Below, piece by piece: positions 1 to 58,299 of a stretch of DNA of 58,299 nt (within the stretch, counting starts at the first letter, position 1; each line of letters opens with the position of its first letter). A program made the translations under genes and the position numbers. The stretch is from an uncultured Oscillospiraceae bacterium (GTDB taxonomy: Bacteria; Bacillota; Clostridia; Oscillospirales; Oscillospiraceae). The stretch is from the NCBI GenBank assembly GCA_900754515.1, contig CAAEDD010000197.1, positions 1 through 58,299 on the forward strand, read 5' to 3'. Below the pieces are notes generated by a model that was given only the letters and a program-made list of their open reading frames with translations, did no database searches and was not told the DNA's origin.

Positions 1-15
1 GCAGCCTATAAAATT

Positions 16-45
16 GTGACGGCATGGAAAACTCCATGCCGTCAC
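16..45 (-). terminator. Terminator-type hairpin downstream of agrB
   Basis: Perfect 13-bp inverted repeat GTGACGGCATGGA / TCCATGCCGTCAC with a 4-nt loop. On the minus strand it is followed by AATTTTAT. It lies about 117 nt past the agrB stop. Confidence 0.55.
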
Positions 46-161
46 GGTTTCGTACAGTTTATCTCTTCCTGAGCTACTTTTTAGATCAACGGCTCAACGG
101 CCATATCGAGGAAGACCATGGCAATGCCAACGGCAAACAGATTTTAGATCTGTTGATCCTG

Positions 162-746
162 TCAGCTATCCGGGTTTCTTTCGGCTGCTTTACCTGTAAT
201 CAATAAAAGGCATTCAAGAAACAGGCTGATCACACAAGGATAAAAAATCCTGTCCATGTCAAAAATAAGTCCGAGAATGGCGGCAGTAAAGATGATGAAT
301 GTAAATATTATAGATTTCTTTTTATATTCCTTTTTCTCCTCTTGCGTAAGCCGCTTTGCCTCAGTATCCAGAGGGCTCAACCATAAGATACATACGGCGC
401 TGAGAACAAGCATGACTAACGGCAGTGCCACACTGGAAAAAGCCATAAACAGTTTTATGCACACAACAGCAAGCAGCATCGCCAGCGAAGTGCACAGAGT
501 GCAAGTGCTTTCCTTTGAAGCATGTACTCCACCGGCATATCCCCTTATCAGGGAAAAAGCGACATAAAACAGTATGCTCTCAACTGCAACGCCCAACAAT
601 ATGCCGTAAAAGGCCGCAAGCAGGAGGAAAAAGATTTGAGAAAAGAGCATGAAAAAGCCGTAGATATATACTTCTCTGTCATCCTGCGTAATACTGCCGT
701 GAGGGAAAAGTGAATCTACGGCTTTTTCTGAGAGCCGGGAAATCAT
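162..746 (-). CDS. agrB: AgrB-family accessory gene regulator B (membrane cysteine endopeptidase that processes AgrD)
   Basis: 194-aa polytopic membrane protein. It carries the AgrB signature IRGYAGGVHASKESTC (catalytic His and Cys spacing as in S. aureus AgrB RRHAHGAHAPSSFWC) and a basic loop SPLDTEAKRLTQEEKKEYKKK. Its ATG overlaps the stop of a small Cys-containing ORF. Confidence 0.85.
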   Translation of the reverse strand: MISRLSEKAVDSLFPHGSITQDDREVYIYGFFMLFSQIFFLLLAAFYGILLGVAVESILFYVAFSLIRGYAGGVHASKESTCTLCTSLAMLLAVVCIKLFMAFSSVALPLVMLVLSAVCILWLSPLDTEAKRLTQEEKKEYKKKSIIFTFIIFTAAILGLIFDMDRIFYPCVISLFLECLLLITGKAAERNPDS

Positions 747-892
747 TTCTGGTGGTTCTTGAAACGGCTGAGGCTTGCGGGCGCTTTGGGCTGATAAATG
801 GCATAGCAGGTTGTTCTATTCGCGTCACGCTTCAAAGCGCTCTCAGCAGCAGCTTTTGCTGCCTTTGCGGCAAACATTTTTACGTTCTTCAT
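743..892 (-). CDS. agrD: AgrD-like autoinducing-peptide precursor (49 aa), absent from the ORF track
   Basis: Hand translation of the minus strand gives MKNVKMFAAKAAKAAAESALKRDANRTTCYAIYQPKAPASLSRFKNHQK. The RBS GGAGGTGAG lies 4 nt upstream of the ATG at 892. The stop TGA overlaps the agrB ATG (ATGA at 743-746). There is a single Cys followed by four residues, then a QPKAP tail. Confidence 0.7.
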   Translation of the reverse strand: MKNVKMFAAKAAKAAAESALKRDANRTTCYAIYQPKAPASLSRFKNHQK

Positions 893-952
893 CTATCTCA
901 CCTCCTCGGCCAGAAGTTTACCATAATCCGGGTTAAATTCAATGTACTTTGC

Positions 953-986
953 AAAAATGCAGAAAAAAACTGTAAAAATGCGGAAA
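953..986. promoter_or_regulatory. Candidate LytTR (AgrA-like) binding site: two 13-nt direct repeats with 21-bp phasing
   Basis: AAAAATGCAGAAA (953-965) and AAAAATGCGGAAA (974-986) match at 12/13 positions, with starts 21 bp apart. They sit in the divergent agrDB / xre-RR-HK intergenic region. Confidence 0.4.
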
Positions 987-1110
987 TTCATTGTTTGATA
1001 GATATGTAAATTTTTCTACGGATTATTAATTGTCTTATAGATATAATCTATATCACTTTGTTTATTTTGCAAAATTTGGATGATAACATACCCCCAAGTG
1101 GTGATGTTGA

Positions 1111-1434
1111 ATGAAATTGGACAAGAAGCTTATCGGCACACGGATCATGCAGCGGCGCAAGGCCTGCGGCTATACACAGGAGCAGCTGGCCGAGCTTGTG
1201 GGGTTATCCAAAAATCATATTTCCAGCGTTGAAAGAGGTGTCAGCGTACCTACTACTCAGTTCATTTTCAAGATATGTGAGATACTGGGTGAAACTCCGG
1301 ATTACTATCTCATAGGCAAGGCAACGGATAAGACCGACGAAATTACAGACATGATAAAAAGTCTGCCCCCCGATGCCCAGAAAATTGCCGGAAAATTGAT
1401 AGAAACTTATATAGACACCATCCGCAGTATTTGA
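1111..1434 (+). CDS. XRE-family (Cro/C1-type) helix-turn-helix transcriptional regulator
   Basis: The N-terminal HTH block GYTQEQLAELVGLSKNHISSVERG is typical of the HTH_XRE family. 107 aa. Confidence 0.85.
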   Translation: MKLDKKLIGTRIMQRRKACGYTQEQLAELVGLSKNHISSVERGVSVPTTQFIFKICEILGETPDYYLIGKATDKTDEITDMIKSLPPDAQKIAGKLIETYIDTIRSI

Positions 1435-1456
1435 CGGTGTTTGTCCAAAATGTTAG

Positions 1457-1501
1457 AATGAGAGCGCAGGAAAAGCAAATATCCGTGCGCTCTCATTTTT
1501 T
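1457..1501 (+). terminator. Strong intrinsic terminator between the xre gene and the response-regulator gene
   Basis: 12-bp perfect stem AATGAGAGCGCA / TGCGCTCTCATT, 17-nt loop, then a T-run. It ends about 27 nt before the RR start codon. Confidence 0.7.
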
Positions 1502-1527
1502 ATTTATAAATAGTTGGGGGGGATAAT

Positions 1528-2226
1528 ATGAGGATACTTATTTGCGACGATGAACCCTGCTATCTTGAGGAGCTGTATACCCACGTAAGGGAATATATGA
1601 AAAACCGCTTTATAGACTGCGAGATAGTAAAGACTACAGATCCTATGAGCGTTGCGGAGAGTGATGACAGGTTCGACCTGGCATTTCTGGACATACAGAT
1701 GAGCCGTCTTGACGGAATATCTCTGGCCAGGGAACTCAGGCGACGCAACAGCAAGCTTGCACTGTTCTTTGTCACTAATTATGATGAATACCAGGACGAT
1801 GCCATGGATCTCCGGGCCTTCCGGTATTTTGAAAAACCATTTAATGTAAACCGCCTGTATGCGGGGCTCGATAAGGCAATGGAATACATAGACGGGGCAT
1901 ATGTAGACATATTTATGAGCAGCAACGGCACCCAGCGCCGCATACTGGTTGACGACATCATGTATGTCATGCGGGATAACCGCCATGTGGTGATGGTCAC
2001 AGTCCACGGTAGTTTTATAACAAGGGAGAGTTTTGACGGCTGGTGCAGCAGGCTGCCGGCTCTGTTTTTCTATCAGGTGCACAACTCTTTTCTGGTAAAC
2101 CTGCATTATGTGATGACATACTCTTACTCCGAACTTGTCCTGACGGACGAAACACGGATATCCATAGCTTCCCGCAAGCAGGCAGCCTTTCGGAAATACT
2201 GGTTTGAGTATTTAAGGAGGAGATAG
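1528..2226 (+). CDS. LytTR-family response regulator (AgrA-like)
   Basis: Receiver domain (MRILICDDE..., DLAFLDIQM) plus a C-terminal LytTR-type DNA-binding region (ILVDDIMYV..., FFYQVHNSFLVNL). A G-rich RBS lies upstream. Confidence 0.9.
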   Translation: MRILICDDEPCYLEELYTHVREYMKNRFIDCEIVKTTDPMSVAESDDRFDLAFLDIQMSRLDGISLARELRRRNSKLALFFVTNYDEYQDDAMDLRAFRYFEKPFNVNRLYAGLDKAMEYIDGAYVDIFMSSNGTQRRILVDDIMYVMRDNRHVVMVTVHGSFITRESFDGWCSRLPALFFYQVHNSFLVNLHYVMTYSYSELVLTDETRISIASRKQAAFRKYWFEYLRRR

Positions 2227-2228
2227 GC

Positions 2229-3521
2229 GTGCTGAGTTTTGTATCCTCTTCTCTTGTATACTTTTTTGAAATGCTTATCTCATATATTGTGTTTTTGTCA
2301 ATATGGGAGAAGAAACACGGCACGCTAATTATACTTATAGTAGGCTTTGCTATTTATGAGTGCGGAGCAGTTATTAATCTTATTGGAGCGAACACAATAT
2401 GGATTAATTCATTGTTTTTTATTTTATCTACCTTTATTTTTGCAGTCTCATGCTTTCATATTTCATACCGGGAAGCAGCCGTATATACAATACTCATGAA
2501 CATTTTTGTAGCTGCTTTTGAGTTTGCCACAATATTTGCTGTGTCTGCATTATCTGGCGCCTCAATTACCGGTTACAATTATGATCAATCATTGTTGCTG
2601 ATGGAAGCGTCAATCAGCAAAACCCTATACCTGATTTCCTGCATTATTCTTGTCCGTCTGCGCCGCCGCGGCACATCACTTGACAAGGTTCCACGGAGCT
2701 TCTATTTTTTCCCGATTTGTATTCTCTTTTCTCTGGTGTCCTTCTGGTATATAAGTGCCCACGAGTCCCTGAACCATTTCGATCAGATACTGCTCTCAGT
2801 TACCAGCATCGTGCTTTTCGGGGCCACGGTTCTGCTGTTTATCTCCTATCAGCACGGCATTAAAAGGGACATAGAATATCTTCAGATAAAAAGCGAGAAT
2901 GACCGGCTTCAGCTGGAGAAAGCATACTACGATATTCTTGAGCGGCAAAACCAGCAGCTGATGATATACAGTCATGATACCAAAAACCATCTGGCTGCCA
3001 TACGAAGTCTCAGCACCGACCCGGGCATAAATGCCTACATACAAAAATTGCTGGACCAGCTGAGCAGCTATACCAATAGCTGTCACAGCGGCAACAAAAT
3101 ACTGGACGTAATAATCAACAAATACGTAACCGAATGTGAGCTTCGCGGCGTAGCCTTTGATTATGACATCAAGTCATGCAATCTGGGCAGTGTGGAGGAT
3201 ACAGATCTTGTATCAATTCTCGGGAACCTGATGGATAACGCCCTCACAGCCGCTGAGAAGTCCCGCGAGAAACATATATTATTGGAGACCACTGTCAGGA
3301 ATTCCTACAGCGTTATAATTATAAGCAACAGCTGTGACCAGAGGCCGGAAGCCAGAGAGGCGCATCTGCTGACCACAAAAGAAGAAAAGCATCTGCATGG
3401 CTTCGGTCTGAAGAGCGTTAAAAAAACCCTGAAGAAATATCAGGGAGACTATAGCTGGGACTATTATGAAAGCAGGCATGTCTTTGTTGTCACCGTGATG
3501 ATAGGCAACGCCGGCAGATGA
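2229..3521 (+). CDS. AgrC-like (HPK10-type) membrane sensor histidine kinase
   Basis: GTG start 6 nt after the RBS AAGGAGGAG. Multi-TM N-terminus. H-box YSHDTKNHLAAI, N-box GNLMDNALTAA, G-box HGFGLKSVKK. Confidence 0.85.
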   Translation: MLSFVSSSLVYFFEMLISYIVFLSIWEKKHGTLIILIVGFAIYECGAVINLIGANTIWINSLFFILSTFIFAVSCFHISYREAAVYTILMNIFVAAFEFATIFAVSALSGASITGYNYDQSLLLMEASISKTLYLISCIILVRLRRRGTSLDKVPRSFYFFPICILFSLVSFWYISAHESLNHFDQILLSVTSIVLFGATVLLFISYQHGIKRDIEYLQIKSENDRLQLEKAYYDILERQNQQLMIYSHDTKNHLAAIRSLSTDPGINAYIQKLLDQLSSYTNSCHSGNKILDVIINKYVTECELRGVAFDYDIKSCNLGSVEDTDLVSILGNLMDNALTAAEKSREKHILLETTVRNSYSVIIISNSCDQRPEAREAHLLTTKEEKHLHGFGLKSVKKTLKKYQGDYSWDYYESRHVFVVTVMIGNAGR

Positions 3522-3573
3522 GCGGCTTTTTCTTCTCTCTGCGGACAACCGGACAGTTCAATATATGAGATGT

Positions 3574-3612
3574 CCCGGGGCCGGGGAGAGCTAACTGCTC
3601 CCCGGCCCCGGG
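3574..3612. terminator. GC-rich hairpin between convergent operons
   Basis: 15-bp perfect stem CCCGGGGCCGGGGAG / CTCCCCGGCCCCGGG with a 9-nt loop, 53 nt after the kinase stop. Confidence 0.6.
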
Positions 3613-3775
3613 GCTTTCCACATACTTTTACTGGCCCTTCCCAAATCCGGGAAGTTCAGCGCAAATCAAGACAGCTCCGGGCATCTAATACAAACACACC
3701 CTTACTTCCATGCAGGCCAGTGCCGCTGATCAGTCCAAGCATTAAATTATAATTTCTCTGAAGCTCAGGATAAAT

Positions 3776-4405
3776 TCAAAGCTTTTCCGATAACTCCCTG
3801 AGCAGTCTCTCGGCTTTATCCGTATTGAATATACCGCAGGCACAGGGTTCAGACAGCTTTACTGCCGCTTTTCTCGGCGTAGTAATACCCTTGCGGATAT
3901 CTTCAATCATCTTATTGACCAGATTTGCAGATACCATGGCATGGCCGCACATGGTGGTAATCTCAAGCACACTTTCCGGCGGCAGTTTCGACGTGTCTCC
4001 CCATATGCCAAGGGTCAGGTCCACACTGTGCCGCTGAATTCCAGAACTTTTGGCACAGCAGTCCACATCATCCACCAGTCCGGATACTACCACAGAATAC
4101 CCATAGTCAGCCTCTTTGAGGGCCTTCATAACTTCGATAAGGGTATCCCTGTCTTTGTACACCGCATGGAGCATGGGTGCATCCTCAGACACATTTTCCA
4201 TTAGTTCCTCAAAACTGTTGGTGACAAGAGTGCCTATCTTCAGTCCGCCCATATTTACCGGATTAAAGGAATACAGCAACTTCATATACTTTCTGTACAC
4301 GTTTACGCAGTCTTGATTGTTAATGCCTCTGGCCGGCATTATAAGTACCACGTAGTCATCCGTTTTCCCTGACTCTGTTTTTATGCGATGAAGGGTATGC
4401 GACAT
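3776..4405 (-). CDS. Unassigned Cys/His-motif protein (module copy 1, small partner)
   Basis: 209 aa starting MSHTLHR. Blocks shared with the paralog at 19413-20045: LKEAD.G.S.VVSGL, a CC pair, LG[IV]WG, TTMCGH[AG]M and C-x-C-x-IFNT. Its ATG overlaps the upstream stop (TAATG). Confidence 0.7.
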   Translation of the reverse strand: MSHTLHRIKTESGKTDDYVVLIMPARGINNQDCVNVYRKYMKLLYSFNPVNMGGLKIGTLVTNSFEELMENVSEDAPMLHAVYKDRDTLIEVMKALKEADYGYSVVVSGLVDDVDCCAKSSGIQRHSVDLTLGIWGDTSKLPPESVLEITTMCGHAMVSANLVNKMIEDIRKGITTPRKAAVKLSEPCACGIFNTDKAERLLRELSEKL

Positions 4406-5154
4406 TAAACTCCCTCCTTTACTCTTTCCTCATATCTGGGCCTTCCCAGTCCCAAATTCGTCTTTGCAGAGGTTCTGTCTACATTGATACCCAGCTCATC
4501 CACAATAGCCCTAGCGGGTATGGTATCCGTATCCTCGTCAACACGGCAGATTATGCACAGACTGAATACCGTGTTTACTTCATGTGACACCTTTTCGAGA
4601 GCTTCCAACACGGCTCTTATTCTGTCGGTGGGACAGGTAAACTCTATAATACCAGACAGTATGCGTTCGCCCAGCACCGATGGATCCAACTTTCCCGTCT
4701 TTTTATCTACGATTAGGGATGTGACAGGGTTGTTCTCCTCAAATTTCAAAGCAAAGGGAGCAACTGCCATTGCCACCTTTTCCAGATCCGCAAAGGAAGA
4801 TGTCACGCTGGGCCTACCCATCTCTACTGCAAAAGACACGTAGTCCAAGCTATGTACTACACCGGTCACGTCGTTTGTCTTGACCTCCTCAGTGCCACGT
4901 CCCATATGTTTTTGAACAGTATTCTCATGCTTTCCAAAAGGATCGCTGAAAGCCTGTCTGTACACTCTTGGGGGTGACAGCTTGACATTATATATGGCGT
5001 CTCTGGGACATTTGGCACAGGTTCTGCATACACCGCACTCCACACACAGCTCCAGCTCAATGGTAATAGCCCCATCTTTTTCCTTTATCGCTCCGCAGGG
5101 ACAATACGGTATGCATTTTCTGCATCTAATGCATTTGCTCTCGTCTATATACAT
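4405..5154 (-). CDS. 2x[4Fe-4S] ferredoxin-domain protein with an unassigned ~170-aa C-terminal domain (module copy 1, large partner)
   Basis: N-terminal motifs CIRCRKCIPYCP and CVECGVCRTCAKCP. Then conserved blocks GRGTEEVKTNDVT and EMGRP shared with the paralog at 20050-20760. Confidence 0.8.
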   Translation of the reverse strand: MYIDESKCIRCRKCIPYCPCGAIKEKDGAITIELELCVECGVCRTCAKCPRDAIYNVKLSPPRVYRQAFSDPFGKHENTVQKHMGRGTEEVKTNDVTGVVHSLDYVSFAVEMGRPSVTSSFADLEKVAMAVAPFALKFEENNPVTSLIVDKKTGKLDPSVLGERILSGIIEFTCPTDRIRAVLEALEKVSHEVNTVFSLCIICRVDEDTDTIPARAIVDELGINVDRTSAKTNLGLGRPRYEERVKEGV

Positions 5155-5177
5155 CCTGTTCTCCTATACCTAGTAGT

Positions 5178-6080
5178 TTATTTGCATATGGCTTTTAGGA
5201 CAGCGTAACGCTCATCCACCTGCCGCTGGATATCGTCCAGCTGCTTACGGCTGAGTTTTCTGAACTTTCCAATGTCGGTTGTAAACTCCTGTACCGATAT
5301 GGGCGCATTGTTTATATAATTGAGTTTAAAGCCATCACTGTCTTTTTCCCATAGCGGGAACATATTTGATCTTACAGCCTTCTTGGATATCTGTATTGTT
5401 TGATCCTGCGGAAAGCTCCAGCCGGTCGGGCAGGGGCTGAACACGTGGAGATAAGCAAAACCCCGCTTGCTGGCCGCCAGTCCTTTCTGCACTTTCTCTA
5501 CAAAGTCTTTCATATATCCAGGCGTAGCCGCAGCACAGTATTCGATGCCATGCATAGCCATAATCAACGGCAGATATTTCTGCCCCTGCTGCTTTCCTGA
5601 GATACGGCTGCCCAGAGGAGTGGTGGAGGTTCGGGACCCCTCTGTAGTGGTGGAGCTGCGCTGATAACCGGTGTTCATGTAACCTTCGTTGTCATAGCAG
5701 ACATACAGCATTTTTTCTCCTCGCTCAGCTGCTCCGGACAGGCTTTGGAAACCGCAATCGGCAGTGGCCCCGTCTCCGGCAACCGCAACAATATTTACAT
5801 CCCCCCGGCCATAACGTTCATATATATGGCTTATCCCAGTCATAAAGGATGCAGTATTATCCAGCAACGGAATATGTACAGGTATTTTCATTCCGCTATC
5901 GTAGCTCCATCCCACGACTCCACTACCTGCCATACAGCCTGGGGGTACACAGACAATAGTATTCTCGCCCGCTATTTGCAGCACTCTGCGTAAAACCAGT
6001 TCTCCTCCGCAGCCCTGACATGCAGATATGCCCGGTGATACCATGTCAGCACGGTCTCTTATTATATCGATGTAACTCAT
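5178..6080 (-). CDS. 2-oxoacid:ferredoxin oxidoreductase, beta (TPP-binding) subunit
   Basis: CQGCGG near the N-terminus and the TPP-binding motif GDGATADCGFQSL...NEGYMNTG. Last of four adjacent OFOR subunit genes. Confidence 0.9.
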   Translation of the reverse strand: MSYIDIIRDRADMVSPGISACQGCGGELVLRRVLQIAGENTIVCVPPGCMAGSGVVGWSYDSGMKIPVHIPLLDNTASFMTGISHIYERYGRGDVNIVAVAGDGATADCGFQSLSGAAERGEKMLYVCYDNEGYMNTGYQRSSTTTEGSRTSTTPLGSRISGKQQGQKYLPLIMAMHGIEYCAAATPGYMKDFVEKVQKGLAASKRGFAYLHVFSPCPTGWSFPQDQTIQISKKAVRSNMFPLWEKDSDGFKLNYINNAPISVQEFTTDIGKFRKLSRKQLDDIQRQVDERYAVLKAICK

Positions 6081-6081
6081 T

Positions 6082-7275
6082 TTACGCCCCTTCCTGCTCT
6101 TTCATTAGCCAGCGTGTCTCCTTCTCACCTGGAAAACCTTTAACGCTGTCCAGATACATGAGAGTATCCGTCAGATCTTTTACGGATATGTCTGCTCCGC
6201 CTAGGCCGCCGATAGTTGAAAAGCTGGCCTGCTTCTCTCCCAGACTTGAAATGGCCGACAAAGTCTCCACATACATGGATCCCTTTCCCCAGCCAAAGCT
6301 GACACTGCGATCCACCACAGTAAAGGCTTTCTTTCCTCTCAGTACCTGAGCTATCCTCTCGCTGGGGAACGGGCGGTAGAAACGTATTCTTACAAGCCCT
6401 GCTTTCACGCCCTGTGCTCTGACAATATCAACAGCATCCTTTCCTGCTCCTGTCATACCGCCCATTGTAACAATAACTACCTCTGCGTCTTCGCAAAGGT
6501 ACTCCTCTATCATGCCGCCATAAGAGCGGCCGAACACTGAGGCAAATTTCCCGTCAACTTCGTCTATAACCTGTTTCGCCCTCTCCATGGCATTCAGGTG
6601 GCTTTTGCGGTAGTGCATCAGCAGTTCGCCCGGAGTCATCGGATCCAGAGCCAGAGGATGCCTTGGATCCAGAATCGCCTGGTGATAAATACCATGGGCA
6701 GGCAGAACGTCATCCACTTCCTCCTGATCCGGAATTACTACGCCGGATGTCAGGTGTGAGCTGTAGAAGCCGTCATAGCAGACATTTACAGGCAGGCATA
6801 CCTCCGGATGTTCCGCTATCATATAGCCCTGTATTATCATGTCAACGATCTCCTGATTGTCGTCGCAGAACATCTGTATCCAACCAGCCTCCCGTACGGA
6901 GATGGCATCCTGTTGGCCGCTCCAAATGGTCTCCGGTGAGGTCATCTCTCTCGTTGCTATAGCCATCACCATAGGCAGGCGCAGTGTAGACATACGAAAA
7001 TATGGCTCATACATCAGTGCAAGGCCCTGGGCGCTGGTGGCAGTAAACACCCTGCCCCCGGCAGCAGCCGCTCCCTGCACAACGCTCATCGCACTATGCT
7101 CCGACTCAACCTGAACCATTTCCGAGTCTATCTCACCATTGTGTACTTTCTCTGCCAGATACTCCACTACAGATGACTGAGGGGTGATTGGATATGCGGA
7201 AATGAGATCAATGCGGCACCTTGCCGCCGCTTCGGCAGCCGCATAGTTGCCTGTCAGCACTTTCAGGCTTCCCAT
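6082..7275 (-). CDS. 2-oxoacid:ferredoxin oxidoreductase, alpha subunit
   Basis: The N-terminus LTGNYAAAEAAARCRIDLISAYPITPQS is typical of the PorA/VorA/KorA family. It ends 1 nt before the beta-subunit start. Confidence 0.9.
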   Translation of the reverse strand: MGSLKVLTGNYAAAEAAARCRIDLISAYPITPQSSVVEYLAEKVHNGEIDSEMVQVESEHSAMSVVQGAAAAGGRVFTATSAQGLALMYEPYFRMSTLRLPMVMAIATREMTSPETIWSGQQDAISVREAGWIQMFCDDNQEIVDMIIQGYMIAEHPEVCLPVNVCYDGFYSSHLTSGVVIPDQEEVDDVLPAHGIYHQAILDPRHPLALDPMTPGELLMHYRKSHLNAMERAKQVIDEVDGKFASVFGRSYGGMIEEYLCEDAEVVIVTMGGMTGAGKDAVDIVRAQGVKAGLVRIRFYRPFPSERIAQVLRGKKAFTVVDRSVSFGWGKGSMYVETLSAISSLGEKQASFSTIGGLGGADISVKDLTDTLMYLDSVKGFPGEKETRWLMKEQEGA

Positions 7276-7278
7276 GAC

Positions 7279-7542
7279 TTATTTCTCCTCCTTTATCATT
7301 GAGATGGCCTTTCTGGGGCATTCAACCGCACAGATACCGCATCCTTTGCAGTATGTATAATCTATATAATATCCCTGCCCTTCAGAATAGCGGGGGGAAT
7401 TTACCGGGCAGTAACTCAGACATATGCCGCAATTTGTGCACTTAGTCTTGTCTATCACCGGTCTGTATACCCGCCAGCTCGCAGTGTCAAGGACATACAT
7501 TCCCCTATTTCCAACAGGGGTCACAAATTCACGATCATACAT
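7279..7542 (-). CDS. 2-oxoacid:ferredoxin oxidoreductase, delta (2x[4Fe-4S]) subunit
   Basis: 87 aa with CTNCGICLSYCP and CKGCGICAVECP. Confidence 0.9.
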   Translation of the reverse strand: MYDREFVTPVGNRGMYVLDTASWRVYRPVIDKTKCTNCGICLSYCPVNSPRYSEGQGYYIDYTYCKGCGICAVECPRKAISMIKEEK

Positions 7543-8089
7543 TTTCTTTCCCTCCCCTCAGATAATTAACACTTTCGTAGGCTCTCTGCGCTGCCAACCG
7601 GTTGTCAGTGCCGAATTTATTCTCTATCTCCTCAAATAGCAGCTCTCTGTCCACCAGTCCCACAGTTCTGGCAAAAGCCCCCAGCATGGCTGTATTTGGC
7701 AGATTTTTCCCTAAAATATCCTCCGCAATGCCGCTGGCATCCACTGTCGCTACTATTCCGGCGCAATCGGGAACCATAAGCTCTTCCAAATTATGTACGC
7801 TGTTTATCAGCACCATTCCGCCTTTCTTTAAGCCAGAATATGTCTCCTTCATACCAACCAAAGTATCGTCCATGATAACTATTATGTCCGGCTCGTATAT
7901 CTGGGTCTTACGTCTGATTTGAGTTTCGCTCAGGCGAAGATAGCCGTACACCGGTGACCCCTTTCTTTCTACGCCAAAAAACGGAATAAATTGGCCGTGT
8001 ATCCCGCCCATTACGGCAGCCTTCACGATCATCTGAGAGGCTTTGACAACTCCCTGCCCGCCTCTGCCGTGCAACCGGATTTCTTTCAT
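7535..8089 (-). CDS. 2-oxoacid:ferredoxin oxidoreductase, gamma subunit
   Basis: MKEIRLHGRGGQGVV is a typical gamma-subunit start. The start is moved to the ATG at 8089, which has the RBS AAGGAG 6 nt upstream. It overlaps the delta gene by 8 nt. Confidence 0.9.
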   Translation of the reverse strand: MKEIRLHGRGGQGVVKASQMIVKAAVMGGIHGQFIPFFGVERKGSPVYGYLRLSETQIRRKTQIYEPDIIVIMDDTLVGMKETYSGLKKGGMVLINSVHNLEELMVPDCAGIVATVDASGIAEDILGKNLPNTAMLGAFARTVGLVDRELLFEEIENKFGTDNRLAAQRAYESVNYLRGGKENV

Positions 8090-8146
8090 TGTCTTCTCCT
8101 TTATACCCTTTGTTAACGCAGCCAATTACATATAGTCTGCAATTAT

Positions 8147-9700
8147 CTACAGCATTTTTCCTGCCTGGAAAATGCGTTTATCCATTTCACGTAGTTCCGG
8201 GGATATCTCAGGTCTGAAGTCCATACATGCAAGGATATCTTTTTCCAGGTTCACTCCCGGAGCAATCTCTGTCAGCACAAGGCCGGCATCACCCAAAGTA
8301 AACACCGCCCGCTCAGTTATATACATTACCTTCTGTCGCTTTTTACGGGCCTGCCAGCTTGAAAATGTTATCTGTTCTACGCGTTTTCGAAATTTTCTGC
8401 TCTTTCCTTCTGAGCATATTCTGAGCTTCCCATCCACGACCTCAGTCTCAAGGCCGGAAGCAGTAAAGGTACTCATAAAACAGACAACCGGGCTGCTTTG
8501 CACGATATTGATAAATCCTCCTGGACCCGTGGTGCGTTTTCCAAAGCGCGATACATTTACATTTCCCTGTTCGTCTATCTCTCCCGCGCCGAGGAAGGAC
8601 ATGTCCAGACCTCCCCCGTCATAAAAATTGAAGTTGTCTTCAAGTCTATATATTACTTGTGGATTCACCGCAGCTCCAAATCCGGGGCCGCTCACAGGTA
8701 CGCCGCCCAGGGGACCGCTCTCTACTGAAAGCAGCAGCTGTGAGAATATTCCCTCCTCGGCCGCAACTGTCGCCACAGCTTCAGGTATGCCAATACCAAG
8801 ATTTACAACATTTCCGCGCTGCAGTTCGAGCACAGCTCGTCTGCCACAAATTTTTCTGTTATTAAGCGGCATTGGCTTAAAAGCATCGGTTTCTTTGATT
8901 GCATACCCACAGAGTTCCGGCCGAAATGCCGGACAATCATAGCCCGGTGTACACTGACCGTCCAAGTCTAAAACAATAAAATCCACAAGGCTGTTGTGCA
9001 AAAGTATATCCCTTGGGGAAAGCTTTCCTTCAGCAAGCCGGTCAACCTGGGCTATTACTATACCCCCACAGGCTTTCACAGCAAGAGCCATTTCTAGCTG
9101 TTCAGCTGTCATCGGGTCATCTCTGGCTGATAGATTTCCGTCGCTGTCAGCAGTTCCTATGCGCATTATGCAGGCATCCAGGGTAGGAGTCCTGTACAGC
9201 AAATATTCCTTTCCGTCCAGCTCTGTCAGTTCTGCGACCTTGCCGCCTGACCGGGCAGCCAAATTGTTCAGAGCGCCGCCTTCCACACGCGGATCACAAA
9301 AGCTTCCAAGTCCCACAGGGCTTATAACCGCGGGCTTTCCTGAGGCCGCTGCGTGCAGGAGATCAGTAACAAGTCCCAGGGGCAGGGCAAAGGCCCGCAT
9401 TCGGTTTTCGGCTATCATTTTCCCGAAGCTGAGAGCCATACCCACATGGGCAGCCCTGACCTCGGATATCAACCCATCCATTGCCAGGATATTCATGCCC
9501 CTGCTGCCTGTTGTAAGGTCTCCTGGCAATATGCCCGAAAACACGCTGAGATTTCGCGGTCTTCCTGTTCTTTCATATCTCCGGGCTATCGCGTGAAAAA
9601 TGATGTCCGCACCAAGCCATCCGCCAAAACCGCATATGCCAACAGACATACCGTCGTGAAAAAGCTCCGCAGCCTTCTCAGCATCAATAAACTGAGCCAT
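8147..9700 (-). CDS. Family I acyl-CoA:acetate/propionate CoA-transferase (Pct/YdiF type, fused subunits)
   Basis: 517 aa, alignable from memory with C. propionicum Pct: ...SVESGPLGGVP (ESG catalytic-Glu motif), FYDGGGLD, GNVNVSRFG, GGFINI, YITERAVF. Confidence 0.85.
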   Translation of the reverse strand: MAQFIDAEKAAELFHDGMSVGICGFGGWLGADIIFHAIARRYERTGRPRNLSVFSGILPGDLTTGSRGMNILAMDGLISEVRAAHVGMALSFGKMIAENRMRAFALPLGLVTDLLHAAASGKPAVISPVGLGSFCDPRVEGGALNNLAARSGGKVAELTELDGKEYLLYRTPTLDACIMRIGTADSDGNLSARDDPMTAEQLEMALAVKACGGIVIAQVDRLAEGKLSPRDILLHNSLVDFIVLDLDGQCTPGYDCPAFRPELCGYAIKETDAFKPMPLNNRKICGRRAVLELQRGNVVNLGIGIPEAVATVAAEEGIFSQLLLSVESGPLGGVPVSGPGFGAAVNPQVIYRLEDNFNFYDGGGLDMSFLGAGEIDEQGNVNVSRFGKRTTGPGGFINIVQSSPVVCFMSTFTASGLETEVVDGKLRICSEGKSRKFRKRVEQITFSSWQARKKRQKVMYITERAVFTLGDAGLVLTEIAPGVNLEKDILACMDFRPEISPELREMDKRIFQAGKML

Positions 9701-9732
9701 AGGATTTCCCCTTTATTCCGGCATTGTTTAAA

Positions 9733-10785
9733 CTATAAAACATATACTACTAAATAGAAAATTTGAGGAAAGAGCAAAACCACACTCATCAGTCTGAACA
9801 TTTGCAGTAACGCCAGAGCCGGGCTGTTAATTCCCATATCCGCAGCTATAAAACTCATTTCTACTGCCCCTGCCGGGGCGAGAAACAGCATTGCTTCTTT
9901 AAAACGGAATTTAAATACCTTGCTTATCATATATCCGCCAAAAATACAAAGCAGAAGATATCCGGCGCAAAGTATTCCCGCCGGCAAGATTAGCTGCGGT
10001 AAATTTCTAATTTGTTCAGGCCCCACCCTTATTCCAATGCAGCAACCGCATAGAACCTGGGCAGCATTTCGAAGCCAGTCCGGCATAGCCCCTGCTTTCC
10101 CATATATATTCAGCATTGCCACCGCCAGCATGGAAAAGGATATGGTTCCTGCTGCTACACCGCTTATGCGTCCAAGGAGTCCGGCTGCACTTCCTATACA
10201 TAGAGCCGGTATGTATGGAATAAAAGCGGTTCTGTGTGTTTTTCCCATTGCTTTTAGCGCAGTGCTTTCTTCTTTTGCAACTCTTGCAGCGCCACCTTTT
10301 CCGCTCTTGTCTGCCAGGCAGATAAGCCAAGGCAAACAGCCAAGGCCAAAAATAACCCGTATGAATTGCAGTATAGTCACCGCAGCCACATCTGCGCCCA
10401 TGTCCATAGCTATAAGGGGTGCATCAGATATCCCTCCGGGCATGGCACTGAACAGGCAGCTTATCAGGCTCAGCTGCGTTAAATTACTTATAAGTAATGC
10501 CGCTCCAATGTTTAAGGCCAGAAAACCAAAAAATATCACTACAAACGGCCCTGTTATTCTTGGCAGAAGGCGCAGCTCGTCTTTTGTAATCATGCCTCCC
10601 AGATATGCACCTGAAATAATCTGTGACAGCACGCGGGCCTGAGGCCATACATTTGCCTTGCCGCTGGCAATATTCAACGCCGCCACGGCAACTACGGCCC
10701 CCAGCAGCAGTCCCGCCGGGACTCTGATTTTTTGAAACAGCAGGCCACCGAGCAACGCTGCAGCCATCGTAATCGCTATCCACAT
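9733..10785 (-). CDS. AbrB-duplication family polytopic membrane protein (putative transporter)
   Basis: About 350 aa and very hydrophobic, with two internally similar halves (GG.L...I..P.G.LLG / AAG.LG.....AG). The start is taken at the ATG at 10785, because the ORF-track start is TTG. Confidence 0.65.
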   Translation of the reverse strand: MWIAITMAAALLGGLLFQKIRVPAGLLLGAVVAVAALNIASGKANVWPQARVLSQIISGAYLGGMITKDELRLLPRITGPFVVIFFGFLALNIGAALLISNLTQLSLISCLFSAMPGGISDAPLIAMDMGADVAAVTILQFIRVIFGLGCLPWLICLADKSGKGGAARVAKEESTALKAMGKTHRTAFIPYIPALCIGSAAGLLGRISGVAAGTISFSMLAVAMLNIYGKAGAMPDWLRNAAQVLCGCCIGIRVGPEQIRNLPQLILPAGILCAGYLLLCIFGGYMISKVFKFRFKEAMLFLAPAGAVEMSFIAADMGINSPALALLQMFRLMSVVLLFPQIFYLVVYVL

Positions 10786-10949
10786 AATATCTGACCTCAA
10801 CGCGCGGTTTTCTCCATTGGGACAACTTGCTGCACAACCAAATCAGCAAAAAATCTGTTGCTTACGGCCGGTACATTCAACCGAAACGCCACATATTTTG
10901 GCAAACAGTATTTGCTGTTTTTTCCCCATGGAATTCCGTCTGTAATATT

Positions 10950-11897
10950 TTAGACCAGGTGGCATGCCACTTCATGGCCGGGAGCACATTCTTTCAGGCA
11001 AGGCGCTTGCTGATAGCAGATATCCTTCGCCATCCAGCAACGGTTTGCAAAGCGGCAACCAGGTTTTGGATTTACAGGGCTTGGCACATCTCCCTTGAGC
11101 AATATGCGCTCGGGCCTATGATGCTGATATTTTGCAATAGGTATTGCCGACAACAAAGCCTTAGTGTAGGGATGCTGAGGGTTTTTGAATAGCTCATGAG
11201 ATGGAGATACCTCCACAATCTTTCCAAGATACATAACCACGATACGGTTGCTGATATGCCTCACAACGCTGAGGTCGTGAGATACAAACAGATAGGTTAG
11301 ATGCATGGTGTCCTGAAGGTCTTGAAGAAGATTCAGAATCTGGGCTTGTATTGATACATCCAGAGACGAAACCGGCTCGTCACATACAATAAATTCCGGA
11401 TTCAGCGCAAGAGCGCGGATAATTCCTACACGCTGGCGGCGACCGCCGTCCAACTCATGGGGATAGCTGTTGTACAGCCGACGGCTCACACCGCCCTTGC
11501 TCATCAGTTCCAGGACATACTCGTTTATATTCTTGTGAGGAACTACCTTATTTATGACAAGAGGCTCGGCAATGATCTGCCCTATAGTTTTTCTGGGATC
11601 AAGGCAGGAATATGGGTCCTGAAATATCATCTGCATTTTTTTGCGCATCGCCCGCATCTGAGAAGCTCGATACTTGAGAATATCCTCACCCTCATAGAGT
11701 ACTTCCCCTTCGGTGTGGGGAGTGAGGCGTAGCAAGGTTCTGCCCACGGTAGACTTTCCGCAGCCGCTTTCACCCACAAGTCCCAGAGTTTCTCCTTTGT
11801 TGATGTAAAAGCTCACATCGTCAACCGCGTGCAGATATCCCGCAGGAACCTTAAAATACTTTTTCAGATTTTTGACTTCTATAAGCTTTTCAGGCAT
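10950..11897 (-). CDS. Oligo/dipeptide ABC transporter ATP-binding protein (OppF/DppF type)
   Basis: Walker A GESGCGKST, signature LDGGRRQR-type, Walker B FIVCDEP, and a Cys-rich C-terminal Opp-type extension. Confidence 0.9.
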   Translation of the reverse strand: MPEKLIEVKNLKKYFKVPAGYLHAVDDVSFYINKGETLGLVGESGCGKSTVGRTLLRLTPHTEGEVLYEGEDILKYRASQMRAMRKKMQMIFQDPYSCLDPRKTIGQIIAEPLVINKVVPHKNINEYVLELMSKGGVSRRLYNSYPHELDGGRRQRVGIIRALALNPEFIVCDEPVSSLDVSIQAQILNLLQDLQDTMHLTYLFVSHDLSVVRHISNRIVVMYLGKIVEVSPSHELFKNPQHPYTKALLSAIPIAKYQHHRPERILLKGDVPSPVNPKPGCRFANRCWMAKDICYQQAPCLKECAPGHEVACHLV

Positions 11898-12873
11898 TCT
11901 CTACACCCCCCGCATATAAGTGGCATCTTACGGTATGGTTATCTCCTATTTTTATCTCATCCGGCTCTTTTTGAGAACATATCTCCATAGCATAGTCACA
12001 TCTCTTGCAGAACTTGCAGCCCTCAGGCAGCCTTGTGGGATCAGGCATAGCACCCCTGATCACATAGAGCCGCTGGGAGTCCTCTGATTCAATATCTGGT
12101 ATGCATCCAAACAGTCCTTTAGTGTAGGGATGGGCAGGTTGAGTAAAGATGGATTTCAGGTCGCCGTATTCAATCACACTGCCTGCGTAGATAACCGCTA
12201 CATAATCGGCAATATCCGCCACAACTCCAAGGGCGTGGGTAATGAATATAGTGGATGTCTGATATTTCTCCTTGAGCCCCTTCATCAGATCCAGTATTTG
12301 CGCCTGGATAGTGACATCCAGGGCTGTGGTTGGCTCATCGGCAATAAGCAGGCTTGGATTGCAGGCCAAGCCCATGGCTATACATACCCGCTGTTTCATC
12401 CCGCCGGAAAATTCATGAGGATAGTTTTTCAGTCTTTCCTTGGGTATGCCCACTATCTCAAGCATCTCTCCGGCTTTTTCCATAGCCTCGCTCTTGCTGA
12501 GATTTTGGTGCTGCATAATGACTCCGGCGATCTGATGTCCGACCGTATATACCGGATTCAATGAAGTCATTGGATTCTGAAATATCATGGCGATTTTATT
12601 GCCACGGTATTCCTGCAGTTCCTTTTTACCGGCCTTGAGCAGATCTTTCCCCTCAAATAGTATCTCGCCAGAAGTAATAACTCCCGGCGGATTGGGAATC
12701 AAGCCCATAATAGCAAGAGCTGTGGTTGTTTTGCCGGCACCGGTTTCCCCCACCAGGCCTATAGTCTTGCCCTTTGGCAGTTCGAGGTTAAGGTTGTTAA
12801 TAGCTTTTACAACCCCATCAAAGGTTCTAAACTCAATGCTCAGGTTCTTGATCTGGAGCAGATTTTCGCTCAT
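11890..12873 (-). CDS. Oligo/dipeptide ABC transporter ATP-binding protein (OppD/DppD type)
   Basis: Walker [10 protein letters not shown], signature FSGGMKQR, Walker [13 protein letters not shown], and a Cys-rich C-terminus. It overlaps the OppF-type gene by 8 nt. Confidence 0.9.
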
Positions 12874-12914
12874 ATAATTTCACCTACCAATTGAATAGTG
12901 AAGTCTGGAGGCGC

Positions 12915-14285
12915 TTAATCCAGATACTCATGGAAAATATTGGCCATGAGCTTTATAGCCGTCAGATATTGTTCTATACTTATGTTTTCATCTGGAGCAT
13001 GGGTGTTGGCCGTAGAGAAGGGTGCGCCCAAACCGATAATGAATACATCTCCGCCTAAATACTGGGGGAACATGCACATGGGCCCGGAACCATCCAGCAG
13101 CGGCCACACCACAGGAGCCCGACCATACACCTTGGTTGCCAGCCTGGCAGACAGTTTGACAAGCTCATGGTTCGGAGAACACTGGTATGGCTCATTATTT
13201 GCTTTTACCTTTACATCGAAGTGGCCAAATGGTGACTTTTCAATAAAATCGATCAGCTTTTCCTTGGCCTGGGCTATGCTCATTCCTTTGACCAAACGCA
13301 TGTCCAGGCGCACCCAGGCTTCGCACGGAACTATTGTCTTTCCTCGTTCTCCTGCCCATCCACCCTTTATGCCGGATATATTGCAGGTTGGAGTATAGAT
13401 GAGCCTTTTTATGACCTCAACCGGATCGTCGCTTCCTCCAAGTATTTCAGGTATGGCATACTCTTTCTTAAACTGCTCCAGATCATAGGGAATATCCCGT
13501 ATCAGATTCAGTTCCTCTTCCGAGGGAGCTTTCACATTGTCGGTATAGCCGTCTATAGTAATTTCATCCAGAGTGTTTTGCATGGAGTTAAGCAAACGTA
13601 CCAGATCCCAGATGGCATTTGGTATCAGCGGAGCATGACCAGAATGGACATCCCTTTTAGCGCGTTTACAGGAAATTTCCACTTCCATAAGTCCTTTGTT
13701 GCCAAGGTAAAATTGTGGACGTCCGCTTTCATGCACACCTCTGTCGCACAGCAGGCAAGCATCACTGCTCAGCACATCTGAGTATGTAGAAAAGAATTTT
13801 GCCAGATTAGGACTGCCAATCTCCTCTTCACCTTCAAAGAAAAACTTCAGCCCGGCAGGAATCTTGCCCGTCACATTTTTCAGCACTTCCGCCGCCTTTA
13901 TATTTGCCCAGAGATTGCCCTTGTCGTCAGTAGCCCCTCTGGCATAAATCATCCCGTCTCGTATCTCGGCTGAAAAAGGATCTGAAGTCCACCTGTCTAC
14001 CGGGTCCGGAGACTGTACATCGTAGTGACCGTAGACCACCAACTGCTTATTTGCTCTTTCTGTTTTGGAGACGCCGTATATTGCCGGAAAAGCACCTTCC
14101 AATTCCAGGATTCTGTGATCCATCCCCAGTGTTTTTAGCTCCCTGCTCAGCATATCGGTGCATTCTTCCATTCCGATATTCTCTGTGGATATGCTTGGCT
14201 GCCTCAAGAAATTCTGCAGGCTGGATACCAATTCATCGGCATGGGAATCTACATAGTCCGAAATCTGTTTCATCAATTCACTCAT
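12915..14285 (-). CDS. M20-family metallopeptidase (dipeptidase, CNDP/DUG1-like), copy 1
   Basis: VYGHYDVQSPDPVDRWTSDPF...IYARGATDDKG and FFEGEEEIGS metal-ligand blocks. Paralog of the adjacent gene. Confidence 0.85.
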   Translation of the reverse strand: MSELMKQISDYVDSHADELVSSLQNFLRQPSISTENIGMEECTDMLSRELKTLGMDHRILELEGAFPAIYGVSKTERANKQLVVYGHYDVQSPDPVDRWTSDPFSAEIRDGMIYARGATDDKGNLWANIKAAEVLKNVTGKIPAGLKFFFEGEEEIGSPNLAKFFSTYSDVLSSDACLLCDRGVHESGRPQFYLGNKGLMEVEISCKRAKRDVHSGHAPLIPNAIWDLVRLLNSMQNTLDEITIDGYTDNVKAPSEEELNLIRDIPYDLEQFKKEYAIPEILGGSDDPVEVIKRLIYTPTCNISGIKGGWAGERGKTIVPCEAWVRLDMRLVKGMSIAQAKEKLIDFIEKSPFGHFDVKVKANNEPYQCSPNHELVKLSARLATKVYGRAPVVWPLLDGSGPMCMFPQYLGGDVFIIGLGAPFSTANTHAPDENISIEQYLTAIKLMANIFHEYLD

Positions 14286-14344
14286 GGATTTTCTCCCTTC
14301 TTTGTCCTTGAATCTGCGCTCTGTTCAAGCACAGTGCCACAATG

Positions 14345-15700
14345 TCAGTTCCCGGTCTTACCCATCTCTTGAATAAGAGCAGCGGCAGTGCGTATTCCGT
14401 TATAATACCCGGAAACAGTCATACATTCATTGGGAGAGTGGTTGTTCTGGTTAAAGGGTGCAAAAGGTATAACTGCACTGGGTATCTTCAACACATCCTG
14501 AAATATATAATTGGGGCCCGCTCCACCTATATTGGGGAATATAATGGGATCCTCTCCCCAGGCCAGACGGATGGCCCTGGCCATAACAGGCACATACTCA
14601 TTATCAATGGGAGTGCGAGATGGCTTCAGTGAGCCGAAGCTGACGACCTCTGCATCCTCAAAGCCATTTTTGACAAGGTGCTTCTTTATTTTGTCAATGA
14701 TATCCTCTGGAGTCTGATCAGGTACAAGACGGAAATCAATTTTGACAGTAACCTCATTGGGAATAATTGTTTTTGATCCCGGTCCCTGATATCCGCCGTA
14801 AAGACCAGCAATGCTGCTGGATGGTTCAAAAATCAGGTTGTAGTAATAGTCATCTCCTGTACGGTTCATAAGGAAGTGGTCTATGCCAAGATCGTTCAAG
14901 ATTTCTTCCCTGTCTACAGGAATTTTCTTTATTGCTTCTTTCTCCAGTGGGAGCAATGGCCTTACCGTATCGTAAAACCCCTCTACTTTAATAAATCCAT
15001 CCTCCCCCCGGATGCTGTTCAAAAGACTGACCATCCGCCACATAGGACTTGGAATAACCCCGCCCTTCATGGAGTGAACATCACGATTCGCACCATGCAG
15101 GGTTATCTGAAGATATACCAAACCCTTGAGTCCCAATATGAGCATGGGCTTGCCCGTCTCATGTACATGGCTGTCTGACATCACGACCAAATCGCCTTTT
15201 AGCAGTTCCTTATTTTCGGAGCAAAACGGCTCCAAATTTGGACTGCCTATCTCTTCTTCTCCCTCAAAAAGATATTTAATGTTTATAGGCAGCTTTCCAT
15301 AGGTCTTAAGATAAGCCTCGACTCCCTTTACATGGGCAAAAAGCTGAGATTTATTGTCTGACACTCCGCGGGCATAAATATATCCGTCTCTTATTTCTGG
15401 CTCAAATGGGTCGCTGTCCCAGAGTTCATAGGGCTCCGGTGGCTGTACGTCATAATGGCCGTAAATTATAAGTGTCGGAAGCTGCTGGTCGGTAATAATC
15501 TCACCATAGACAACTGGATGGCGGGCAGTCGGATATATGATAGTCTTTATCCCCGCATCCTCCATCATATCCCTCAGCAGGGATGCGCATTGGGACACCC
15601 CGTCATCCTGTGCGCTTATACTTCTGCAGCGCAGGAATTTAAACAGGTCGTCCATAAACCGTTCTTCATTGTCATGAATGTATTGAAACACTCTCTCCAT
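14345..15700 (-). CDS. M20-family metallopeptidase (dipeptidase, CNDP/DUG1-like), copy 2
   Basis: IYGHYDVQPPEPYELWDSDPF...IYARGVSDNKS and LFEGEEEIGS. Confidence 0.85.
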   Translation of the reverse strand: MERVFQYIHDNEERFMDDLFKFLRCRSISAQDDGVSQCASLLRDMMEDAGIKTIIYPTARHPVVYGEIITDQQLPTLIIYGHYDVQPPEPYELWDSDPFEPEIRDGYIYARGVSDNKSQLFAHVKGVEAYLKTYGKLPINIKYLFEGEEEIGSPNLEPFCSENKELLKGDLVVMSDSHVHETGKPMLILGLKGLVYLQITLHGANRDVHSMKGGVIPSPMWRMVSLLNSIRGEDGFIKVEGFYDTVRPLLPLEKEAIKKIPVDREEILNDLGIDHFLMNRTGDDYYYNLIFEPSSSIAGLYGGYQGPGSKTIIPNEVTVKIDFRLVPDQTPEDIIDKIKKHLVKNGFEDAEVVSFGSLKPSRTPIDNEYVPVMARAIRLAWGEDPIIFPNIGGAGPNYIFQDVLKIPSAVIPFAPFNQNNHSPNECMTVSGYYNGIRTAAALIQEMGKTGN

Positions 15701-15737
15701 TTTTTACCTCCCATTGGATCCGCATCTTGTTCCGGCT

Positions 15738-16679
15738 TCAGTCTTTCATCTTCGGATCCAGCACATCTCTAAGCCCATCTCCCAGCAGGTTGAGTCCAAG
15801 AACCAGGAACAATATGGCAAGGCCGGTAATTGTAGTTACATGAGGTGCCGTCAGCAAATATTGGCGGCCGGTACTGAGCATTGCGCCCCACTCAGGCGTG
15901 GGAGGCTGGGCGCCTATGCCAAGGAATCCCAAACCCGAAGTGGTAAGAATGGCATTACCAAAGCTCAGAGTAGCAAGGATTATCATAGGTGCAACAATAT
16001 TCACCAGAATATGCTTAAAAATAATACGAATATGACCTGAGCCCAAAGCTCTGGCAGCTTCAATAAATTCACTGTTTCTGAGAGCAAGTGTCTCGCCTCT
16101 GGCTGTTCGGGCAAAGTTTGGCACTGTATATATGCCAACCGATAAAATGGCATTATCCAGATCCTGACCAAGTATGCTCACAAAGAGTATGGCCAGCAGT
16201 ATACCCGGAAAGGCCATAAGTACGTCCATAGCTCTCATCAGCAGCGCGTCAATTTTCCCTCCAAAGTATCCGGCACATATTCCTATGGGAGTACCGATAA
16301 TAAAGGCCACACCAACTGCCACAACGCCAACCCGCATAGAAATTCGTGCTCCGTAGATAATTCGGCTGAGCAGATCTCGTCCTGTCTCATCGGTACCGAG
16401 CAGATGCTCTGCGCTCGGCCCCTGGAGTTTGTTTGCCAGATCCTGCTTTGTAGGATCATAAGGAGCCAGCACATCGGCAAAAATAGCCATAAAAATATAT
16501 AGCAAAACAATAATAAGACCAAGTACAGCAATCTTTCTCTTTGTAAAGCTGTGCCACATACGTCTGAGCTGATTGGAGGCAACTACTTCATTATCATCAT
16601 CTATCTGATTATAGCCGGCATCAATGATAGTGACCTGATTGGGGTCTGGATACAACCCGGCTTTTTTTTGCTCACTCAT
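15738..16679 (-). CDS. Oligo/dipeptide ABC transporter permease (OppC/DppC type)
   Basis: Six-TM BPD permease with LGTDETGRDLLSR and the EAA-like block EFIEAARALG. Confidence 0.9.
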   Translation of the reverse strand: MSEQKKAGLYPDPNQVTIIDAGYNQIDDDNEVVASNQLRRMWHSFTKRKIAVLGLIIVLLYIFMAIFADVLAPYDPTKQDLANKLQGPSAEHLLGTDETGRDLLSRIIYGARISMRVGVVAVGVAFIIGTPIGICAGYFGGKIDALLMRAMDVLMAFPGILLAILFVSILGQDLDNAILSVGIYTVPNFARTARGETLALRNSEFIEAARALGSGHIRIIFKHILVNIVAPMIILATLSFGNAILTTSGLGFLGIGAQPPTPEWGAMLSTGRQYLLTAPHVTTITGLAILFLVLGLNLLGDGLRDVLDPKMKD

Positions 16680-16693
16680 ATCTGCTTCCTCCT

Positions 16694-17614
16694 TTAGCTC
16701 AGCTTTATGCGCGGATTAATAAATGCATACAATATGTCTACCAGCAAATTTATCAGCACAAACATGCTGGCCAGAACAAGTATGGTCGACTGTACTACGG
16801 GAAAATCTCTGGCGCGTATGGCCGTAACCACCAAACTGCCAAGTCCGGGCCAACCAAACACCTGCTCCGTGATGACAGCACCGCCCAGCAGGGAACCGAA
16901 CTGAAGTCCGGCAACGGTAACGATAGTATTCATGGAATTCTTCAGAGCTTGTCCAAAAATAACCTTACGTTCGCTAAACCCCTGAGCCCGGGCAGTCTGA
17001 ATATAGTCCTGGCTCATGACCTCCAGCATGCTGGAGCGCGTCATTCTTGCAATAGTTGCCATGCTACGTGCGCTGAGGGTTATAGCAGGCAATATTATGC
17101 CTGCAAGGGTAACACCGCCGGATATTGGCAGCCACTTGAGCATGACGCTAAATATAAGCATCAGCATCAGGCCAAGGTAAAAAGGTGGTATAGACAATCC
17201 GAACAATGCAAAGAGCATGCTGAAATTGTCAAATACGCTGTAACGTTTTGTGGCAGAAACTATGCCGATGGAAATTCCAACCACAATGGATATGAGTATT
17301 GCTGCAGCGGCCAATATCAAAGTGTTTGGCAAACGGGACATTATTTCTTCTGAAACTGGGCGATTAGTACGTATGGAAGTGCCCATATCCCCCTTTAAAA
17401 CATTGGTAATATACCGAAAATACTGTTCAGGCAAGGGCCTGTCAAAACCCTGGGCGACCCGGACGCGCTCAATGTCCGCCTCTGTTGCGGCCTCGCCGGC
17501 AATGATCTTTGCTGGGTCTCCTGGCATCAGATGAACCATCATAAACACCAAAATGGAAACTACCAGTAAGACCGGGATCATGGTTGCAAGTCTTCTGAAT
17601 ATAAATTTGACCAT
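16694..17614 (-). CDS. Oligo/dipeptide ABC transporter permease (OppB/DppB type)
   Basis: MVKFIFRRL..PGDP N-terminus and DYIQTARAQG EAA motif. Confidence 0.9.
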   Translation of the reverse strand: MVKFIFRRLATMIPVLLVVSILVFMMVHLMPGDPAKIIAGEAATEADIERVRVAQGFDRPLPEQYFRYITNVLKGDMGTSIRTNRPVSEEIMSRLPNTLILAAAAILISIVVGISIGIVSATKRYSVFDNFSMLFALFGLSIPPFYLGLMLMLIFSVMLKWLPISGGVTLAGIILPAITLSARSMATIARMTRSSMLEVMSQDYIQTARAQGFSERKVIFGQALKNSMNTIVTVAGLQFGSLLGGAVITEQVFGWPGLGSLVVTAIRARDFPVVQSTILVLASMFVLINLLVDILYAFINPRIKLS

Positions 17615-17693
17615 TTTTTCACCCCGTGATTTTTCTGTAGACGGCGGGCAGCTTCAGCCGGTTTCCCATCCGCATTCGCGCCGTTGACAAAAG

Positions 17694-17726
17694 GCGGCCT
17701 GACAAATTATGTTTTTGCCAGGCCGC
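17694..17726 (-). terminator. Possible intra-operon attenuating hairpin after the binding-protein gene
   Basis: 8-bp stem GCGGCCTG / CAGGCCGC with a 17-nt loop. On the minus strand it is followed by CTTTTGT. It lies in the 164-nt gap between the binding-protein and permease genes. Confidence 0.35.
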
Positions 17727-17778
17727 TGGAATTTCTACCTTGATTGATTATTCAATGACCTGTATTTAATGCTGCCGC

Positions 17779-19323
17779 TCATGTGCGTGCAAGATATCTG
17801 AGGTCTATCATTTCGTTGGGGAAGATCACGAAACCAGATACATCAGATGCACAGCCAAAGGTCTGCTTCTCGTAGTAAAGGACAGCCTGGGGGCAATCGT
17901 CATTGATCTTCTTCTGGATATCGTAGAGTATCTTCTCTCGGACTGCGGAATCAGTGGTCTGGCGCTGTTCAATGAGCCACTCATCTACCTGTGGATCAGA
18001 ATACTGGGTATTATTCATGCCCTTGCCCGTGCCAAAGCAGAGATCCAGAGTGTAGTCCGGGTCACCGGAGGGGCTGCCTTTGCCCAAAAGGAACAGCTGG
18101 GTTTCAGTGCCTTCGGTGGTCATTGTGGAGTAAGCACCCCATTCCACTACCTGCAGCTCAGCGTTAATACCCACTTCAGCCAACATTGACTGACATACCT
18201 CCGCCACCATGCGGTCCATGGGATATCTTCCCTCACAAGTATGGAATACTATGTCCAGTCCATCCTCATATCCAGCCTCTTTAAGCAGTTCCTTGGACTT
18301 TTCAGGATTATAGGTGTAGGGATCCAAATCCTGAGCAGAATATGGGATAACAGTAGACTCTATGCCCGAAGGATACTGGGCGTAACCTTCAAGAACGTGG
18401 TCGATAATGGACTGCTTATCTATGGCATAAGCCACAGCCTGGCGCACTCTTACATCGTCAAAGGGGGCTCTGGATGTGTTCATGCCCAGATAAATGGTAC
18501 GGTAGCCGGTCTCAACCTGGACGGTCACGTTGGGGTCGGACTCAATCTGAGAGATCTGCGCCGCTGCAACAGGGGCAACATCCGCATCTCCGGACTGAAG
18601 CATCATGACCCTTGAGGAGTCTTCAGCCACAAATTTGAATGTAAGATTGTCAATAGTAGATTTTTCTCCCCAGTATCCGTCATACTTGGTCATAACCAAA
18701 GAACTGCCGGGTACCCACTCTTTTATCATCAGCGCACCGGTGCCGCAAGGGTGGAGCGAAATATCCGTGCCATACTCTTCCAGTGCAGTAGGGCTCATCA
18801 TGCTGAGGTTATAATTGGAAATCTGTCCCAGCATGGGGCCATAGGGCTCATCAGTGCTCAAGGCAACTTCATATTCGCTGATGACCTCAACTTTTGTTAT
18901 CATGTCTACAGTGGAAGCTCTCGGTGAGCCCACAGAGGGATCCTGAAGCCGTTCGATATTGTACTTCACAGCTTCAGCATTAAAAGGTGTGCCGTCATGG
19001 AAGGTTACTCCCTCGCGAAGTTTAAAAGTCCAAGTAAGCTCGTCTTCAGAGGTAGTCCAACTCTCAGCTAGCCAAGGCTCAATAGTGGTGCCCACGTTGC
19101 GAACCAAGGTTTCATAAATCTGAACATTGGCTCTAGCAGTATTGACGTCGGTAATAAAATGTACGTCAAAGGTTGTGGGCTCAGTGCCAACAGCAAAGAC
19201 AAAATCGTTGCTTCCTACAGATGCGGCTCCCGAGTCTCCGGAAGGTGTGGAATTTGCGCCGCAGCCTGCCAGCAGTACTGCCATAAGGGCAATTGCAAGC
19301 AATCTTTTCACGGTTTTTTTCAT
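17779..19323 (-). CDS. Peptide ABC transporter substrate-binding lipoprotein (family 5, OppA/DppA type)
   Basis: Lipobox LLAGC after a signal peptide. 514 aa with family-5 SBP blocks (TFKLREGVTFHDGTPFNA). Confidence 0.9.
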   Translation of the reverse strand: MKKTVKRLLAIALMAVLLAGCGANSTPSGDSGAASVGSNDFVFAVGTEPTTFDVHFITDVNTARANVQIYETLVRNVGTTIEPWLAESWTTSEDELTWTFKLREGVTFHDGTPFNAEAVKYNIERLQDPSVGSPRASTVDMITKVEVISEYEVALSTDEPYGPMLGQISNYNLSMMSPTALEEYGTDISLHPCGTGALMIKEWVPGSSLVMTKYDGYWGEKSTIDNLTFKFVAEDSSRVMMLQSGDADVAPVAAAQISQIESDPNVTVQVETGYRTIYLGMNTSRAPFDDVRVRQAVAYAIDKQSIIDHVLEGYAQYPSGIESTVIPYSAQDLDPYTYNPEKSKELLKEAGYEDGLDIVFHTCEGRYPMDRMVAEVCQSMLAEVGINAELQVVEWGAYSTMTTEGTETQLFLLGKGSPSGDPDYTLDLCFGTGKGMNNTQYSDPQVDEWLIEQRQTTDSAVREKILYDIQKKINDDCPQAVLYYEKQTFGCASDVSGFVIFPNEMIDLRYLART

Positions 19324-19412
19324 GTTATTTCTCCTTTCTTTTCTTTACAGTTTTCTAAACAGCCTTAATCCGCTGGAAAACTTCATATGTTTGAGTCCGC
19401 CGCTTTGCCGGG

Positions 19413-20045
19413 TCAGTCCATGGCGATTTCTGCAAGAATACGAGCAGCACGCTCAGTATTGAATATATGACAATGGCACTGGGGCATTATCTTTTCTGCT
19501 GCCTGTTCAGCAGTCATCTTTCCTGCTTTTATCTTTCTTACCATGTCTTCCACGAGAGTAAAGGGGATCATTCCATGTCCGCACATAGTAGTCACATCCG
19601 CAACTCTCGAGTCTGCTGGCATCTTCTCTTCCACATTACCCCAGACTCCCAGCGAAGTGTTAACAGTATGAGGCTCCAGTCCAGCCTCCCGGCAGCATTT
19701 GTGCACCGTGTCAAAAAGTCCGGACACCACAATTGATATGCCTAAATCTGCTTCCTTAAGTTCCTTGAGGCAGGCAACCAGATCTTCTTCGCTTCTGAAT
19801 ACGGCATGTGTTACTCCGTTATCTGATACAACTTTCAGTGCCTCATCCACACGCTCCATTGTCAGTGGTCCGTCCATGCCAAGTATCCCTGCATTAACTA
19901 CATTGTGTTTAAGGAATATCTCGCCAATCTTAACTAATTCCTTAGCACAGCCATCACGGTTATACCCCTTTGCGCCTATAGCAAGAATTGGAAAATCATT
20001 TTTGAGGCTATCGACCGAGCCGCTCCGATGTAAAGTATGCGACAT
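19413..20045 (-). CDS. Unassigned Cys/His-motif protein (module copy 2, small partner)
   Basis: Starts MSHTLHR at the ATG at 20045, with AAGGAG 7 nt upstream inside the end of the preceding gene. It shares LKEADLGISIVVSGL, KCC, LGVWG, TTMCGHGM and CHCHIFNT with the 3776-4405 protein. Confidence 0.7.
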   Translation of the reverse strand: MSHTLHRSGSVDSLKNDFPILAIGAKGYNRDGCAKELVKIGEIFLKHNVVNAGILGMDGPLTMERVDEALKVVSDNGVTHAVFRSEEDLVACLKELKEADLGISIVVSGLFDTVHKCCREAGLEPHTVNTSLGVWGNVEEKMPADSRVADVTTMCGHGMIPFTLVEDMVRKIKAGKMTAEQAAEKIMPQCHCHIFNTERAARILAEIAMD

Positions 20046-20049
20046 GCTG

Positions 20050-20760
20050 TTACTCCTTTCTAGCCCGTCCAAGTCCAACGCAGGTCTTCCCGTTAGGACG
20101 ACGCTCTATCCCGGCTCGAGCCAAAAGTTTATCCGTTGGTATTTCTCCATCTCTCATGCGGCTTATGACATCCACGCTGAACACAGTGCTCACCTTTTTC
20201 TGTTCTTCCTTCAGGTCCATAAGCAGGCCAGGCAATTCTGACTCATCCAGCATTGCCTCAATAATAAAGGAAAGAGAACGTTCATTTTTAAACTCATCCT
20301 TTACTATGCCGGTATTACCTGGCTCGAAAACTATGGCAGAGGGATTTTCCTGCTCAAGCTGTGCACCGTGAGCGCAGATTACCCTGGCAATGGTTTCCAC
20401 ATCTTTAAAACTGGTGCCGGTTGCCGGCCTTCCCATCTCGCAGGCAAATCCAACTTTTCCCAGAGGAAAACGATTGGTAATATCGTTCGTCTTCATCTCT
20501 TCTGTACCCCGGCCCAGAATACCGGTATTTGGCGATTTCTCCCGGGCGTTGCTGAATATGGCTCTTATCATCCTGGGCATTACCATCGTCTGCTGAACTA
20601 TGGCATCTCTTGGACATACGCCTCCAAATTTACAGTTACCGCATTCAACGCACAAATCCAAGTCTATATATGCCTGCTTATTCTGAATGCTTATTGCCTT
20701 CATACCACAATAAGGTATGCATAGTCCGCAGCCAATGCATTTCCCCTGATCAATAACCAT
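20050..20760 (-). CDS. 2x[4Fe-4S] ferredoxin-domain protein with an unassigned C-terminal domain (module copy 2, large partner)
   Basis: CIGCGLCIPYC and CVECGNCKFGGVCP, then GRGTEEMKTNDIT and EMGRP. First gene of the 17-gene operon. Confidence 0.8.
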   Translation of the reverse strand: MVIDQGKCIGCGLCIPYCGMKAISIQNKQAYIDLDLCVECGNCKFGGVCPRDAIVQQTMVMPRMIRAIFSNAREKSPNTGILGRGTEEMKTNDITNRFPLGKVGFACEMGRPATGTSFKDVETIARVICAHGAQLEQENPSAIVFEPGNTGIVKDEFKNERSLSFIIEAMLDESELPGLLMDLKEEQKKVSTVFSVDVISRMRDGEIPTDKLLARAGIERRPNGKTCVGLGRARKE

Positions 20761-20890
20761 AGTTTCTCCCCTTCCTGTATCAAGTTTTCTGCCGTCGGAA
20801 TCGTTTTTCTTTTTCGCTTTAGGGTACTAAAGCAGTTTCAATAAAGAATCGCGGATCGTACCATATTTATTTATATTCTGAATAATAAAC

Positions 20891-20919
20891 TTGACATTTA
20901 AAAATGTCTAATATATCAT
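20891..20919 (+). promoter_or_regulatory. Putative sigma-A promoter of the LysR gene with an embedded palindrome
   Basis: TTGACA (20891-20896), 17-nt spacer, TATCAT (20914-20919). The 16-bp palindrome GACATTT-AA-AAATGTC (20893-20908) overlaps the -35/spacer. Confidence 0.45.
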
Positions 20920-20972
20920 CTGATAAACACTATAACTAAAGCTTATGGTTTCCGTGAAAGAAGGGCAAAAAA

Positions 20973-21923
20973 ATGATAACCAAGCTCTATTATTTTATTA
21001 AAGTTGCTCAAACCGGTAATTTGACCCGTGCTGCTCAGGAACTTTTTATTTCTCAGCCGGCCCTCACCATGGCAATAAAAAGGCTGGAAAAAGAACTTGA
21101 TGTTACTTTATTTGAAAGAGAAGGCAATCGCCTCATTCTCTCCCCTTCAGGGAAAAAAATGCTGCCCTATGCGGAAAATCTGTACAACGACTACACTCTG
21201 CTTAAATCCTCCCTCTCCACTCAGAAGAAGCCTCCGCATAGCATAAGGCTTGGAAGTGGAATAAGCCATGCGGCAAAAATTGTTGAGTTTTACATGGATA
21301 AGGTCTACGACGGCAGCATAATACTTCAGCAATATTACGATTACTATGATCTGAGGAATGCTTTGCTTGAACACAAAGTAGATTTTGTTTTCTGTACTCC
21401 ACCTATAGTTGGCCCTGATATTATTTCCAAGGACATTTTTTATGAGCCCATATGTGCTCTCATGAACCCCTCTCACCCTCTAACCAAGCTGGATATTTTG
21501 TCCATTGAAGACTTAACGGCCCATCCGCTGATAACCCTCCCCAAAAATTTCCCTATGCGTGTAGCCATTGACCGGGCTTTTGCCAACGCCAATATCAGGC
21601 CAAGTTATTCAATTGAAGTTGACAGCATAGTTATCTCCACTATGCTCAATCGAGAACAAAGCCGGCTAGTCACGCTCTATCCATTGTCAAGGGCCCGCTC
21701 CGTCCACAGTCTGAGTGGCCTTGCTTACCGTCCGATTTCGGAGCCCTCTTTCAAAAGGGTACTTGGTATCTCCTGGTATAATTCCAGCTCTATTTCCTAT
21801 CTGCTGGAAGACATCGTAAGATCTACGGAGGAGTTCTATGCCACCTCGCCGTTATTTCAAAAATGGGGAAGCTTTCCGGAGGAGGAAGGGATAAACTTCA
21901 TTTTTACTCCATCCAAATCATAA
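20973..21923 (+). CDS. LysR-family transcriptional regulator, divergent from the 17-gene operon
   Basis: N-terminal HTH TGNLTRAAQELFISQPALTMAIKRLEKEL plus a LysR substrate-binding domain length (316 aa). Confidence 0.9.
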   Translation: MITKLYYFIKVAQTGNLTRAAQELFISQPALTMAIKRLEKELDVTLFEREGNRLILSPSGKKMLPYAENLYNDYTLLKSSLSTQKKPPHSIRLGSGISHAAKIVEFYMDKVYDGSIILQQYYDYYDLRNALLEHKVDFVFCTPPIVGPDIISKDIFYEPICALMNPSHPLTKLDILSIEDLTAHPLITLPKNFPMRVAIDRAFANANIRPSYSIEVDSIVISTMLNREQSRLVTLYPLSRARSVHSLSGLAYRPISEPSFKRVLGISWYNSSSISYLLEDIVRSTEEFYATSPLFQKWGSFPEEEGINFIFTPSKS

Positions 21924-22023
21924 TACTTGATTATAGTAATCTATATAATTCATAAAAATGCTGCTTTAAATGAAAGATTATTGCAGCACATAAGCTTGAC
22001 ACTTTTTATTTTTATACAGAAAA

Positions 22024-22046
22024 AAGGAGGGCATATAGCCCTCCTT
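22024..22046. terminator. Hairpin between the convergent LysR and copA genes
   Basis: AAGGAGGGC-ATATA-GCCCTCCTT, preceded by an A-run. Confidence 0.45.
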
Positions 22047-22098
22047 AGTTATTTACAAGATCTTTTATGGATTTTGATACTATTCTGCTGCTCTCTTT

Positions 22099-24597
22099 TT
22101 ACTCTATACCCAGCACCTTGTAGTCCTGTTTCTCCACGGCGGCCTTCAGGGTTTCGTCAGAGACACCGCTTAGAGTGACGACTGCCGTCCCAGCGGTATG
22201 ACTGACCTCCGCTCTCTCTACTCCGGGTATCTCCTCCAGAGCTTTCTTTACCCTGGCCTCACAGTGGGCACACATCATGCCTTCGATCTTCATGGTTCTT
22301 GTCATTTTATTTTCCTCCTTATTTTCTTTCATATGTCTATGCTTTATTTTTTTGTCCCGTCCGGCATCCCGCACATTAAGCAGGTTAAGCCGCAGGGCAT
22401 TGGTAACTACACAGAAGCTGCTGAGACTCATAGCCGCCGCGGCTATCATGGGGCTGAGGCTGATGCCCAGGCCCATCAGGGCTCCGGCCGCCACCGGTAT
22501 ACCCACGCTGTTATAGAAAAAGGCCCAAAACAGGTTCTCGTGGATATTCCTCAAGGTGCCCCGGCTGAGACGTATGGCGGCACACACATCCATAAGGCTC
22601 CCCTTCATCAGCACCACATCGGCAGCGTCCACGGCAATGTCCGCCCCGGCGCCTATGGCTATGCCCACATCCGCCCGCTTAAGAGCCGGGGCATCGTTTA
22701 TGCCGTCGCCCACCATAGCGGTCTTCCCGCTTCGGCATATCTCCCTGATAGCCGCTTCCTTGCCCTCAGGCAGCACCCCGGCTATGACCCGGTCCACCCC
22801 GGCCTGGCGGCCTATGGCCTGGGCGGTGCGCTCGTTGTCACCGGTGAGCATCACCACATTTATTCCCATGGCCTTAAGCTGGCGGACGGCTTCCGGGCTG
22901 TCCGGCTTTATCACATCGGCTACGGCTATTATTCCCATAAGCTTTCCGTCCGAGGCAAAAAACAGAGGCGTTTTTCCCTGGGCGGCAAGAGCCTGGGCCG
23001 TGGATCTGGCTTCGTCGGGCACCTGGGCCCTGGCGGATATAAAGTCCAGATTCCCGCCGGCGGCGCACTTTCCACCGACAACGGCAGTAAGTCCGTTGCC
23101 GGGCAGCGCCTGAAAGTCTGAAGTCTCCCTGAGATTCAGTCCTTCCGTCTGAGAGCGGGAGAGTATGGCCTTTGCCAGTGGGTGTTCGCTTTTCCTCTCC
23201 AGACTGGCGGCAAAGAGCAGCAGTTCCCTCTCATCCGTGCCGTTGGTGGGCAGGATGTCCGTTATCTCCGGAGTGCCGGCGGTGATGGTGCCGGTCTTAT
23301 CCAGCACTACGTTCTCCACCTGTCCGGTCACCTCCAGAGAGCTGGCGGTTTTAAACAGCAACCCCTGCTTTGCACCCAGGCCGCTGCCCACCATAATGGC
23401 CACGGGAGTTGCAAGGCCCAGGGCGCAGGGACAGCTTATCACCAGCACCGAAATTCCCCTTGCCAGTGCAAAGCCTATCCCCTGCCCCAGTGCCAGCCAC
23501 ACTGCAGTGGTTATCAGAGCGATGGCAATAACAGTAGGTACAAATACACCGGAAACCTTATCGGCTACTTTTGCTATAGGCGCCTTGGTGGCGCTGGCAT
23601 CGCTGACCATTTTGATGATCTGGCTGAGAGTGGTGTCCTCTCCTACTCTTGTGGCCCGGCAGCGTATATAGCCCGCCTGGTTCACGGTGGCGGCGGAGAC
23701 CCTGTCTCCCTCGGCCTTGTCCACCGGTATGCTCTCCCCGGTGAGGGCAGACTCATCCACGCTGCTGCTGCCCTCTATTATCACTCCGTCCACCGGAATA
23801 CTCTCGCCGGGTCGAACGGCAAAGATGTCTCCCTTGTTGAGTTCCTCAATGGGCACTTCCCGCTCCAGGCCGTTTTCCACCAGAGTGGCAGTCTTGGGGC
23901 TGAGTTCCATAAGTCCCCTCAGGGCATCCGTAGTCCTGCCCTTACTGCGGGCCTCCAGCATTTTGCCCACAGTAATGAGGGTTAATATCATGGCTGCCGA
24001 CTCGAAGTACAGCTCATGGCGCAGGTGCTGGGCAGCAAGGTCACCCTGGGCACACATTGCAAACATTATATAGCAGCTGTACACAAAGGCCGCTCCGGAG
24101 CCCAGAGCCACCAGGCTATCCATATTGGGCGCTCTGTGGACAAGGCCTTTAAAGCCGCTGATAAAAAACTTCTGGTTTATAACCATTACCGCCACAGTCA
24201 GCAGCAGCTGGCTTAGAGCAAAGGCCAGGGCGCTATCCTCCAGCAGCCTGGGCACCGGCCACCCCCACATACCGTGGCCCATGGAGATATACATCAGCAC
24301 CAGGAGGAAGCCCAGTGAGCTTACAAGGCGGCGCTTTAAAACCGGGGTGTCCCGGTCCTTCAGCTCATCCTCCTGAGCCCGCTTTATTTCCCTGGCTGAG
24401 TCCTTTGGGCTGGCCCCATAGCCCGCAGCCTCCACGGCCCTGATTATCTCATCTTCGCTGGCACTGCCCTCCACGGACATGGAGTTTGTCAGCAGATTTA
24501 CCGCGCATTCACTTACATCCGGCAGCGCAGACACAGCCTTTTCCACCCGTGCCGAGCAGGCGGCACAGCTCATGCCCGTAACGTTATACTGTTTCAT
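22099..24597 (-). CDS. copA: Copper-translocating P1B-type ATPase with N-terminal and C-terminal HMA domains
   Basis: N-terminal [15 protein letters not shown] transmembrane motif [24 protein letters not shown]. There is an extra in-frame C-terminal HMA domain, [20 protein letters not shown]. Confidence 0.95.
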
Positions 24598-24622
24598 ACT
24601 TGCACTTACCTCTAATTTCAGT

Positions 24623-24925
24623 CTATCTCATCAGCTTTTGTAAGGTGGCCACCAATTCCTCTATGGTTTCGTCCTTACCGGCCCGTATATCTTCTGCCAC
24701 GCAGGTACGTATATGCTGGCTCAGCAGCTCCTTGCTGAAGGCGTTGAGAGCCGCCGTGGCCGCCGAGACCTGAGAAAGTATATCCGGGCAGTAGGCACTT
24801 TTTTCCACCATGCCCCTGATACCCCTGATTTGTCCCTCTATACGGTTCAGGCGGTTTATAAGGCTTTTATACTCCTCTTCACTGCGGTATTTTTTCCGCT
24901 CATGGCAGCATTCATGCTCCGGCAT
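24623..24925 (-). CDS. csoR: CsoR-family copper-sensing transcriptional repressor
   Basis: [20 protein letters not shown]...YCPDILSQ core. The start is reassigned to the ATG at 24925 (RBS GGGGGAG 4 nt upstream), because the longer ORF-track N-terminus would read through the operator palindromes. Confidence 0.9.
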
Positions 24926-24945
24926 ATTGCTCCCCCTTGTCTTTG

Positions 24946-24992
24946 ATATATACCCCCCTGGGGTATATTGAGTATATACCCCCTCTGGGTAT
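24946..24992. promoter_or_regulatory. Two CsoR-type operator palindromes
   Basis: ATATATACCCCCCTGGGGTATAT (24946-24968) and TATATACCCCCTCTGGGTAT (24973-24992). Both have the GC-core TACCC-N-GGGTA dyad architecture known for CsoR operators, directly upstream of csoR-copA. Confidence 0.6.
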
Positions 24993-25127
24993 TTGTCAAG
25001 ATCTTTTTGCTGCATGCTGATGCATAAACTCTCCCGTTAAATGAATACTTTTTGCAATCGCTGGTTTGTTTATACACAATACCCCACATTGTATGGCAAA
25101 TGTGCTAAATTTCCCACGGAAAAGCGA

Positions 25128-25156
25128 TTGATAATTGTGAAAAGCTGTGCTATAAT
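25128..25156 (+). promoter_or_regulatory. Putative sigma-A promoter
   Basis: TTGATA (25128-25133), 17-nt spacer, TATAAT (25151-25156), about 110 nt upstream of the 25268 start. Confidence 0.55.
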
Positions 25157-25267
25157 CTTGTCAGATATATGCAGACGGATTGTCTATTTTGTAACGTTCG
25201 GATGAGCGCCGCGGTGCTTCGGCGTCATCTCCGTTAATAATAAGATAAAATCAGAAAGGAAGATTTT

Positions 25268-27343
25268 ATGGACGCAAAGTATCAGCCTCTATTTACTCCC
25301 TGGAAAATCGGCAATGTGGAAATAAAGAACCGCATCGTCCAGTGCTCCATGGGCGGCACTTCCCTGTTCGGTTGGCTGGAGCCCAACCACTTCGATAAGG
25401 AAGCGGCCTACTTCCTGCTCAACAGAGCCCAGGACGGCGTCGGTCTCATCCTGCCCGGTATGCAGTGCGTCAGAGACCAGCTGGGCATTCCCGGCAGAAA
25501 GTGGCTGTACCAGAACGACCAGATGTTCAAGCAGTTGAAGGAATACATGGTAGAGTTCCATAAGACCGGGGCAAAGCTGTTCATTCAGCTGGCCGCTGGT
25601 ATGGGACGTTCCATGGCCATCAACGGCTGGATGACCGTGCTGGCAAAGCACGACATCCTCAACAAGCTGGCCAGCCCCATCGTTGACGTGCAGTACTGCT
25701 GCGCTTCCGCTTCCGCAACACCCAACCGCTGGGCTGAGGATGTCAAGTCCCGTCCTCTCACCGTCGCTGAGATACACGAGATGGTCGAGGCCTTCGGTAA
25801 GACCGCAAAGCGGCTGAGAGAAGCCGGCGTGGACGGTGTCGAGATTCATGCCGTCCATGAAGGCTACCTTCTTGACCAGTTCACCATGAAGAATTGGAAC
25901 TACCGTACCGACCAGTACGGCGGCTCCTTTGAGAACCGCTTCCGCTTCCCCGTTGAGATAGTTCAGGCCATCAAGAAGGAAGCCGGAGCAGACTTCCCTG
26001 TCTCCCTGCGTTACTCCGTCGTCTCCAAGACCAAGGAATGGGGCAAGGGCGCCATGCCTTACGAGACCGACTTTGAGGAGTGGGGCCGCGATATGGAAGA
26101 GTCCGAGCGTGCAGTCAAGTATCTGGGCGACGCCGGCTACGACATGTTCAACTGCGACAACGGTACATACGACGCTTGGTACTGGGCCCATCCGCCACAG
26201 TACATGCCCGACAACTGCAACCTTGAGTATGTAAAGCATATCAAGAAGTTCACCGACAAGCCCGTGGTCTGCGCAGGCCGTATGGATCCTGTTGTGGCCG
26301 CCCAGGAGATAGCCGCCGGTACCATAGATGCAGTTGCCATCGCCCGTCAGAACCTTGTTGACCACGAGTGGGTCCACAAGATCATGGAGGGCCGTCAGGA
26401 CGAGATCAAGCCCTGTATCCGCTGCCACAACGGCTGCTTCAACTTCTCCAAGTGGAAAGGCGCTCCCAACCAGCAGAAGCTGGACGACTCCCTCCACCTG
26501 GCCCGCTGCGCTCTGAACCCCACCACCATGCAGCACAACCGCTACAAGATCGTCCCCACCAAGAAGCCAAAGAAAGTGGCCATTATCGGCGGCGGCATCG
26601 GCGGCATGGAGTGCGCTCTGGTGCTGCTTCAGCGCGGCCACAAGCCCGTTATCTTTGAAAAGACCAACGAGCTTGGCGGTCTGTTCCTCACCGCCTCCGC
26701 CATGAGCTTCAAGGAGAACGACAAGGAGCTGCTGCGCTGGTACAAGAGAGAGATAGAGAAGGCCGGAGTGGAAGTACACTTCAACACTGAGGTTACCGAT
26801 CTTGGCACTCTCCGTGGCTTCGACGATATCATCGTGGCCTCCGGCTCCGTGCCCAGGACTATGCCCACCGTGCCCGGCTTTGAGAAGTGCCTCACCTTCA
26901 CCCAGCTGCTGAAGGACAAAGTCCCCGTGGGCGACAAGGTGCTGTTTATTGGCGGCGGCCAGTCCTCCTGCGAGGCGGCCTATGACCTGGTCCTCCATGG
27001 CAAGCACCCCATCATCGTGGAGTACGCCAACGACCTGGTAGTGGCTCAGGCCACCTGCCTTGCCAACACCTCCTTCCTCCGTGACGCCATGGAGTATCAC
27101 AAGGTGCCTGTATATCTGGAGCACACCGTCACTGCTATTCGGGACGGCTCCTGCACCGTGAAGAACCTCAAGACCGGCGACACCTTCGAGGTGGAGTGCG
27201 ACAATGTGGTCAACGGCATCGGCTTTGTTCCCACCCCCGTGGGCGGCAAGAACAGCAAGGCCTACCGTGTGGGCGACTGCGTGGCCATCGGCAACCTGCG
27301 CACTGTTATCTGGCGCGCCTGGGATGTGTGCATGAAGATTTAA
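25268..27343 (+). CDS. Enoate-reductase / 2,4-dienoyl-CoA-reductase-like flavoenzyme (OYE-type FMN domain + [4Fe-4S] + FAD/NAD(P) domain)
   Basis: OYE-like N-terminus (GVEIHAVHEGYLLDQF), Cys cluster CIRCHNGC...C, then the Rossmann motif VAIIGGGIGGMECA. 691 aa. Confidence 0.85.
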   Translation: MDAKYQPLFTPWKIGNVEIKNRIVQCSMGGTSLFGWLEPNHFDKEAAYFLLNRAQDGVGLILPGMQCVRDQLGIPGRKWLYQNDQMFKQLKEYMVEFHKTGAKLFIQLAAGMGRSMAINGWMTVLAKHDILNKLASPIVDVQYCCASASATPNRWAEDVKSRPLTVAEIHEMVEAFGKTAKRLREAGVDGVEIHAVHEGYLLDQFTMKNWNYRTDQYGGSFENRFRFPVEIVQAIKKEAGADFPVSLRYSVVSKTKEWGKGAMPYETDFEEWGRDMEESERAVKYLGDAGYDMFNCDNGTYDAWYWAHPPQYMPDNCNLEYVKHIKKFTDKPVVCAGRMDPVVAAQEIAAGTIDAVAIARQNLVDHEWVHKIMEGRQDEIKPCIRCHNGCFNFSKWKGAPNQQKLDDSLHLARCALNPTTMQHNRYKIVPTKKPKKVAIIGGGIGGMECALVLLQRGHKPVIFEKTNELGGLFLTASAMSFKENDKELLRWYKREIEKAGVEVHFNTEVTDLGTLRGFDDIIVASGSVPRTMPTVPGFEKCLTFTQLLKDKVPVGDKVLFIGGGQSSCEAAYDLVLHGKHPIIVEYANDLVVAQATCLANTSFLRDAMEYHKVPVYLEHTVTAIRDGSCTVKNLKTGDTFEVECDNVVNGIGFVPTPVGGKNSKAYRVGDCVAIGNLRTVIWRAWDVCMKI

Positions 27344-27363
27344 GTTAATATTTGATTGAAAAA

Positions 27364-27391
27364 ACGTCCGGCCCAGGCCGGACGTTTTTTT
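27364..27391. terminator. Bidirectional intrinsic terminator
   Basis: ACGTCCGGCC-CA-GGCCGGACGT flanked by an A-run and a 7-nt T-run, 20 nt after the stop at 27343. Confidence 0.75.
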
Positions 27392-27447
27392 GTTTGCTCT
27401 TAGGGAATTAAATAGCCCTTTTCCGCAATCTCTTTTTAAATGCAAGA

Positions 27448-27469
27448 ATCCGCCCGGGTCTGGGCGGAT
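27448..27469 (-). terminator. Hairpin downstream of the minus-strand hydrogenase operon
   Basis: 8-bp stem ATCCGCCC / GGGCGGAT with a 6-nt loop. A moderately T-rich tract follows on the minus strand. Confidence 0.4.
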
Positions 27470-27555
27470 CCTTTGTCTTAATTACTCACTGTTCACTGTC
27501 AGTTTATTTTTCCAGAAGGCCAGGCCTTCCTTGACAGATGCCGAATAAATACCCT

Positions 27556-28113
27556 TTAGTTGGCCTTGGCCTTCATAATGCGGGGTATTATGATAAGGGC
27601 CAGCACGCCGCCGATGAGGGCGGTGACTCCCTGGGGCCAGGAGAAGGTGGCGGACATAACCGCAGCCTGCTTTTCCGGCACAGTGCCCAGAGTGGCTATC
27701 ACTGCGGGCACGGACACCCACAGGAAGCCGCACTTTATAAGGGCGCAGCACACCATGGCGATGCGGCTGTCCAGTTTCGTCCTGCGGCTCAGGCCGAATA
27801 GCCCGGCAAGGATGGCGTTGCCGCAGGCTATCACCGGCACCAGCTGAATCAGGGCCGGGCCCACGCCCAGAAGGAAAGCCAGAGCGGAGGAGAAAAGACC
27901 TATGCAAATGCCGGACAGCGCTCCGGTTCTGGCAGCAAACACAAATAACACGCAGTTGACCAGGCTGCCGGTTATAAGCTGGGTCACGGACAGAGGGCCT
28001 ATCACCACAGCACCGGCGGGAAATAGCTTGCCCGCCAGCTGTGCCAGGACAACCAAAGCAATGCCGATGGCAGTTTCCGCTATAAATCTAATTGCTTTTT
28101 GTTGAGTTCTCAT
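27556..28113 (-). CDS. Small polytopic membrane protein (ECF-transporter S-component-like), translationally coupled to the hydrogenase
   Basis: 185 aa with about 5-6 hydrophobic segments. Its ATG overlaps the hydrogenase stop (ATGA at 28110-28113), with GGAGG 7 nt upstream. Confidence 0.5.
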   Translation of the reverse strand: MRTQQKAIRFIAETAIGIALVVLAQLAGKLFPAGAVVIGPLSVTQLITGSLVNCVLFVFAARTGALSGICIGLFSSALAFLLGVGPALIQLVPVIACGNAILAGLFGLSRRTKLDSRIAMVCCALIKCGFLWVSVPAVIATLGTVPEKQAAVMSATFSWPQGVTALIGGVLALIIIPRIMKAKAN

Positions 28114-29624
28114 TCCGTCGCCTCCGAAAGCCTTGCTGCATAGCTGCTTTCACCTGCTGTCTGTTTGGATGCCTCTTCCTTGTATTTCTTCACCGCCGCC
28201 GAGGCTGTAGCCACGGGGGCTATTGTCCCTGCGCCCGCCACGCAGCCACCGGGGCAGGCCATGCCCTCCAGCAGATAGCCGTTGCGCTTGCCGGCTTTAG
28301 CCATAAGGAGCATCTTGCGGCATTCACGCAAGCCGTCGCCAAACTCCATTTTTATTTCCATGCCGGGCCTTATCTTGGAGATGTGGTCTGCCACGGCGGC
28401 GGCCACGCCGCCCACCACCGCAAAACCACGGCCTGCGCTGGTGCCCTCGTCAAAGTCCTTGTCCTGCTCGTCGGGCTCCAGGGTGGCAAAGTCCACTTCC
28501 TTGGCCTGGAACATACCCTGGAGCTCCTCAAAAGTGAGCACAAAGTCCACGTCGGAGCGGATGCTGCGCCGGGAAGCCTCCAGCTTCTTTGCGGCGCAGG
28601 GACCCACGAACACAATTTTTGCGTCGGGATTGTCCTTCTTTACTATACGTGCAGTGAGCACCATTGGGGTCAAGGCCATGGAGATATAGTCGGTAAATTC
28701 AGGGAAGAGCTTCTTTGCCATGACGCTCCAGGCTGGGCAGCAGGAGGTGCCCATGAAGGGCTGCTTTTCAGGCACCTTCTCCAGGAAATCCTCCGCCTCC
28801 TCTATGGTACAGAGGTCCGCTCCCACAGCCACTTCCACAGTGTCGCTGAAACCCAGGATACGCATGGCCTTACGGAGCTTTGCGGGAGTGGCATCCTTGA
28901 ACTGGCTGACAAAGGCGGGAGCCACGATAGCGATTATTTTGGTGCCGGACTTTATGGCCTGGATTATCTGGAATATCTGGCTCTTGTCGGCAATCGCACC
29001 AAAGGGACAGTTCACCAGGCACATGCCACAGGAGACGCACTTATCATAATCTATGACGGCCTTGCCGTTTTCATCACTGCCTATGGCGTCCATGCCGCAG
29101 GCTTTGGCGCAGGGCCTCTCAATGCGGCTGATGGCATCATAGGGGCACTGATTGAGGCACTTGCCGCACTTTATGCACTTGCTCTGGTCGATGTTGCTCT
29201 TGCCGTCTTTAATGTAGATGGCGCCCTTGGGGCAGACGGCCTGGCAGGGATGGGACAGGCAGCCCTGGCAGTTGGAGGAGACACGAATCTCCTTGGGAGG
29301 GCAGCCGTTACAGGCAAAGGGAATGATATTAATAAGGGGCGGCTCATAGTACTTCTCGGGGATATTTGCTTCCTCTATGCCGTCGCTGGCCGGGCCATAC
29401 TCGTCCGCTTTGCGCAAAGGCAGACCGCAGGCCAGACGCAGACGTTCGGTGACTATGGCTCTCTCCAGAAAAATATTGCTTCTGTACCTGGCTTCGCTGC
29501 CGGGTACGATTTTATATGGCAGACGATCTATACGGGAGTAGTCCCCGCCCTCATAGGCCAGCTTTGCCACTTCCTTAAATACGCTGTTACGCAGATCGTC
29601 AACTACGCTGTGGATTCCTCTCAT
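28110..29624 (-). CDS. [FeFe]-hydrogenase catalytic subunit with N-terminal ferredoxin-like cluster domains
   Basis: H-cluster motifs TSCCPAW, GPCAAKKLE and EGMACPGGCVAGAG, plus several CxxCxxCxxxCP motifs. Confidence 0.9.
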   Translation of the reverse strand: MRGIHSVVDDLRNSVFKEVAKLAYEGGDYSRIDRLPYKIVPGSEARYRSNIFLERAIVTERLRLACGLPLRKADEYGPASDGIEEANIPEKYYEPPLINIIPFACNGCPPKEIRVSSNCQGCLSHPCQAVCPKGAIYIKDGKSNIDQSKCIKCGKCLNQCPYDAISRIERPCAKACGMDAIGSDENGKAVIDYDKCVSCGMCLVNCPFGAIADKSQIFQIIQAIKSGTKIIAIVAPAFVSQFKDATPAKLRKAMRILGFSDTVEVAVGADLCTIEEAEDFLEKVPEKQPFMGTSCCPAWSVMAKKLFPEFTDYISMALTPMVLTARIVKKDNPDAKIVFVGPCAAKKLEASRRSIRSDVDFVLTFEELQGMFQAKEVDFATLEPDEQDKDFDEGTSAGRGFAVVGGVAAAVADHISKIRPGMEIKMEFGDGLRECRKMLLMAKAGKRNGYLLEGMACPGGCVAGAGTIAPVATASAAVKKYKEEASKQTAGESSYAARLSEATE

Positions 29625-30025
29625 GTCTGTACCTCCGAAAAAGTATATTCATTTGACGGCAATCGGCACTTGCTTTCAAGCATTGTTAAGTTTATCACAC
29701 ACTATTTGTCAAGTCAACTTCAGGTTATTTTTTGGCAAAGTTTCTACCTAGTGCATAATTAAGGTGAAGGATTTGCAGTTTTTGCCCGGATTCACTATAA
29801 TTATTATACAAAACCGAAGCTTTTACAACATAAAGTTTTCCTGAAAAGTGAAAATTCAGACTATTTTGAAAATTGCCTCCGCCGCTGCCCATAAAGCGGC
29901 GTTTCGCTTTTGCAGAATGTCCGGCGGGAGGATCGCAGTTGAAAAAATTCTACATTTTTATGGCAAGCTGAAATATTTTGCCCAATTTCCCTACCTTATA
30001 GATGAAGCGGAAAGGAAGTGGACAA

Positions 30026-30580
30026 ATGGAAGACGGCAGGATAATCAACCTGTTCTTTGAGCGCTCGGAACAGGCGATCCATGAGCTGAGCCTGAAATAC
30101 GGCCAAGCGGTGAAAGCCCTGTCCCTGAACATTCTTGGGGATGCCCGGGACGCGGAGGAGTGCGCCGCAGATACATATCTGGGCGTGTGGAACAGCGTGC
30201 CTCCAAAAAGGCCGGAGCACCTGAAGGCCTACACCCTGGCCATAGCCCGGAACCTGTCTCTGAACCGCTACCATGCCAACAGCGCCAAAAAGCGAAACGG
30301 CAGCTACGACCTGGCTCTGTCGGAGCTGGAGGGCTGTCTGGCAGCGGCCGGGGACGCCCAGACGGAGCTGGAGGCAAGAGAGTTAGCAGAGACCTTAAAC
30401 AGCTTTCTTGCCGGGCTTTCAAAGGAAGACCGGCAGCTCTTTGTGCGGCGCTACTATCTGGCAGAGCCGGTGAAGGACATTGCCGCAAGGCTGAAGGTCA
30501 AAAGCGGCCGGGTTTCCCTGCGTCTCTTCCGTATCCGTGAAAAACTGAAAAAATATCTTGAAAGGGAGGGGCTGATATAA
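30026..30580 (+). CDS. ECF-type sigma-70 family RNA polymerase sigma factor
   Basis: Region 2 (DAEECAADTYLGVWN) and region 4 HTH (VKDIAARLKVKSGRVSLRLFRIREKL). The start is taken at the ATG at 30026 (RBS AAAGGAAG); the ATG at 30002 is an alternative. Confidence 0.85.
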   Translation: MEDGRIINLFFERSEQAIHELSLKYGQAVKALSLNILGDARDAEECAADTYLGVWNSVPPKRPEHLKAYTLAIARNLSLNRYHANSAKKRNGSYDLALSELEGCLAAAGDAQTELEARELAETLNSFLAGLSKEDRQLFVRRYYLAEPVKDIAARLKVKSGRVSLRLFRIREKLKKYLEREGLI

Positions 30581-31653
30581 TGAAGCGTGAAAAAATTTCC
30601 CGGGCACTGTCCATGCTGGATAAGAAATATATCCTGGAAGCCCTGGAGCTGGAGCTGCCGGGAGAATTCCGCGAGGCCCCGAAGGTGAGCAATATGAAAA
30701 TTTCCAGGCGAAGTGCAAAAAATCTCCGGCGCACGCTGCTGATAGCCGCAGTTATATCCGTGTTCTTTGCCGTCACCGCCTTTGCCATAGGCTACGGCAT
30801 AAACCGGCAGCGGCAGCAGGAGCTGAGAGAGCAGCTGCAAATAGACCAGCACCAGGTGGAGGAATACACCGAATATCCGCTCCCGGAGGAGACAGGGGAG
30901 GAAGTCTCCCCGGAGGGTGAAATGACCGTCACTCTGCTGTCCTCCATCGGTGGCGTGGAGTATGACACTATATATATCAATGTCTCCCCCTTTGAGAAGG
31001 AATGGGTCCATGGTCAGCTTCCTGTGGGTGCCTCCTTTGACGGCGGCGAGAGCTTCGCCACCTGTACCCCGGCCATGAAGAACGGAGAGATGATATACGA
31101 TGAAGCAACAAAAACCATCACCTTTGAGTGTCACCGCTTCCATAACAGCCCTTATAGCAACGATATGATCGTGGCCTATGGTTATGGCGAGGAGAAAGCC
31201 GAGCTTGGACGCTTTGCCCTCAGTATAAGCGAGGCCGAAACAAGAGCCTGCATTTTTGAAGAACCTGTGGAATTCTATGTCGATGAGCTGGGCAAGACCG
31301 GGCGGCTCCTGGGAGTGGAGCTGTACTCCGGAGGCATGACCTGGCTGCTGGAGCATGAGGACTCGGAGCGTTTTTATTATTACGTGAAGGGTCTGAGCTT
31401 TGAAGAGCTGAGTCCGGAGGAGCAGGAATGGATACGCAGCGTGGAGGTCCCCTGGGCCAATACCATCAGCGCCGTCACCACGGGCACCCTACACATGGCC
31501 GACGGTTCGGATATCGAACCCAGCTCCGCCGAGTCCGGGGATTATCAGGACGGCATCGTAAAACGCTACGGCAGCTTCTCTTTGACCACCATAGACCCTG
31601 ACGATGTAGTCTCCATCACCCTCTTTGACGGCAGCACCGTGGAGCTGAACTGA
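30580..31653 (+). CDS. Putative membrane-anchored anti-sigma factor
   Basis: Its start overlaps the sigma stop (TAATG). Short cytoplasmic N-terminus, single TM (LLIAAVISVFFAVTAFAIGYGI), and about 280 aa of extracytoplasmic domain with no family I recognise. Confidence 0.5.
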   Translation: MKREKISRALSMLDKKYILEALELELPGEFREAPKVSNMKISRRSAKNLRRTLLIAAVISVFFAVTAFAIGYGINRQRQQELREQLQIDQHQVEEYTEYPLPEETGEEVSPEGEMTVTLLSSIGGVEYDTIYINVSPFEKEWVHGQLPVGASFDGGESFATCTPAMKNGEMIYDEATKTITFECHRFHNSPYSNDMIVAYGYGEEKAELGRFALSISEAETRACIFEEPVEFYVDELGKTGRLLGVELYSGGMTWLLEHEDSERFYYYVKGLSFEELSPEEQEWIRSVEVPWANTISAVTTGTLHMADGSDIEPSSAESGDYQDGIVKRYGSFSLTTIDPDDVVSITLFDGSTVELN

Positions 31654-31682
31654 AAACCGGAGCGACACTTACACATGCAGCT

Positions 31683-31708
31683 ATCCCCATCCCGTTTGGG
31701 ATGGGGAT
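31683..31708. repeat. Palindromic repeat, copy 1
   Basis: ATCCCCATCCC-GTTT-GGGATGGGGAT (11-bp stem). Confidence 0.85.
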
Positions 31709-31905
31709 TGTCAGCTTATCAAAGAAGGCATAGCCTTCTTTGATAAAATAGATTGCACTTCGCTTCATGCCTCGGTTATATGCCTGCGGCATACAATTCG
31801 ACACTCCGCTCCGTGAGAAGTGTTTTCCGCGACGTACACGCCGCCGCGGAAAACGACTGAAATTATTTTTTCGCTGGGGCGAAAAAACTCTGCGAGCCTT
31901 TTTCA

Positions 31906-31948
31906 ACAGCCTCGACAATCCCCATCCCTGGCGGGATGGGGATTGCTC
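31906..31948. repeat. Palindromic repeat, copy 2 (43-nt unit)
   Basis: ACAGCCTCGACAATCCCCATCCCTGGCGGGATGGGGATTGCT, with a 13-bp stem CAATCCCCATCCC / GGGATGGGGATTG at 31916-31945. Confidence 0.9.
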
Positions 31949-32148
31949 AGCTTGTCAATAAAGTCTTTGAGGACTTTTTTGACTGCGCTTCTCCCGCCAA
32001 GCATTTTGCCTTTGGCAAAATGCTGCTTTGCCCGGAAAGCCTTGATTTTCAAGACTTTCCGGTGGCGGGTTATTGAAACGCGAGGCGGGTCTTAACCCCC
32101 TCGCGCTCCCCCGCTGCTCTATTGTTTTTCGCTTATTCTATTTTTTTG

Positions 32149-32191
32149 ACAGCCTCTACAATCCCCATCCCTGGCGGGATGGGGATTGCTG
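32149..32191. repeat. Palindromic repeat, copy 3 (43-nt unit)
   Basis: ACAGCCTCTACAATCCCCATCCCTGGCGGGATGGGGATTGCT, one mismatch to copy 2. Stem at 32159-32188. Confidence 0.9.
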
Positions 32192-32226
32192 CATTATATC
32201 AATCTATAATATCATATCAATTTATA

Positions 32227-33450
32227 TCATATATAGAAGCTGCCGCCGCTGTTGAAGAAGCAGATGAAGTAATAGCCCACCATCAGGTGGCCCAGCAGCA
32301 GGCCAATGCCCATCAGGCACAGCAGCGCCCCTCCGGCCTTTTTATTTGCAAAGCTCTCCTGTATCATACGCCACAGCAGGCCAATGCCCAGGCCGAAAAT
32401 GCAGGTATACATACTCAGGCTACCCCAGTCGAAGTTGCCGTCGTTGGCCCGGTAGCCCGTCTCCGTAAGGAGCACCGCCTCCAATATGGACACCAGCAGC
32501 ACCAGCAGGAAAAGCCCTGTCTCCTCTTTTTTCTTCTCCCGCCTCAGCTGCAGGGCCAGGGTGTATATGGGCAGCAGCAGGGAGCGCAGATACATCAGGG
32601 CCAGAGCCCCTATCTGGCCCAGGCTCAGCCGCCTTATGGCTATGCCGGACTCCCCCTGGACACCCTCTATGCCCATGTCCTCCAGTATTTCGTTGCCGCT
32701 CTGGGAGATCTGGCTGCCGTAGAGCATGAAATATTGCCCTATGCACATCAGTCCCGCAGGAACCACCGCCAGGCCCAGGATTATCTCGTTTTTCAGGTAC
32801 TTACCCTTGTACTTAATAAAGTCGTATATCAGCAGTCCCAGCAGGGTGGGGCAGAGGGCAAAGGCAAAATTGGGCTTGAAGGCAGTGGATATCAAAAAGC
32901 AGAACATGAAGCCCAGCCAGTCCCCCCGGCCTATGCTGCCGTGGCGCTGCTGCCAGCAGCGGAAAAACCAGATGAAGCTCAGGGGCACAAAGGTGCGGCT
33001 GAACAGCACCGTCATATTATGGTAGAGGTTTCCGTTGTAAGCGTTAAGATAAATGCCTGTCTGCACTCCCGGGATTATCCAGGGGCCGCAGAGGTGGGCC
33101 AGGGCCGAGGCCAGGAAAGCCTCAGTACGGCTGAGCCGGGGCAGCAGATATCTTATAAATGCCGCCAGGGTGAACAGGCCGATAAGGTTATTCACCGTCA
33201 AAGTCACGGCCAGAGCACGCTGGGCAAAGTACTCCCCTCCCAGATAGAAAAGCTGAATCAAGAAACTGCTCAGGCCGTAGTCATTGTGGCCCAGGGCCAG
33301 CTTTATATGGGCAGGTACGTCGGAAAACACCAGGCCGGTGCAGGCGCAGTAAAACACCTTCCACCATTTATAGCAGAGGAAGGCGGTGAAAACCAGACTG
33401 AATACCGCCAGAGGCAGCTGTGTTTTCTTCCTTGTGCCCAGTACGTCCAT
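32227..33450 (-). CDS. Polytopic membrane protein of unknown function
   Basis: About 407 aa and highly hydrophobic with many predicted TM segments. The start is taken at MDVLGTRKK (ATG at 33450, RBS AAAGGAAAC). I recognise no diagnostic motif. Confidence 0.55.
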   Translation of the reverse strand: MDVLGTRKKTQLPLAVFSLVFTAFLCYKWWKVFYCACTGLVFSDVPAHIKLALGHNDYGLSSFLIQLFYLGGEYFAQRALAVTLTVNNLIGLFTLAAFIRYLLPRLSRTEAFLASALAHLCGPWIIPGVQTGIYLNAYNGNLYHNMTVLFSRTFVPLSFIWFFRCWQQRHGSIGRGDWLGFMFCFLISTAFKPNFAFALCPTLLGLLIYDFIKYKGKYLKNEIILGLAVVPAGLMCIGQYFMLYGSQISQSGNEILEDMGIEGVQGESGIAIRRLSLGQIGALALMYLRSLLLPIYTLALQLRREKKKEETGLFLLVLLVSILEAVLLTETGYRANDGNFDWGSLSMYTCIFGLGIGLLWRMIQESFANKKAGGALLCLMGIGLLLGHLMVGYYFICFFNSGGSFYI

Positions 33451-33534
33451 GAATTTGTTTCCTTTCTCGGTTTTGCCGTGTATCTGGATTATACCCCAAA
33501 TTCTCAAAAAGCACAAGCGCCCGGCTCCCCAGGC

Positions 33535-33993
33535 TCAGCCGTCGATCAGCTTCATCTTCTCCGGCCGGCCCATCAGCTCATAGTATCTCCGCCAGTCGCC
33601 GAGGGATTGAAGAGGAATTGTCTCTCCGTTCAGCTGTATATATTCCGCCACCTGCCCCGGCAGCAGGGAACAGTCGTAGTCCACTCCGTCTCTTACGATG
33701 ACAAAGCCTGCCATCATATCCACTTCAACGCCGTCTATCACATATTCCAGAAAATGCCGGGTCTTGTAGCCCGCCTTGGATTTTTGGGGCAGGAGCTCCC
33801 CCAGGGCTGAAAGCCGCCTCCCGGCCTCCTCAGCATCCCCCTCTCCCACCATCAGGTCGATATCGTGGAAGGTATCCGTCTTACCTTTCAGGTACAGCAG
33901 CAGTGAACCCCCCAGAGCCCAAAGCACCTTGCCCTGGTTGAGACTGTGGGCTATGCGGCAGAGCACCGCCAGTTTTTTCTCCCGCTCATCCAT
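33535..33993 (-). CDS. Nucleotidyltransferase-fold protein (ANT(2'')/Lnu-like small NTase)
   Basis: VLWALGGSLLLYLKGKTDTFHDIDLMV resembles the G-G/S...hDIDl motif of small antibiotic/other nucleotidyltransferases. 152 aa. Confidence 0.5.
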   Translation of the reverse strand: MDEREKKLAVLCRIAHSLNQGKVLWALGGSLLLYLKGKTDTFHDIDLMVGEGDAEEAGRRLSALGELLPQKSKAGYKTRHFLEYVIDGVEVDMMAGFVIVRDGVDYDCSLLPGQVAEYIQLNGETIPLQSLGDWRRYYELMGRPEKMKLIDG

Positions 33994-34131
33994 TTTAAAA
34001 AGCCCCCTTGAAGCAGACTATATTTTCCCGTACCCAGTATAGCAGAGGCAGCTTTCCCCGGCAAGGGCGGCCGGCCCTGCAATATAAAAGTGAGAGCATG
34101 GCGCATGCTCTCACTTTTGGTAAGCTATGTA

Positions 34132-35247
34132 TTATTTCCTGTTCTTTCTCTGTACAGTATAGACATAGGCTCCAATACCAACCAGGCCCAGCAGAGCCAG
34201 CATCAGCACGATCTGCAAAAAAGCGCTGCCGGCGTTTGTCTCATGGGGCTCATGGACGGTGACCGTATGAGTGGGAGAGGGGCTGGTGCTGGAATTGGGA
34301 GAAGCGCTTGGGCTTGCTGTAGCCGTAGGAGAGGGGCTGGCCGAAGGTGTGGGGCTCGGCGTTGGAGTGGAGCGCTCAGCTACCTGCACGTCAAAGGTGG
34401 TGCTCACTGTGCCGTAGATAACCTTTACCTGCTGGCTGCCGGCAGTGCTGAACACCATGGGGGTGCAGGTAAAGCCCTCTGTGACATCCGTCACCTGTTT
34501 GTTGGTGACCACCCGGATGGAAAGGCCGGTAGTGTCCAGCCGGTCCCCTACGGTATAGCTGGTCTTGGCAGGCAGGCTGGAAATGCTGATGCTCTGCACC
34601 ACTTCCTTCTCGGGCTCCACTTCCACGGTGAAGGTGCAGCTCTTACCCTGGTATCTCACGGTGATGGTCTGGGTACCGGATATGGTGAGCATAGCGGGAG
34701 AGACTTCCAAGCCGCCGGTGACGTCATAATAACCCTGATTGGTATACACTCTGATGGACAGTCCGTCGGTCACCAGGCGGTCCCCTTCCTTATACTGGGT
34801 TTTTGTGGGCAGGGTGAGCACGCCGATGCCCTCTATCACGGGCTCGTTATTCTCCACGGTTACGGCTATGGGTGAGGAAATCACCGAGGCGGAACCGTTT
34901 ATGCTGGAGTTTGTGACAACGCAGAAATAGTAGTTTGTACCCTGCTGACTGGTGTCTGCATAGTAGTTGCTGCTGGTGGCATTAAGTATCATGGTGCCGC
35001 CCATATTGGTGCCGTCAAGGCTGCGGTACCACTGGTAACTGAGAGTTCCCCCGTCCGGAGATTGGGCCGTGACGGATATAATGGCAGTATCGCCCAGGTT
35101 GCACTTTATATCTGCACAGGTATACACAATTGGTTCTGTTGTTCCTCCCGGCAGTGGTGCCAGAGCATAGGCCCCGGGTGCGGCAGCCAGCAGCAGCACC
35201 AGCACCAGGGCAAGAGAAATAAGTCTTTTTTTCATTTTTTCATCCAT
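34132..35247 (-). CDS. Surface protein with Ig-like repeats, Pro/Ser/Thr linker and C-terminal TM anchor
   Basis: Signal peptide MKKRLISLALVLVLLLAAAPGAYA. Two about 75-aa similar repeats (LPTKTQYKEGDRLVTDGLSIRV / LPAKTSYTVGDRLDTTGLSIRV). STPTPSPTPSASPSPTATASPSASP linker. Terminal hydrophobic segment plus RKNRK. The start could be 35247 or 35235. Confidence 0.7.
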   Translation of the reverse strand: MDEKMKKRLISLALVLVLLLAAAPGAYALAPLPGGTTEPIVYTCADIKCNLGDTAIISVTAQSPDGGTLSYQWYRSLDGTNMGGTMILNATSSNYYADTSQQGTNYYFCVVTNSSINGSASVISSPIAVTVENNEPVIEGIGVLTLPTKTQYKEGDRLVTDGLSIRVYTNQGYYDVTGGLEVSPAMLTISGTQTITVRYQGKSCTFTVEVEPEKEVVQSISISSLPAKTSYTVGDRLDTTGLSIRVVTNKQVTDVTEGFTCTPMVFSTAGSQQVKVIYGTVSTTFDVQVAERSTPTPSPTPSASPSPTATASPSASPNSSTSPSPTHTVTVHEPHETNAGSAFLQIVLMLALLGLVGIGAYVYTVQRKNRK

Positions 35248-35379
35248 GTCCTTTCTGCTTCGAAGTAGTAATACCATATCCTCAAACTATTGTCAACAGT
35301 TGTGAATCGCCAGTAAATATGCTAAAATATATTTTAAGAAATGCGGATAAAAATGTAAACAACGGAAAGGAGATCATCC

Positions 35380-37059
35380 ATGGCTTATACTCAGTGGTAC
35401 AAGGAGATGGCCGTATACCAGATCTGGCCCCGCAGCTTCTGCGACGGCAACGGCGACGGCATTGGCGACCTCTGGGGCGTGCTGGAAAAGCTGGACTATA
35501 TAAAGAGCCTGAATGTGGACGCAATCTGGTTTTCTCCCCTATACCCCTCTCCCAACGCCGACTACGGTTACGACATAGCAGACTATAAGTCTATCCATCC
35601 GGACTTCGGGAATCTGGAGGTCTTCCGCCAGGTGCTGGACGAGGCCCACAAAAGAGGGCTGAAGGTGTTCATGGACCTGGTGGTGAACCACAGCTCCGAC
35701 GAGCACCCGTGGTTTAAAGAGAGCCGTAAGGGTAAAAACAATCCTTACCACGATTATTACTACTGGCGGAAAGGGCGCAGGCTCCCTGGCGGCAGGCATC
35801 TGCCCCCCAACAACTGGACCAGCCTGTTTGAGGGCGGCGCCTGGGAATATGACAGTAACTTAGACGAATACTATCTCCATTTGTTCGCAAAAAAACAGCC
35901 TGATCTGAACATGGACAACCCCAAAGTCCGCGCTGAAGTAAAGGATATCCTGCGCTTCTGGCTGGATATGGGGGTGGACGGTTTCCGTGAGGACGTTATA
36001 ACCTTTATCGCCAAGGCCCCCGGCATGCCAAATTCCTACCCCAAGCTGCCCATAGCCAACGGCATGAAGTATTTCTCCAACCGGCCGGAAGTCTATGACT
36101 ATCTGAGGGAATTCCGGGACGAAGTACTTAAGCGGTACGACTGTTTTACCGTTGGTGAAAGCCCCCTCACCACTGCGGAAATTGCTCTGAAATATGTCAC
36201 CGAAGGGGAAAACCAGGTTCTTGATGAGATGATCTCCTTTTCCCACATGGAGGCAGACTGTTTTATGACAGACATGATCCGCCGTCCCTTTGATTTGAGG
36301 AAGATGAAGCGGGCTTTTTCCGACTGGCAGTATAAGCTCGCCGGCAAGGGCTGGAACGCCTTGTACATAGAGAACCATGATCACGCCCGTATAATCAGCC
36401 GCTACGGCAGCGAGGACTACCCCGTGGAGAGCGGCAAAATGCTGGCCGCCATGTATATACTGCAGCGGGGCACGCCTTTCATATACCAGGGCCAGGAGAT
36501 AGGCATGACCAATATATGTCTGCCCGAAATAGAGATGTATAAGGACGTGGCAAGCCGCAATAATTATCGCATTTTCAGCAGGCTGCTGGGAAAAAAGAGA
36601 GCCATGAAACTGCTGGCCTACAGCAGCCGTGAAAACTCCCGCACTCCGGTCCAGTGGGATGCCGGACCCAACGCAGGCTTCAGCAGTGCCCCACCCTGGT
36701 TCAATATAAATCCCAACTATACTCAGGTGAACGTGGCCGCTCAGGAGGAGGATCCGGATTCCCTTCTGAACTTCTACCGCAGTCTGCTCTCCTACAGGAA
36801 GGGTGAGCCCCTGGCCCTGTGCGGAGACTACCGGGAACTTTATCCGGAGGACAAAAACTTCTATGCCTATGAGCGCAGCTACCAGGGCAGACGGCTTCTG
36901 GTCATCTGTCATTTCAGCCCCAACCCTCACGGCTTCACGGCCCCGGCGGACATGGAGCTTACAAAAGGCAAACTGCTGTTTTCCAATTATAAAACTCACA
37001 GCTTTAACGGAAACGGCTTTGTTGCCAGGCCCTGGGAACTGAGGGTATACGAGTTTTGA
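35380..37059 (+). CDS. GH13 alpha-glucosidase / oligo-1,6-glucosidase family enzyme
   Basis: YQIWPRSFCDGNGDGIGDLWG, DLVVNHSS, GVDGFREDV, and an ENHD block. 559 aa. Confidence 0.9.
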   Translation: MAYTQWYKEMAVYQIWPRSFCDGNGDGIGDLWGVLEKLDYIKSLNVDAIWFSPLYPSPNADYGYDIADYKSIHPDFGNLEVFRQVLDEAHKRGLKVFMDLVVNHSSDEHPWFKESRKGKNNPYHDYYYWRKGRRLPGGRHLPPNNWTSLFEGGAWEYDSNLDEYYLHLFAKKQPDLNMDNPKVRAEVKDILRFWLDMGVDGFREDVITFIAKAPGMPNSYPKLPIANGMKYFSNRPEVYDYLREFRDEVLKRYDCFTVGESPLTTAEIALKYVTEGENQVLDEMISFSHMEADCFMTDMIRRPFDLRKMKRAFSDWQYKLAGKGWNALYIENHDHARIISRYGSEDYPVESGKMLAAMYILQRGTPFIYQGQEIGMTNICLPEIEMYKDVASRNNYRIFSRLLGKKRAMKLLAYSSRENSRTPVQWDAGPNAGFSSAPPWFNINPNYTQVNVAAQEEDPDSLLNFYRSLLSYRKGEPLALCGDYRELYPEDKNFYAYERSYQGRRLLVICHFSPNPHGFTAPADMELTKGKLLFSNYKTHSFNGNGFVARPWELRVYEF

Positions 37060-37102
37060 GGCACAGTGCCGGAACCCATAGCTTAGCAGAGAGGATAGAG
37101 AT

Positions 37103-37975
37103 ATGAACAGCGTAAAAGAGAAGGCCTATGCCAAACTGAATATTTCCCTGGACGTATCCAGCCGTCGTGAGGACGGCTACCACGAAATGGTAATGGTTAT
37201 GCAGACAATTTCCCTTTATGACGATATTGAGGTGAGCCTTAACGACAGCGGCAAAGTGAGGGCAAAAACCAACCTTCACTTTATTCCCGGGGATGAGAGG
37301 AATCTGGCGGTAAAGGCTGCGTTGAAGTTTCTTCAGGCCATCGGCCGCGAGGGCCAGGGGGTCTTTATAAAAATAGATAAGTCCGTACCCGTGGGTGCAG
37401 GCATGGGCGGCGGCTCCTCCGACGCTGCGGCAGTTCTCAGGGCCATGAACCGGCTCTTCGGTTTTCCCTTGTCCAGGGCGGAGTTGGAGGAGCTGGCCTG
37501 CTCCGTAGGCTCGGATGTAGCCTTCTGCGTAGCCGGCGGAACTGCTCTGGCCACCGGCAGAGGAGAGAAGCTCTCCCCCATGCCATCTCTGCCGGATTGT
37601 ATCTTTGTAGTATGCAAGCCGGAATTTTCCATTTCCACCCCGGAGCTTTTCAGAAAGCTCGATCAGATAGCCCTGCGTCGGCACCCGGACACTGCCGGGC
37701 TTGTCGCCGCCATAGAGCAGGGCCAGCTCTCTCAGATGTGCCGGAGAATGTACAACGTATTTGAAGACGTGGACGACCGGCGTATGCGCACAGTGAGCGA
37801 GATAAAGAGCCTGCTCCTGGATCACGGCGCCCTGGGGGCAGTGATGACCGGCACCGGCTCCGCCGTCTTCGGCGTGTTCCCGGCAGGTATGGAGACCCGC
37901 TCTGTGTGCGATATTCTCCGTAAGGAGTACGGTTTCTGCGAAAGCGCCGGCTGCATAGGAAGGGTCTTGCAATAA
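37103..37975 (+). CDS. ispE: 4-diphosphocytidyl-2-C-methyl-D-erythritol kinase
   Basis: AYAKLNISLDV start and GHMP-kinase motif PVGAGMGGGSSDAAA. Confidence 0.9.
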   Translation: MNSVKEKAYAKLNISLDVSSRREDGYHEMVMVMQTISLYDDIEVSLNDSGKVRAKTNLHFIPGDERNLAVKAALKFLQAIGREGQGVFIKIDKSVPVGAGMGGGSSDAAAVLRAMNRLFGFPLSRAELEELACSVGSDVAFCVAGGTALATGRGEKLSPMPSLPDCIFVVCKPEFSISTPELFRKLDQIALRRHPDTAGLVAAIEQGQLSQMCRRMYNVFEDVDDRRMRTVSEIKSLLLDHGALGAVMTGTGSAVFGVFPAGMETRSVCDILRKEYGFCESAGCIGRVLQ

Positions 37976-38010
37976 GCTTTGCATTATGGTAGAATAAGCC
38001 CGCTTTGCGG

Positions 38011-38052
38011 CAGACAGTTCGTGACCATCCTGTCTATAAACAAAACTAGGGA
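38011..38052 (+). ncRNA. preQ1-I riboswitch aptamer
   Basis: CAGACAG-UUCGUGACCAUC-CUGUCU stem-loop followed by the tail AUAAACAAAACUAGG, as in the class I consensus (P1 hairpin starting UUC, A-rich tail ending CUAGG). It lies directly upstream of queT-queF. Confidence 0.75.
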
Positions 38053-38084
38053 CGAAAACAAATGCGGTTTAAATGTTATTTGTT

Positions 38085-38112
38085 GGGCGCACCCTGGAGG
38101 TGCGCCCTTTTT
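38085..38112 (+). terminator. Riboswitch expression-platform terminator
   Basis: GGGCGCACC-CTGGA-GGTGCGCCC followed by TTTTT, 20 nt before the queT start. Confidence 0.75.
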
Positions 38113-38131
38113 CCGTCTGGAGGTGATGAAA

Positions 38132-38617
38132 ATGGATATGAAAAATCTGAGTAAAACCCAGAAGCTGTGCTTTTCCGGCGCAGTCATGGCTATATACATA
38201 GTACTCATGTACCTGACTCAAAGCTTTGCTTTCGGTCAATATCAGGTGCGTATAGCTACCGCCATATACTCTGTTGCATATCTGTTTGAGTTCCTGGTTG
38301 TGCCGCTGGCTCTGGCCAATCTGCTGTCCAATCTTCTTATGGGCGGCTTTGGCTTTTTTGACATCGTGGGCGGCGGCCTTGTGGGTCTGCTCACCGCCGG
38401 CTGCTGTGCCTGGCTGGGTAAGCACCGTCTGAGCCGCAGCCTTACCGCAGTGCCCATTGCCCTTATCCCCGCTCTTGGCGTGGCCTCATGGCTGAGCTAC
38501 CTGCTGTCTACGCCATATTGGGTAATGGCCGGAAGCCTGCTGGTGGGCCAGTTGATTGCCGGTATAGCCGGGGCCCTGCTTACCGGTGCACTGTGGAAAA
38601 TCTGGAAGTTTGAATAA
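38132..38617 (+). CDS. queT: QueT-family queuosine-precursor transporter
   Basis: About 160-aa hydrophobic protein (YQVRIATAIY..., DIVGGGLVGLL), downstream of the preQ1 riboswitch and upstream of queF. GGAGG lies 8 nt before the ATG at 38132; the ATG at 38126 is an alternative. Confidence 0.75.
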   Translation: MDMKNLSKTQKLCFSGAVMAIYIVLMYLTQSFAFGQYQVRIATAIYSVAYLFEFLVVPLALANLLSNLLMGGFGFFDIVGGGLVGLLTAGCCAWLGKHRLSRSLTAVPIALIPALGVASWLSYLLSTPYWVMAGSLLVGQLIAGIAGALLTGALWKIWKFE

Positions 38618-38629
38618 GGAGGAAGAAAC

Positions 38630-39127
38630 ATGAGCGGCAGAAACTCCGCCGAGGCCGAGGGCCTCTCCCTGCTGGGGAATAAAAAAACCGTATACAAAAG
38701 CGATTACGCCCCTGAGGTTCTGGAAACCTTTGTCAACAAGCACCCGGACAATGATTACTTTGTAAAGTTCAACTGCCCCGAATTTACCAGTCTCTGCCCT
38801 ATTACCGGGCAGCCGGACTTTGCCACCATCTACATCTCCTATGTGCCGGGAGAGCGCATGGTGGAGAGCAAGTCTTTGAAGCTGTATCTCTACAGCTTCC
38901 GCAACCATGGGGATTTTCATGAGGACTGCATGAACATCATCATGAAGGATCTGATAAAGCTGATGGACCCCAAATACATAGAGGTCTGGGGCAAGTTCAC
39001 ACCTCGTGGCGGCCTGTCCATTGATCCCTACTGCAACTACGGCCGGCCCGGCACCCGCTGGGAGGAAGTGGCCTGGCAGCGGCTGAGCATGCACGACCTG
39101 TATCCGGAAAAGGTAGACAACCGCTGA
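38630..39127 (+). CDS. queF: NADPH-dependent 7-cyano-7-deazaguanine (preQ0) reductase, unimodular type
   Basis: [25 protein letters not shown] and [19 protein letters not shown] motifs. Confidence 0.9.
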
Positions 39128-39204
39128 TTTTGAAACTTCGGTTTAAAATATGCAAAAACCGTCCAAGCTATGTACATACATTACATAGCAAGGACGGTAT
39201 TTTT

Positions 39205-39807
39205 ATGTTCAAGACCAAGATAAAATCCCTGAAGCTCTGGGAATCTGCGCTGCTTATCGCCCTTTCCCTCACTACCTTGGCGGCCCTTTGGGCCCAGGGG
39301 CGGCAGAGCTCCATAAGCGAAAAGCTGGTGCGCTTCCATGTTATCGCCGTCTCCGACGACGAGTACGAACAGCAGCTGAAGCTGCGGGTCAGGGACGCCG
39401 TGCTGGAGTATATCTCTCCCAAGCTGGAGGAGGCAGAGAGCAGCAGCCAGGCCAGGGAGATCCTGACCGCCGAGCTGGACAATATTCGCGAGACCGCCCA
39501 GGCCGTGTCCGAGGGCCGGGGCGTCACCGTCACCCTCACCCGGGAAAACTACCCCACCAAAAGCTATGAGGGCTTTACCCTCCCCGCCGGAGAGTATGAC
39601 TCTCTCCGGGTCATTCTGGGAGAGGGCCAGGGTCACAACTGGTGGTGCATAGTGTTTCCACCCATATGCCTCTCCGCCGCTCAGGCCGATACGGTGGAAG
39701 AGCAGTTGGGTGAGGAGGATTTCCGTCTCATCAGCGATGGCGAGGGCTATGAGCTGCGCTTCAGGGCTCTGGAGCTCTGGGGAGAACTAGTAGCTAAACT
39801 TCAGTAG
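39205..39807 (+). CDS. spoIIR: Stage II sporulation protein R
   Basis: LVRFHVIAVSDDEYEQQLKLRVRDAVL and GHNWWCIVFPPICL. The start is taken at MFKTKI, because the ORF-track start is TTG. Confidence 0.85.
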   Translation: MFKTKIKSLKLWESALLIALSLTTLAALWAQGRQSSISEKLVRFHVIAVSDDEYEQQLKLRVRDAVLEYISPKLEEAESSSQAREILTAELDNIRETAQAVSEGRGVTVTLTRENYPTKSYEGFTLPAGEYDSLRVILGEGQGHNWWCIVFPPICLSAAQADTVEEQLGEEDFRLISDGEGYELRFRALELWGELVAKLQ

Positions 39808-39872
39808 TTGCACCTGAGCTTTATGCCGTGTATAATATTCCCATAATATATGGGAATTTGGGAGGTACTTGC

Positions 39873-40706
39873 ATGAAGCTGTGTAATATTGTTGTGGGCA
39901 GAGAAACTCATCCGGCACTGTTAACGTCCAGGGGCGTGGTGGACCTTAGGGCTGCCGGTTATGCCGGGAGCATGAATGAACTAATCTCCGGCCGCTGCAC
40001 CGAGGCTCTGAAAAAATATGTGGAGGACGAGAGCCTTCCCACAGTGGACAGCCCCGTCTTTGCCAACGTGGTAGATCCCATAGGCAAGCTGGTATGCGTG
40101 GGGCTGAACTACCGGGCCCATGCCTCCGGGGTACATATGAAGATACCCGAATACCCCATCCTTTTTTCCAAGTTTGCCAATGCTCTGGTTCCCTGCGGCG
40201 CCCCGGTGGAGCTGCCAAGCTGGGAGAGCAGCTACGACTATGAGGCGGAGCTGGTCATCGTCATGGGCAAGGAGTGCTGGAATGCAGACGAGGCACAGGC
40301 CAAGGCCGCTATCTTCGGCTACACCTGCGGTAACGACTTCTCCCTGAGAGACGCCCAGATGCGCAGCGGCCAATGGCTCATCGGCAAGACCATGCCCGGC
40401 TTCGGCCCCTGCGGCCCCTGCATAGTCACCGCCGACTCCTACGACCCGGAGGTGCCCAAGGCCATCCGCAGCTATGTGAACGGCCAGCTGCGCCAGGACG
40501 GCAGCACCGGCGACATGATATTCTCCTGCGCAAAGATAATCAGCTATGCCTCCAAGTACATCAAGCTCTGCCCCGGCGACCTGATCTTCACCGGCACCCC
40601 CAGCGGCGTGGCCCTGGAAGGTGAGGAAAAGCACTGGCTCCGCCCCGGCGATGTGGTGGATGTGGAGATAGAGGGCATAGGCACACTGCGAAATCCACTG
40701 GTGTGA
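39873..40706 (+). CDS. Fumarylacetoacetate hydrolase (FAH) family protein
   Basis: GLNYRAHA..., EAELVIVMG, GDLIFTGTPSGV blocks. RBS GGGAGG upstream of the ATG at 39873. Confidence 0.85.
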   Translation: MKLCNIVVGRETHPALLTSRGVVDLRAAGYAGSMNELISGRCTEALKKYVEDESLPTVDSPVFANVVDPIGKLVCVGLNYRAHASGVHMKIPEYPILFSKFANALVPCGAPVELPSWESSYDYEAELVIVMGKECWNADEAQAKAAIFGYTCGNDFSLRDAQMRSGQWLIGKTMPGFGPCGPCIVTADSYDPEVPKAIRSYVNGQLRQDGSTGDMIFSCAKIISYASKYIKLCPGDLIFTGTPSGVALEGEEKHWLRPGDVVDVEIEGIGTLRNPLV

Positions 40707-40806
40707 ACCGTCCAGACGGTTCCGCCTGTACTTAACAAAATACGAAAATAGTCCTTACCCGGCTTCCTTAGACAAGGGAGCCGGGAATTTTAATCATTCT
40801 CTCCTC

Positions 40807-40862
40807 TTGACATTTATATTCTACAATAGTAGAATATAAATGTCACTACTACGTGTGTAGAA
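40807..40862 (+). promoter_or_regulatory. Promoter with two BlaI/CopY-type operator dyads
   Basis: TTGACA (40807-40812), 17-nt spacer, TAGAAT (40830-40835). A 36-bp perfect palindrome GACATTTATATTCTAC-AATA-GTAGAATATAAATGTC spans 40809-40844. A second dyad CTAC-GTGT-GTAG spans 40849-40860. Confidence 0.6.
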
Positions 40863-40882
40863 CATTCCGGAGGTGAAAAGAT

Positions 40883-41257
40883 ATGAAGGATTTCCCCCAT
40901 CTCCCTGATGGAGAGTTGGAAGTGATGCAGATAATCTGGGCCAAGGGTGGGAGCGTCTCCCGGCTGGATATTGAAAAGGAGCTTTCATCCCGGCGCTCTC
41001 TGGCCCCCACCACCATTCTCACCTTCCTCACCCGCCTGTGCGAAAAGGGTTTTCTCAGGGCGGAGCGGGAGGGCCGCAGCAACCTGTACACTCCTTTGGT
41101 CTCCCGGCGGGACTATCTGGCCAGGGAGAGCCACAGCATTCTGGATAAGCTTTTCGGCGGCTCTCTCAGCTCCTTTGCCCTGTCCCTCAGCGACGCCGGG
41201 CTGAGCCGGAAGGAGCTGGAGGAGCTGCGGGAGCTTTTGGAGAGGGATGAGCTATGA
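40883..41257 (+). CDS. BlaI/MecI/CopY-family winged-helix repressor
   Basis: GELEVMQIIW...TTILTFLTRLCEKGFL is the typical penicillinase-repressor fold signature. 124 aa. Confidence 0.9.
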   Translation: MKDFPHLPDGELEVMQIIWAKGGSVSRLDIEKELSSRRSLAPTTILTFLTRLCEKGFLRAEREGRSNLYTPLVSRRDYLARESHSILDKLFGGSLSSFALSLSDAGLSRKELEELRELLERDEL

Positions 41258-42378
41258 GCTTTTTTGAAAGCCCTCTGTTCTTCAGGCTCTTCGTAGGCCT
41301 TGCTTTGAGTGTGATGGTAGCCTGGGCCTATCGCCGCAGCCGGCGCTATGAGCGGGGAGCACCGGCCTCCGTGCCCTATGGCGACGCCCCCGCCGGGCAC
41401 AAATTTACCTATGTGTACCTTAATCCTCTTTACCTGCCAATAGCCCTGGGTGTATATCTGCTCCTTATCCTGGTTCTGGGCCTGTGCAATTTCTGGAGCA
41501 TGACCGCGATCTTTCTGGACGCAGTGCTCACCATAAACATATATTTCATTCTACTGCTTCTGCTCCTGCCCCTGCTGAGGCATTTCTTTTCCTCCCGTGC
41601 TTGCGCCGTTTTGTGGCTTCTGCCCACCTTCCTTTTCTATAATCCCGCCGTGCCGGACAATCTGGCCAGGGAGGCCTTGTGGACCCTCAAGCTGCCTCCC
41701 GACTTTCCCCGCCTGTTCATGGCTGTCTATCTCCCGGTGGCCCTGGTCATCTCCGGCTGGAAGCTGCTTGAAAACCATCTGTTCTATAAGCGCACCATGG
41801 CCTCGGTCTGGGAGGTGACGGAAGGCCGGGAGCTGGAACTTTTCAAAGCTGAATTGGAGCGGGTGTCCTACCTCAAGCCGGTGAAGCTCTGTTACTGTGA
41901 CTGCCTCAGCTCTCCCCTTTCCATGGGCTTCTATGACCAGACCCGGGTCACTCTCCTGCCCCGGCGGGACTACACGGAGCAGGAGCTGAACTTCATCTTC
42001 CGCCACGAGATCTGTCACCTTCAGCGCTGCGATATCCACACCAAGGTATGTCTGGCCTTCTGTCTGGCATTTTGCTGGTTCGACCCCCTAGTGTGGCTGG
42101 CGGTGCGCCGGGCCGCGGAGGACCTGGAACTGGCCTGCGACGAGCTGGTGCTGGAGGGCCTGGGCCGTGAGGAGCGGCAGGCTTACGCCCGTCTGCTTCT
42201 TATGAATTCCGGCAAGGCCCCGGGCTTTACCAGCTGTCTCTCCGCCGCCGGGCGCACCATGCGCTACAGGCTGAAAAACGTGGTGGAGCCCAGGCGCCGC
42301 CACCCCGGAACCCTGCTGCTGGCAACAGTGATGTTCCTCTGCGTCATGGGCTACGGCCTGGTAATGTTCAAATTATAA
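41254..42378 (+). CDS. BlaR1-like M56 peptidase membrane protein without a recognisable sensor domain
   Basis: HEICHLQRCD (HExxH) after several TM segments. Overlaps the blaI-like gene by 4 nt. Ends in a TM helix, with no C-terminal penicillin-binding-type domain. Confidence 0.8.
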   Translation: MSFFESPLFFRLFVGLALSVMVAWAYRRSRRYERGAPASVPYGDAPAGHKFTYVYLNPLYLPIALGVYLLLILVLGLCNFWSMTAIFLDAVLTINIYFILLLLLLPLLRHFFSSRACAVLWLLPTFLFYNPAVPDNLAREALWTLKLPPDFPRLFMAVYLPVALVISGWKLLENHLFYKRTMASVWEVTEGRELELFKAELERVSYLKPVKLCYCDCLSSPLSMGFYDQTRVTLLPRRDYTEQELNFIFRHEICHLQRCDIHTKVCLAFCLAFCWFDPLVWLAVRRAAEDLELACDELVLEGLGREERQAYARLLLMNSGKAPGFTSCLSAAGRTMRYRLKNVVEPRRRHPGTLLLATVMFLCVMGYGLVMFKL

Positions 42379-42447
42379 TACGTCTGACATATGATTAACC
42401 CCGGCGGACAGCAGTTCCGCCGGGGCTTTACCGTTTTATCATAATTT

Positions 42448-43782
42448 TCAGTCAGGCAGGAACACCGTAAAGGTACTACCCTTGCCCAGCTCGCTCTCCA
42501 CCCTGGCGCTGCCCCCGTGGAAATTGGCTATTTCCTTCACCATAGCCAGACCCAGGCCGCTGCCCCCATCCTCGCCTCTGGAACTGTCCGCTTGCCAGAA
42601 GCGCTTCCAAACTTTGTCCAGATCCTCTTTCGCTATGCCTATTCCATCGTCGGTTACAGATATTTCCGCCCCGTCTCTGGTCTTTTTCAGGCTCAGGCAT
42701 ATATGGCCGTTATCCTTGCCGTATTTATAGGCGTTTTGCAGCAGATTGTGAATGACTCTGGATATAAGGGCCGCATTGAACCTCAGCGAAACTTCGTCCT
42801 CTATCTCCGTTTTCATCTCTATTCCCCGGCTGTTCTCGGGCACGAACTCGTTGGCGCACATCTCCACAAAGGCGCTGAGATCTCCTTCCCTCATGGGATA
42901 GCGGTCGGTGCCGTGGTGCATACGGGTCAGTCCCAGCAGCTGCTGTACCAGCTGAGACATACCCTTGGCCTGCTCTTCTATCACCCCAATAGAGGTGAGG
43001 AAATCTTCTTTTGTCTCGTCCTTACGTTTGGAACGGTCACATTGGGCCAAAATGATGGTTATCGGAGTACGCAGCTCATGGGAGGCATCGGATACAAACT
43101 GACTTTCCGCCGTGAAGGACTGTTCCAGACGCTCAAACATTCTGTCAAATACCCGCCCCAGGCGCCTCAGCTCCTTTGGCCCCCTCTTCAGGGCCAGCCT
43201 GCGGCTCAGATCGCCGCCGTCGGAGATATCATTTGCTATGCCTATCATTTTGTCCATTGGTCGGAAAGACAGCCAGGATATGAGCCAGCCTCCCCCTACA
43301 GCCAAAAGCAGCAGGCCGGGCACTATGCTGAGGGTAAGTATCAAAATAGTGCGCATCAGTCCGGAACGGTCGTTTGCATTGATGACCCCTCTTATCCATA
43401 TTCCGGTGACATCCATATCCACATAGCTGTCATATACGTAATATTCCACACCGTCTATTATCTGGCTGCGCATCACATTGGTCTCCAACGGAAGGCTAAT
43501 GTTTATATTCTCCGGCATGGCCCCCAGGAGCAGTTCTCCCTGCTCGTTATAGAAGTCACAGTATACTCCCCGGTTATACACTTCCAGATCATCCCATTCA
43601 AAGCGGCCGTGGTCGAACTCCACATCCCCCACATTGGACAGCACCACCCGAACCAGCCGCCCCGCCGGGTCATCGCTTATTGTGTTGGCGTTTATCACCA
43701 GCACAAACACCAACACCATAGCAGCCATCAGCAGCACCATCAAAGTGAACCACAGCGTCATGCGCATTTTCACCGACAGCAT
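42448..43782 (-). CDS. Sensor histidine kinase (HAMP-HisKA-HATPase)
   Basis: H-box SHELRTPITII, N-box HNLLQNAYKY, G-boxes DDGIGI and GSGLGLAMV. Confidence 0.9.
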   Translation of the reverse strand: MLSVKMRMTLWFTLMVLLMAAMVLVFVLVINANTISDDPAGRLVRVVLSNVGDVEFDHGRFEWDDLEVYNRGVYCDFYNEQGELLLGAMPENINISLPLETNVMRSQIIDGVEYYVYDSYVDMDVTGIWIRGVINANDRSGLMRTILILTLSIVPGLLLLAVGGGWLISWLSFRPMDKMIGIANDISDGGDLSRRLALKRGPKELRRLGRVFDRMFERLEQSFTAESQFVSDASHELRTPITIILAQCDRSKRKDETKEDFLTSIGVIEEQAKGMSQLVQQLLGLTRMHHGTDRYPMREGDLSAFVEMCANEFVPENSRGIEMKTEIEDEVSLRFNAALISRVIHNLLQNAYKYGKDNGHICLSLKKTRDGAEISVTDDGIGIAKEDLDKVWKRFWQADSSRGEDGGSGLGLAMVKEIANFHGGSARVESELGKGSTFTVFLPD

Positions 43783-43794
43783 AAGTTCACCCCT

Positions 43795-44466
43795 TTACTT
43801 CTCTTTCAGTACCCAGCCCGTGCCCCACACGGTGTGGATGAGTTTCTTCGAAAAGCCGGTATCCATCTTCTTTCTGAGATAGCCTACGTACACGTCCACC
43901 ACATTTGTGCCGCCCTCGTAGTCGTAGTTCCAAAGGTTGTTCTCTATCATTTCCCTGGACAGCACCACTTCCTTATTGCGCATCATGTATTCCAGCAGGG
44001 AAAACTCCTTGGCGGTGAGCTCTATATTTTTTCCCGCCCTGGTCACTATCTTGGTATTGCTGTCCAGACTCAGGTCTGCTATGGTATAGACATTAGAGCG
44101 GTTCCCCGTATATTTCCTTGCCATCACCCGTACCACAGCCATCAGTTCCTTGAAGTCAAAGGGCTTTGTCAAGTAGTAGTCTCCCCCGCTCTCAAGGCCT
44201 TCCACTTTGTCCGCCACGGCGTCTCTGGCAGTGAGAAACAGCACCGGGGTATTGTCCCCCCTGTCCCTCAGCCTTTTTACCAGCTCGAAGCCGTTCATTT
44301 TAGGCATCATAACGTCCAGGATGATGACATCATATCCGGCACACTCCAGATATTCAAGCGCCTCCACCCCGTTGTAACAGCTGTCTACACTGTAGCCCTC
44401 ATCCTCCACCGCCTCGCTTATTATGCGGTTGAGATGCTTTTCGTCCTCCACCACGAGTATACGCAT
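43795..44466 (-). CDS. OmpR-family response regulator
   Basis: MRILVVEDE..., DVIILDVMMP, and a winged-helix C-terminus (LTAKEFSLLEYM, IHTVWGTGW). Confidence 0.9.
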   Translation of the reverse strand: MRILVVEDEKHLNRIISEAVEDEGYSVDSCYNGVEALEYLECAGYDVIILDVMMPKMNGFELVKRLRDRGDNTPVLFLTARDAVADKVEGLESGGDYYLTKPFDFKELMAVVRVMARKYTGNRSNVYTIADLSLDSNTKIVTRAGKNIELTAKEFSLLEYMMRNKEVVLSREMIENNLWNYDYEGGTNVVDVYVGYLRKKMDTGFSKKLIHTVWGTGWVLKEK

Positions 44467-44644
44467 TCTGCCGCCTCCCTCCCATTTTTAATAATAGTAA
44501 CATTAATTATTAATAAATTTATTAATACTCCCGTCGGGCTCTCTATGGCACGGCTCCAATTTTTTCTTCCGCTGCCTTGATTTTAATTCTTTTCTTAAGA
44601 TATTACAATATACTTCAGTCATAAACAGTAAAGGAGACAGAGAG

Positions 44645-44956
44645 ATGAAAAAATTTTTGAAGGTATTTGTGATAATCCTGGTTTTGCTGCTGGTGGTCGG
44701 AGGCGCCGTAGGCGGCTTTTTCCTGCACCGCTACAACACCATGTATATAGGCCGGGACGAGGCATTGCGTATAGCCCTCAATGACGCGGGAGTTGACGCT
44801 TCCGCTATTAGAGACAGAGATATTGATTTTGATTCTGAGCACGGAGCAGCCTGGTATGACGTGGACTTTGAGACGGCGGGTATGGAGTATGAATATTCCC
44901 TGGATGCAGTCACTGGCGAGATTCTCTACAGTTATTCCGAGGCCGAGCACTACTGA
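44645..44956 (+). CDS. PepSY-domain membrane-anchored protein
   Basis: N-terminal TM then a PepSY-like block (DEALRIALNDAGV...YEYSLDAVTGEIL). Divergent from the two-component system. Confidence 0.75.
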   Translation: MKKFLKVFVIILVLLLVVGGAVGGFFLHRYNTMYIGRDEALRIALNDAGVDASAIRDRDIDFDSEHGAAWYDVDFETAGMEYEYSLDAVTGEILYSYSEAEHY

Positions 44957-45055
44957 AAAACTTGCCGGTACAAGGCCGTCCTTTATTTATAAGTCTTTCC
45001 TTTCTAAAAACCTCAACGCCGTTTTTCCTCTCTTACACCTCTTCTCCCCCATGCC

Positions 45056-45089
45056 AACAGCCCGTCGGAATAATCCGCCGGGCTGTTTT
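45056..45089 (+). terminator. Intrinsic terminator after the PepSY gene
   Basis: AACAGCCCG / CGGGCTGTT 9-bp stem with a 14-nt loop, followed by TTTT. Confidence 0.55.
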
Positions 45090-45145
45090 GTACGATGGCT
45101 TCAAGAGCAGCTAGTAATAATAAATTCTCCATATTCTGTGCTCTA

Positions 45146-45173
45146 TTGACATATCTGCAAAATATGATAAAAT
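45146..45173 (+). promoter_or_regulatory. Putative sigma-A promoter of the MBOAT cassette
   Basis: TTGACA (45146-45151), 16-nt spacer, TAAAAT (45168-45173). Confidence 0.5.
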
Positions 45174-45198
45174 TTCCTCATATTTTGGGGGTGAGCCA

Positions 45199-46695
45199 TT
45201 GTTATTCAATTCACTTCAGTTTTTGATATTTCTGCCCATAGTTATAATGGCATACTATTTAATACCTGGCAGAGGTAAGCAACTGTGGCTGCTTGCCGCC
45301 AGTTATTATTTTTACATGTGCTGGAACGCAGTATATGCCCTGCTCATGCTGTTATCTACAGTTATAACATATCTATGCGGCTTAGGCTTGGATATGCTCA
45401 ACCGCCAGGATATGGTTTTTGCAAGGAAACAGCGTTTGCGCAGGGTTCTTCTTTGGATAAGTTTAGGCATCAATTTAAGTATTCTGTTCTTTTTTAAATA
45501 TTTCTATTTTGCCATTGATAGCCTTAACTCCATCCTTGTTCATATAGGCTTTCAGTTGAACCGCCCAAGCTTTGATGTTCTCTTACCTGTTGGTATATCT
45601 TTCTATACTTTTCAAGCTCTGGGTTATACTATAGACGTATATAGAAACGAAATTTATGCCGAGAAGAACCTCTTCAGATACGCTCTGTTTGTTTCTTTCT
45701 TCCCCCAACTGGTTGCCGGCCCAATAGAACGCTCGAAAAATCTTCTAAAGCAGCTGGCCGTACCCAAAAAATTTTCCTACGATAACCTCCGAGAAGGCTT
45801 TTTGTTAATGCTCTGGGGATTCTTTCTTAAAATAGTCATTGCTGATCGTTTGGCCTTCTTTGTTGATACGGTATACAGCGCCGACTATTATAATTTTGGC
45901 GGTATCATTGTAATGATTGCTACCATTTTCTTCGCTATTCAGATTTATTGCGACTTCGGCGGCTACTCTTCCATTGCCATGGGAGCAGCTAAAATGCTGG
46001 GTATAGATTTAATGGAGAACTTCAACACTCCCTATCTTTCTATGAGCACCTCTGAGTTCTGGCGGCGCTGGCACATCAGTCTTTCCTCCTGGTTCCGCGA
46101 TTATGTGTATATACCGCTGGGTGGCAATCGGAAAGGAAAACTCAGAAAATATCTTAACCTGATGATTACTTTTGGGGCCAGCGGTCTGTGGCACGGAGCT
46201 AACTGGACCTTTGTGGTATGGGGTCTGTTAAACGGCTTTTATCAGATAATCGGTAGTCTGCTCATGCCTTTACGAAATAGGTTTGTGCTTTTGTTCAGGC
46301 TAAATACCAGTAGTGAAGGTCATAAGGCATTAAAAATACTTATAACTTTTACTCTTATTACAATCTCTTGGGTATTTTTTCGTGCCTCCAGCCTATCAAT
46401 GGCATTGGATATGCTGAGAAGTTGTATATATATTCGGCCTTGGACTTTCTTCGATGGTTCTCTTTATACACTGGGTTTAGATAAAGCTAATTTCACTCTG
46501 GCTTTATTTTGCATCGCTGTCCTGGTTTTTTCAGATATAGCCAAGTATCGAGGTATCTGTATAAGGAATGTAATCATTCGTCAAGATGCGTGGTGCCGCG
46601 CGCTTGTCATTGCCGTTTCTGTATCGTTTATACTGTTGTTTGGGATTTGGGGCAGTGCCTATGATGCTGCATCCTTTATCTACTTCCAATTTTAG
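45199..46695 (+). CDS. MBOAT-family membrane O-acyltransferase (AlgI/DltB/PatA-like)
   Basis: TTG start giving MLFNSLQFLIFLP. Motifs FFPQLVAGPIER, EFWRRWHISLSSWFRDYVYIPLGGNR (MBOAT His) and GLWHGANW. Confidence 0.9.
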   Translation: MLFNSLQFLIFLPIVIMAYYLIPGRGKQLWLLAASYYFYMCWNAVYALLMLLSTVITYLCGLGLDMLNRQDMVFARKQRLRRVLLWISLGINLSILFFFKYFYFAIDSLNSILVHIGFQLNRPSFDVLLPVGISFYTFQALGYTIDVYRNEIYAEKNLFRYALFVSFFPQLVAGPIERSKNLLKQLAVPKKFSYDNLREGFLLMLWGFFLKIVIADRLAFFVDTVYSADYYNFGGIIVMIATIFFAIQIYCDFGGYSSIAMGAAKMLGIDLMENFNTPYLSMSTSEFWRRWHISLSSWFRDYVYIPLGGNRKGKLRKYLNLMITFGASGLWHGANWTFVVWGLLNGFYQIIGSLLMPLRNRFVLLFRLNTSSEGHKALKILITFTLITISWVFFRASSLSMALDMLRSCIYIRPWTFFDGSLYTLGLDKANFTLALFCIAVLVFSDIAKYRGICIRNVIIRQDAWCRALVIAVSVSFILLFGIWGSAYDAASFIYFQF

Positions 46696-46706
46696 GAGAT
46701 GATAGC

Positions 46707-48095
46707 ATGAATAAGATTTTTAATCGCATAACATCGCTTCTTCTCCTTATTGCAATGCTTGCTTTTTCACTATACCTGCTGAATAATTTAACCATCAGAA
46801 AGTTCAGCATCACAAAATACGGAGATTTCTTTGAGCATTCCGCCGACTATGATATTCTGTATTTTGGTACCAGCCACACTGAGATGGGGTTTTTACCCTT
46901 AGAATTATGGGATGAATATGGGTACACATCATACAATTTTGGAAACTCTGGTTCATCAATTGCTACCTCATATTGGACCCTTGTCAACGCACTGGATTAT
47001 TCCGATCCAAAGCTTGTAATTTTTGATTTATTCTTCATAGATAATCCAGATAAGTCAAATACAGCGGCCTCTCTGCACGAAGCTTTGGACTGGATTCCTC
47101 TGTCTGTTAACAAGGTCAGAAGCGTTGCTGACTTATGTAAAGATACCCCCCACTCAGGCAATGAACTTGAATTTATTTTTCCCTTCTCCATATATCATAC
47201 CCGTTGGAACGAACTTACAAGTCAGGACTTTTCCCCAGAGATGCTTCCCACTAATGGGGCTATCATCGGTACTACAGTCGACGCTCCTGCATACTGTTCA
47301 AATACCGGCAAAAAGCTTTATGTCTCTGAAAACTCTGCCGGAATGGTTTATCTTGAAAAGTTAATTGAACTTTGCAATTCCAAAGGAATTAAACTGCTTC
47401 TTACTTATCTCCCTTATCCTGCACCATATGATGAGGTTTGCTATGCAAACGGACTGGAGGATATAGCCGCTCAAAAGGGCATTGATTACATAAATTTCTT
47501 TAAAACCAATACAATTGATTTTGAAACGGATATGGCCGATCCAAGTTCCCACATGAATATTCAGGGTGCTAAAAAAATAACATCATACCTAGGAAACTAT
47601 ATTCATACTAATTATTCAATCACAGATTACCGTGGGGATCCTTCATACAGTTGGATGGACGTGTATCTTAATGAGTATAGGGACTACGAAGTTGAACTCT
47701 TGAGAGATCAGCTTTATCTGCATAATTTTGTAGGTCTGCTTCGCAACAAAAATTGGGCTTATCTTATTTCCCTAAAACAAAATACGGACATTTACGAGAA
47801 CAGCACTCTGTTAAAGTCACTTGAAACCATTTCTATCTCATCTAAGCCTGCACATCTCTATGATGCTGCAAATAGTGGAGAGGCTTATGTCATGTATGTA
47901 AATAATGTAAGCGGTGAAATAATAGAGTTTGTTGGTGATGAGATTCCTGATAGTTTCATGACAGATATTGGGTGTGTCTCCCCTAATATTATAAGTGATA
48001 TTCAGTGTGTCATATATGACGGAGCCACGGGCAACAACATCGTTGAATATTATTTCAGTTCCCTTGGAAATGGCTTCTTTGAAAGAGATTACTGA
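46707..48095 (+). CDS. Membrane-anchored extracytoplasmic partner of the MBOAT (SGNH/DltD/AlgX-like, tentative)
   Basis: N-terminal TM, then ILYFGTSH (possible Ser nucleophile block) and a later DPSSHMN block. Position immediately after an MBOAT gene. Confidence 0.45.
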   Translation: MNKIFNRITSLLLLIAMLAFSLYLLNNLTIRKFSITKYGDFFEHSADYDILYFGTSHTEMGFLPLELWDEYGYTSYNFGNSGSSIATSYWTLVNALDYSDPKLVIFDLFFIDNPDKSNTAASLHEALDWIPLSVNKVRSVADLCKDTPHSGNELEFIFPFSIYHTRWNELTSQDFSPEMLPTNGAIIGTTVDAPAYCSNTGKKLYVSENSAGMVYLEKLIELCNSKGIKLLLTYLPYPAPYDEVCYANGLEDIAAQKGIDYINFFKTNTIDFETDMADPSSHMNIQGAKKITSYLGNYIHTNYSITDYRGDPSYSWMDVYLNEYRDYEVELLRDQLYLHNFVGLLRNKNWAYLISLKQNTDIYENSTLLKSLETISISSKPAHLYDAANSGEAYVMYVNNVSGEIIEFVGDEIPDSFMTDIGCVSPNIISDIQCVIYDGATGNNIVEYYFSSLGNGFFERDY

Positions 48096-48189
48096 CTTTT
48101 CCTCCATGGCATAATTCTCTCCTGCTTATAGGGATATGCCTCACTAACTGGAATATCCAGTAGCTCTGGAGTATTTGACTTTTTAAGCA

Positions 48190-48224
48190 AAAAATGCTTG
48201 CAGTAAATATCTGCAAGCATTTTT
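48190..48224. terminator. Bidirectional intrinsic terminator
   Basis: AAAAATGCTTGCAG-TAAATAT-CTGCAAGCATTTTT, a 14-bp perfect stem including A/T runs, between convergent genes. Confidence 0.75.
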
Positions 48225-48227
48225 CTT

Positions 48228-49496
48228 TTATTCTTCGTCTTTCTTTTCATCCAGTCGGACAAGTACTTTGCCCACCCGGCGGCCGTCCACCATGCTCAGC
48301 ACGGTGACTGTCATGTCCTCAAAGCGGAAGCTGTCTCCCACCTTGGGGAAGCCTCCAAACATCTCCAGGGTCCAGCCGCCTACGGTGCTGCTTTCCGCCT
48401 GGAAATCCTCTTCGTTACGGCCTATGGTATCCAGGAAATCCGCCAAAAGCATGGTGCCCTCCAGCTCGTATGCTCCGTCAGGGCGGCGGATCATCTCCTG
48501 CTCTACAGTATCTGTCTCGTCCCAGATGTCGCCCACTATCTGCTCCAGCACATCCTCCATGCTCAGCACACCCAGAGTCCCGCCGTATTCGTCGGTGACT
48601 ATGGCCAGGTGCTGCTTTGCATGGCGCAGCTGGTTTAGCACCGCAGGCAGCTTCATGGTCTTATACACATAACAGGGGGGCATCAGCAGCTTTCTGATAT
48701 CCACCCGGTCCCCGTCGCTGAGAGCCTTAAGAAAGTGGTTCAGGTACAGCACGCCGATAATATTATCCATGCCGTCCTCATATACAGGCAGGCGGGAGTA
48801 AGGTGCTTCCTCGATAACGGAAAGGATATCCTCCCAGTCGTCATCTATGTCTATGGCGCACACATCCACCCTGGCGGTCATTACCTCCAGAGCGGATACA
48901 TCCGCAAAATCAATGGCCGCCTGTAAAAGCTCGGACTGATCCTCATCCAGCACGTCCTCCACCTCGGCCGTCTCGATAATGGACTGAAGCTCCTCAACGG
49001 CCTCCTCCGGGCCGCCCTGGTTCTGCACCGGCAGCTTGAAGGTTATCAGATGGATGATCTTCACCACCAGCCAGATAAGGGGCCAGAGTATGATCATCAT
49101 GAAGCGCACCGCCCCGGCATGACGCACGGCCACGGTATTCGGGTTTTTCTTGGTGGTTATCTTGGGCATGGTCTCGCCAAAGATTATCACCAGCAGGGTC
49201 AGTATCAGGGTGGCCAGCCAGGCATAATCCTCCGTACCTGTGATCATTATCACCAGCACCGAGGCCAGGGAAGAAGCCCCGATATTTGCCAGGTTATTTC
49301 CTATGAGTATGGCGCTGAGAGCATCGTCAAAACGCTCAGTTATCAAAACGGCAGTGCCGGCTCTTTTGGAGCCGCTGTTCTTCATGCTTTCCAGCCTCAT
49401 GGTATTGCAGGAGGAGTAGGCCATCTCCGAGGATGAGCAGAAGGCCGAAAAACAGATACACAGCACAATGCCGACTATTACCAAATACAGGCTCAC
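48228..49496 (-). CDS. CNNM/CorC/HlyC-family protein (DUF21-CBS pair-CorC_HlyC), copy 2
   Basis: DUF21 TM region, a CBS pair (RLPVYEDGMDNIIGV...) and a CorC C-terminal domain. Its GTG start overlaps the upstream stop (GTGA). Confidence 0.85.
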   Translation of the reverse strand: MSLYLVIVGIVLCICFSAFCSSSEMAYSSCNTMRLESMKNSGSKRAGTAVLITERFDDALSAILIGNNLANIGASSLASVLVIMITGTEDYAWLATLILTLLVIIFGETMPKITTKKNPNTVAVRHAGAVRFMMIILWPLIWLVVKIIHLITFKLPVQNQGGPEEAVEELQSIIETAEVEDVLDEDQSELLQAAIDFADVSALEVMTARVDVCAIDIDDDWEDILSVIEEAPYSRLPVYEDGMDNIIGVLYLNHFLKALSDGDRVDIRKLLMPPCYVYKTMKLPAVLNQLRHAKQHLAIVTDEYGGTLGVLSMEDVLEQIVGDIWDETDTVEQEMIRRPDGAYELEGTMLLADFLDTIGRNEEDFQAESSTVGGWTLEMFGGFPKVGDSFRFEDMTVTVLSMVDGRRVGKVLVRLDEKKDEE

Positions 49497-50776
49497 TGAT
49501 CCTCGCCCCCTTCCTCTTTGGCCGGGAGCAGGGCGACCTTAAGCTTCATGATGCGGTTATGCACCATTGAGGCCACCGTCACCTGTACTTCATGGTAATT
49601 GAAGCTGTCCCCCACCTTTGGGATGGAGGGGAATTGCTCATAGGCCCACTCGCCCATGAGAGTATTCACCAGCTCCTCGTTCTCTTCCGGGTCTTCAAAG
49701 CCCAGCTTTTCAAAAACGTCGCTGACTGACTCGTCGGCATCCACAAGATAAACGCCGTCGCCCAGGTCCACATAGCTCTCTTCCACCACATCGTCCTCAT
49801 CCCAGATCTCGCCCACCAGTTCCTCCAGGATATCTTCCACGGTGACTATACCAAGGGTGCCGCCGTAGTTATCTGTGACCACCGCCATGTTCAGCTTGCG
49901 CTTTGACATGACCGGCAGAAGCTCATCGATATTGGTGCTCTGGTGGATGAAGAACACCTCGTCCATCAAAGGCTTTATATCCAGGTTCTTGCCCAGACGC
50001 AGATAAGCCTTGATAAATTTGCGTATCTGCAGCACGCCGATGATATTGTCAATACTGCCCTGATACACGGGCAGGCGGCTGTGATTTGTGCCCTTTATGA
50101 CCGTAAGGATGTCTTCCAGGCTACTGCTTATATCCACCGCCACCAGATCCACCCTTGGTGTAAGCACACTCTCCACCGTCACCTCGCCGAACTGGAGGGC
50201 TGAGGATATGAGTTCTCCCTGTTCCTCATTGAGGCTGCCCTCTTCGGTCATATCCTCTATAATGTCATAGAGCTCATCCTCAGTAACGGAAACAGGGTTT
50301 TCGTCCGGTGTCAGCTTGGCTGCGGACTGGCCTATCCAGGTGAGCAGCGCCGACAAAGGAGCAAACACCTTCATCAAAAAGCGCAGTATCGGCCCGGTGG
50401 CAAGAGCGAGAGGCTCACTGTACTTTTTTGCAATGCTCTTGGGGAGCATCTCCCCGGCAAAAAACACCACAATTGTGGTAGCGATGGTGCTTATGGACAC
50501 TGCGCTGAGTCCCCACAGCTTTGTCACCGCCACAGTGACGATAGAGGCCGTCGCAATATGTACGATGTTTGTACATATGAGCAGGGTGCTTATAGCCTTA
50601 TCAAAATCATCCAGAATAAACAGCGCTGTTTTTGCTCTGCCGTCTCCCCTGTCCGCCGCCGCTCTGATGCGGCTCTTGGAGCAGGATGCAAAAGCCGTTT
50701 CCGATACGGCAAAAAAGGCTGCGCAGAAAAGCAGCAGCACTGCTATTATCCATGGCAATCGACTGCCATCATCCAT
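49493..50776 (-). CDS. CNNM/CorC/HlyC-family protein (DUF21-CBS pair-CorC_HlyC), copy 1
   Basis: Same architecture as copy 2 (RLPVYQGSIDNIIGV..., GTLGIVTVEDILEE). Confidence 0.85.
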   Translation of the reverse strand: MDDGSRLPWIIAVLLLFCAAFFAVSETAFASCSKSRIRAAADRGDGRAKTALFILDDFDKAISTLLICTNIVHIATASIVTVAVTKLWGLSAVSISTIATTIVVFFAGEMLPKSIAKKYSEPLALATGPILRFLMKVFAPLSALLTWIGQSAAKLTPDENPVSVTEDELYDIIEDMTEEGSLNEEQGELISSALQFGEVTVESVLTPRVDLVAVDISSSLEDILTVIKGTNHSRLPVYQGSIDNIIGVLQIRKFIKAYLRLGKNLDIKPLMDEVFFIHQSTNIDELLPVMSKRKLNMAVVTDNYGGTLGIVTVEDILEELVGEIWDEDDVVEESYVDLGDGVYLVDADESVSDVFEKLGFEDPEENEELVNTLMGEWAYEQFPSIPKVGDSFNYHEVQVTVASMVHNRIMKLKVALLPAKEEGGEDQ

Positions 50777-50815
50777 TTTAGGATATACATCTCCTTTATA
50801 TTTAAATTAGTTTTC

Positions 50816-50844
50816 AGTATAGCATACCATTATTTCAGCGTCAA
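50816..50844 (-). promoter_or_regulatory. Putative sigma-A promoter of the CNNM pair
   Basis: Minus strand reads TTGACG (50844-50839), 17-nt spacer, TATACT (50821-50816), about 40 nt upstream of the ATG at 50776. Confidence 0.55.
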
Positions 50845-51168
50845 TATTCCCTGGGTTTTTGTTGCACTTACAAAACGTTTTTGTCCATGCCCCGTCCGCT
50901 GTCCGGCAAGCATGTCACCACCGGGGCAAAGTGCCATTTCGGCGTGCAATATCTTTCCCACTTTTTCCTTTGGGACTGCGCAGGCGGTCTTCATCCGGTT
51001 TTTAGGGCTGCCTCCTGTACTTTTATTATGCCTGATGTGAGAGTAATGTGTACCGGTTTCCATTTCCAAAAACTTCGATAAAGTTCTGACAATAGCGCGT
51101 TTTGCACAAAATAAGTCGTTTTTCCTTGTCAATTATTCTGAATTTTCGGTTATACGCCCAGCTTTCTA

Positions 51169-51197
51169 TTGACATGTTACTCATCTGCAAATATACT
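51169..51197 (+). promoter_or_regulatory. Putative sigma-A promoter of the Gfo-transketolase-TRAP operon
   Basis: TTGACA (51169-51174), 17-nt spacer, TATACT (51192-51197). Confidence 0.55.
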
Positions 51198-51267
51198 TGT
51201 ATTACAAGCTAACAAAATCATAACATAAGTAGTAACGAATAACAGGATAAAACAGGAGATGAAAACC

Positions 51268-52290
51268 ATGAATGTAGTAATGATCGGCACCGGCGACATT
51301 GCCTACTCCCATGGGCGGGCTGTCGTCAAATTGGGCGGCGCAGTGATAGCCGCCTTTGATGTGAACCGAGCGGGCCTGGAAAAGTACTGCGCGGAGTTCG
51401 GCAGCGAGGCTCTCAGCTATGAGCAGCTGGACGAGTGGATACCCAAGGCGGATTACGTTGTGCTCTGCACTCCTCCCACCAAGCGTCTGGACTATGTGGA
51501 GAAGGTTCTCTCCGCCCATGTGCCCCTGTACATGGAAAAGCCCATTGCCACCACTCTGGAGGATGCCAAGAAGCTCAAGGACATGGAGCAGAAGTACAAC
51601 GCAAAAATCATCGTCGGCTTTGCCCACCGCTACCGCCCCGCCTTCCAGAAACTCCACGAGCTGGTTGCTTCCGGCGCTCTGGGCGAGCCCGTCAACGTCT
51701 TCGACCACCGCGTAGGCCCCGGCTTCGGCTTCAGAGGCAGCTACTTTGCTCCCTCCTGGCGCACCGACCCCAAACTGGCCTGCGGCTTCACCATTGAGTC
51801 CATCTCCCATGAGTGGAACCTGCTCACCTCTCTGTGCGGCGAGTTTGAGACCATGAGCGCCAATGTCTGGTGCACCATTGACAGTCTCCCCACCTACGAC
51901 ACCAACTTCTCTGCCACTATGAAGATAAAGAAGGGCGGCATCGCCACCATCACCGCCAGCTGGAGCAGCGATTTGGGTTCCAACCTGAAAGGCTACATCG
52001 GCACCAAGGGCACGGCCTTCCTCAGAGGAAGGGACATGTTCGAGTTTGACGAGCTCACCTACAAGACCGAGGACATGGCTCAGGCCGTCACCATCACCTA
52101 CAACGACTCCTACAAGTTTGACCAGGATGGAGTCATCTTCCCCATCCACCAGCATTTCCAGGACTGCCTGAAAAACGGCACCCCTATCTGCACACCTCTG
52201 GACGAGGGCATCAAGGTTCTGAAGCTCTCCACTCTGGCACTGGAATCCTCCCGTGAGCACAAGGAGATCATTCTTGCAGAAAGGATGTAA
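51268..52290 (+). CDS. Gfo/Idh/MocA-family NAD(P)-dependent oxidoreductase
   Basis: MNVVMIGTGDIA Rossmann start and EKP motif (YMEKPIA). The start is taken at 51268, because AGGAG abuts the ATG at 51259. Confidence 0.85.
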   Translation: MNVVMIGTGDIAYSHGRAVVKLGGAVIAAFDVNRAGLEKYCAEFGSEALSYEQLDEWIPKADYVVLCTPPTKRLDYVEKVLSAHVPLYMEKPIATTLEDAKKLKDMEQKYNAKIIVGFAHRYRPAFQKLHELVASGALGEPVNVFDHRVGPGFGFRGSYFAPSWRTDPKLACGFTIESISHEWNLLTSLCGEFETMSANVWCTIDSLPTYDTNFSATMKIKKGGIATITASWSSDLGSNLKGYIGTKGTAFLRGRDMFEFDELTYKTEDMAQAVTITYNDSYKFDQDGVIFPIHQHFQDCLKNGTPICTPLDEGIKVLKLSTLALESSREHKEIILAERM

Positions 52291-52293
52291 GTC

Positions 52294-53139
52294 ATGGATC
52301 AGAAAGAATTGATCGCGCTGAAAAACAAGGCCACGGAGCTGCGCATCCGTGTGATAGACATGATATGGAAGGCTCAGAGCGGCCATCCCGGCGGCTCCCT
52401 GTCCGTTGCGGATTTCGTCACTGCCTGCTACTTCCACTTCATGAGAGTGGACCCCAATAACCCCCGCTGGGCTGACCGGGACCGCTTCGTGCTGTCCAAG
52501 GGCCATGTATGCCCCGCCCAGTATGCGGCTCTGGCAATGAAAGGCTTCTTCCCCATGGAGGTGCTGGACACCCTTCGCAAGGAGGGCTCCATGCTCCAGG
52601 GACATCCCAGCATGAACAAGTGCCCCGGCATCGACATCTCCACCGGCTCCCTGGGCCAGGGCTTCGCCTGCGGTGTGGGCATGGCCATGGCCGGCAAGAT
52701 GGACGGCAAGGACTACCGTGTCTACGTGGCCGTGGGGGACGGCGAGTGCCAGGAGGGCGAGATCTGGGAAGCTGCCCAGACCGCCCACAAGTACAAGCTG
52801 GACAACCTGGTGGTATTCGTAGACAACAACGGCCTCCAGCTGGACGGCACCACCGACGAGGTCATGCCAAACATAGACCTGGGTAAGAAGTTTGCCGCCT
52901 TTGGATTTGACACCTATGAGATAGACGGCAACGACATGGAGCAGGTAGTGGCTGCCCTGGAACTGGCCAGAGTGGTAAAGAACGGCCGCCCCAAGTGCAT
53001 ATTCGCCCACACCGTCAAGGGCAAGGGCGTAAGCTACATGGAAAACCAGGTCGGCTGGCACGGAGTGGCCCCCAACGCCGGGGAATACAAACAGGCTATA
53101 GAGGAGCTGAAAGCCCTCTATATTGAGAAGGAGGCCTGA
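52294..53139 (+). CDS. Transketolase, N-terminal (TPP-binding) subunit of a split enzyme
   Basis: SGHPGGSLS, SKGH, GSLGQG and GDGECQEGEIWEA motifs. 281 aa. Confidence 0.9.
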   Translation: MDQKELIALKNKATELRIRVIDMIWKAQSGHPGGSLSVADFVTACYFHFMRVDPNNPRWADRDRFVLSKGHVCPAQYAALAMKGFFPMEVLDTLRKEGSMLQGHPSMNKCPGIDISTGSLGQGFACGVGMAMAGKMDGKDYRVYVAVGDGECQEGEIWEAAQTAHKYKLDNLVVFVDNNGLQLDGTTDEVMPNIDLGKKFAAFGFDTYEIDGNDMEQVVAALELARVVKNGRPKCIFAHTVKGKGVSYMENQVGWHGVAPNAGEYKQAIEELKALYIEKEA

Positions 53140-53141
53140 GC

Positions 53142-54074
53142 ATGGAAACTAAAAAGATTCCAACCCGCAACGGCTTCGGCGAGGCCATCGTTGAGCTGGG
53201 CAAGGAAAACAAGGATATTCTGGTAGTTGACATAGACATCGGCAAATCCTGCAAGACCGGCGAGTTCAGAAAGCAGCTGCCGGAACAGTACATAAACGTG
53301 GGCATAGCCGAGCAGAACGGTGCCGGCGTAGCCGCCGGCCTTGCCACCTGTGGCAAGATACCCTTTGTGGTCACTTACGCTGCCTTCGGTTCCATGCGTA
53401 TCTGCGAGATGATACGTCAGGAAATATGCTATCCCAGGCTGAATGTCAAGATTGCCTGCTCCCACGGCGGCGTCACCCCAGCCAACGACGGCGCCAGCCA
53501 TCAGGCCATTGAGGACATGGGCATCCTCCGTACCATTCCCAACATGACAGTCATTATGCCCGCCGATTTTGCCTCTGCAAAGGCCCTGGTAAAGAAGGCC
53601 GCCGCCTTTGACGGTCCGGTATACCTGCGCTTTACCAGAGATGCGGTGCCGGTAATTTACGATGAGAGCGAAGACTTTGAGATAGGCAAAGCAAAGCATC
53701 TGCGTGAAGGCAAGGATGTGTCCATTATCGCCAATGGCGACACCGTCTGCCTGGCCCTCCAGGCCGCTGAGATTCTGGCGGACAGGGGCATTCAGGCACG
53801 GGTGCTGGACATGCACACCATAAAGCCGTTGGATGTGGAAGCTGTAAACGCCTGCATAGACGATACAGGAAAGATAATCACTGTGGAGGACCACAATATC
53901 TTAAACGGTCTGGGAAGTGCCGTTGCAGAGGTCATTGCCGAGCGCGGCAAGGGCAGGCTCAAGCGCGTGGGCATTCAGGACCAGTTCGGTCAGTCCGCTC
54001 CCTATGAACGGCTGCTGGAAATGAACGGCATTACCGTTGAAAACCTCATTGCCCTGGCTCTGGGCCAGTGGTAA
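53142..54074 (+). CDS. Transketolase, C-terminal (pyrimidine-binding) subunit of a split enzyme
   Basis: RNGFGEA..., GIAEQN, and an HQAIEDM-type block. 310 aa. Starts 3 nt after the N-terminal subunit gene. Confidence 0.9.
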   Translation: METKKIPTRNGFGEAIVELGKENKDILVVDIDIGKSCKTGEFRKQLPEQYINVGIAEQNGAGVAAGLATCGKIPFVVTYAAFGSMRICEMIRQEICYPRLNVKIACSHGGVTPANDGASHQAIEDMGILRTIPNMTVIMPADFASAKALVKKAAAFDGPVYLRFTRDAVPVIYDESEDFEIGKAKHLREGKDVSIIANGDTVCLALQAAEILADRGIQARVLDMHTIKPLDVEAVNACIDDTGKIITVEDHNILNGLGSAVAEVIAERGKGRLKRVGIQDQFGQSAPYERLLEMNGITVENLIALALGQW

Positions 54075-54160
54075 ATTCGGAGTGTAAACTCTCCGGTCCT
54101 TTATTCGGTTCAATAAATATTGAAAAATACAACACAAAATCACTGAGGAGGAAAACTACT

Positions 54161-55201
54161 GTGAAAAAATTCTTGGCACTTCTTCTGGCGGTTCTGATGA
54201 TCGCCTCCCTGGCAGCCTGCTCCGGCGGCTCCGACACATCCGGCGATACCGCCCAGAGCGGCGACGGCTCAGCTGAATACGACAAGATAACTCTCACCAT
54301 GGCCGTCAACGGCACCGACACCCAGATTGACACCAAGGTCGGCGAAGAGTTTGCCCGTCTGGTGGAAGAAGCTACCGGCGGCAACGTAATCATCGATGTG
54401 TTCCCCAATGACCAGCTGGCCGGCGGCAACGCCACCAAGGGCATGGAGATGCTGGCCGACGGCTCCGTGGATATCGCCGCCTATGCCACCGTCACCATGG
54501 GAGCTCTGGATGAGCGTCTCACCATCGGCATTACCCCCTGGATCTTTGACGATTACACCGACGCCCGCACCACTATCGATGAGACCGGCCTGGACTACTA
54601 CGCCGATATTCTTGCCGGGCAGAACATCACCCTTCTGGGTTCCTTCCACAACGGCTTCAGGCAGCTGACCAATAACAAGCGCCCCGTTCTGACTCCCGAT
54701 GATCTGGCCGGTCTCAAGATACGCACCCCCGGCAGCGCCATCTATCAGGATACCTTCACCGCTCTGGGTGCAAGCCCCTCTACCCTCAACTGGAGTGAGT
54801 GCTTCACCGCCCTGCAGCAGGGCACCATTGACGGCCAGGAAAACGGTTTGAGCATTACCAACACCTCCGGTGTTCTGGAAGTCCAGCCCTATGTCACCAT
54901 CTGGAGCTACAGCTACGAAAACGACCTGCTTATGTTCAACTCCGATGTGTGGAACAGTCTGAATGAGGCTACTCAGCAGGTGCTGAAAGAGAAGGCTGTG
55001 GAGGCCTGCAACTGGGGCCGCGACATAGTGGAGGCTGAGCACGACACCTTGATTGAGGAGTTCAGGGCAGAAGGCATTCAGGTTGACGTTCTCACCGATG
55101 AGCAGCTCCAGCTCTTCAAGGACAAGGTAGCCGACGTCAAGGCCGACTTCCTTGCCAAGTTTGATGCTGAAGCCCTGGCGGCCTTCGGTATAGAGGGATA
55201 A
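54161..55201 (+). CDS. TRAP transporter substrate-binding lipoprotein (DctP family)
   Basis: GTG start with GAGGAGG upstream. Lipobox LAAC. HNGFRQLTNN block containing the family's conserved carboxylate-binding Arg. Confidence 0.85.
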   Translation: MKKFLALLLAVLMIASLAACSGGSDTSGDTAQSGDGSAEYDKITLTMAVNGTDTQIDTKVGEEFARLVEEATGGNVIIDVFPNDQLAGGNATKGMEMLADGSVDIAAYATVTMGALDERLTIGITPWIFDDYTDARTTIDETGLDYYADILAGQNITLLGSFHNGFRQLTNNKRPVLTPDDLAGLKIRTPGSAIYQDTFTALGASPSTLNWSECFTALQQGTIDGQENGLSITNTSGVLEVQPYVTIWSYSYENDLLMFNSDVWNSLNEATQQVLKEKAVEACNWGRDIVEAEHDTLIEEFRAEGIQVDVLTDEQLQLFKDKVADVKADFLAKFDAEALAAFGIEG

Positions 55202-55269
55202 AATCTGCTTCGACCGGGAAGAGCTGAAACTCAGCTCTTCCCGTAGATGATAGAATGGAAGGAGCTGCC

Positions 55270-55797
55270 ATGATAAAAAAGATCATCGACAACATTGAGG
55301 AGATCGTCTGTCTGATCTCCCTGTCTGTGATGACATTGTTAACCTTTGCAAACGTCGTCACCCGCTATGTCTTTAATTTCTCCATGAACTTTGCAGAAGA
55401 GATCTCCACCTACATGTTTGTACTTCTCAGCCTCTTTGGAGCTTCCATTGCCGCCAAGCGTGGTGCGCACCTGGGCTTTACACTGCTTGCCGACCATGTG
55501 CCAAAGATCGTGGCCCGCTCCTTTGAGGTTCTCTCCGCCCTGGCCGGTATACTGTTTGCCGGCGTTATCTTCTACTACGGCATAGACATGACCGTCACCC
55601 AGTTTCAGAGGGGTCAGCTGTCCCTTGGCGCTCAAATACCCGAATGGATATACGGCTCCTTTGTGCCCCTGGGCTCGTTTTTCCTGATGCTCCGCTTCCT
55701 TGAACTGCTTGTAAAAGCCCTGAAGGGAGAGGCGGCTGCCCGCGAGGACGTATTGGCTGAGGCCATGGCGGTATCCGGTACAGAGAAGGAGGGTTAA
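55270..55797 (+). CDS. TRAP transporter small permease (DctQ family)
   Basis: About 175 aa with four TM segments, positioned between DctP- and DctM-type genes. AAGGAG lies 5 nt before the ATG at 55270. Confidence 0.85.
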   Translation: MIKKIIDNIEEIVCLISLSVMTLLTFANVVTRYVFNFSMNFAEEISTYMFVLLSLFGASIAAKRGAHLGFTLLADHVPKIVARSFEVLSALAGILFAGVIFYYGIDMTVTQFQRGQLSLGAQIPEWIYGSFVPLGSFFLMLRFLELLVKALKGEAAAREDVLAEAMAVSGTEKEG

Positions 55798-55800
55798 GCA

Positions 55801-57093
55801 ATGGTAACAACTATACTGTTTGGTCTTTTTGCGATGCTTCTGCTGCTGGGCGCCCCCATCGCCATCTGCCTTGGCATGTCCAGCGTCGCCTCCATGATAG
55901 CTCTGGGCGCCGGAAGATCCCTGGACGTAGTTCTGGGCACCGTGCCCCAGCTGGTCTCCGCCGCCATAACCAAGTCCGTTCTGATGGCCATCCCCTTTTT
56001 CATTCTGGGCGGCAACATCATGGAAAAATCCGGCATATCCTCCAGGCTTATTAAGCTGGCTCAAACCTGCGTAGGTCACTTCAAAGGCGGCGTGGCCATG
56101 GTGTGTGTGCTGGTAGCCTGCTTCTTTGCAGCCATTTCCGGCTCAGGCCCTGCCACAGTGGCAGCACTGGGCCTGATTCTCATACCCGCCATGATAGAGG
56201 TCGGCTACAAGCCCTCCTTTGCTGCGGCACTGATGGCCACGGCCGGCGCCATCGGCGTTATCATCCCGCCCTCCATCACCTTCGTGGTATATGGCTCAAT
56301 CTCCGATGTCTCCATCGGCGACCTGTTTATCTCCGGTGTGTTGCCCGGCCTGCTCATGGGTGCCGCCCTTATTATAGTCACTCTGTGGCTGGGGCGCAAA
56401 ACCAATCTGAAGCTGCTGCCCAGGTCCAGCTGGAAAGAGCGCTGGGTCGCATTCAAGGAGGCATTCTGGGGACTGTTGATGCCGGTCATTATCCTGGGCG
56501 GCATTTATGGCGGTATCTTCACCCCAACTGAGGCAGCCGCCGTCTCCGCGGTATATGGTCTGTTCGTCGGCTTGTTTGTCTACCGCACACTAAGTCTGAA
56601 GGACATGAAGAAGATCATAATCGACTCCGCCTCCACAACCGCAGTCGTTATGCTCATCACCGCCGCGGCTTCTCTCTTTGCCTATGTACTGACCCGCGCT
56701 CGCATCGACGTTGCTATAAGCTCCGCTCTGGAGTCTTTTGCCGGCGGCAATACGGTGGTCTTCCTAATCATCGTCAACGTCTGTCTGCTGATTGCCGGGT
56801 GCTTCCTGGACTCTACCTCCGCCCTGTACATCTTTACCCCGCTGTTCCTGCCTGTGGCTCAGGCTCTGGGCATGAATCTGGTGCACTTCGGCACCATAAT
56901 GATTGTGAACCTGGCCATCGGCCTGGTGACTCCGCCAGTGGGCGTAAACCTTTATGTGGCCTGCGGTATTGCAAACATCGATTTGAAAGCAATATCCAAG
57001 GCAGTAGTCCCGCTTATACTGGCCTCCCTGGTAGTTCTCTTGCTTGTCACCTATGTACCGCAGCTCTCCCTGGCTTTGCTGGGTGGAGCCTAA
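55801..57093 (+). CDS. TRAP transporter large permease (DctM family)
   Basis: 430-aa polytopic protein with typical DctM blocks (AIPFFILGGNIME, SGSGPATVAALG). Confidence 0.9.
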   Translation: MVTTILFGLFAMLLLLGAPIAICLGMSSVASMIALGAGRSLDVVLGTVPQLVSAAITKSVLMAIPFFILGGNIMEKSGISSRLIKLAQTCVGHFKGGVAMVCVLVACFFAAISGSGPATVAALGLILIPAMIEVGYKPSFAAALMATAGAIGVIIPPSITFVVYGSISDVSIGDLFISGVLPGLLMGAALIIVTLWLGRKTNLKLLPRSSWKERWVAFKEAFWGLLMPVIILGGIYGGIFTPTEAAAVSAVYGLFVGLFVYRTLSLKDMKKIIIDSASTTAVVMLITAAASLFAYVLTRARIDVAISSALESFAGGNTVVFLIIVNVCLLIAGCFLDSTSALYIFTPLFLPVAQALGMNLVHFGTIMIVNLAIGLVTPPVGVNLYVACGIANIDLKAISKAVVPLILASLVVLLLVTYVPQLSLALLGGA

Positions 57094-57121
57094 TAATACA
57101 ATTTAATACATATATAGGCAA

Positions 57122-57160
57122 AAATACGGGCGTGGCTTGCAAAACCATGCCCGTATTTTT
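57122..57160 (+). terminator. Intrinsic terminator after the TRAP operon
   Basis: AAATACGGGC / GCCCGTATTT stem with a 17-nt loop, followed by a T-run. Confidence 0.65.
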
Positions 57161-57254
57161 GAAAAAAACAGCAGTTTAAGTCTGTCTAAGTATTGACAAT
57201 CTCATGAGACAAATGCTAAAATTATTGTAAAATTTGTATGACGAGGTTACAACA

Positions 57255-57938
57255 ATGCCCCCTTTCAGTCCTGTTACCAGCAGCAAACTTTATATTCAGA
57301 TTTACAATCAAATAAAGGACGCCATTTTAAACGGCAGCTTTAAGGTGGGCGATAAACTACCCAGTGAAAAGGAGTTCTGCGAGATGTTCGGTGTCAGCCG
57401 CGTTCCTGTACGGGAGGCGCTGAGCGCTCTTGAACTCAACGGTCTGGTTGAGTCTGTGCATGGAGCGGGTGTTTTTGTCAAGGAAGTCAGCGTACTTACC
57501 AATGACTGGATAGAAGAAACCGATCCTCAGGATATTATCCAGACCAGAAAGCTGATAGAACCGGAGATCGCCCGCTGTGCGGCGCTGCACATCAGCGAGG
57601 CGGAAAAACAGCGGATGCGGGAGATCATGGAGAGATTCCGTCAGGAGGCGGAGGACAACCGCTATTCTGAGATAACCGACAGGGACTTCCATATGAGCAT
57701 CGCCAGGGCCAGCGGCAACCACATGTATATGGTCATGTGCGATATGGTATGGAAAGCCATGAAGCAGCGGATGTGGAGCCTTATCCTCAGCCGCACCGTC
57801 ACCGCAGAGGAAAACCGCAAGCAGCACTACAAAGAACACATGGAGATAGCCCAGGCCATTCTGGACGGCAAATCCGAACTGGCCTATAACTATATGAAGG
57901 CCCATATGGAGGATCTGGAGCGGCGCTACTGGTCCTGA
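57255..57938 (+). CDS. GntR-family transcriptional regulator, FadR/FCD subfamily
   Basis: N-terminal winged helix (LPSEKEFCEMFGVSRVPVREAL) and an FCD-type helical C-terminus with the His-containing DRDFHMSIA. The ATG at 57255 is preferred over the TTG at 57234. Confidence 0.85.
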   Translation: MPPFSPVTSSKLYIQIYNQIKDAILNGSFKVGDKLPSEKEFCEMFGVSRVPVREALSALELNGLVESVHGAGVFVKEVSVLTNDWIEETDPQDIIQTRKLIEPEIARCAALHISEAEKQRMREIMERFRQEAEDNRYSEITDRDFHMSIARASGNHMYMVMCDMVWKAMKQRMWSLILSRTVTAEENRKQHYKEHMEIAQAILDGKSELAYNYMKAHMEDLERRYWS

Positions 57939-57950
57939 GAGAAAAGCCAT

Positions 57951-57984
57951 AGAAAAAGGAAGGGGAAATTCCCTTCCTTTTTCT
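57951..57984. terminator. Bidirectional terminator hairpin between convergent genes
   Basis: AGAAAAAGGAAGGG-GAAATT-CCCTTCCTTTTTCT, a 14-bp perfect stem. Confidence 0.7.
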
Positions 57985-58002
57985 ATGACTATTTTTGAGG
58001 CA

Positions 58003-58299
58003 TCATCCCGCCTGCTCGGCCACATATATGGAGGCGCGGCTCTGGATAGTACTCACCGTATCCTCCAGGCTCTTGTCTCCGGCAAAGTAGGCGGCGGCCT
58101 CGGTGCTGATTATCTCGGTGAGGGTGTCGTCCTGCCTTGCCATCTTCTCCGTGGAATAGACCAGCTCCCGGAGTTTGTCCGCATCTTCCTTAGTAAAGCT
58201 CTGGGCGGGGTTTTTCTCGTCTTCCCTTATCTCCTTTTCCAGAAGCTTGTCAAAGGACGCTGTGGTAACCGGTATACCGTAGACCAGGCTGCCGCCATA
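58003..58299 (-). CDS. C-terminal fragment of an extracellular solute-binding protein (runs off the window)
   Basis: Open minus-strand frame to the window edge, ending ...DKSLEDTVSTIQSRASIYVAEQAG-stop (TGA at 58003-58005). This tail is typical of sugar-type ABC binding proteins. The call is tentative because only 98 aa are visible. Confidence 0.5.
   Translation of the reverse strand, partial: YGGSLVYGIPVTTASFDKLLEKEIREDEKNPAQSFTKEDADKLRELVYSTEKMARQDDTLTEIISTEAAAYFAGDKSLEDTVSTIQSRASIYVAEQAG

Follow-up and report, generated by a model that had tools for sequence, protein, structure and literature searches.

The locus described here, from an uncultured Oscillospiraceae bacterium, raises the question of what is done by two adjacent genes, here called B1 and S1, whose products match no named family and which lie immediately downstream of a 2-oxoacid:ferredoxin oxidoreductase (OFOR). 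Throughout, the window means the whole stretch of 58,299 nucleotides that was analysed, the features of which are collected in Table 1. The original prediction had described the larger product as a protein with two [4Fe-4S] motifs and an unplaceable remainder, and the smaller one as its translationally coupled, cysteine-rich partner. All the features it listed for the two genes were found in the sequence, including the B1 motifs CIRCRKCIPYCP (residues 8-19), CVECGVCRTCAKCP (residues 37-50), GRGTEEVKTNDVT (residues 85-97) and EMGRPS (residues 111-116). The coupling signal could also be read as claimed, the plus-strand CATTA at 4403-4407 being TAATG on the coding strand, with base 4405 common to the TAA stop of B1 and the ATG of S1, and with an AAGGAGG inside the final B1 codons, 7 nt 5' of that ATG. 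A diverged second pair, B2-S2, does sit at 19413-20760 in the same gene order. The longest reading frame of S2 begins at an upstream TTG and family conservation puts its start at MSHTLHR; an AAAGGAG overlaps the final B2 codons, its last G belonging to the GAG codon that precedes the TAA, and 4 nt separate this stop from the S2 ATG. Both pairs of the window are translationally coupled.

Table 1. Features of the B-S pairs and of their surroundings in the window
Feature	Position	Strand	Description or basis
B1	4405..5154	minus	ORF, 249 aa, ferredoxin-domain subunit
S1	3776..4405	minus	ORF, 209 aa, small subunit, putative catalytic/metal-binding partner; starts MSHTLHR
B1 residues 1-57, 2x[4Fe-4S] domain (C8, C11, C14, C18; C37, C40, C43, C49)	4984..5154	minus	conservation and fold match
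B1 residues 85-97, invariant loop GRGTEE-x-KT-NDVT	4864..4902	minus	conservation
B1 residues 231-249, conserved C-terminal tail K-T-N-x-G-L-G	4408..4464	minus	conservation
B1/S1 coupling signal: AAGGAGG, 7 nt, TAATG stop/start overlap	4403..4419	minus	read from sequence
S1 residues 1-7, strictly N-terminal M-S-H-T-L-H-R	4385..4405	minus	conservation
S1 residues 152-155, M-C-G-H	3941..3952	minus	conservation
S1 residues 188-194, C-x-C-G-x-F-N	3824..3844	minus	conservation
Four-subunit OFOR, directly upstream of B1	5178..8125	minus	NCBIfam
OFOR subunits	beta 5178-6080, alpha 6082-7275, delta 7279-7542, gamma 7535-8125	minus	NCBIfam
Family-I CoA-transferase	8147-9700	minus	
AbrB-duplication membrane protein	9733-10800	minus	
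Peptide/opine-type ABC transporter (two permeases, two ATPases, binding protein 17779-19323), M20 genes within	10950..19323	minus	downstream of S2
Two M20 dipeptidase-like hydrolases	12915-15700	minus	
S2	19413..20045	minus	210 aa, paralogous small subunit, 38% identical to S1
B2	20050..20760	minus	236 aa, paralogous ferredoxin-domain subunit, 40% identical to B1
Divergent LysR-type regulator	20973..21923	plus	

The two [4Fe-4S] motifs of B were confirmed by profile, conservation and fold. Against the Pfam Fer4 profile (PF00037, cut-off 21.1) B1 scores 28.0 bits and B2 39.8 bits; the eight cluster cysteines fit CxxCxxCxxxCP and CxxCxxCx(n)CP and are 98-100% conserved among 206 B sequences; and residues 1-57 of the AF2 model of B1 (overall pLDDT 87.3) match 1fdn, 1fca and 9g03_E with TMt 0.84-0.90 and an rmsd of 1.1-1.7 Å over 55-57 residues (Foldseek, PDB). 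Only these 57 residues resemble solved structures, which are clostridial 2[4Fe-4S] ferredoxins, and they share fold and cluster motifs with the latter and with PorD/KorD. Unlike PorD/KorD, B has about 190 extra residues with a family-specific invariant pattern, and this remainder proved as unplaceable as first thought, since it matched no family in Pfam, NCBIfam and PDB sequence searches and its fold gave only generic ferredoxin-like/ACT/S6 alpha-beta matches at TM <0.3 (Foldseek, PDB), with a weak ACT-like fold in the C-terminal part. Within it, G85, R86, G87, T88, E90, K92 and T93 are 100% conserved in the 206 sequences, as are K231, G235 and G237 of the tail (N233, 99%). Both stretches are modelled with low confidence in B1, the loop 85-97 lying in a region where the blocks of residues 71-100 have a pLDDT of 73, 60 and 70, and the tail 231-249 reaching 56-77. 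As for the names DUF362, PreA and PorD that databases give to B, they reflect the Fer4 domain alone. The Hungatella ortholog (P0243) is named DUF362 by NCBI and UniRef; neither it nor B1 or B2 matches that family in Pfam even at E≤10. An identity as PorD/KorD was rejected because B scores 29.8 bits against a TIGR02179 cut-off of 60.05, while the operon's own delta subunit scores 91.8 bits.

The small protein S belongs to no recognised family either. Neither S1 nor S2 gave a match in Pfam or NCBIfam, nothing consistent emerged there for the 31 members of the S alignment (A1), and PDB sequences returned no real match (best E 0.41 with phmmer, 0.05 with hmmsearch). The AF2 model of S1 (pLDDT 91.7, pTM 0.87) found no PDB match with E<0.001, the best having an E of 0.02 and TM ≤0.29, and it shows a weak resemblance to ACT-like folds (Foldseek). 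Altogether, profile searches, structure prediction and Foldseek comparison, which the original prediction had proposed, produced no full-length family match for B or S, B being matched only at its ferredoxin domain. Internal homology between the two proteins was also discarded (5% probability with hhalign).

What S does conserve is an N-terminal motif and a few Cys and His residues. Six cysteines and a histidine had been proposed as its signature; six cysteines are common to both paralogs of the window, whereas family-wide, in 443 S sequences, the invariant set shrinks to three cysteines (C153, C188 and C190) and H155, the other positions holding cysteine in 69% (C117), 17% (C116) and 15% (C33). 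In these sequences conservation reaches about 100% at C153, G154 and H155, 100% at C190, and 99% at C188 and N194. The same sequences keep M1 (97%), H3 (96%), H6 (97%) and R7 (99%), with serine or threonine at residue 2 in 438 of them (99%), and the motif M-[ST]-H-[TS]-L-H-R starts at residue 1 in 406. In most of the best 150 representatives the S domain begins at residue 1 or only a few positions from it, while a few proteins start 3-29 residues upstream; none of them carries an added N-terminal domain, fusions being C-terminal only. Residues 1-10 of S1 are modelled with low confidence. In S, [ST]2-H3 is fixed at the extreme end, and its residue 2 is one that allows removal of Met. This N-terminus is reminiscent of the N-terminal amine/His metal sites of RcnR/InrS ('M-S-H-T...'), ATCUN motifs and the MHE of HypA. 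The N-terminal Ni/Co ligands of RcnR resemble the S motif, but S does not have the CsoR/RcnR fold. The C-x-C plus C-x-H set, on the other hand, recalls the three Cys and one His, or the open iron site, of the CDGSH protein mitoNEET, 4-hydroxybutyryl-CoA dehydratase and IspH, enzymes that draw on a ferredoxin-type electron supply. Their ligand order and spacing differ from those of S, and no HMM or fold relationship links them; a CDGSH/mitoNEET identity in particular was rejected, with no Pfam match and the ligand order reversed (C-G-H, about 33 residues, C-x-C). The Cys3-His set could be a structural zinc site, and the N-terminal motif could just as well provide a nucleophile for catalysis at the N-terminus.

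Both genes are widespread and travel together. Relatives of S number 1569 at 90% clustering; at 50% identity they fall into at least 903 clusters, and at least 566 species genomes, archaea among them, contain one. A plasmid collection gave no match, and no description of the family was found in the literature by motif strings or by genomic context. For 97 S genes the surroundings were inspected: B lies upstream on the same strand in 87 by HMM and in one more (L074) by tblastn, 5 S genes are at contig edges and 4 are solitary, so that, of the 92 cases that could be assessed, 88 have B immediately upstream of S. Intergenic gaps are mostly of -21 to +30 nt, short gaps or overlaps recurring in 87 pairs of other genomes. 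Moreover, the identity matrices of B and S are correlated with r=0.83 (maximum 0.08 in 500 permutations), and where several paralogous pairs occupy one locus, up to three in tandem beside a single TctCBA transporter (L028), both subunits point to the same orthologous pair. S is fused to Fer4_11 in one protein (P0299), and it is occasionally fused to, or followed by the gene of, a CooF-type polyferredoxin. The adjacency, the correlated divergence, the 2x[4Fe-4S] domain and this polyferredoxin link support the earlier view of B and S as a redox-active unit.

The joint evolution of both proteins may extend to a common active site. Among the top 100 inter-protein covarying pairs, computed from only 94 phylogenetically related B-S pairs, B 61-100 accounts for 45 and B 221-240 for 13, both being over-represented, and the top pair, B232-S125, flanks the invariant K231 and N233 of B and H126 of S. 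As the invariant segments B 71-100, B 231-249 and S 1-10 are those of low confidence in the monomer models, and as those of B are enriched in covariation, the two subunits may form a physical complex with an active site at their interface. B would supply to it the invariant loops rich in Arg, Lys and Glu (R63, R66, GRGTEE-x-KT, E111-x-GRP, E171 and K231-x-N-x-G-x-G), and S would add D17, H126, N194 and its free N-terminus, [ST]2-H3-x-x-H6-R7. The Cys3-His site of S (C153-x-H155, C188-x-C190) may bind an Fe-S cluster or another metal, and the N-terminal domain of B would wire this centre to ferredoxin or to partner enzymes of the ferredoxin type.

The nature of the reaction was approached through the neighbouring genes in other genomes. 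Carboxylate transporters (TctABC, TRAP, CitMHS, 2HCT) lie within five genes of B-S in 31 of 70 loci, and an AOR or OFOR in 13 of 70. Orthologs of copy 1, the S1-like clade, are found in Clostridia and in uncultured-metagenome contigs, for which a Pseudodesulfovibrio MAG is the nearest relative with a name, and they form a unit of regulator, transporter (2HCT or CitMHS), B-S, OFOR gamma-delta-alpha-beta and Ptb-Buk or CoA-transferase; the sharing of this unit by several lineages makes it plausible that, as had been proposed, the module feeds the OFOR. Copy 2 has its orthologs (S2, 62-88% identity; nearest relative of B2, the B of L088, 81%) in minimal units of the type LysR/B-S/CitMHS or LysR/TRAP/B-S, where the LysR gene is divergent, as in the window. 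A single conserved partner enzyme was discarded, the neighbours differing between clades and including AOR, mini-CooS, AllF/AllG and amidohydrolases.

The reading that we prefer, with a probability of roughly 0.4, is that B and S form a heteromeric Fe-S oxidoreductase whose substrate is a 2-substituted carboxylate taken up from outside, probably a 2-hydroxy acid, and whose product is a 2-oxoacid. This step is assigned to B-S because it is the only one without an enzyme in the copy-1 cluster, where there is no other candidate for it. The product would then be converted into acyl-CoA by the neighbouring OFOR, with ATP or CoA recovered through Ptb-Buk or the CoA-transferase. As to the class of substrate, it is suggested by the nearby carboxylate transporters, the minimal transporter units, the copy-1 cluster and a parallel with the luo operon of Desulfovibrio vulgaris, which comprises PFOR, a lactate permease, two dimeric LDHs, Pta and Ack (PMC4481167). 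Like B-S, the luo LDHs, LutABC and LldEFG are multi-subunit Fe-S proteins encoded amid permease, OFOR and phosphotransacylase/kinase genes, have a two-cluster ferredoxin-type domain on one subunit, and deliver a 2-oxoacid to an OFOR, which is the role proposed here. Unlike them, B and S show no LUD, CCG or FAD-oxidase domain in Pfam or NCBIfam, and B-S would be a flavin-motif-free counterpart of the NAD-independent lactate dehydrogenases of the luo operon. Homology to LutB/LUD was rejected, hhalign with a LutB-like protein giving a probability of 1.7% for alignment A1 and, over the Fer4 stretch only, of 24% for A2.

Some observations count against this reading. Neither B nor S shows a recognisable motif for flavin, NAD or another hydride acceptor, which leaves the chemistry of 2-hydroxy-acid oxidation at their site unexplained. 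Such oxidations proceed at about -190 mV, a potential poorly matched to a low-potential ferredoxin as acceptor. Moreover, 2-hydroxy-acid dehydrogenases or racemases (Ldh_2, 2-Hacid_dh, GlcD, LutA/B-like, LarA) already stand beside B-S in many loci, where a further dehydrogenase would be partly redundant. The variety of gene contexts, with AOR, mini-CooS, AllF/AllG and amidohydrolases, also speaks against it, as does a possible structural zinc role of the Cys3-His set.

Electrons could instead run the other way, B-S being a ferredoxin-dependent reductase and electron sink in which ferredoxin reduced by OFOR, AOR or mini-CooS serves to reduce an imported carboxylate. The low-potential 2x[4Fe-4S] domain of B would suit such an input, and the ferredoxin-reducing enzymes in question are recurrent neighbours. 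Thermosinus carboxydivorans, for the cooF/mini-CooS cluster of which see PMC3328121 and PMC8776680, has B-S (S, WP_007288587) directly upstream of cooF and of a 482-aa mini-CooS (WP_007288589), followed by an FAD/NAD(P) oxidoreductase. The CooF-like gene, mini-CooS and this oxidoreductase are found downstream of S in relatives of Thermosinus as well, and the five-gene order recurs in Peptococcaceae, whereas most B-S pairs have no CODH nearby. The two upstream genes go unmentioned in the passages searched of the CODH literature on mini-CooS, clade G and Thermosinus. Self-sufficient units of transporter and B-S are also what an imported electron acceptor would call for, candidates being C=C reduction of fumarate, aconitate or mesaconate-type acids, or a reductive dehydroxylation in the manner of IspH, on a 3-Cys cluster whose iron site is open. 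The invariant three Cys and His of S are as in clusters with a substrate-binding iron: that of IspH has such an iron, and 4-hydroxybutyryl-CoA dehydratase has three Cys and one His. A reductase, however, leaves without explanation the source of the 2-oxoacid in the OFOR/transporter/B-S/Ptb-Buk cluster, and neither B nor S has homology or fold likeness to any known reductase, which makes this alternative unlikely, even if it fares best among those considered.

A non-redox route to the 2-oxoacid would be offered by an Fe-S hydro-lyase, a non-homologous analogue of TtdAB or L-serine dehydratase acting on a 2,3-dihydroxy or 3-hydroxy-2-amino acid, with the ferredoxin domain keeping the catalytic cluster reduced or repaired. 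The ttd operon is laid out as ttdR-ttdAB-ttdT, and this combination of a divergent LysR, a two-subunit Fe-S protein and a carboxylate transporter is mirrored by B-S units. TtdAB and the Fe-S L-serine dehydratase also have two small co-translated subunits, one with three conserved Cys and the other with an ACT-like domain; the three invariant Cys of S would suit a cluster of the aconitase type, the weak ACT-like fold in the C-terminal part of B is comparable to the serine dehydratase beta subunit, and the product would supply the OFOR. Yet B-S shares no sequence or fold similarity with these enzymes (no match to SDH_alpha, SDH_beta or fumarase at E≤1 in Pfam or NCBIfam), and Fe-S hydro-lyases are not known to carry a two-cluster ferredoxin domain. 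Nor are TtdAB and L-serine dehydratase known to be linked to a polyferredoxin or an FAD/NAD(P) oxidoreductase, and in B-S these two links point to net electron transfer. We regard a hydro-lyase as quite improbable.

The original prediction favoured a deaminating, ferredoxin-linked oxidoreductase that would convert peptide-derived amino acids into 2-oxoacids for the OFOR, by the same pathway-hole logic as our preferred reading. Within the window, the peptide-type ABC transporter and two M20 genes follow S2, B1-S1 follow the OFOR (NCBIfam scores above cut-off for gamma, PorC_KorC, 175 bits, and delta, PorD_KorD; alpha and beta score best, below equivalog cut-offs, with PadG/PadI and PorA), and it holds true that no aminotransferase or amino-acid dehydrogenase lies between the two copies. 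Amidohydrolases, M42/M20 peptidases or Liv-type ABC systems occur at some other loci. However, the peptide-uptake and M20 genes are specific to the present window, being absent beside the orthologs of either copy, and were rejected as a conserved context; the carriers that accompany B-S elsewhere are of the carboxylate type (2HCT, CitMHS/MatC, TctABC or other TTT, TRAP), not peptide systems, and come with 2-hydroxy- and 2-oxo-acid enzymes. Aminotransferases, moreover, may sit elsewhere in the genome. The operon of the window is not a single ancestral operon and looks like two modules joined. In it the AbrB-duplication protein fills the CitMHS slot of the copy-1 orthologs (compared with L081-L087; in 2HCT-type clusters the carrier sits elsewhere). 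No specific support remains for an amino-acid substrate, which we consider very unlikely. Least probable of all is an accessory for electron transfer, redox sensing or maturation that serves ferredoxin-dependent OFOR, AOR or mini-CooS and converts no substrate, which would account for neighbours that are heterogeneous and have ferredoxin dependence in common, and for the weak ACT-like, small-molecule-binding folds of B and S, but not for units with only transporter and regulator beside B-S, for up to three tandem pairs at one TctCBA transporter, or for the dense, active-site-like invariant polar and charged residues.

Coming back to the oxidation of 2-hydroxy acids, B-S may tentatively be seen, with more doubt than attaches to the reaction itself, as an unrecognised class of metalloenzyme, with a catalytic subunit of new fold carrying an N-terminal [ST]-His...His and a Cys3-His centre, a built-in ferredoxin, and flavin-independent redox chemistry on 2-hydroxy or related carboxylates. 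It would then be an overlooked and widespread link from organic-acid uptake to ferredoxin-dependent 2-oxoacid, aldehyde and CO metabolism in anaerobic bacteria and archaea, and maybe a partner of mini-CooS, to whose unexplained cluster two unnamed genes are now tied. As a predicted heterodimer of ~50 kDa that has an unusual set of ligands and lacks a precedent among structures, the pair is a compact target for biochemistry. If it is an enzyme, an annotation gap would be filled in hundreds of anaerobe genomes, among them those of gut Clostridia (Hungatella, Oscillospiraceae), Dehalococcoidia, Peptococcaceae, syntrophs, sulfate reducers and Bathyarchaeota, and the missing first step would be supplied to operons in which carboxylate uptake, 2-oxoacid oxidation and substrate-level phosphorylation are already provided for. 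The paralogs have multiplied beside TTT and TRAP transporters, to as many as three pairs in one locus, which suggests a family of enzymes each with a substrate of its own; this would improve models of organic-acid turnover in gut and subsurface communities.

Two B-S gene pairs, each consisting of a ferredoxin-domain protein (B) and a small Cys/His protein (S), are present in the window, and scanning all six reading frames by HMM gave exactly these two. The original prediction of a two-gene Fe-S module with a diverged second copy holds in its sequence features, though the module lies on the minus strand. In this regard, B1 opens with CIRCRKCIPYCP and CVECGVCRTCAKCP, followed further on by GRGTEEVKTNDVT and EMGRPS, and the identity between copies is 40% for B1/B2 and 38% for S1/S2. 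The predicted stop/start coupling was also recovered, with base 4405 common to the TAA stop of B1 and the ATG of S1 and the AAGGAGG motif upstream (AAGGAGG-GAGTTTA-ATG on the coding strand). In the second pair, an AAAGGAG sequence lies over the final codons of B2, its last G being part of the GAG codon that precedes the TAA stop; between this stop and the ATG of S2 lie 4 nt. All genes between 3776 and 20760 share one orientation: B2-S2, a peptide-type ABC transporter with two M20 dipeptidase-like genes, an AbrB-duplication membrane protein, a family-I CoA-transferase, a four-subunit 2-oxoacid:ferredoxin oxidoreductase (OFOR) and B1-S1, with a LysR gene divergent from B2. As originally pointed out, this interval holds no aminotransferase or amino-acid dehydrogenase. 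An Agr-like quorum-sensing locus (162-3521) is convergent with the operon end.

Features of the window
Feature	Position	Strand	Remarks
B1	4405..5154	minus	249 aa
S1	3776..4405	minus	209 aa, N-terminus MSHTLHR
B2	20050..20760	minus	second pair, total span 19413..20760
S2	19413..20045	minus	second pair
AgrB	162-746	minus	Agr-like locus
LytTR response regulator	1528-2226		Agr-like locus
GHKL histidine kinase	2229-3521		Agr-like locus
P-type copper ATPase (two HMA domains), then CsoR-like repressor	22099-25015	minus	both judged by eye from translations
OYE-FMN + FAD/NAD(P) enzyme	25268-27343	plus	691 aa; 2-enoate / 2,4-dienoyl-CoA reductase type
Monomeric [FeFe]-hydrogenase with ferredoxin domains	28110-29624	minus	504 aa

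The N-terminus of B is by its sequence a member of the Fer4 family and carries a real two-cluster ferredoxin domain. B1 exceeds the Pfam Fer4 cut-off (28.0 vs 21.1 bits), its remaining matches are Fer4 variants, and its NCBIfam matches are confined to residues 1-60, every one of them below cut-off. S gave zero matches in Pfam, NCBIfam and PDB sequences, in single-sequence and profile searches as well as with all 31 alignment members. Foldseek comparison of the AlphaFold2 models (pLDDT 87.3 and pTM 0.85 for B, 91.7 and 0.87 for S) with the PDB yielded nothing at E<0.001 for either protein. Residues 1-57 of B alone resemble clostridial ferredoxins (TMt 0.84-0.90), the rest shows a weak ACT-like resemblance, and the top TM of S is at most 0.29, towards generic alpha-beta sandwiches. 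S is outside every described family and solved fold, and neither protein matches a characterised family over its full length, in line with the unassigned status they had been given. Public databases label S 'hypothetical protein' and B '4Fe-4S binding protein', 'DUF362 domain-containing', 'PreA' or 'PorD'. B showed no DUF362 match even at E<=10, B1 reached only 29.8 bits as PorD/KorD vs a cut-off of 60.05, and the name PreA was rejected, family membership of B covering the Fer4 N-terminus only. Direct comparison also rejected mutual homology of B and S, as well as homology of either to LUD-domain proteins. No description of the family was found in the literature.

Relatives of S number 1569 at 90% clustering. 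Scanning 1.84 billion representatives in full with a HMMER profile gave 903 clusters at E<=1e-3, almost all of them 200-230 aa long and beginning at residue 1 or a few residues off. When each GTDB species is represented by a single genome, stretches coding for a relative number at least 566. Bacterial carriers include Dehalococcoidia, Anaerolineae, Desulfobacterota, Syntrophales, NC10, Aminicenantes and many Bacillota (Hungatella, Oscillospiraceae, Peptococcaceae, Desulfosporosinus, Halanaerobium, Negativicutes), and the family extends to Bathyarchaeota and Nitrososphaeria. Co-occurrence across genomes, suggested originally as a check, was borne out in the best 80 of these at least 566 loci, where B lies directly upstream on the same strand for 88 of 97 S genes (87 recognised by HMM, L074 by tblastn), with gaps mostly of -21 to +30 nt. 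Five further S genes sit at contig edges, and the four solitary ones are all in Dehalococcoidia (L005, L010 as a second S, L032 and L059). Over 94 distinct pairs, the matrix of pairwise identities among B proteins correlates with that among S proteins at r=0.83; 500 permutations reached no more than 0.08. Moreover, in multi-pair loci (two or three pairs) the B and the S of a pair both match the same orthologous pair elsewhere (L063/L068, L069/L076). In the window, both subunits of copy 2 match L088, and copy 1 matches two closely related loci, L001 by S and L081 by B. Since identities correlate and paralogous subunits track the same ortholog pairs, B-S duplicates and diverges as a unit. The pair is obligate, co-evolving and translationally coupled. 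Two or three tandem pairs occur at L028, L034, L015, L064 and L069, the three pairs of L028 being followed by a single TctCBA transporter, which suggests paralogous specialisation or hetero-oligomers.

Conservation over 443 S sequences revised the six-Cys site originally proposed, as three of those Cys are not conserved and C153, C188 and C190 remain. Invariant positions (97-100%) are R7, D17, H126, C153-G154-H155, C188, C190 and N194, together with glycines G102, G109 and G136. S possesses a Cys3-His site plus an N-terminal His motif, M-[ST]-H-[TS]-L-H-R, placed at its extreme N-terminus, where residue 2 is S or T in 438/443 sequences and H3 and H6 are conserved at 96% and 97%. Among the best 150 representatives no domain is added at the S N-terminus and no B-S fusion occurs; the only S fusions seen, P0297 and P0299, are C-terminal extensions, the latter (411 aa, metagenomic) a natural fusion with a CooF/DmsB-type Fer4_11 polyferredoxin. 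Altering one base where stop and start overlap would suffice to fuse B and S, and the absence of such fusions argues that S requires a free N-terminus.

Invariant positions in B (206 sequences) are the eight cluster Cys and R63, R66, S70, G85-R-G-T-E-E90, K92, T93, E111, G113-R-P115, P143, E171, K231, N233, G235 and G237. AlphaFold2 is least confident in the monomers at invariant stretches (B 71-100, B 231-249 and S 1-10). Crude mutual information between the proteins, computed over 94 B-S pairs, placed 45 of the top 100 covarying pairs in B 61-100 and 13 in B 221-240. The best pair, B232-S125, adjoins the invariant residues K231/N233 and H126. In copy 2 of the window, Cys replaces the 99%-conserved N233 of B and His replaces G191 of S, giving C-H-C-H, and the rare N233C change is accompanied by G191H in 3/4 cases, this copy included, hinting that the B tail may touch the Cys site of S. 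Given a small and phylogenetically structured sample, this covariation is only suggestive, and it would fit a composite active site at the B-S interface.

Genomic neighbourhoods, surveyed by neighbour clustering and Pfam scans of representatives, link B-S to carboxylate transporters and ferredoxin-dependent enzymes. TctA was found in 19 loci, TctC in 16, TctB in 11 and TRAP DctPQM in 6-7, with 2HCT and CitMHS/MatC also present, so that 31/70 loci have at least one such transporter within five genes. A second recurrent theme is that of 2-hydroxy/2-oxo-acid and ferredoxin-linked enzymes: OFOR, aldehyde:ferredoxin oxidoreductase, Ldh_2, PdxA-like, LarA-like and GlcD proteins, LutA/LutB-like proteins with PEP synthase, RraA and HpcH aldolases, ALS-like TPP enzymes, family-III CoA-transferases, amidohydrolases and, in two loci, AllF/AllG. 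The latter (oxamate carbamoyltransferase) stand beside B-S with M42/M20 peptidase and amidohydrolase genes at L007 and L070, and at L090/L091 only AllF/AllG are near B-S, on the opposite strand; a link to ureide or N-heterocycle catabolism is possible in some clades.

Orthologs of copy 1 at 78-82% identity sit in the order IclR, CoA-transferase, CitMHS/MatC, OFOR gamma-delta-alpha-beta and B-S; Hungatella and other Clostridia hold IclR, 2HCT, B-S, OFOR, Buk and Ptb, and relatives at 55% identity on unassigned metagenome contigs AsnC, OFOR, 2HCT, B-S, a Buk-like gene and Ptb. Copy-2 orthologs occur as a divergent LysR with B-S-CitMHS and nothing more (78%), as a divergent LysR with DctPQM-B-S (62%), or between Ldh_2 and other 2-hydroxy-acid dehydrogenases with OFOR and Ack/PTAC genes adjoining (56%). 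From these contexts, the arrangement in the window looks like two joined modules, a copy-2 unit in which the peptide ABC transporter and its M20 hydrolases appear to take the transporter slot, and a copy-1 unit with an AbrB-type membrane protein seemingly in place of CitMHS or 2HCT.

The cluster of transporter (often of the 2-hydroxycarboxylate family in copy-1-type units), B-S, OFOR and Ptb-Buk or CoA-transferase is complete from uptake to substrate-level phosphorylation except for conversion of the imported acid to a 2-oxoacid, and its architecture resembles the Desulfovibrio luo operon, whose co-transcribed genes encode PFOR, lactate permease, two dimeric NAD-independent LDHs, Pta and Ack (PMC4481167). 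This pathway hole and the luo parallel favour B-S as an oxidoreductase turning a 2-hydroxy acid, or a related 2-substituted acid, into the 2-oxoacid, with a probability from context of about 0.4. B and S would form a heteromer with a joint active site, B supplying Arg/Lys/Glu loops suited to carboxylate binding and S a putative metal site. Judging by the short Buk/Ptb-type genes, the acyl-CoA products may be C3-C5 or branched, and the [FeFe]-hydrogenase is a possible sink for OFOR-reduced ferredoxin. Against such an oxidoreductase, no hydride-acceptor cofactor is recognisable in B-S, the redox potential is mismatched with low-potential ferredoxin, and many other loci already hold conventional 2-hydroxy-acid dehydrogenases. 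A ferredoxin-driven reductase acting on an imported acceptor is unlikely, and an Fe-S hydro-lyase analogous to ttdR-ttdAB-ttdT somewhat more so. As for the original prediction, a heteromeric redox enzyme probably supplying OFOR is supported, but an amino acid as its substrate is not, the family-wide context being one of carboxylate transporters, and a deaminating enzyme is accordingly improbable. A non-catalytic electron-transfer accessory is the least credible reading.

In Negativicutes and Peptococcaceae, a PrpR_N/sigma54-type activator precedes B-S, a CooF-like Fer4_11 protein, a 482-aa Prismane/CODH-family protein and an FAD/NAD(P) oxidoreductase. In Thermosinus carboxydivorans (AAWL01000003, L095 7258-11912; S is WP_007288587), B-S lies directly upstream of the CooF-like gene, and five other loci (L018, L022, L035, L062, L080) share this order. 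The 482-aa protein, WP_007288589, is the published 'mini-CooS' (PMC3328121, PMC8776680), an enigmatic clade G Ni-CODH-like protein; the passages on it that were searched in the CODH papers make no mention of the two genes upstream.

LutABC, the luo LDHs and TtdAB pair electron-transfer with catalytic subunits in organic-acid metabolism, and B-S may work alike, although its catalytic parts are unrelated to theirs. There is a considerable, if less than even, chance that B-S relies on a categorically new chemistry or cofactor site. Altogether, the pair is well defined, occurs widely and lends itself to experiment, and it bears an unusual conserved N-terminal/Cys3-His signature.

Follow-up and report, generated by a model that had tools for sequence, protein, structure and literature searches.

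Among described enzymes, the Por/Vor-type OFORs (archaeal PorABCD and VorABCD; PDB 9bt4) and the phenylglyoxylate:NAD+ oxidoreductase PadEFGHI have the gamma-delta-alpha-beta subunit set, the TPP motif and the YPITP motif in common with an OFOR encoded in the stretch of DNA analyzed here (58,299 nucleotides, called the window below). PadEFGHI and the window, furthermore, both add Fe-S protein(s) to the core enzyme. The extra subunit of Pad is a flavin/Fe-S NAD+ reductase, whereas a domain search of the extra proteins in the window, FdL and unkS, detected no flavin- or nucleotide-binding domain and no ATPase or chaperone domain. LutABC/LldEFG is a flavin-free multi-protein Fe-S system, in which a 2x[4Fe-4S] protein and a Cys-rich protein convert an imported 2-hydroxyacid to a 2-oxoacid. 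FdL/unkS resembles this system by analogy only, the sequences having nothing in common but the cluster-binding motif (at most 47% probability in hhalign, for the Fer4 motif only).

The CoA-transferase of the window has the fused alpha-beta architecture and the catalytic Glu of E. coli YdiF and Pct-type family-I enzymes, but its best NCBIfam match is staphylococcal FadX, far below cutoff. The window agrees with Dpp/Gsi importers and M20A dipeptidases (CNDP2, Dug1, Sso-CP2-like) in its domain sets and in the catalytic motifs of M20; scores for all specific equivalogs (GsiB, DppA, NikA, DppB-F) nonetheless stay below cutoff, and a ligand is therefore not assignable to the importer. Also unlike in Dpp/Gsi systems, the peptidase genes sit between the permease and ATPase genes.

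Two sister clusters resemble the window: namely, an IclR-controlled CoAT-CitMHS-OFOR-FdL-unkS cluster in gut Oscillospiraceae, Christensenella and Ca. Scatomorpha, and 2HCT-FdL-unkS-OFOR-BUK-PTB in Hungatella hathewayi and H. effluvii. Both contain FdL/unkS (61-83% identical to module 1 of the window), an OFOR of four subunits, a secondary carrier for carboxylates and a means of recycling CoA, which in Hungatella is a phosphotransacylase/kinase pair in place of the CoA-transferase. They differ from the window in having no ABC importer, M20 hydrolases or second module, in IclR instead of LysR, and in CitMHS or 2HCT instead of AbrB. No experimental characterization of these clusters was found in the literature searched.

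Gene content and block structure

ORF checks and domain profiles confirmed 17 co-directional minus-strand genes at 3776-20760 and the divergent LysR gene, with the identities that a sequence-only reading had given them (Table 1). The host is an uncultured chicken-gut Clostridia bacterium, and all junctions of the array are spanned by contigs of independent chicken-gut metagenome runs; the array is hence no assembly chimera. Runs labeled as RNA-Seq behaved like DNA. The "overlaps or short gaps" described earlier do not apply throughout. The true start of unkS2 is ATG 20045 (conserved N-terminus MSHTLHR), so that a 4-nt spacer and no overlap follows FdL2, and three gaps are longer, namely 164 nt at 17615-17778, 164 nt at 10786-10949 and 89 nt at 19324-19412. 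The gap at 17615-17778 contains a hairpin of -23 kcal/mol; that at 10786-10949 gave no significant secondary or terminator structure, and its minus strand had no promoter-like site at 10801-10949 by the consensus scan. Both 164-nt gaps coincide with block boundaries or lie close to them. Within the 17-gene array, neither an aminotransferase nor an amino-acid dehydrogenase is encoded.

Table 1. Features of the array and its flanks, in the order of minus-strand reading
Feature	Position	Strand	Remarks
LysR-type regulator	20973..21923	+	divergent from array; HTH_1 and LysR_substrate domains
T-N11-A-type dyad ATAAGCTTTAGTTATA	20931..20946	-	invariant columns in four-lineage alignment including L169 (operon only FdL-unkS-CitMHS)
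Promoter-like site TAGACA-17-TATTAT	20882..20910	-	10 of 12 consensus matches, sites in the overall scan being no more numerous than in shuffled sequence; inside block conserved in related lineages
FdL2	20050..20760	-	N-terminal 2x[4Fe-4S] ferredoxin domain and uncharacterized domain of ~175 aa; 40% identical to FdL1
unkS2	19413..20045	-	210-aa partner of FdL2; no known family
Family-5 solute-binding lipoprotein, Dpp/Gsi/Nik-type	17779..19323	-	SBP_bac_5 2.5e-102; lipobox LLAGC
Hairpin, 13-bp GC-rich, then CUUUUGUCA	17694..17726	-	3' of binding-protein gene; -23.2 kcal/mol, z -4.7; candidate attenuator or mRNA stabilizer
ABC permease, DppB/GsiC-like	16694..17614	-	domain and NCBIfam profiles
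ABC permease, DppC/GsiD-like	15738..16679	-	domain and NCBIfam profiles
M20A metallohydrolase a	14345..15700	-	Peptidase_M20 and M20_dimer; passes NF005034 subfamily cutoff, 409 vs 369 bits
M20A metallohydrolase b	12915..14285	-	paralogue of a, 35% identical
ABC ATPase, OppD/DppD-like, oligo_HPY	11890..12873	-	domain and NCBIfam profiles
ABC ATPase, OppF/DppF-like, oligo_HPY	10950..11897	-	domain and NCBIfam profiles
AbrB-duplication membrane protein	9733..10800	-	TIGR03082 191.8 bits vs cutoff 94.7
YdiF-type fused family-I CoA-transferase	8147..9700	-	CoA_trans domain
OFOR gamma	7535..8125	-	POR domain; TIGR02175 175 bits vs cutoff 81
OFOR delta, 2x[4Fe-4S]	7279..7542	-	TIGR02179 91.8 bits vs cutoff 60
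OFOR alpha, YPITP motif	6082..7275	-	POR_N and PFOR_II
OFOR beta, TPP-binding	5178..6080	-	TPP_enzyme_C; GDG...N motif
FdL1	4405..5154	-	2x[4Fe-4S] domain and ACT-like domain; AF2 model pLDDT 86
unkS1	3776..4405	-	209 aa; start overlaps FdL1 stop (ATGA); AF2 model pLDDT 92
Hairpin, 15-bp GC	3574..3612	.	between convergent histidine-kinase gene and array; -45 kcal/mol, z -6.5; terminator-like array end, though without clear U-tract

The array is composed of three blocks: LysR with Fe-S module 2 (block 1), the Dpp-type ABC importer with two M20 hydrolases (block 2), and a carrier, the YdiF-type CoA-transferase, the Por/Vor-type OFOR and Fe-S module 1 (block 3). The same gene order was found in the loci L172, L173/174 and L177 with most proteins 80-96% identical in amino acids; in L172, the CoA-transferase is absent between AbrB and OFOR. 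Given this recurrence in at least three related lineages, the adjacency of the genes is not fortuitous. In other genomes, all that accompanies block 1 in its minimal operon is a carboxylate carrier of the CitMHS or TRAP type, and block 3, devoid of peptide genes, is under IclR control and has CitMHS or 2HCT as its carrier; in the array, module 2 and LysR head the ABC block and not their usual carboxylate carrier. Judged from these gene orders, three separable blocks were joined specifically in this lineage, and the array is not one ancestral unit.

A carboxylate carrier of its own belongs to the OFOR block, which in most relatives has no peptide genes; the block thus does not depend on a peptide as feedstock. 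Among 79 species-level and 80 metagenome loci, ABC/M20 genes adjoin the module only in the clade of the window and in one Acetomicrobium locus; peptide import and OFOR have thus been brought together only recently, and by adjacency alone. In Acetomicrobium, which belongs to a different phylum, a Dpp-type ABC system 44-62% identical to that of the window (lowest, 44%, for the binding protein) and an M20 protein (54%) are followed by FdL-unkS-FdL-unkS.

As for the individual proteins, the binding lipoprotein best matched 5u4o, GsiB/YliB, HbpA and DppA in the PDB and scored below every NCBIfam equivalog cutoff, and M20A a best matched Sso-CP2 carboxypeptidase, CNDP2 and Dug1. The best NCBIfam matches of OFOR alpha (PadG and archaeal PorA; in the PDB, 9bt4 and 5c4i) and beta (PadI, VorB and PorB) are all below cutoff; because every equivalog score is far below cutoff, substrate specificity is not transferable to this OFOR. 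The supposed succession of OFOR and CoA-transferase is sound, the latter matching E. coli YdiF (2ahu) at 1e-112 and keeping the catalytic Glu327 in VESGP, equivalent to Glu333 of YdiF. AbrB, whose start is most likely ATG 10785 with GAGG 9 nt upstream, occupies the slot of CitMHS or 2HCT in the sister clusters, and its homologue follows a tandem FdL-unkS-FdL-unkS in an unrelated metagenome contig (L158). PF05145 has been assigned to the CPA/AT clan and modeled as a CitS-like secondary carrier (PMC8396727). All of these support the earlier suggestion that the AbrB-type protein is a carrier, and we infer a carboxylate as its cargo.

A divergent LysR gene was also found beside module-2 relatives in L169-L173, and the encoded regulators are 31-34% (L169-L171) or 54-83% (L172-L174) identical to that of the window. 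The conserved dyad is a candidate LysR recognition site, probably about 63 nt upstream of the predicted transcription start of the array. Conservation of this T-N11-A box and the promoter, even in the lineage with only FdL-unkS-CitMHS, supports the control of the array by LysR. This regulator accompanies module 2 in different lineages and probably senses the substrate or product of the module.

The FdL/unkS module

The two Fe-S modules are true paralogues with 39-40% identity. In terms of homology, unkS has no relative in Pfam, NCBIfam or the PDB, while its family comprises more than 570 species-level relatives. The predicted fold of unkS1 is confident, and a PDB fold comparison gave no hit of E below 0.001 (TM below 0.3); a Foldseek search with the FdL1 model gave only ferredoxins and weak ACT-domain matches, FdL being matched only through its ferredoxin domain. 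Comparison with characterized enzymes hence gave no homology pointing to a specific reaction. Invariant His and Cys residues are present in unkS (in unkS1, H3, H6, R7, D17, H80, H126, C153, H155, C188 and C190 are invariant or nearly so), and in FdL, apart from the cysteines that bind the clusters, certain Arg, Lys and Glu residues are invariant.

FdL lies directly upstream in 81 of 95 unkS copies from 79 species-level loci, at a median distance of 12 nt in tblastn, and eight further copies are at contig ends; by this gene order, FdL and unkS are evidently an obligate pair. Where the flanking sequence is long enough, every close relative of module 1 is located with OFOR gamma-delta-alpha-beta, with CitMHS or 2HCT as the carboxylate carrier, and with a CoA-transferase or, alternatively, the phosphotransacylase and kinase PTB/BUK. 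The gene order is permuted among lineages (e.g., OFOR-CitMHS-FdL-unkS-CoAT in L175/176), and the Hungatella module is 61-69% identical to that of the window, with only 28-41% for OFOR. Low-potential-electron enzymes (OFOR, AFOR, and HCP/CODH-like with CooF-like and FNOR partners) are encoded within 6 kb of the module in 39 of the 79 loci, and P0256 has a fusion of unkS with a Fer4_11 polyferredoxin. In 12 loci, a carboxylate carrier is present and no gene for OFOR, AFOR or an HCP-like protein lies closer than 6 kb; indeed, the minimal LysR-controlled operons are only FdL-unkS-CitMHS or DctPQM-FdL-unkS. Other neighbors are enzymes of 2-hydroxy- and 2-oxoacids (LarA, GlcD/GlcF-like, PdxA-family, LutC-like in L170, LutA- and LutB-like in L039/L079, the 3-hydroxyisobutyrate/tartronate-semialdehyde-reductase family, RraA-like and AllF/AllG).

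A possible route and its alternatives

The sequence-only reading had left a "missing deamination step" and regarded the Fe-S modules as an unexplained flank. The modules are, instead, the most constant partners of the OFOR and LysR genes; from this partnership and the minimal operons with only a carboxylate transporter, FdL/unkS is the best candidate for the OFOR-feeding step. We thus infer a ferredoxin-wired enzyme acting on a small carboxylate, and give about an even chance to a LysR-controlled catabolic array of three fused blocks in which this enzyme feeds OFOR. A peptide-like or N-acylated small conjugate would be imported by the ABC system and then cleaved by the M20 enzymes, while a free carboxylate may also enter via AbrB. 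FdL/unkS would convert the released small 2-hydroxy-, 2-amino- or otherwise oxidized carboxylate to a 2-oxoacid, from which OFOR would produce acyl-CoA, CO2 and reduced ferredoxin. The CoA-transferase would then release a short-chain acid and recycle CoA, and one possible outlet of reduced ferredoxin is the [FeFe]-hydrogenase, whose gene lies at a distance of 8 kb. In view of redox potentials, oxidation of 2-hydroxy- or 2-amino acids with low-potential ferredoxin as an acceptor is thermodynamically unfavorable. A simple dehydrogenase role of FdL/unkS is therefore doubtful, and its true chemistry may be elimination or a reductive role.

The low-potential enzymes in about half of the module contexts and the fusion with Fer4_11 would fit a pure electron-transfer role equally well. 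Together with the canonical 2x[4Fe-4S] domain of FdL, they favor the original proposal of one self-contained peptide-to-acyl-CoA operon, with deamination then left to housekeeping transaminases elsewhere and FdL/unkS serving only as dedicated ferredoxin-type electron carriers or outlets of OFOR. We nonetheless consider this unlikely: OFOR already has its own delta ferredoxin subunit, the non-ferredoxin parts of FdL and unkS are large and highly conserved with invariant His, Cys and Arg, tandem FdL-unkS arrays resemble enzyme paralogues, and low-potential enzymes of this kind are missing from the minimal operons and the 12 carrier-only loci. The module co-occurs with three classes of oxygen-sensitive metalloenzyme, and unkS, rich in His and Cys and with a conserved His motif at the N-terminus, is like a metal-handling protein, though in composition only. 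On these grounds, the module might alternatively be a factor for maturation, repair or reductive activation of Fe-S/metallo-enzymes (OFOR, AFOR, HCP/CODH-like) and not a metabolic enzyme. Such a role is hardly probable, because the minimal operons contain no client enzyme, control by LysR or IclR is substrate-style and typical for catabolic genes, and ATPase or chaperone domains are missing.

The separation of the blocks in most other genomes, the carrier opening the OFOR block after a 164-nt gap and the strong hairpin 3' of the binding-protein gene would also be consistent with two or three independent head-to-tail operons, in which nutritional peptide import and hydrolysis are metabolically unconnected to a carboxylate-to-acid OFOR pathway. 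This is quite improbable, however, when the order of all blocks is kept in the related lineages, the gap at 10801-10949 gave neither a promoter-like site in the minus-strand scan nor a significant terminator structure, LysR and module 2 head the ABC block and not their usual carboxylate carrier, and ABC, M20 and FdL/unkS genes co-occur independently in Acetomicrobium.

In the fused catabolic array that we prefer, the duplicated two-protein Fe-S module, which has no known relatives, is the most conserved and most interesting part, and it is found in hundreds of anaerobe species, adjoining carboxylate carriers.

Gene content and continuity of the array

The ORF listing of the window contains 17 consecutive minus-strand genes and a divergent plus-strand gene (see the table below), and every gene identity named in the sequence-only reading was borne out by Pfam and NCBIfam scans. 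In the order of transcription, the array starts with FdL2 (a 2x[4Fe-4S] ferredoxin domain followed by an ACT-like domain) and unkS2 (210 aa, of no family), which together constitute module 2, and continues with a family-5 binding protein, two permeases, two M20 hydrolases, two oligo_HPY ATPases, an AbrB-duplication membrane protein, a fused family-I CoA-transferase, and OFOR gamma, delta, alpha, and beta, before ending with a second FdL/unkS pair (FdL1/unkS1, module 1). The start of unkS2 was corrected to a position 4 nt past FdL2, giving the N-terminus MSHTLHR, which is family-wide. The same reading had described overlaps or short gaps between the genes; this held for most of the junctions but not for three wider gaps, two of 164 nt and one of 89 nt. 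The 164-nt gap that is transcribed earlier contains a 13-bp hairpin (-23 kcal/mol, z -4.7), and no significant structure was found on folding the later one (z -1.5). The array ends with a 15-bp GC hairpin (-45 kcal/mol, z -6.5), beyond which a histidine-kinase gene runs convergently. An assembly chimera was ruled out by independent chicken-gut metagenome contigs, which span the whole array and all of its junctions.

Coordinates of the array and of other features in the window
Feature	Coordinates	Strand	Remark
Array of 17 genes	20760-3776	-	FdL2 to unkS1
LysR gene	20973-21923	+	divergent from the array
T-N11-A dyad	20931-20946		putative LysR box
unkS2 start	20045	-	corrected
Gap	19324-19412		89 nt
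Gap	17615-17778		164 nt, hairpin
Gap	10786-10949		164 nt
AbrB start	10785	-	probable
Match to short contigs	5667-5705		39 nt, in OFOR beta
Histidine-kinase gene	2229-3521		
Deletion in run X1	2233-2514		280 bases
[FeFe]-hydrogenase	28110-29624	-	monomeric, extra Fer4 domains
Second low-G+C patch	44000-48000		G+C 0.40-0.44
MBOAT-family acyltransferase	45199-46695		in the second low-G+C patch
462-aa protein	46707-48095		in the second low-G+C patch; no Pfam match
Two tandem CNNM/CBS/CorC-type paralogues	48228-50776	-	putative Mg2+/Co2+ efflux proteins

Two metagenome runs, X3 and X14, are described as "METAGENOMIC RNA-Seq"; nonetheless, contig depth was flat over intergenic regions and genes on both strands (window 2200-22100), and their coverage is DNA-like and unfit as expression evidence. 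The coverage of X25, the sole run for the Hungatella operon, was low and likewise DNA-like. An Rfam scan of the entire window gave no match, and hence no riboswitch or T-box naming a substrate.

The G+C content is 0.43-0.50 in the array and its left flank (window 1-22000), whereas it is 0.53-0.57 in most of 22001-58299. The left flank encodes a LytTR response regulator and a GHKL histidine kinase, and the low-G+C array together with this flank may be a horizontally acquired island. Furthermore, a contig of run X1 lacks part of the 5' region of the histidine-kinase gene; as the length of the deletion cannot be divided by three, the sensor gene may be broken or re-started in that strain variant.

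Family-level assignment of the metabolic genes

OFOR, the CoA-transferase, the ABC system, the M20 proteins, LysR, and the AbrB protein are members of known families at the family level, not at a substrate-specific level. OFOR is of the four-subunit Por/Vor type by Pfam: namely, gamma (POR), delta (2x[4Fe-4S]), alpha (POR_N and PFOR_II), and beta (TPP-binding), of which gamma and delta score above the subfamily cutoffs of TIGR02175 and TIGR02179, respectively. The alpha subunit carries SAYPITPQS, with the YPITP motif, and the beta subunit carries VAGDGATADCG...YDNEGYMNTG, with the GDG...N motif; in the established structures of PFOR and oxalate oxidoreductase (OOR), these motifs belong to the substrate site and to TPP binding, respectively. 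None of the equivalogs PorA/B, VorA/B, PadG/I, oxalate oxidoreductase, Kor, and Ior was above its curated NCBIfam cutoff. The alpha and beta subunits matched best to phenylglyoxylate dehydrogenase PadG/PadI and archaeal PorA, far under all equivalog cutoffs (PadG, 451 against 700; PadI, 375 against 700; PorA_Arch, 416 against 550), while the OOR alpha model scored 282 against 500 and the Kor and Ior models less than 130 bits. The sequence-only reading had considered the OFOR substrate not readable from the sequence, and with all equivalog scores under cutoff we arrive at the same outcome. Among solved structures, a four-subunit PFOR (9bt4) and oxalate oxidoreductase come nearest to OFOR; an oxalate-type OFOR is not favoured, because alpha has YPITP instead of the YPIRP of the oxalate enzyme and its score is well under cutoff. 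Each of the four runs has short contigs that match 39 nt of OFOR beta and diverge on both sides of it; this stretch is probably the conserved TPP-motif region in OFOR genes of other community members.

The CoA-transferase (517 aa, CoA_trans domain) was expected to be a Pct/YdiF-type family-I enzyme, and indeed both the fused alpha-beta chain and the catalytic glutamate are present: Glu327 (VESGP) aligns with Glu333 of Escherichia coli YdiF (2ahu; 1e-112). In family-I CoA-transferases, this glutamate forms the acyl-enzyme thioester. The two M20A proteins, paralogues with 35% identity, each have a Peptidase_M20 domain and a dimerisation domain and keep YGHYDVQ, ARG.(S/T)D.K, and FEGEEEIGS; the metal/catalytic motifs (HxD, D, EE), the roles of which are known from established M20 structures, are thus intact. 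Their closest relatives are Sulfolobus carboxypeptidase CP2, CNDP2, and Dug1.

The Dpp/Opp (PepT) ABC set is complete, with a family-5 binding protein (lipobox LLAGC), two BPD_transp_1 permeases, one of which has OppC_N, and two oligo_HPY ATPases. The binding protein resembles GsiB, HbpA, DppA, and NikA and was under the NCBIfam cutoffs for GsiB, DppA, NikA, CntA, and OppA; its PDB matches also include family-5 binding proteins named for nickel, opine, and sugar ligands. The AbrB-duplication protein matched TIGR03082 (PF05145) with 191.8 bits against a curated cutoff of 94.7. Earlier work assigned PF05145 to the CPA/AT clan and used the citrate carrier CitS as the template for a model (PMC8396727), which, together with the gene context, suggests that this protein is a transporter. 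A homologue with 45% identity follows two tandem FdL/unkS pairs in one metagenome contig.

Conservation of the array and of its component units

Within the clade of the window, the cluster is kept as a block: the order of a divergent LysR gene, FdL/unkS, the binding protein, two permeases, two M20 genes, two ATPases, AbrB, the CoA-transferase, OFOR, and FdL/unkS recurs in further loci (L172, L173/174, and L177), although one full-order lineage is without the CoA-transferase. Most of the proteins there are 80-96% identical to those in the window (AbrB, 56-66%; LysR, 54-83%). This block inheritance removes fortuitous adjacency in this genome as an explanation. Outside the clade, ABC, M20, and module genes are combined in one Acetomicrobium locus only, where the Dpp-type ABC proteins are 44-62% identical (the binding protein being lowest) and M20 54% identical, with two tandem modules and also creatininase-family, PdxA-family, and TctCBA genes.

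The two modules otherwise occur in separate surroundings. Close relatives of module 1 (65-83% identity) are always accompanied by OFOR gamma-delta-alpha-beta and a secondary carboxylate carrier, usually also by an IclR gene and a step that recycles CoA; ABC or M20 genes never accompany them. Examples of their gene orders are CoA-transferase, CitMHS, OFOR, and FdL/unkS in Oscillospiraceae and Christensenella; OFOR, CitMHS, FdL/unkS, and CoA-transferase in the locus L175/176; and 2HCT, FdL/unkS, OFOR, BUK, and PTB in Hungatella, the module of which is 61-69% identical to that of the window while OFOR is just 28-41% identical. Relatives of module 2 (62-78% identity), for which JGI metagenome contigs gave the same organism only and a larger protein collection supplied the others, are found in minimal operons with a divergent LysR gene: namely, FdL/unkS with CitMHS, DctPQM with FdL/unkS, and DctPQM with two FdL/unkS pairs and then a LutC-like gene. 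LysR in the window (HTH_1 and LysR_substrate domains) is divergent from the array, and a putative LysR box, ATAAGCTTTAGTTATA, with its dyad at about -63, is kept in four lineages. The candidate box and promoter are conserved even in the lineage with only FdL/unkS and CitMHS, so that the regulator appears to go with the module and not with the peptide system.

The array is real and, judged by these gene orders, is a fusion of three units that function separately in other organisms: LysR with module 2; the Dpp-type ABC system with two M20 genes; and the carrier, CoA-transferase, and OFOR with module 1.

We also surveyed the genes within 6 kb of the module in 79 species-level loci. A carboxylate carrier (CitMHS, 2HCT, TTT, or TRAP) was present in 29 loci, OFOR in 16, AFOR in 11, and an HCP/CODH-like Prismane protein, usually with CooF-like and FNOR partners, in 15; 12 loci had a carrier without OFOR, AFOR, or an HCP/CODH-like protein. 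Other recurrent neighbours were LarA racemases, GlcD/GlcF-like and LutA/LutB-like hydroxyacid oxidases, PdxA-family dehydrogenases, a tartronate-semialdehyde-reductase-family enzyme, an RraA-like aldolase/decarboxylase, and AllF/AllG.

Some of these surroundings are lineage-specific. In Negativicutes, Nitrospirota, Syntrophaceae, and Acidobacteriota (L004, L027, L041, L046, L048, L080, L081, and other loci), FdL/unkS heads or sits within a conserved operon, the order of which is a sigma54 PrpR_N-type activator, FdL/unkS, CooF-like Fer4_11, a 482-aa Prismane (HCP/CODH-like) protein, FNOR-like Pyr_redox_2, and lastly Zn-ADH, often with AFOR nearby. Dehalococcoidia and some Deltaproteobacteria have two to three tandem pairs or additional unkS copies (L043, L049, L051, L066, L067, L069, L075, L079, and L084), which adjoin LarA, an AP_endonuc_2 isomerase-like gene, two GlcD-like FAD oxidases, and a GlcF-like Fe-S/CCG protein or, alternatively, AFOR with LutA/LutB-like genes. 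In L031, L076, and L171, the pair is inserted between or beside homologues of AllF (FdrA-like CoA-ligase domain) and AllG; as AllF/AllG are named oxamate carbamoyltransferase subunits, this is a hint that certain lineages metabolise C2 oxo/amido acids.

The FdL/unkS pair and its possible role

FdL1/FdL2 and unkS1/unkS2 are paralogous (39-40% identity). For unkS, we found no match in Pfam even at E up to 10, in NCBIfam, or in PDB sequences, and the C-terminal domain of FdL likewise had no Pfam (E up to 10) or NCBIfam match; a PDB sequence search with FdL hit ferredoxin domains only. The AF2 model of unkS is confident (pLDDT 92), and a Foldseek search against the PDB gave no fold match at E <0.001 (TM scores <0.3). 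In FdL, the ferredoxin domain is predicted to be followed by about 190 aa with a fold resembling ACT-type units in tandem; a GRGTEExKT loop is invariant in this protein, as are several Arg, Lys, and Glu. The model of FdL, which is also confident, had no PDB match at E <0.001 either, the weak matches being ACT-like. The unkS residues invariant in one or both family alignments (H3, H6, R7, D17, N29, H80, H126, C153-G-H155, C188-x-C190, and N194) may form one or two metal sites.

The unkS family gave 1569 matches in a 90%-clustered collection (901 clusters at 50% identity) and occurs in more than 571 species-representative genomes, with hosts in Clostridia, Negativicutes, Desulfovibrio, Syntrophaceae, Nitrospirota, Dehalococcoidia, Anaerolineae, Acidobacteriota, and Synergistota; the species of the window is not one of these representatives, and the best matches among them (up to 83%) were in uncultured Clostridiales, Oscillospiraceae, Christensenella, and Ca. 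Scatomorpha. FdL is directly upstream in 81 of 95 unkS copies, with eight more at contig ends, and the two are an obligate pair. All members are named "hypothetical," "4Fe-4S binding protein," or similar, and literature searches covering the genomic context of CODH/HCP, OFOR alongside 2HCT and butyrate kinase, and the combination of AFOR and LarA in Dehalococcoidia brought up no account of the pair. The flavin-free Fe-S lactate oxidase LutABC offers an analogy only and is not homologous, its CCG-domain and LUD-domain subunits having no Pfam match in FdL/unkS. A divergent LutA/LutB/LutC or GlcF was rejected as the identity of the pair, since hhalign of the unkS and FdL profiles against CCG, LUD, and GlcF-like neighbours found nothing beyond the Fer4 motif. 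As far as sequences and models can tell, FdL/unkS belongs to no described family.

What stays constant across the clusters is the pair together with a carboxylate carrier and a regulator of the substrate type, and the most frequent downstream partner is OFOR with CoA recycling. Complete regulated operons composed of the pair and a transporter alone suggest that it is most simply an enzyme acting on an imported carboxylate, and the ferredoxin domain and low-potential neighbours suggest that its reaction is wired to the ferredoxin pool. A pure electron relay would also account for the latter, and rare natural fusions of unkS with a C-terminal Fer4_11 (CooF-like) domain or Fer4-like polyferredoxin (P0256 and P0251) argue that unkS itself participates in electron transfer; given the transporter-only operons, we nonetheless consider a pure relay unlikely. 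A maturation factor might sit beside such oxidoreductases, but would be hard to place where a transporter is the only partner, and appears very improbable. The wider gaps within the array and the separate existence of its units might be taken to mean independent adjacent operons, which the block inheritance makes quite doubtful.

On the most economical reading, the enzymatic pair would make the 2-oxoacid in OFOR clusters, and the "missing deamination step" of the sequence-only reading would then come from mistaking the module for nothing more than a flank. At module 2 of the window, the usual carboxylate carrier would have been swapped for an ABC importer and two hydrolases, which suggests import of the substrate in the form of a peptide-like or N-acyl conjugate; through the AbrB carrier, free acid could also enter the OFOR branch. 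In its workings, the array would resemble the fermentative production of acids by OFOR with recycling of CoA that is known from branched-chain/aromatic amino-acid and hydroxyacid fermentations. As a whole, this context-based model of a three-block array with an FdL/unkS enzyme feeding OFOR has, in our estimate, an even chance of being right. Ferredoxin reduced by OFOR could plausibly be discharged through a monomeric [FeFe]-hydrogenase that is encoded at a distance of 8 kb from the array.

More tentatively, FdL/unkS might represent a new, ferredoxin-wired metalloenzyme class, with a new fold, His-rich and Cys3His sites in unkS, and, in FdL, an ACT-like ligand domain joined to a 2x[4Fe-4S] ferredoxin, that interconverts small imported 2-hydroxy-, 2-amino-, or oxidised carboxylates with 2-oxoacids without flavin, NAD, or PLP. 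A 2-hydroxy- or amino-acid dehydrogenase with ferredoxin as the acceptor would be thermodynamically uphill, so the pair may instead catalyse an elimination (cf. Fe-S serine and sugar-acid dehydratases) or act reductively.

The short-chain and aromatic acids that reach the host are made by gut anaerobes from amino and hydroxy acids, with OFOR-based production as a main route, and in the array OFOR is tied to a two-protein Fe-S module absent from database descriptions, which adjoins a carboxylate carrier or low-potential oxidoreductase in nearly all cases. The array provides two module paralogues under one defined regulator, and the cultivable Hungatella species provide a genetic handle. If the proposed role is true, FdL/unkS would supply the missing entry step of OFOR-based fermentations and be a widespread, unrecognised carboxylate node in anaerobes, among them gut Clostridia, Desulfovibrio, Dehalococcoidia, Nitrospirota, and Syntrophaceae. 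Assigning its reaction would fill a recurring blank in metabolic reconstructions of gut, sediment, and subsurface anaerobes and could reveal new Fe-S chemistry.

Follow-up and report, generated by a model that had tools for sequence, protein, structure and literature searches.

Two anciently separated copies of a ferredoxin-linked gene pair in one Oscillospiraceae gene string: putative Fe–S oxidoreductases of organic-acid metabolism

Introduction

A stretch of 58,299 nucleotides from an uncultured Oscillospiraceae bacterium (contig CAAEDD010000197.1; the whole stretch is referred to here as the window) carries two diverged copies of a two-gene module, A1–B1 and A2–B2, at the two ends of a string of 17 genes. 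Taken as a whole, these modules are best explained as translationally coupled Fe–S oxidoreductase pairs that would convert an alpha-functionalised acid to a 2-oxoacid, a reading to which we assign a probability of about 0.5. In catabolic gene clusters, the A–B pair sits where a step is missing between the uptake of organic acids or peptides and the 2-oxoacid:ferredoxin oxidoreductase (OFOR). To assign its function would fill a recurring gap in the metabolic reconstruction of anaerobes, and might show a new Fe–S active site. Furthermore, the gene string brings together two copies that have diverged and whose conserved partners differ, which allows a natural comparison of specificity, and cultured hosts suitable for genetics exist in Thermosinus carboxydivorans, Sporolituus thermophilus, Pseudodesulfovibrio methanolicus, Desulfosporosinus lacus and Dethiosulfatarculus sandiegensis.

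The A1–B1 pair

A1, a putative electron-transfer subunit of 236 residues, is encoded on the reverse strand at 20760..20050, and B1, a putative catalytic subunit of 210 residues, follows on the same strand at 20045..19413. The motifs listed in the initial annotation are all present exactly as given: CIGCGLCIPYC, CVECGNCKFGGVCP, GRGTEEMKTNDIT and EMGRPA in A1, and the N-terminus MSHTLHR together with LKEADLGISIVVSGL, KCC, LGVWG, TTMCGHGM and CHCHIFNT in B1. Between the A1 stop codon (TAA, 20052..20050) and the B1 ATG at 20045 lie 4 nt (CAGC). The ribosome-binding site of B1, AAGGAG (20058..20053, reverse strand), is formed by the last two sense codons of A1 (AAG GAG). Both the spacing and the position of this site within the end of A1 had been described correctly, and the latter suggests that the translation of A1 and B1 is coupled. 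In the open reading frame listing the B1 frame extends further 5', to a TTG at 20078; we place the start at 20045 because 319 of the 321 B-family members open with M-x-H at residue 1.

Subunit A: a ferredoxin domain with a novel extension

The N-terminus of A is a clostridial-type 2×[4Fe-4S] ferredoxin domain. A1 scores 39.8 bits against PF00037 (Fer4; cutoff 21.1) and 30.0 bits against PF12838 (Fer4_7; cutoff 27), and its ligand cysteines are C8, C11, C14 and C18 and C37, C40, C43 and C49. Seven of these eight are invariant among 93 A homologues, and C11 is kept in at least 90%. Residues 1–56 superpose in Foldseek on the ferredoxin of Clostridium acidurici (1fdn) with a TM score of 0.86 to the target, an rmsd of 1.3 Å and 48% identity. 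The rest of the chain is an alpha/beta domain of about 180 residues with invariant motifs of its own (GRGTEEMKTN, GRP and PNGK); its 176–189 C-terminal residues have no Pfam match at E ≤ 10, and a Foldseek search with this domain gave no match. Pfam assigned only Fer4-type families to A1 and A2, and DUF362, as one source calls an A homologue (P0220), was rejected on this ground.

An OFOR delta subunit (PorD/KorD, TIGR02179) is recognised by a score over the curated cutoff, a length of about 80 residues and its place as the sole ferredoxin subunit of an OFOR gene set. A1 (27.6 bits) and A2 (29.8 bits) both fall short of the cutoff, 60.05, and the A proteins here are 236–249 residues long. A2 was rejected as a missing delta subunit on its score and because the OFOR of the window has a separate delta gene of 87 residues (7542..7279).

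Subunit B: a conserved site in a fold without known relatives

B is built of two parts, an alpha/beta domain and a helical domain that bears cysteines. Across 321 B sequences, C155 and H157 occur in all 321, C190 in 319 and C192 in 320; in the N-terminal region, H3 and H6 are kept in 319 and R7 in 320, and C117 is found in just 268. B1 carries the set Cys155, His157, Cys190, Cys192 and Asn196 in addition to MSHTLHR. Pfam and NCBIfam gave no match for B, Pfam not even at E ≤ 10, and searches of the PDB by sequence and by family profile found no relative. With a model of pLDDT 94, the best Foldseek hit had an E value of 0.03 and a TM score of 0.27. B is predicted to have a fold without a known relative, and its N-terminus, M-[S/T]-H-T-L-H-R, is free and invariant. 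Judged by its conservation, the invariant Cys155/His157/Cys190/Cys192 site would hold a metal or a cluster; the Cys3His set could also be a structural zinc site, and the strictly kept His, Cys and Arg residues look catalytic. As a separate observation, profile–profile comparison of A with B gave a weak colinear match (E 0.0046, probability 7.6%).

The architecture of B bears on a non-redox function. In Fe–S L-serine dehydratase a small alpha/beta domain is combined with a helical domain that carries the cluster cysteines, and the product is a 2-oxoacid. By loose analogy, A–B could be an Fe–S lyase (a dehydratase or deaminase, as in L-serine dehydratase or cysteine desulfidase) in which an elimination yields the 2-oxoacid and the role of the ferredoxin domain is confined to keeping the catalytic cluster reduced or repaired. 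The site with three invariant cysteines and the two-part build of B suit such an enzyme, as do peptide-hydrolysing partners (M20 and GGT) in the window and in locus L004 and the genes for SDH alpha and beta just downstream of A–B in L080. Nevertheless, we consider a lyase unlikely. A complete and invariant two-cluster ferredoxin domain and the recurrent NAD(P)H/FAD fusions described below would be unexpected for it, and serine dehydratase has no ferredoxin subunit. Moreover, B resembles neither SDH nor any known lyase in sequence or fold: neither SDH_alpha (PF03313) nor SDH_beta (PF03315) was detected in A or B, and Foldseek returned neither.

Two ancient subfamilies

The second pair consists of A2 (4405..5154, reverse strand, 249 residues), a paralogue of A1 by sequence comparison, and B2 (3776..4405, reverse strand, 209 residues), a paralogue of B1 whose start overlaps the A2 stop by 1 nt (ATGA). 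Comparisons of identity and phylogeny had been proposed in the initial annotation, which described the two pairs as alike but different at most positions. Pairwise alignment bears this out and shows a likeness well above chance, with 40% identity over 245 columns for A1 and A2 and 39% over 209 columns for B1 and B2 (E 4e-51 in each case). In a neighbour-joining tree of the 321 B sequences, built without bootstrap, the clade of B1 (about 64 members) is separate from that of B2 (about 62), and about 195 sequences of other phyla lie between them. B1 has about 45 clusters at 55–100% identity and B2 about 58 clusters at 60–92%.

A1–B1 and A2–B2 belong to two ancient subfamilies. Other genomes carry these as separate units, which came together in this lineage. 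Of the earlier proposal of an old duplication, the age stands, given the separate clades and the sequences between them; a duplication inside the operon does not, given the separate units elsewhere. That the pairs are anciently split orthologous groups and not recent duplicates is the firmest part of our interpretation, and we hold it to be very probable.

The initial annotation had named two findings that would speak against its interpretation, recent in-genome duplicates with relaxed selection and disabled Cys/His positions in one copy, and neither was found. Each of A1, B1, A2 and B2 has a dN of 0.08–0.20 with saturated dS (pS 0.71–0.92), so all four genes are under purifying selection; all invariant Cys and His are kept in both copies, and none is lost in the B1 or B2 clade. 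The two pairs do share the same two-gene layout and strand, as recent duplicates would. At 39–40% identity, with separate clades, orthologues at 60–92% identity in other genomes, different partner genes and selection acting on all four, this origin is hardly credible, and we reject it on the B tree, the selection figures and the strict pairing of A and B types.

The suggestion that the two copies have two specificities finds indirect support in clade-specific residues beside the invariant cysteines of B (positions 9, 116–118, 193 and 199) and in clade-specific partner genes. Its variant of two half-reactions found none.

A large family of strictly paired genes

A–B is a large family, widespread among anaerobes, that has no name and no published function. 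It comprises 891 clusters at 50% identity, with at least 563 matches among one genome each of 185,579 GTDB species, and its hosts include gut Oscillospiraceae, Negativicutes, sulfate reducers, syntrophs, Dehalococcoidia, NC10 and Bathyarchaeia. Its members are named in databases, without exception, 'hypothetical' or '4Fe-4S binding protein', and a full-text literature search for a description of the family gave nothing relevant. The family is marked by an A gene directly upstream of B, with GRGTEEMKTN, GRP and PNGK after the Fer4 domain, and by a B protein that has TMCGH, CxC and N196 besides its N-terminal motif. Both pairs of the window carry every invariant residue.

Of 95 B genes, 89 have A as the gene immediately upstream; the gap has a median of 2 nt, and in 30 pairs the genes overlap. 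Among 107 adjacent pairs, 11 join an A1-type to a B1-type and 10 an A2-type to a B2-type protein, and none mixes the two types (r = 0.90). The co-variation of A and B within pairs is strict. Several genomes have two or three tandem pairs, and multiple pairs per genome, in tandem or kilobases apart, are a general habit of the family. In addition, B–A fusion proteins (P0496 and P0499) and B–ferredoxin fusions occur, and A is fused to Fer4_20 and Pyr_redox_2 modules of the GltD/NfnB type in two domain orders (L057/L078 and L072/L076). Both the B–A fusions and those that join A to NAD(P)H/FAD modules speak for a heteromeric redox enzyme. We infer that A and B form a physical complex, with catalysis in B and an electron path leading through A. 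Translational coupling, the fusions of B to A or to ferredoxin and the invariant Cys3His set speak indirectly for such a heteromer with a third metal or cluster site in B.

The gene string from A1 to B2

All 17 genes from A1 to B2 run in one direction, on the reverse strand. A divergent LysR-type regulator (20973..21923, forward strand), conserved beside A1–B1 orthologues, precedes them. Downstream of B1 lie genes which family searches identify as a family-5 solute-binding protein of an Opp/Dpp-type ABC importer (17779..19323) and two ABC permeases (15738..17614). These are followed by two M20A metallopeptidases (12915..15700), relatives of CNDP2, Dug1 and Sso-CP2, and by two ABC ATPases with the oligo_HPY C-terminal domain (10950..12873). 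Next come an AbrB-family membrane protein (9733..10800), a putative transporter whose place is taken by CitMHS or 2HCT in related units, a family-I CoA-transferase of the YdiF/FadX kind (8147..9700) and the four-subunit OFOR (5178..8125; gamma 8125..7535, delta 7542..7279, alpha 7275..6082 and beta 6080..5178), which leads directly into A2–B2.

A single operon is plausible because all 17 genes are co-directional, and this layout is kept in close relatives at 82–87% identity. A GC-rich hairpin of -45 kcal/mol (3574..3612, reverse strand) between the convergent B2 and histidine-kinase genes is the likely end of the string. Within it, a strong 13 bp hairpin followed by CUUUUGU (17726..17694, reverse strand) stands 3' of the binding-protein gene as a possible partial terminator or attenuator, and a gap of 149 nt precedes the second unit.

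Partner genes and the proposed reaction

The clades differ in their partners. A1–B1 is accompanied by the LysR regulator and by an importer, which in the window is an Opp-type ABC system together with two M20 dipeptidases; for A2–B2 the partners are an acid transporter, a CoA-transferase and the four-subunit OFOR. The gene set of the B2-clade units is stable though its order is shuffled (L080-83, L092-94, L097 and L099); besides A and B they hold just a transporter, OFOR and a CoA- or phosphate-transfer enzyme. Opp, M20 and OFOR were rejected as universal partners, being rarely near A–B in 79 genome loci; OFOR in particular occurs in just two of these, its link being confined to the B1 and B2 clades. 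A Prismane/CODH protein beside A–B (L052, the one case examined) was set aside as evidence for a donor module, the match being weak and partial (49.7 bits).

In the census of neighbours, TctCBA occurs in 12, 11 and 8 loci and DctPQM in 5–7, and other neighbours are LarA, PdxA, 2-hydroxyacid dehydrogenases, Ldh_2, ApbA, GlcDEF and AFOR; in Dehalococcoidia loci genuine GlcD, GlcE and GlcF genes adjoin A–B. These neighbours link A–B to organic acids: its substrates are probably small acids of this kind, and its place the breakdown of acids and peptides. That it is a heteromeric redox enzyme acting on organic acids is a likely proposition. The 2-oxoacid step is proposed because the B2-clade units hold nothing else beside the transporter, OFOR and transfer enzyme, and we offer it tentatively. 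As to substrate class and direction, our best guess is that an alpha-hydroxy or alpha-amino acid is oxidised, with the 2-oxoacid as product.

In the proposed mechanism, A would carry electrons between the putative metal or cluster site of B and an outside carrier, which would be ferredoxin or, in some relatives, the fused NAD(P)H–FAD module. At B a small alpha-hydroxy or alpha-amino carboxylic acid would most likely be oxidised to its 2-oxoacid. The co-encoded OFOR would then turn the 2-oxoacid into an acyl-CoA and the CoA-transferase would hand the CoA on. In the 17-gene array two units are strung together, A1–B1 with the importer and A2–B2 with OFOR.

Some points tell against this direction. 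Oxidation of a 2-hydroxyacid proceeds at about -190 mV and cannot readily reduce low-potential ferredoxin or NADP+, yet A resembles a clostridial ferredoxin of low potential, and in some relatives NAD(P)H modules are fused to it. Such an A, and likewise the low-potential donors (AFOR and OFOR) among the neighbours, fit a reductase better. If A–B were an electron sink, A would take electrons from OFOR- or AFOR-reduced ferredoxin, or from NADPH via the fused module, and B would use them on an imported organic acid in, for instance, a C=C reduction, a reductive dehydroxylation or a reductive deamination; each of the two copies would reduce a different acceptor. The GltD/NfnB-like fusions agree with this, and minimal units of regulator, transporter and A–B (L084-86, L095 and L078) resemble acceptor-import systems. 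IspH-type reductive dehydroxylases use a [4Fe-4S] cluster with one open iron, and the three invariant cysteines of B with a variable fourth would suit such a cluster. Nevertheless, the B2-clade units would then hold nothing to link the imported acid to OFOR, the LarA racemases and hydroxyacid dehydrogenases nearby suit a stereospecific dehydrogenase equally, and a product exporter or acceptor-specific gene recurs nowhere. We regard the reductase as possible, if rather doubtful. The Ldh_2, ApbA and 2-Hacid_dh genes among which A–B stands in L001 and L096 also tell against the 2-oxoacid step, as these could already be the 2-oxoacid makers.

The place of A2–B2 directly after OFOR beta, in the window and in L080-83, L097 and L099, could alternatively mark an OFOR accessory, with A as a dedicated electron carrier or acceptor and B as an adaptor or maturation factor; the N-domain of A weakly resembles PorD-type ferredoxins. 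This is very improbable: the OFOR owns its delta subunit (7542..7279), A1 scores 27.6 bits against the PorD_KorD cutoff of 60, most family members have no OFOR nearby, several genomes hold tandem A–B pairs, and the catalytic look of the conserved residues of B does not suit an adaptor.

A wider form of the oxidoreductase reading makes A–B a new enzyme class, in which B, with its unseen fold, forms a new Fe–S or metal centre from its N-terminus and the Cys3(His) set, fed by the clusters of A. It would have diversified into many specificities, all for small alpha-functionalised acids: hydroxy acids, amino acids and C2 acids, among them glycolate, glyoxylate, oxalate and oxamate. In the operon of this gut Oscillospiraceae bacterium the two paralogues would act on two products set free from imported conjugates of a peptide-like kind. 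These could be, for example, the two halves (2-hydroxyacid and amino acid) of N-acyl or N-lactoyl amino acids cut by the CNDP2-like M20 enzymes. On present evidence we think this extended version rather unlikely.

Comparison with known systems

Several known systems share single features with A–B. Clostridial 2×[4Fe-4S] ferredoxins and PorD have the N-domain and the eight cysteines of A, which adds about 180 residues. Modules of the GltD/NfnB/PreT type (NAD(P)H–FAD–2[4Fe-4S]) feed the catalytic subunits of glutamate synthase, dihydropyrimidine dehydrogenase and Nfn; fused to A in some relatives, they are absent from A1 and A2, whose partner in their place is presumably free ferredoxin. IsmB, an Fe–S flavoenzyme of gut sterol metabolism, was considered and set aside as an OYE-type enzyme unrelated to A–B.

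In gene context A–B resembles the NAD-independent Fe–S lactate/2-hydroxyacid dehydrogenases of lactate-utilisation operons: LutABC/LldEFG and, in the luo operon of Desulfovibrio vulgaris (DVU3025-3033), a D-LDH of the GlcD type. These multi-subunit Fe–S enzymes are encoded, as A–B is, beside a permease, a pyruvate or 2-oxoacid:ferredoxin oxidoreductase and Pta/Ack. A–B is unrelated to these enzymes in sequence and fold. No CCG or LUD/DUF162 domain was found in A1, B1, A2 or B2 at E ≤ 10, which sets them apart from LutABC/LldEFG, and no FAD_binding_4 or FAD-oxidase_C domain was found in A or B, which sets them apart from GlcD/Dld. In locus L098 the genes run OFOR, 2-hydroxycarboxylate transporter, A, B, acetate-kinase-family kinase and PTA_PTB-family phosphotransacylase; this is the luo layout, with A–B at the place of the lactate dehydrogenases. 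The Desulfovibrio luo operon encodes two distinct heteromeric dehydrogenases, one for D-lactate and another for L-lactate, on one transcript (PMC4481167), and by analogy it is a direct precedent for what we propose in the window: two paralogous modules of different specificity in one putative operon.

A duplicated two-gene module

The two-gene module placed by the initial annotation at 19413-20760 is present with all of the quoted motifs: the ferredoxin-domain protein A1, a 236-aa ORF (20760..20050, minus strand), precedes its putative catalytic partner B1, a 210-aa ORF beginning MSHTLHR (20045..19413, minus). The 4-nt gap reported between them is the CAGC separating the TAA stop of A1 from the B1 start, and the AAGGAG noted near the end of A1 forms its last two sense codons (20058..20053). 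The likeness to a second pair, A2 (5154..4405, minus) and B2 (4405..3776, minus), amounts to 40% identity for A1 versus A2 and 39% for B1 versus B2 (E = 4e-51 for each).

As had been proposed, the divergence is old. Orthologues of B1 range from 100% down to ~55% identity and those of B2, a separate set, from 92% to ~60%; in a neighbour-joining tree of 321 B sequences the two fall in separate clades of ~64 and ~62 members, with ~195 sequences of other phyla standing between them. Among 107 adjacent A–B pairs, 11 are A1-type/B1-type, 10 are A2-type/B2-type and none is crossed (r = 0.90). Against orthologues, all four genes show dN of 0.08-0.20 with saturated synonymous sites (pS 0.71-0.92), and the invariant B residues are intact in both clades, flanked by clade-specific ones (G/K at 9, KCC/CCA at 116-118, H/G at 193 and R/K at 199). 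Given these clades, this pairing, the substitution rates and the intact residues, neither of the contrary cases named in the initial annotation, recent duplicates under relaxed selection or disabled Cys/His positions in relatives, describes these genes. One B2 orthologue (P0245, 89% identity) is filed under a 'Bacteroidaceae' MAG, probably through mis-binning; the other close relatives all point to Oscillospiraceae or other Bacillota.

Structure and conservation of A and B

Residues 1-56 of A form a Fer4 domain that superposes on clostridial 2x[4Fe-4S] ferredoxin and contains eight Cys, seven of them invariant and one, C11, present in at least 90% of sequences. The ~180 residues beyond fold into an alpha/beta domain that has no relative in Pfam, NCBIfam or the PDB and carries invariant motifs of its own (GRGTEEMKTN, GRP and PNGK). 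For B, no Pfam or NCBIfam match was obtained even at E <= 10, nor any PDB match by sequence or family profile, and comparison of its predicted model (pLDDT 94) with the PDB found nothing (best E 0.03, TM 0.27). This model has an N-terminal beta-alpha-beta sandwich and a helical C-terminal half bearing the conserved Cys and His. Among the 321 sequences, C155 and H157 occur in 321, C192 and R7 in 320, C190, H3, H6 and N196 in 319, and C117 in only 268; B thus has three invariant Cys plus His. Since B sequences almost always start exactly at Met1, the free N-terminus is suggested to belong to the site. In a profile–profile comparison, A residues 84-236 gave a weak colinear match to B residues 8-144 (E 0.0046, probability 7.6%), setting PNGKxNxGLG against PHTVNxSLG, with both regions predicted as beta-alpha-beta sandwiches; the A C-domain and B N-domain may descend from an ancient duplication and pair up as a pseudo-symmetric heterodimer.

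Family distribution and pairing

A B profile search of 1.84 billion representatives returned 891 clusters at 50% identity, 563 of them at E <= 1e-10. Scanning GTDB with one genome per species (185,579 species) gave at least 563 confirmed matches, spanning Bacillota, Negativicutes, Dehalococcoidia, Anaerolineae, Thermodesulfobacteriota, NC10, Gemmatimonadota, Bacteroidales and Bathyarchaeia. All members, cultured-host entries included, are named 'hypothetical' or '4Fe-4S binding protein' at source. A lies immediately upstream of B in 89 of 95 cases (median gap 2 nt; 30 pairs overlap), and several pairs per locus or genome are common (for example L005, L027, L039, L041, L053, L077, L015, L025 and L047). 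B is fused to A in P0496 and P0499 and to a multi-cluster ferredoxin in P0372; four loci encode A joined to a GltD/NfnB-like Fer4_20 + Pyr_redox_2 module, with two different domain orders among them. This adjacency and these fusions, including those to NAD(P)H-type modules, argue for a heteromeric enzyme in which the B site would trade electrons via the A clusters with ferredoxin or NAD(P)H; a non-redox lyase is the less likely reading.

The gene string and its units

Every gene from 20760 down to 3776 is on the minus strand, in the order A1, B1, a family-5 solute-binding protein, two permeases, two M20 peptidases, two ABC ATPases, an AbrB-family membrane protein, a YdiF/FadX-like CoA-transferase, 2-oxoacid:ferredoxin oxidoreductase (OFOR) gamma, delta, alpha and beta, A2 and B2. 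The OFOR is a complete four-subunit enzyme because an 87-aa delta subunit with two CxxCxxCxxxCP motifs (7542..7279, minus) lies between gamma and alpha, overlapping the gamma stop; it is visible only with a low ORF cutoff and easily missed with a long one. A LysR regulator (20973..21923) diverges from the string. Downstream of B2, where this gene and the histidine-kinase gene converge, lies a GC-rich hairpin (3574-3612; -45 kcal/mol, z -6.5) that probably terminates transcription from both directions. A second, a GC-rich 13-bp hairpin followed by CUUUUGU (17694-17726, minus; -23.2 kcal/mol, z -4.5), occupies the interval between the solute-binding-protein and first permease genes and may act as a partial terminator, or as a stabiliser, that splits expression inside the presumed operon. 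Beyond these two, no further strong terminators were found, and a single transcript is possible. The flanking LytTR response regulator and GHKL histidine kinase (1528-3521, plus) have no evident link to the module, nor has an 832-aa ORF beyond LysR (22099-24597, minus) with heavy-metal-binding CxxC motifs and DKTGT, which, by these motifs, reads like a P-type ATPase.

B1-clade pairs occur elsewhere as LysR | A-B-CitMHS (L084-86), LysR | DctPQM-A-B (L095) and CitMHS-OFOR-kinase-PduL-Ldh_2-A-B-ApbA... (L096). Every B2-clade unit brings together, in varying order, a transporter for acids, an enzyme of CoA or phosphate transfer, a four-subunit OFOR and A–B: IclR | CoAT-CitMHS-OFOR-A-B (L080-83, L097; CoAT, CoA-transferase), IclR | OFOR-CitMHS-A-B-CoAT (L092-94) and AsnC | OFOR-2HCT-A-B-kinase-phosphotransacylase (L098; 2HCT, 2-hydroxycarboxylate transporter). 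The window thus joins two units that occur apart in other genomes, and the joined layout (LysR | A-B-Opp-M20x2-...-AbrB-CoAT/OFOR) is conserved in close relatives (L087-91, 82-87% identity); in L099 (87%) the stretch running from the ATPases through B2, the second half of the window's layout, is present. In L090 (11847-13312; 87% B1 identity) the AbrB-family gene directly precedes OFOR gamma and a CoA-transferase gene is missing, so this enzyme is either dispensable or relocated.

Wider neighbourhood

Within three genes on each side of A–B at 79 loci, we found enrichment of TctCBA and DctPQM carboxylate transporters, LarA racemases, PdxA, 2-hydroxyacid dehydrogenases, Ldh_2, ApbA, AFOR and family-III CoA-transferases and, in Dehalococcoidia, GlcDEF with glycerate kinase. 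In a Bacillota MAG (L004, 2326-10615), SBP_bac_5, two permeases, M20 and gamma-glutamyltranspeptidase precede A and B, which ties the module a second time, independently, to the import and hydrolysis of peptides or gamma-glutamyl compounds. Elsewhere A–B sits among C2 and ureide genes, which hints at oxalate, oxamate or glyoxylate as substrates in those clades: an Oxc/Gcl-like TPP enzyme and two Frc-like CoA-transferases (L043, 7574-13566), or FdrA/AllF- and AllG-like oxamate carbamoyltransferase subunits (L031, 7689-14663, with an amidohydrolase nearby; L095, 1-2765). Dehalococcoidia carry two or three mostly tandem pairs (L064, 1348-10026; also L041, L006 and L027), followed by LarA, a xylose-isomerase-like protein (possibly Hyi-type), GlcD, GlcE, GlcF, glycerate kinase and D-2-hydroxyacid dehydrogenase; these look like glycolate/glycerate clusters without a recognisable glyoxylate carboligase.

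Proposed function and known systems

The best-supported reading is that A–B would be an Fe–S oxidoreductase for small alpha-functionalised carboxylic acids. In B2-type units it is the sole candidate linking the imported acid to OFOR, and the L098 layout mirrors the Desulfovibrio luo operon, in which POR and a permease are encoded together with two distinct heteromeric lactate dehydrogenases and with Pta and Ack (PMC4481167). We therefore favour a reaction in which A–B would generate a 2-oxoacid by oxidising an alpha-hydroxy (or alpha-amino) acid, and A1B1 and A2B2 would then differ in substrate or stereoisomer; a role as OFOR accessory is less likely. The main rival is the reverse reaction, a reductase serving as electron sink, which is favoured by the fusions of A to NAD(P)H modules, by the low-potential donors adjoining A–B and by the unfavourable energetics of a hydroxyacid reducing ferredoxin, and is opposed by the composition of the B2-type units.

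A–B failed the membership tests for PorD, SDH and DUF362, and all those for LutABC/LldEFG and GlcD-type lactate dehydrogenases. It seems rather unlikely that A–B will turn out to be a novel class of enzyme whose active site is also new. Functionally, the closest known systems are the LutABC/LldEFG and GlcD-type iron–sulfur lactate dehydrogenases; beside them, the unnamed A–B family combines a new fold in B with a familiar kind of role.
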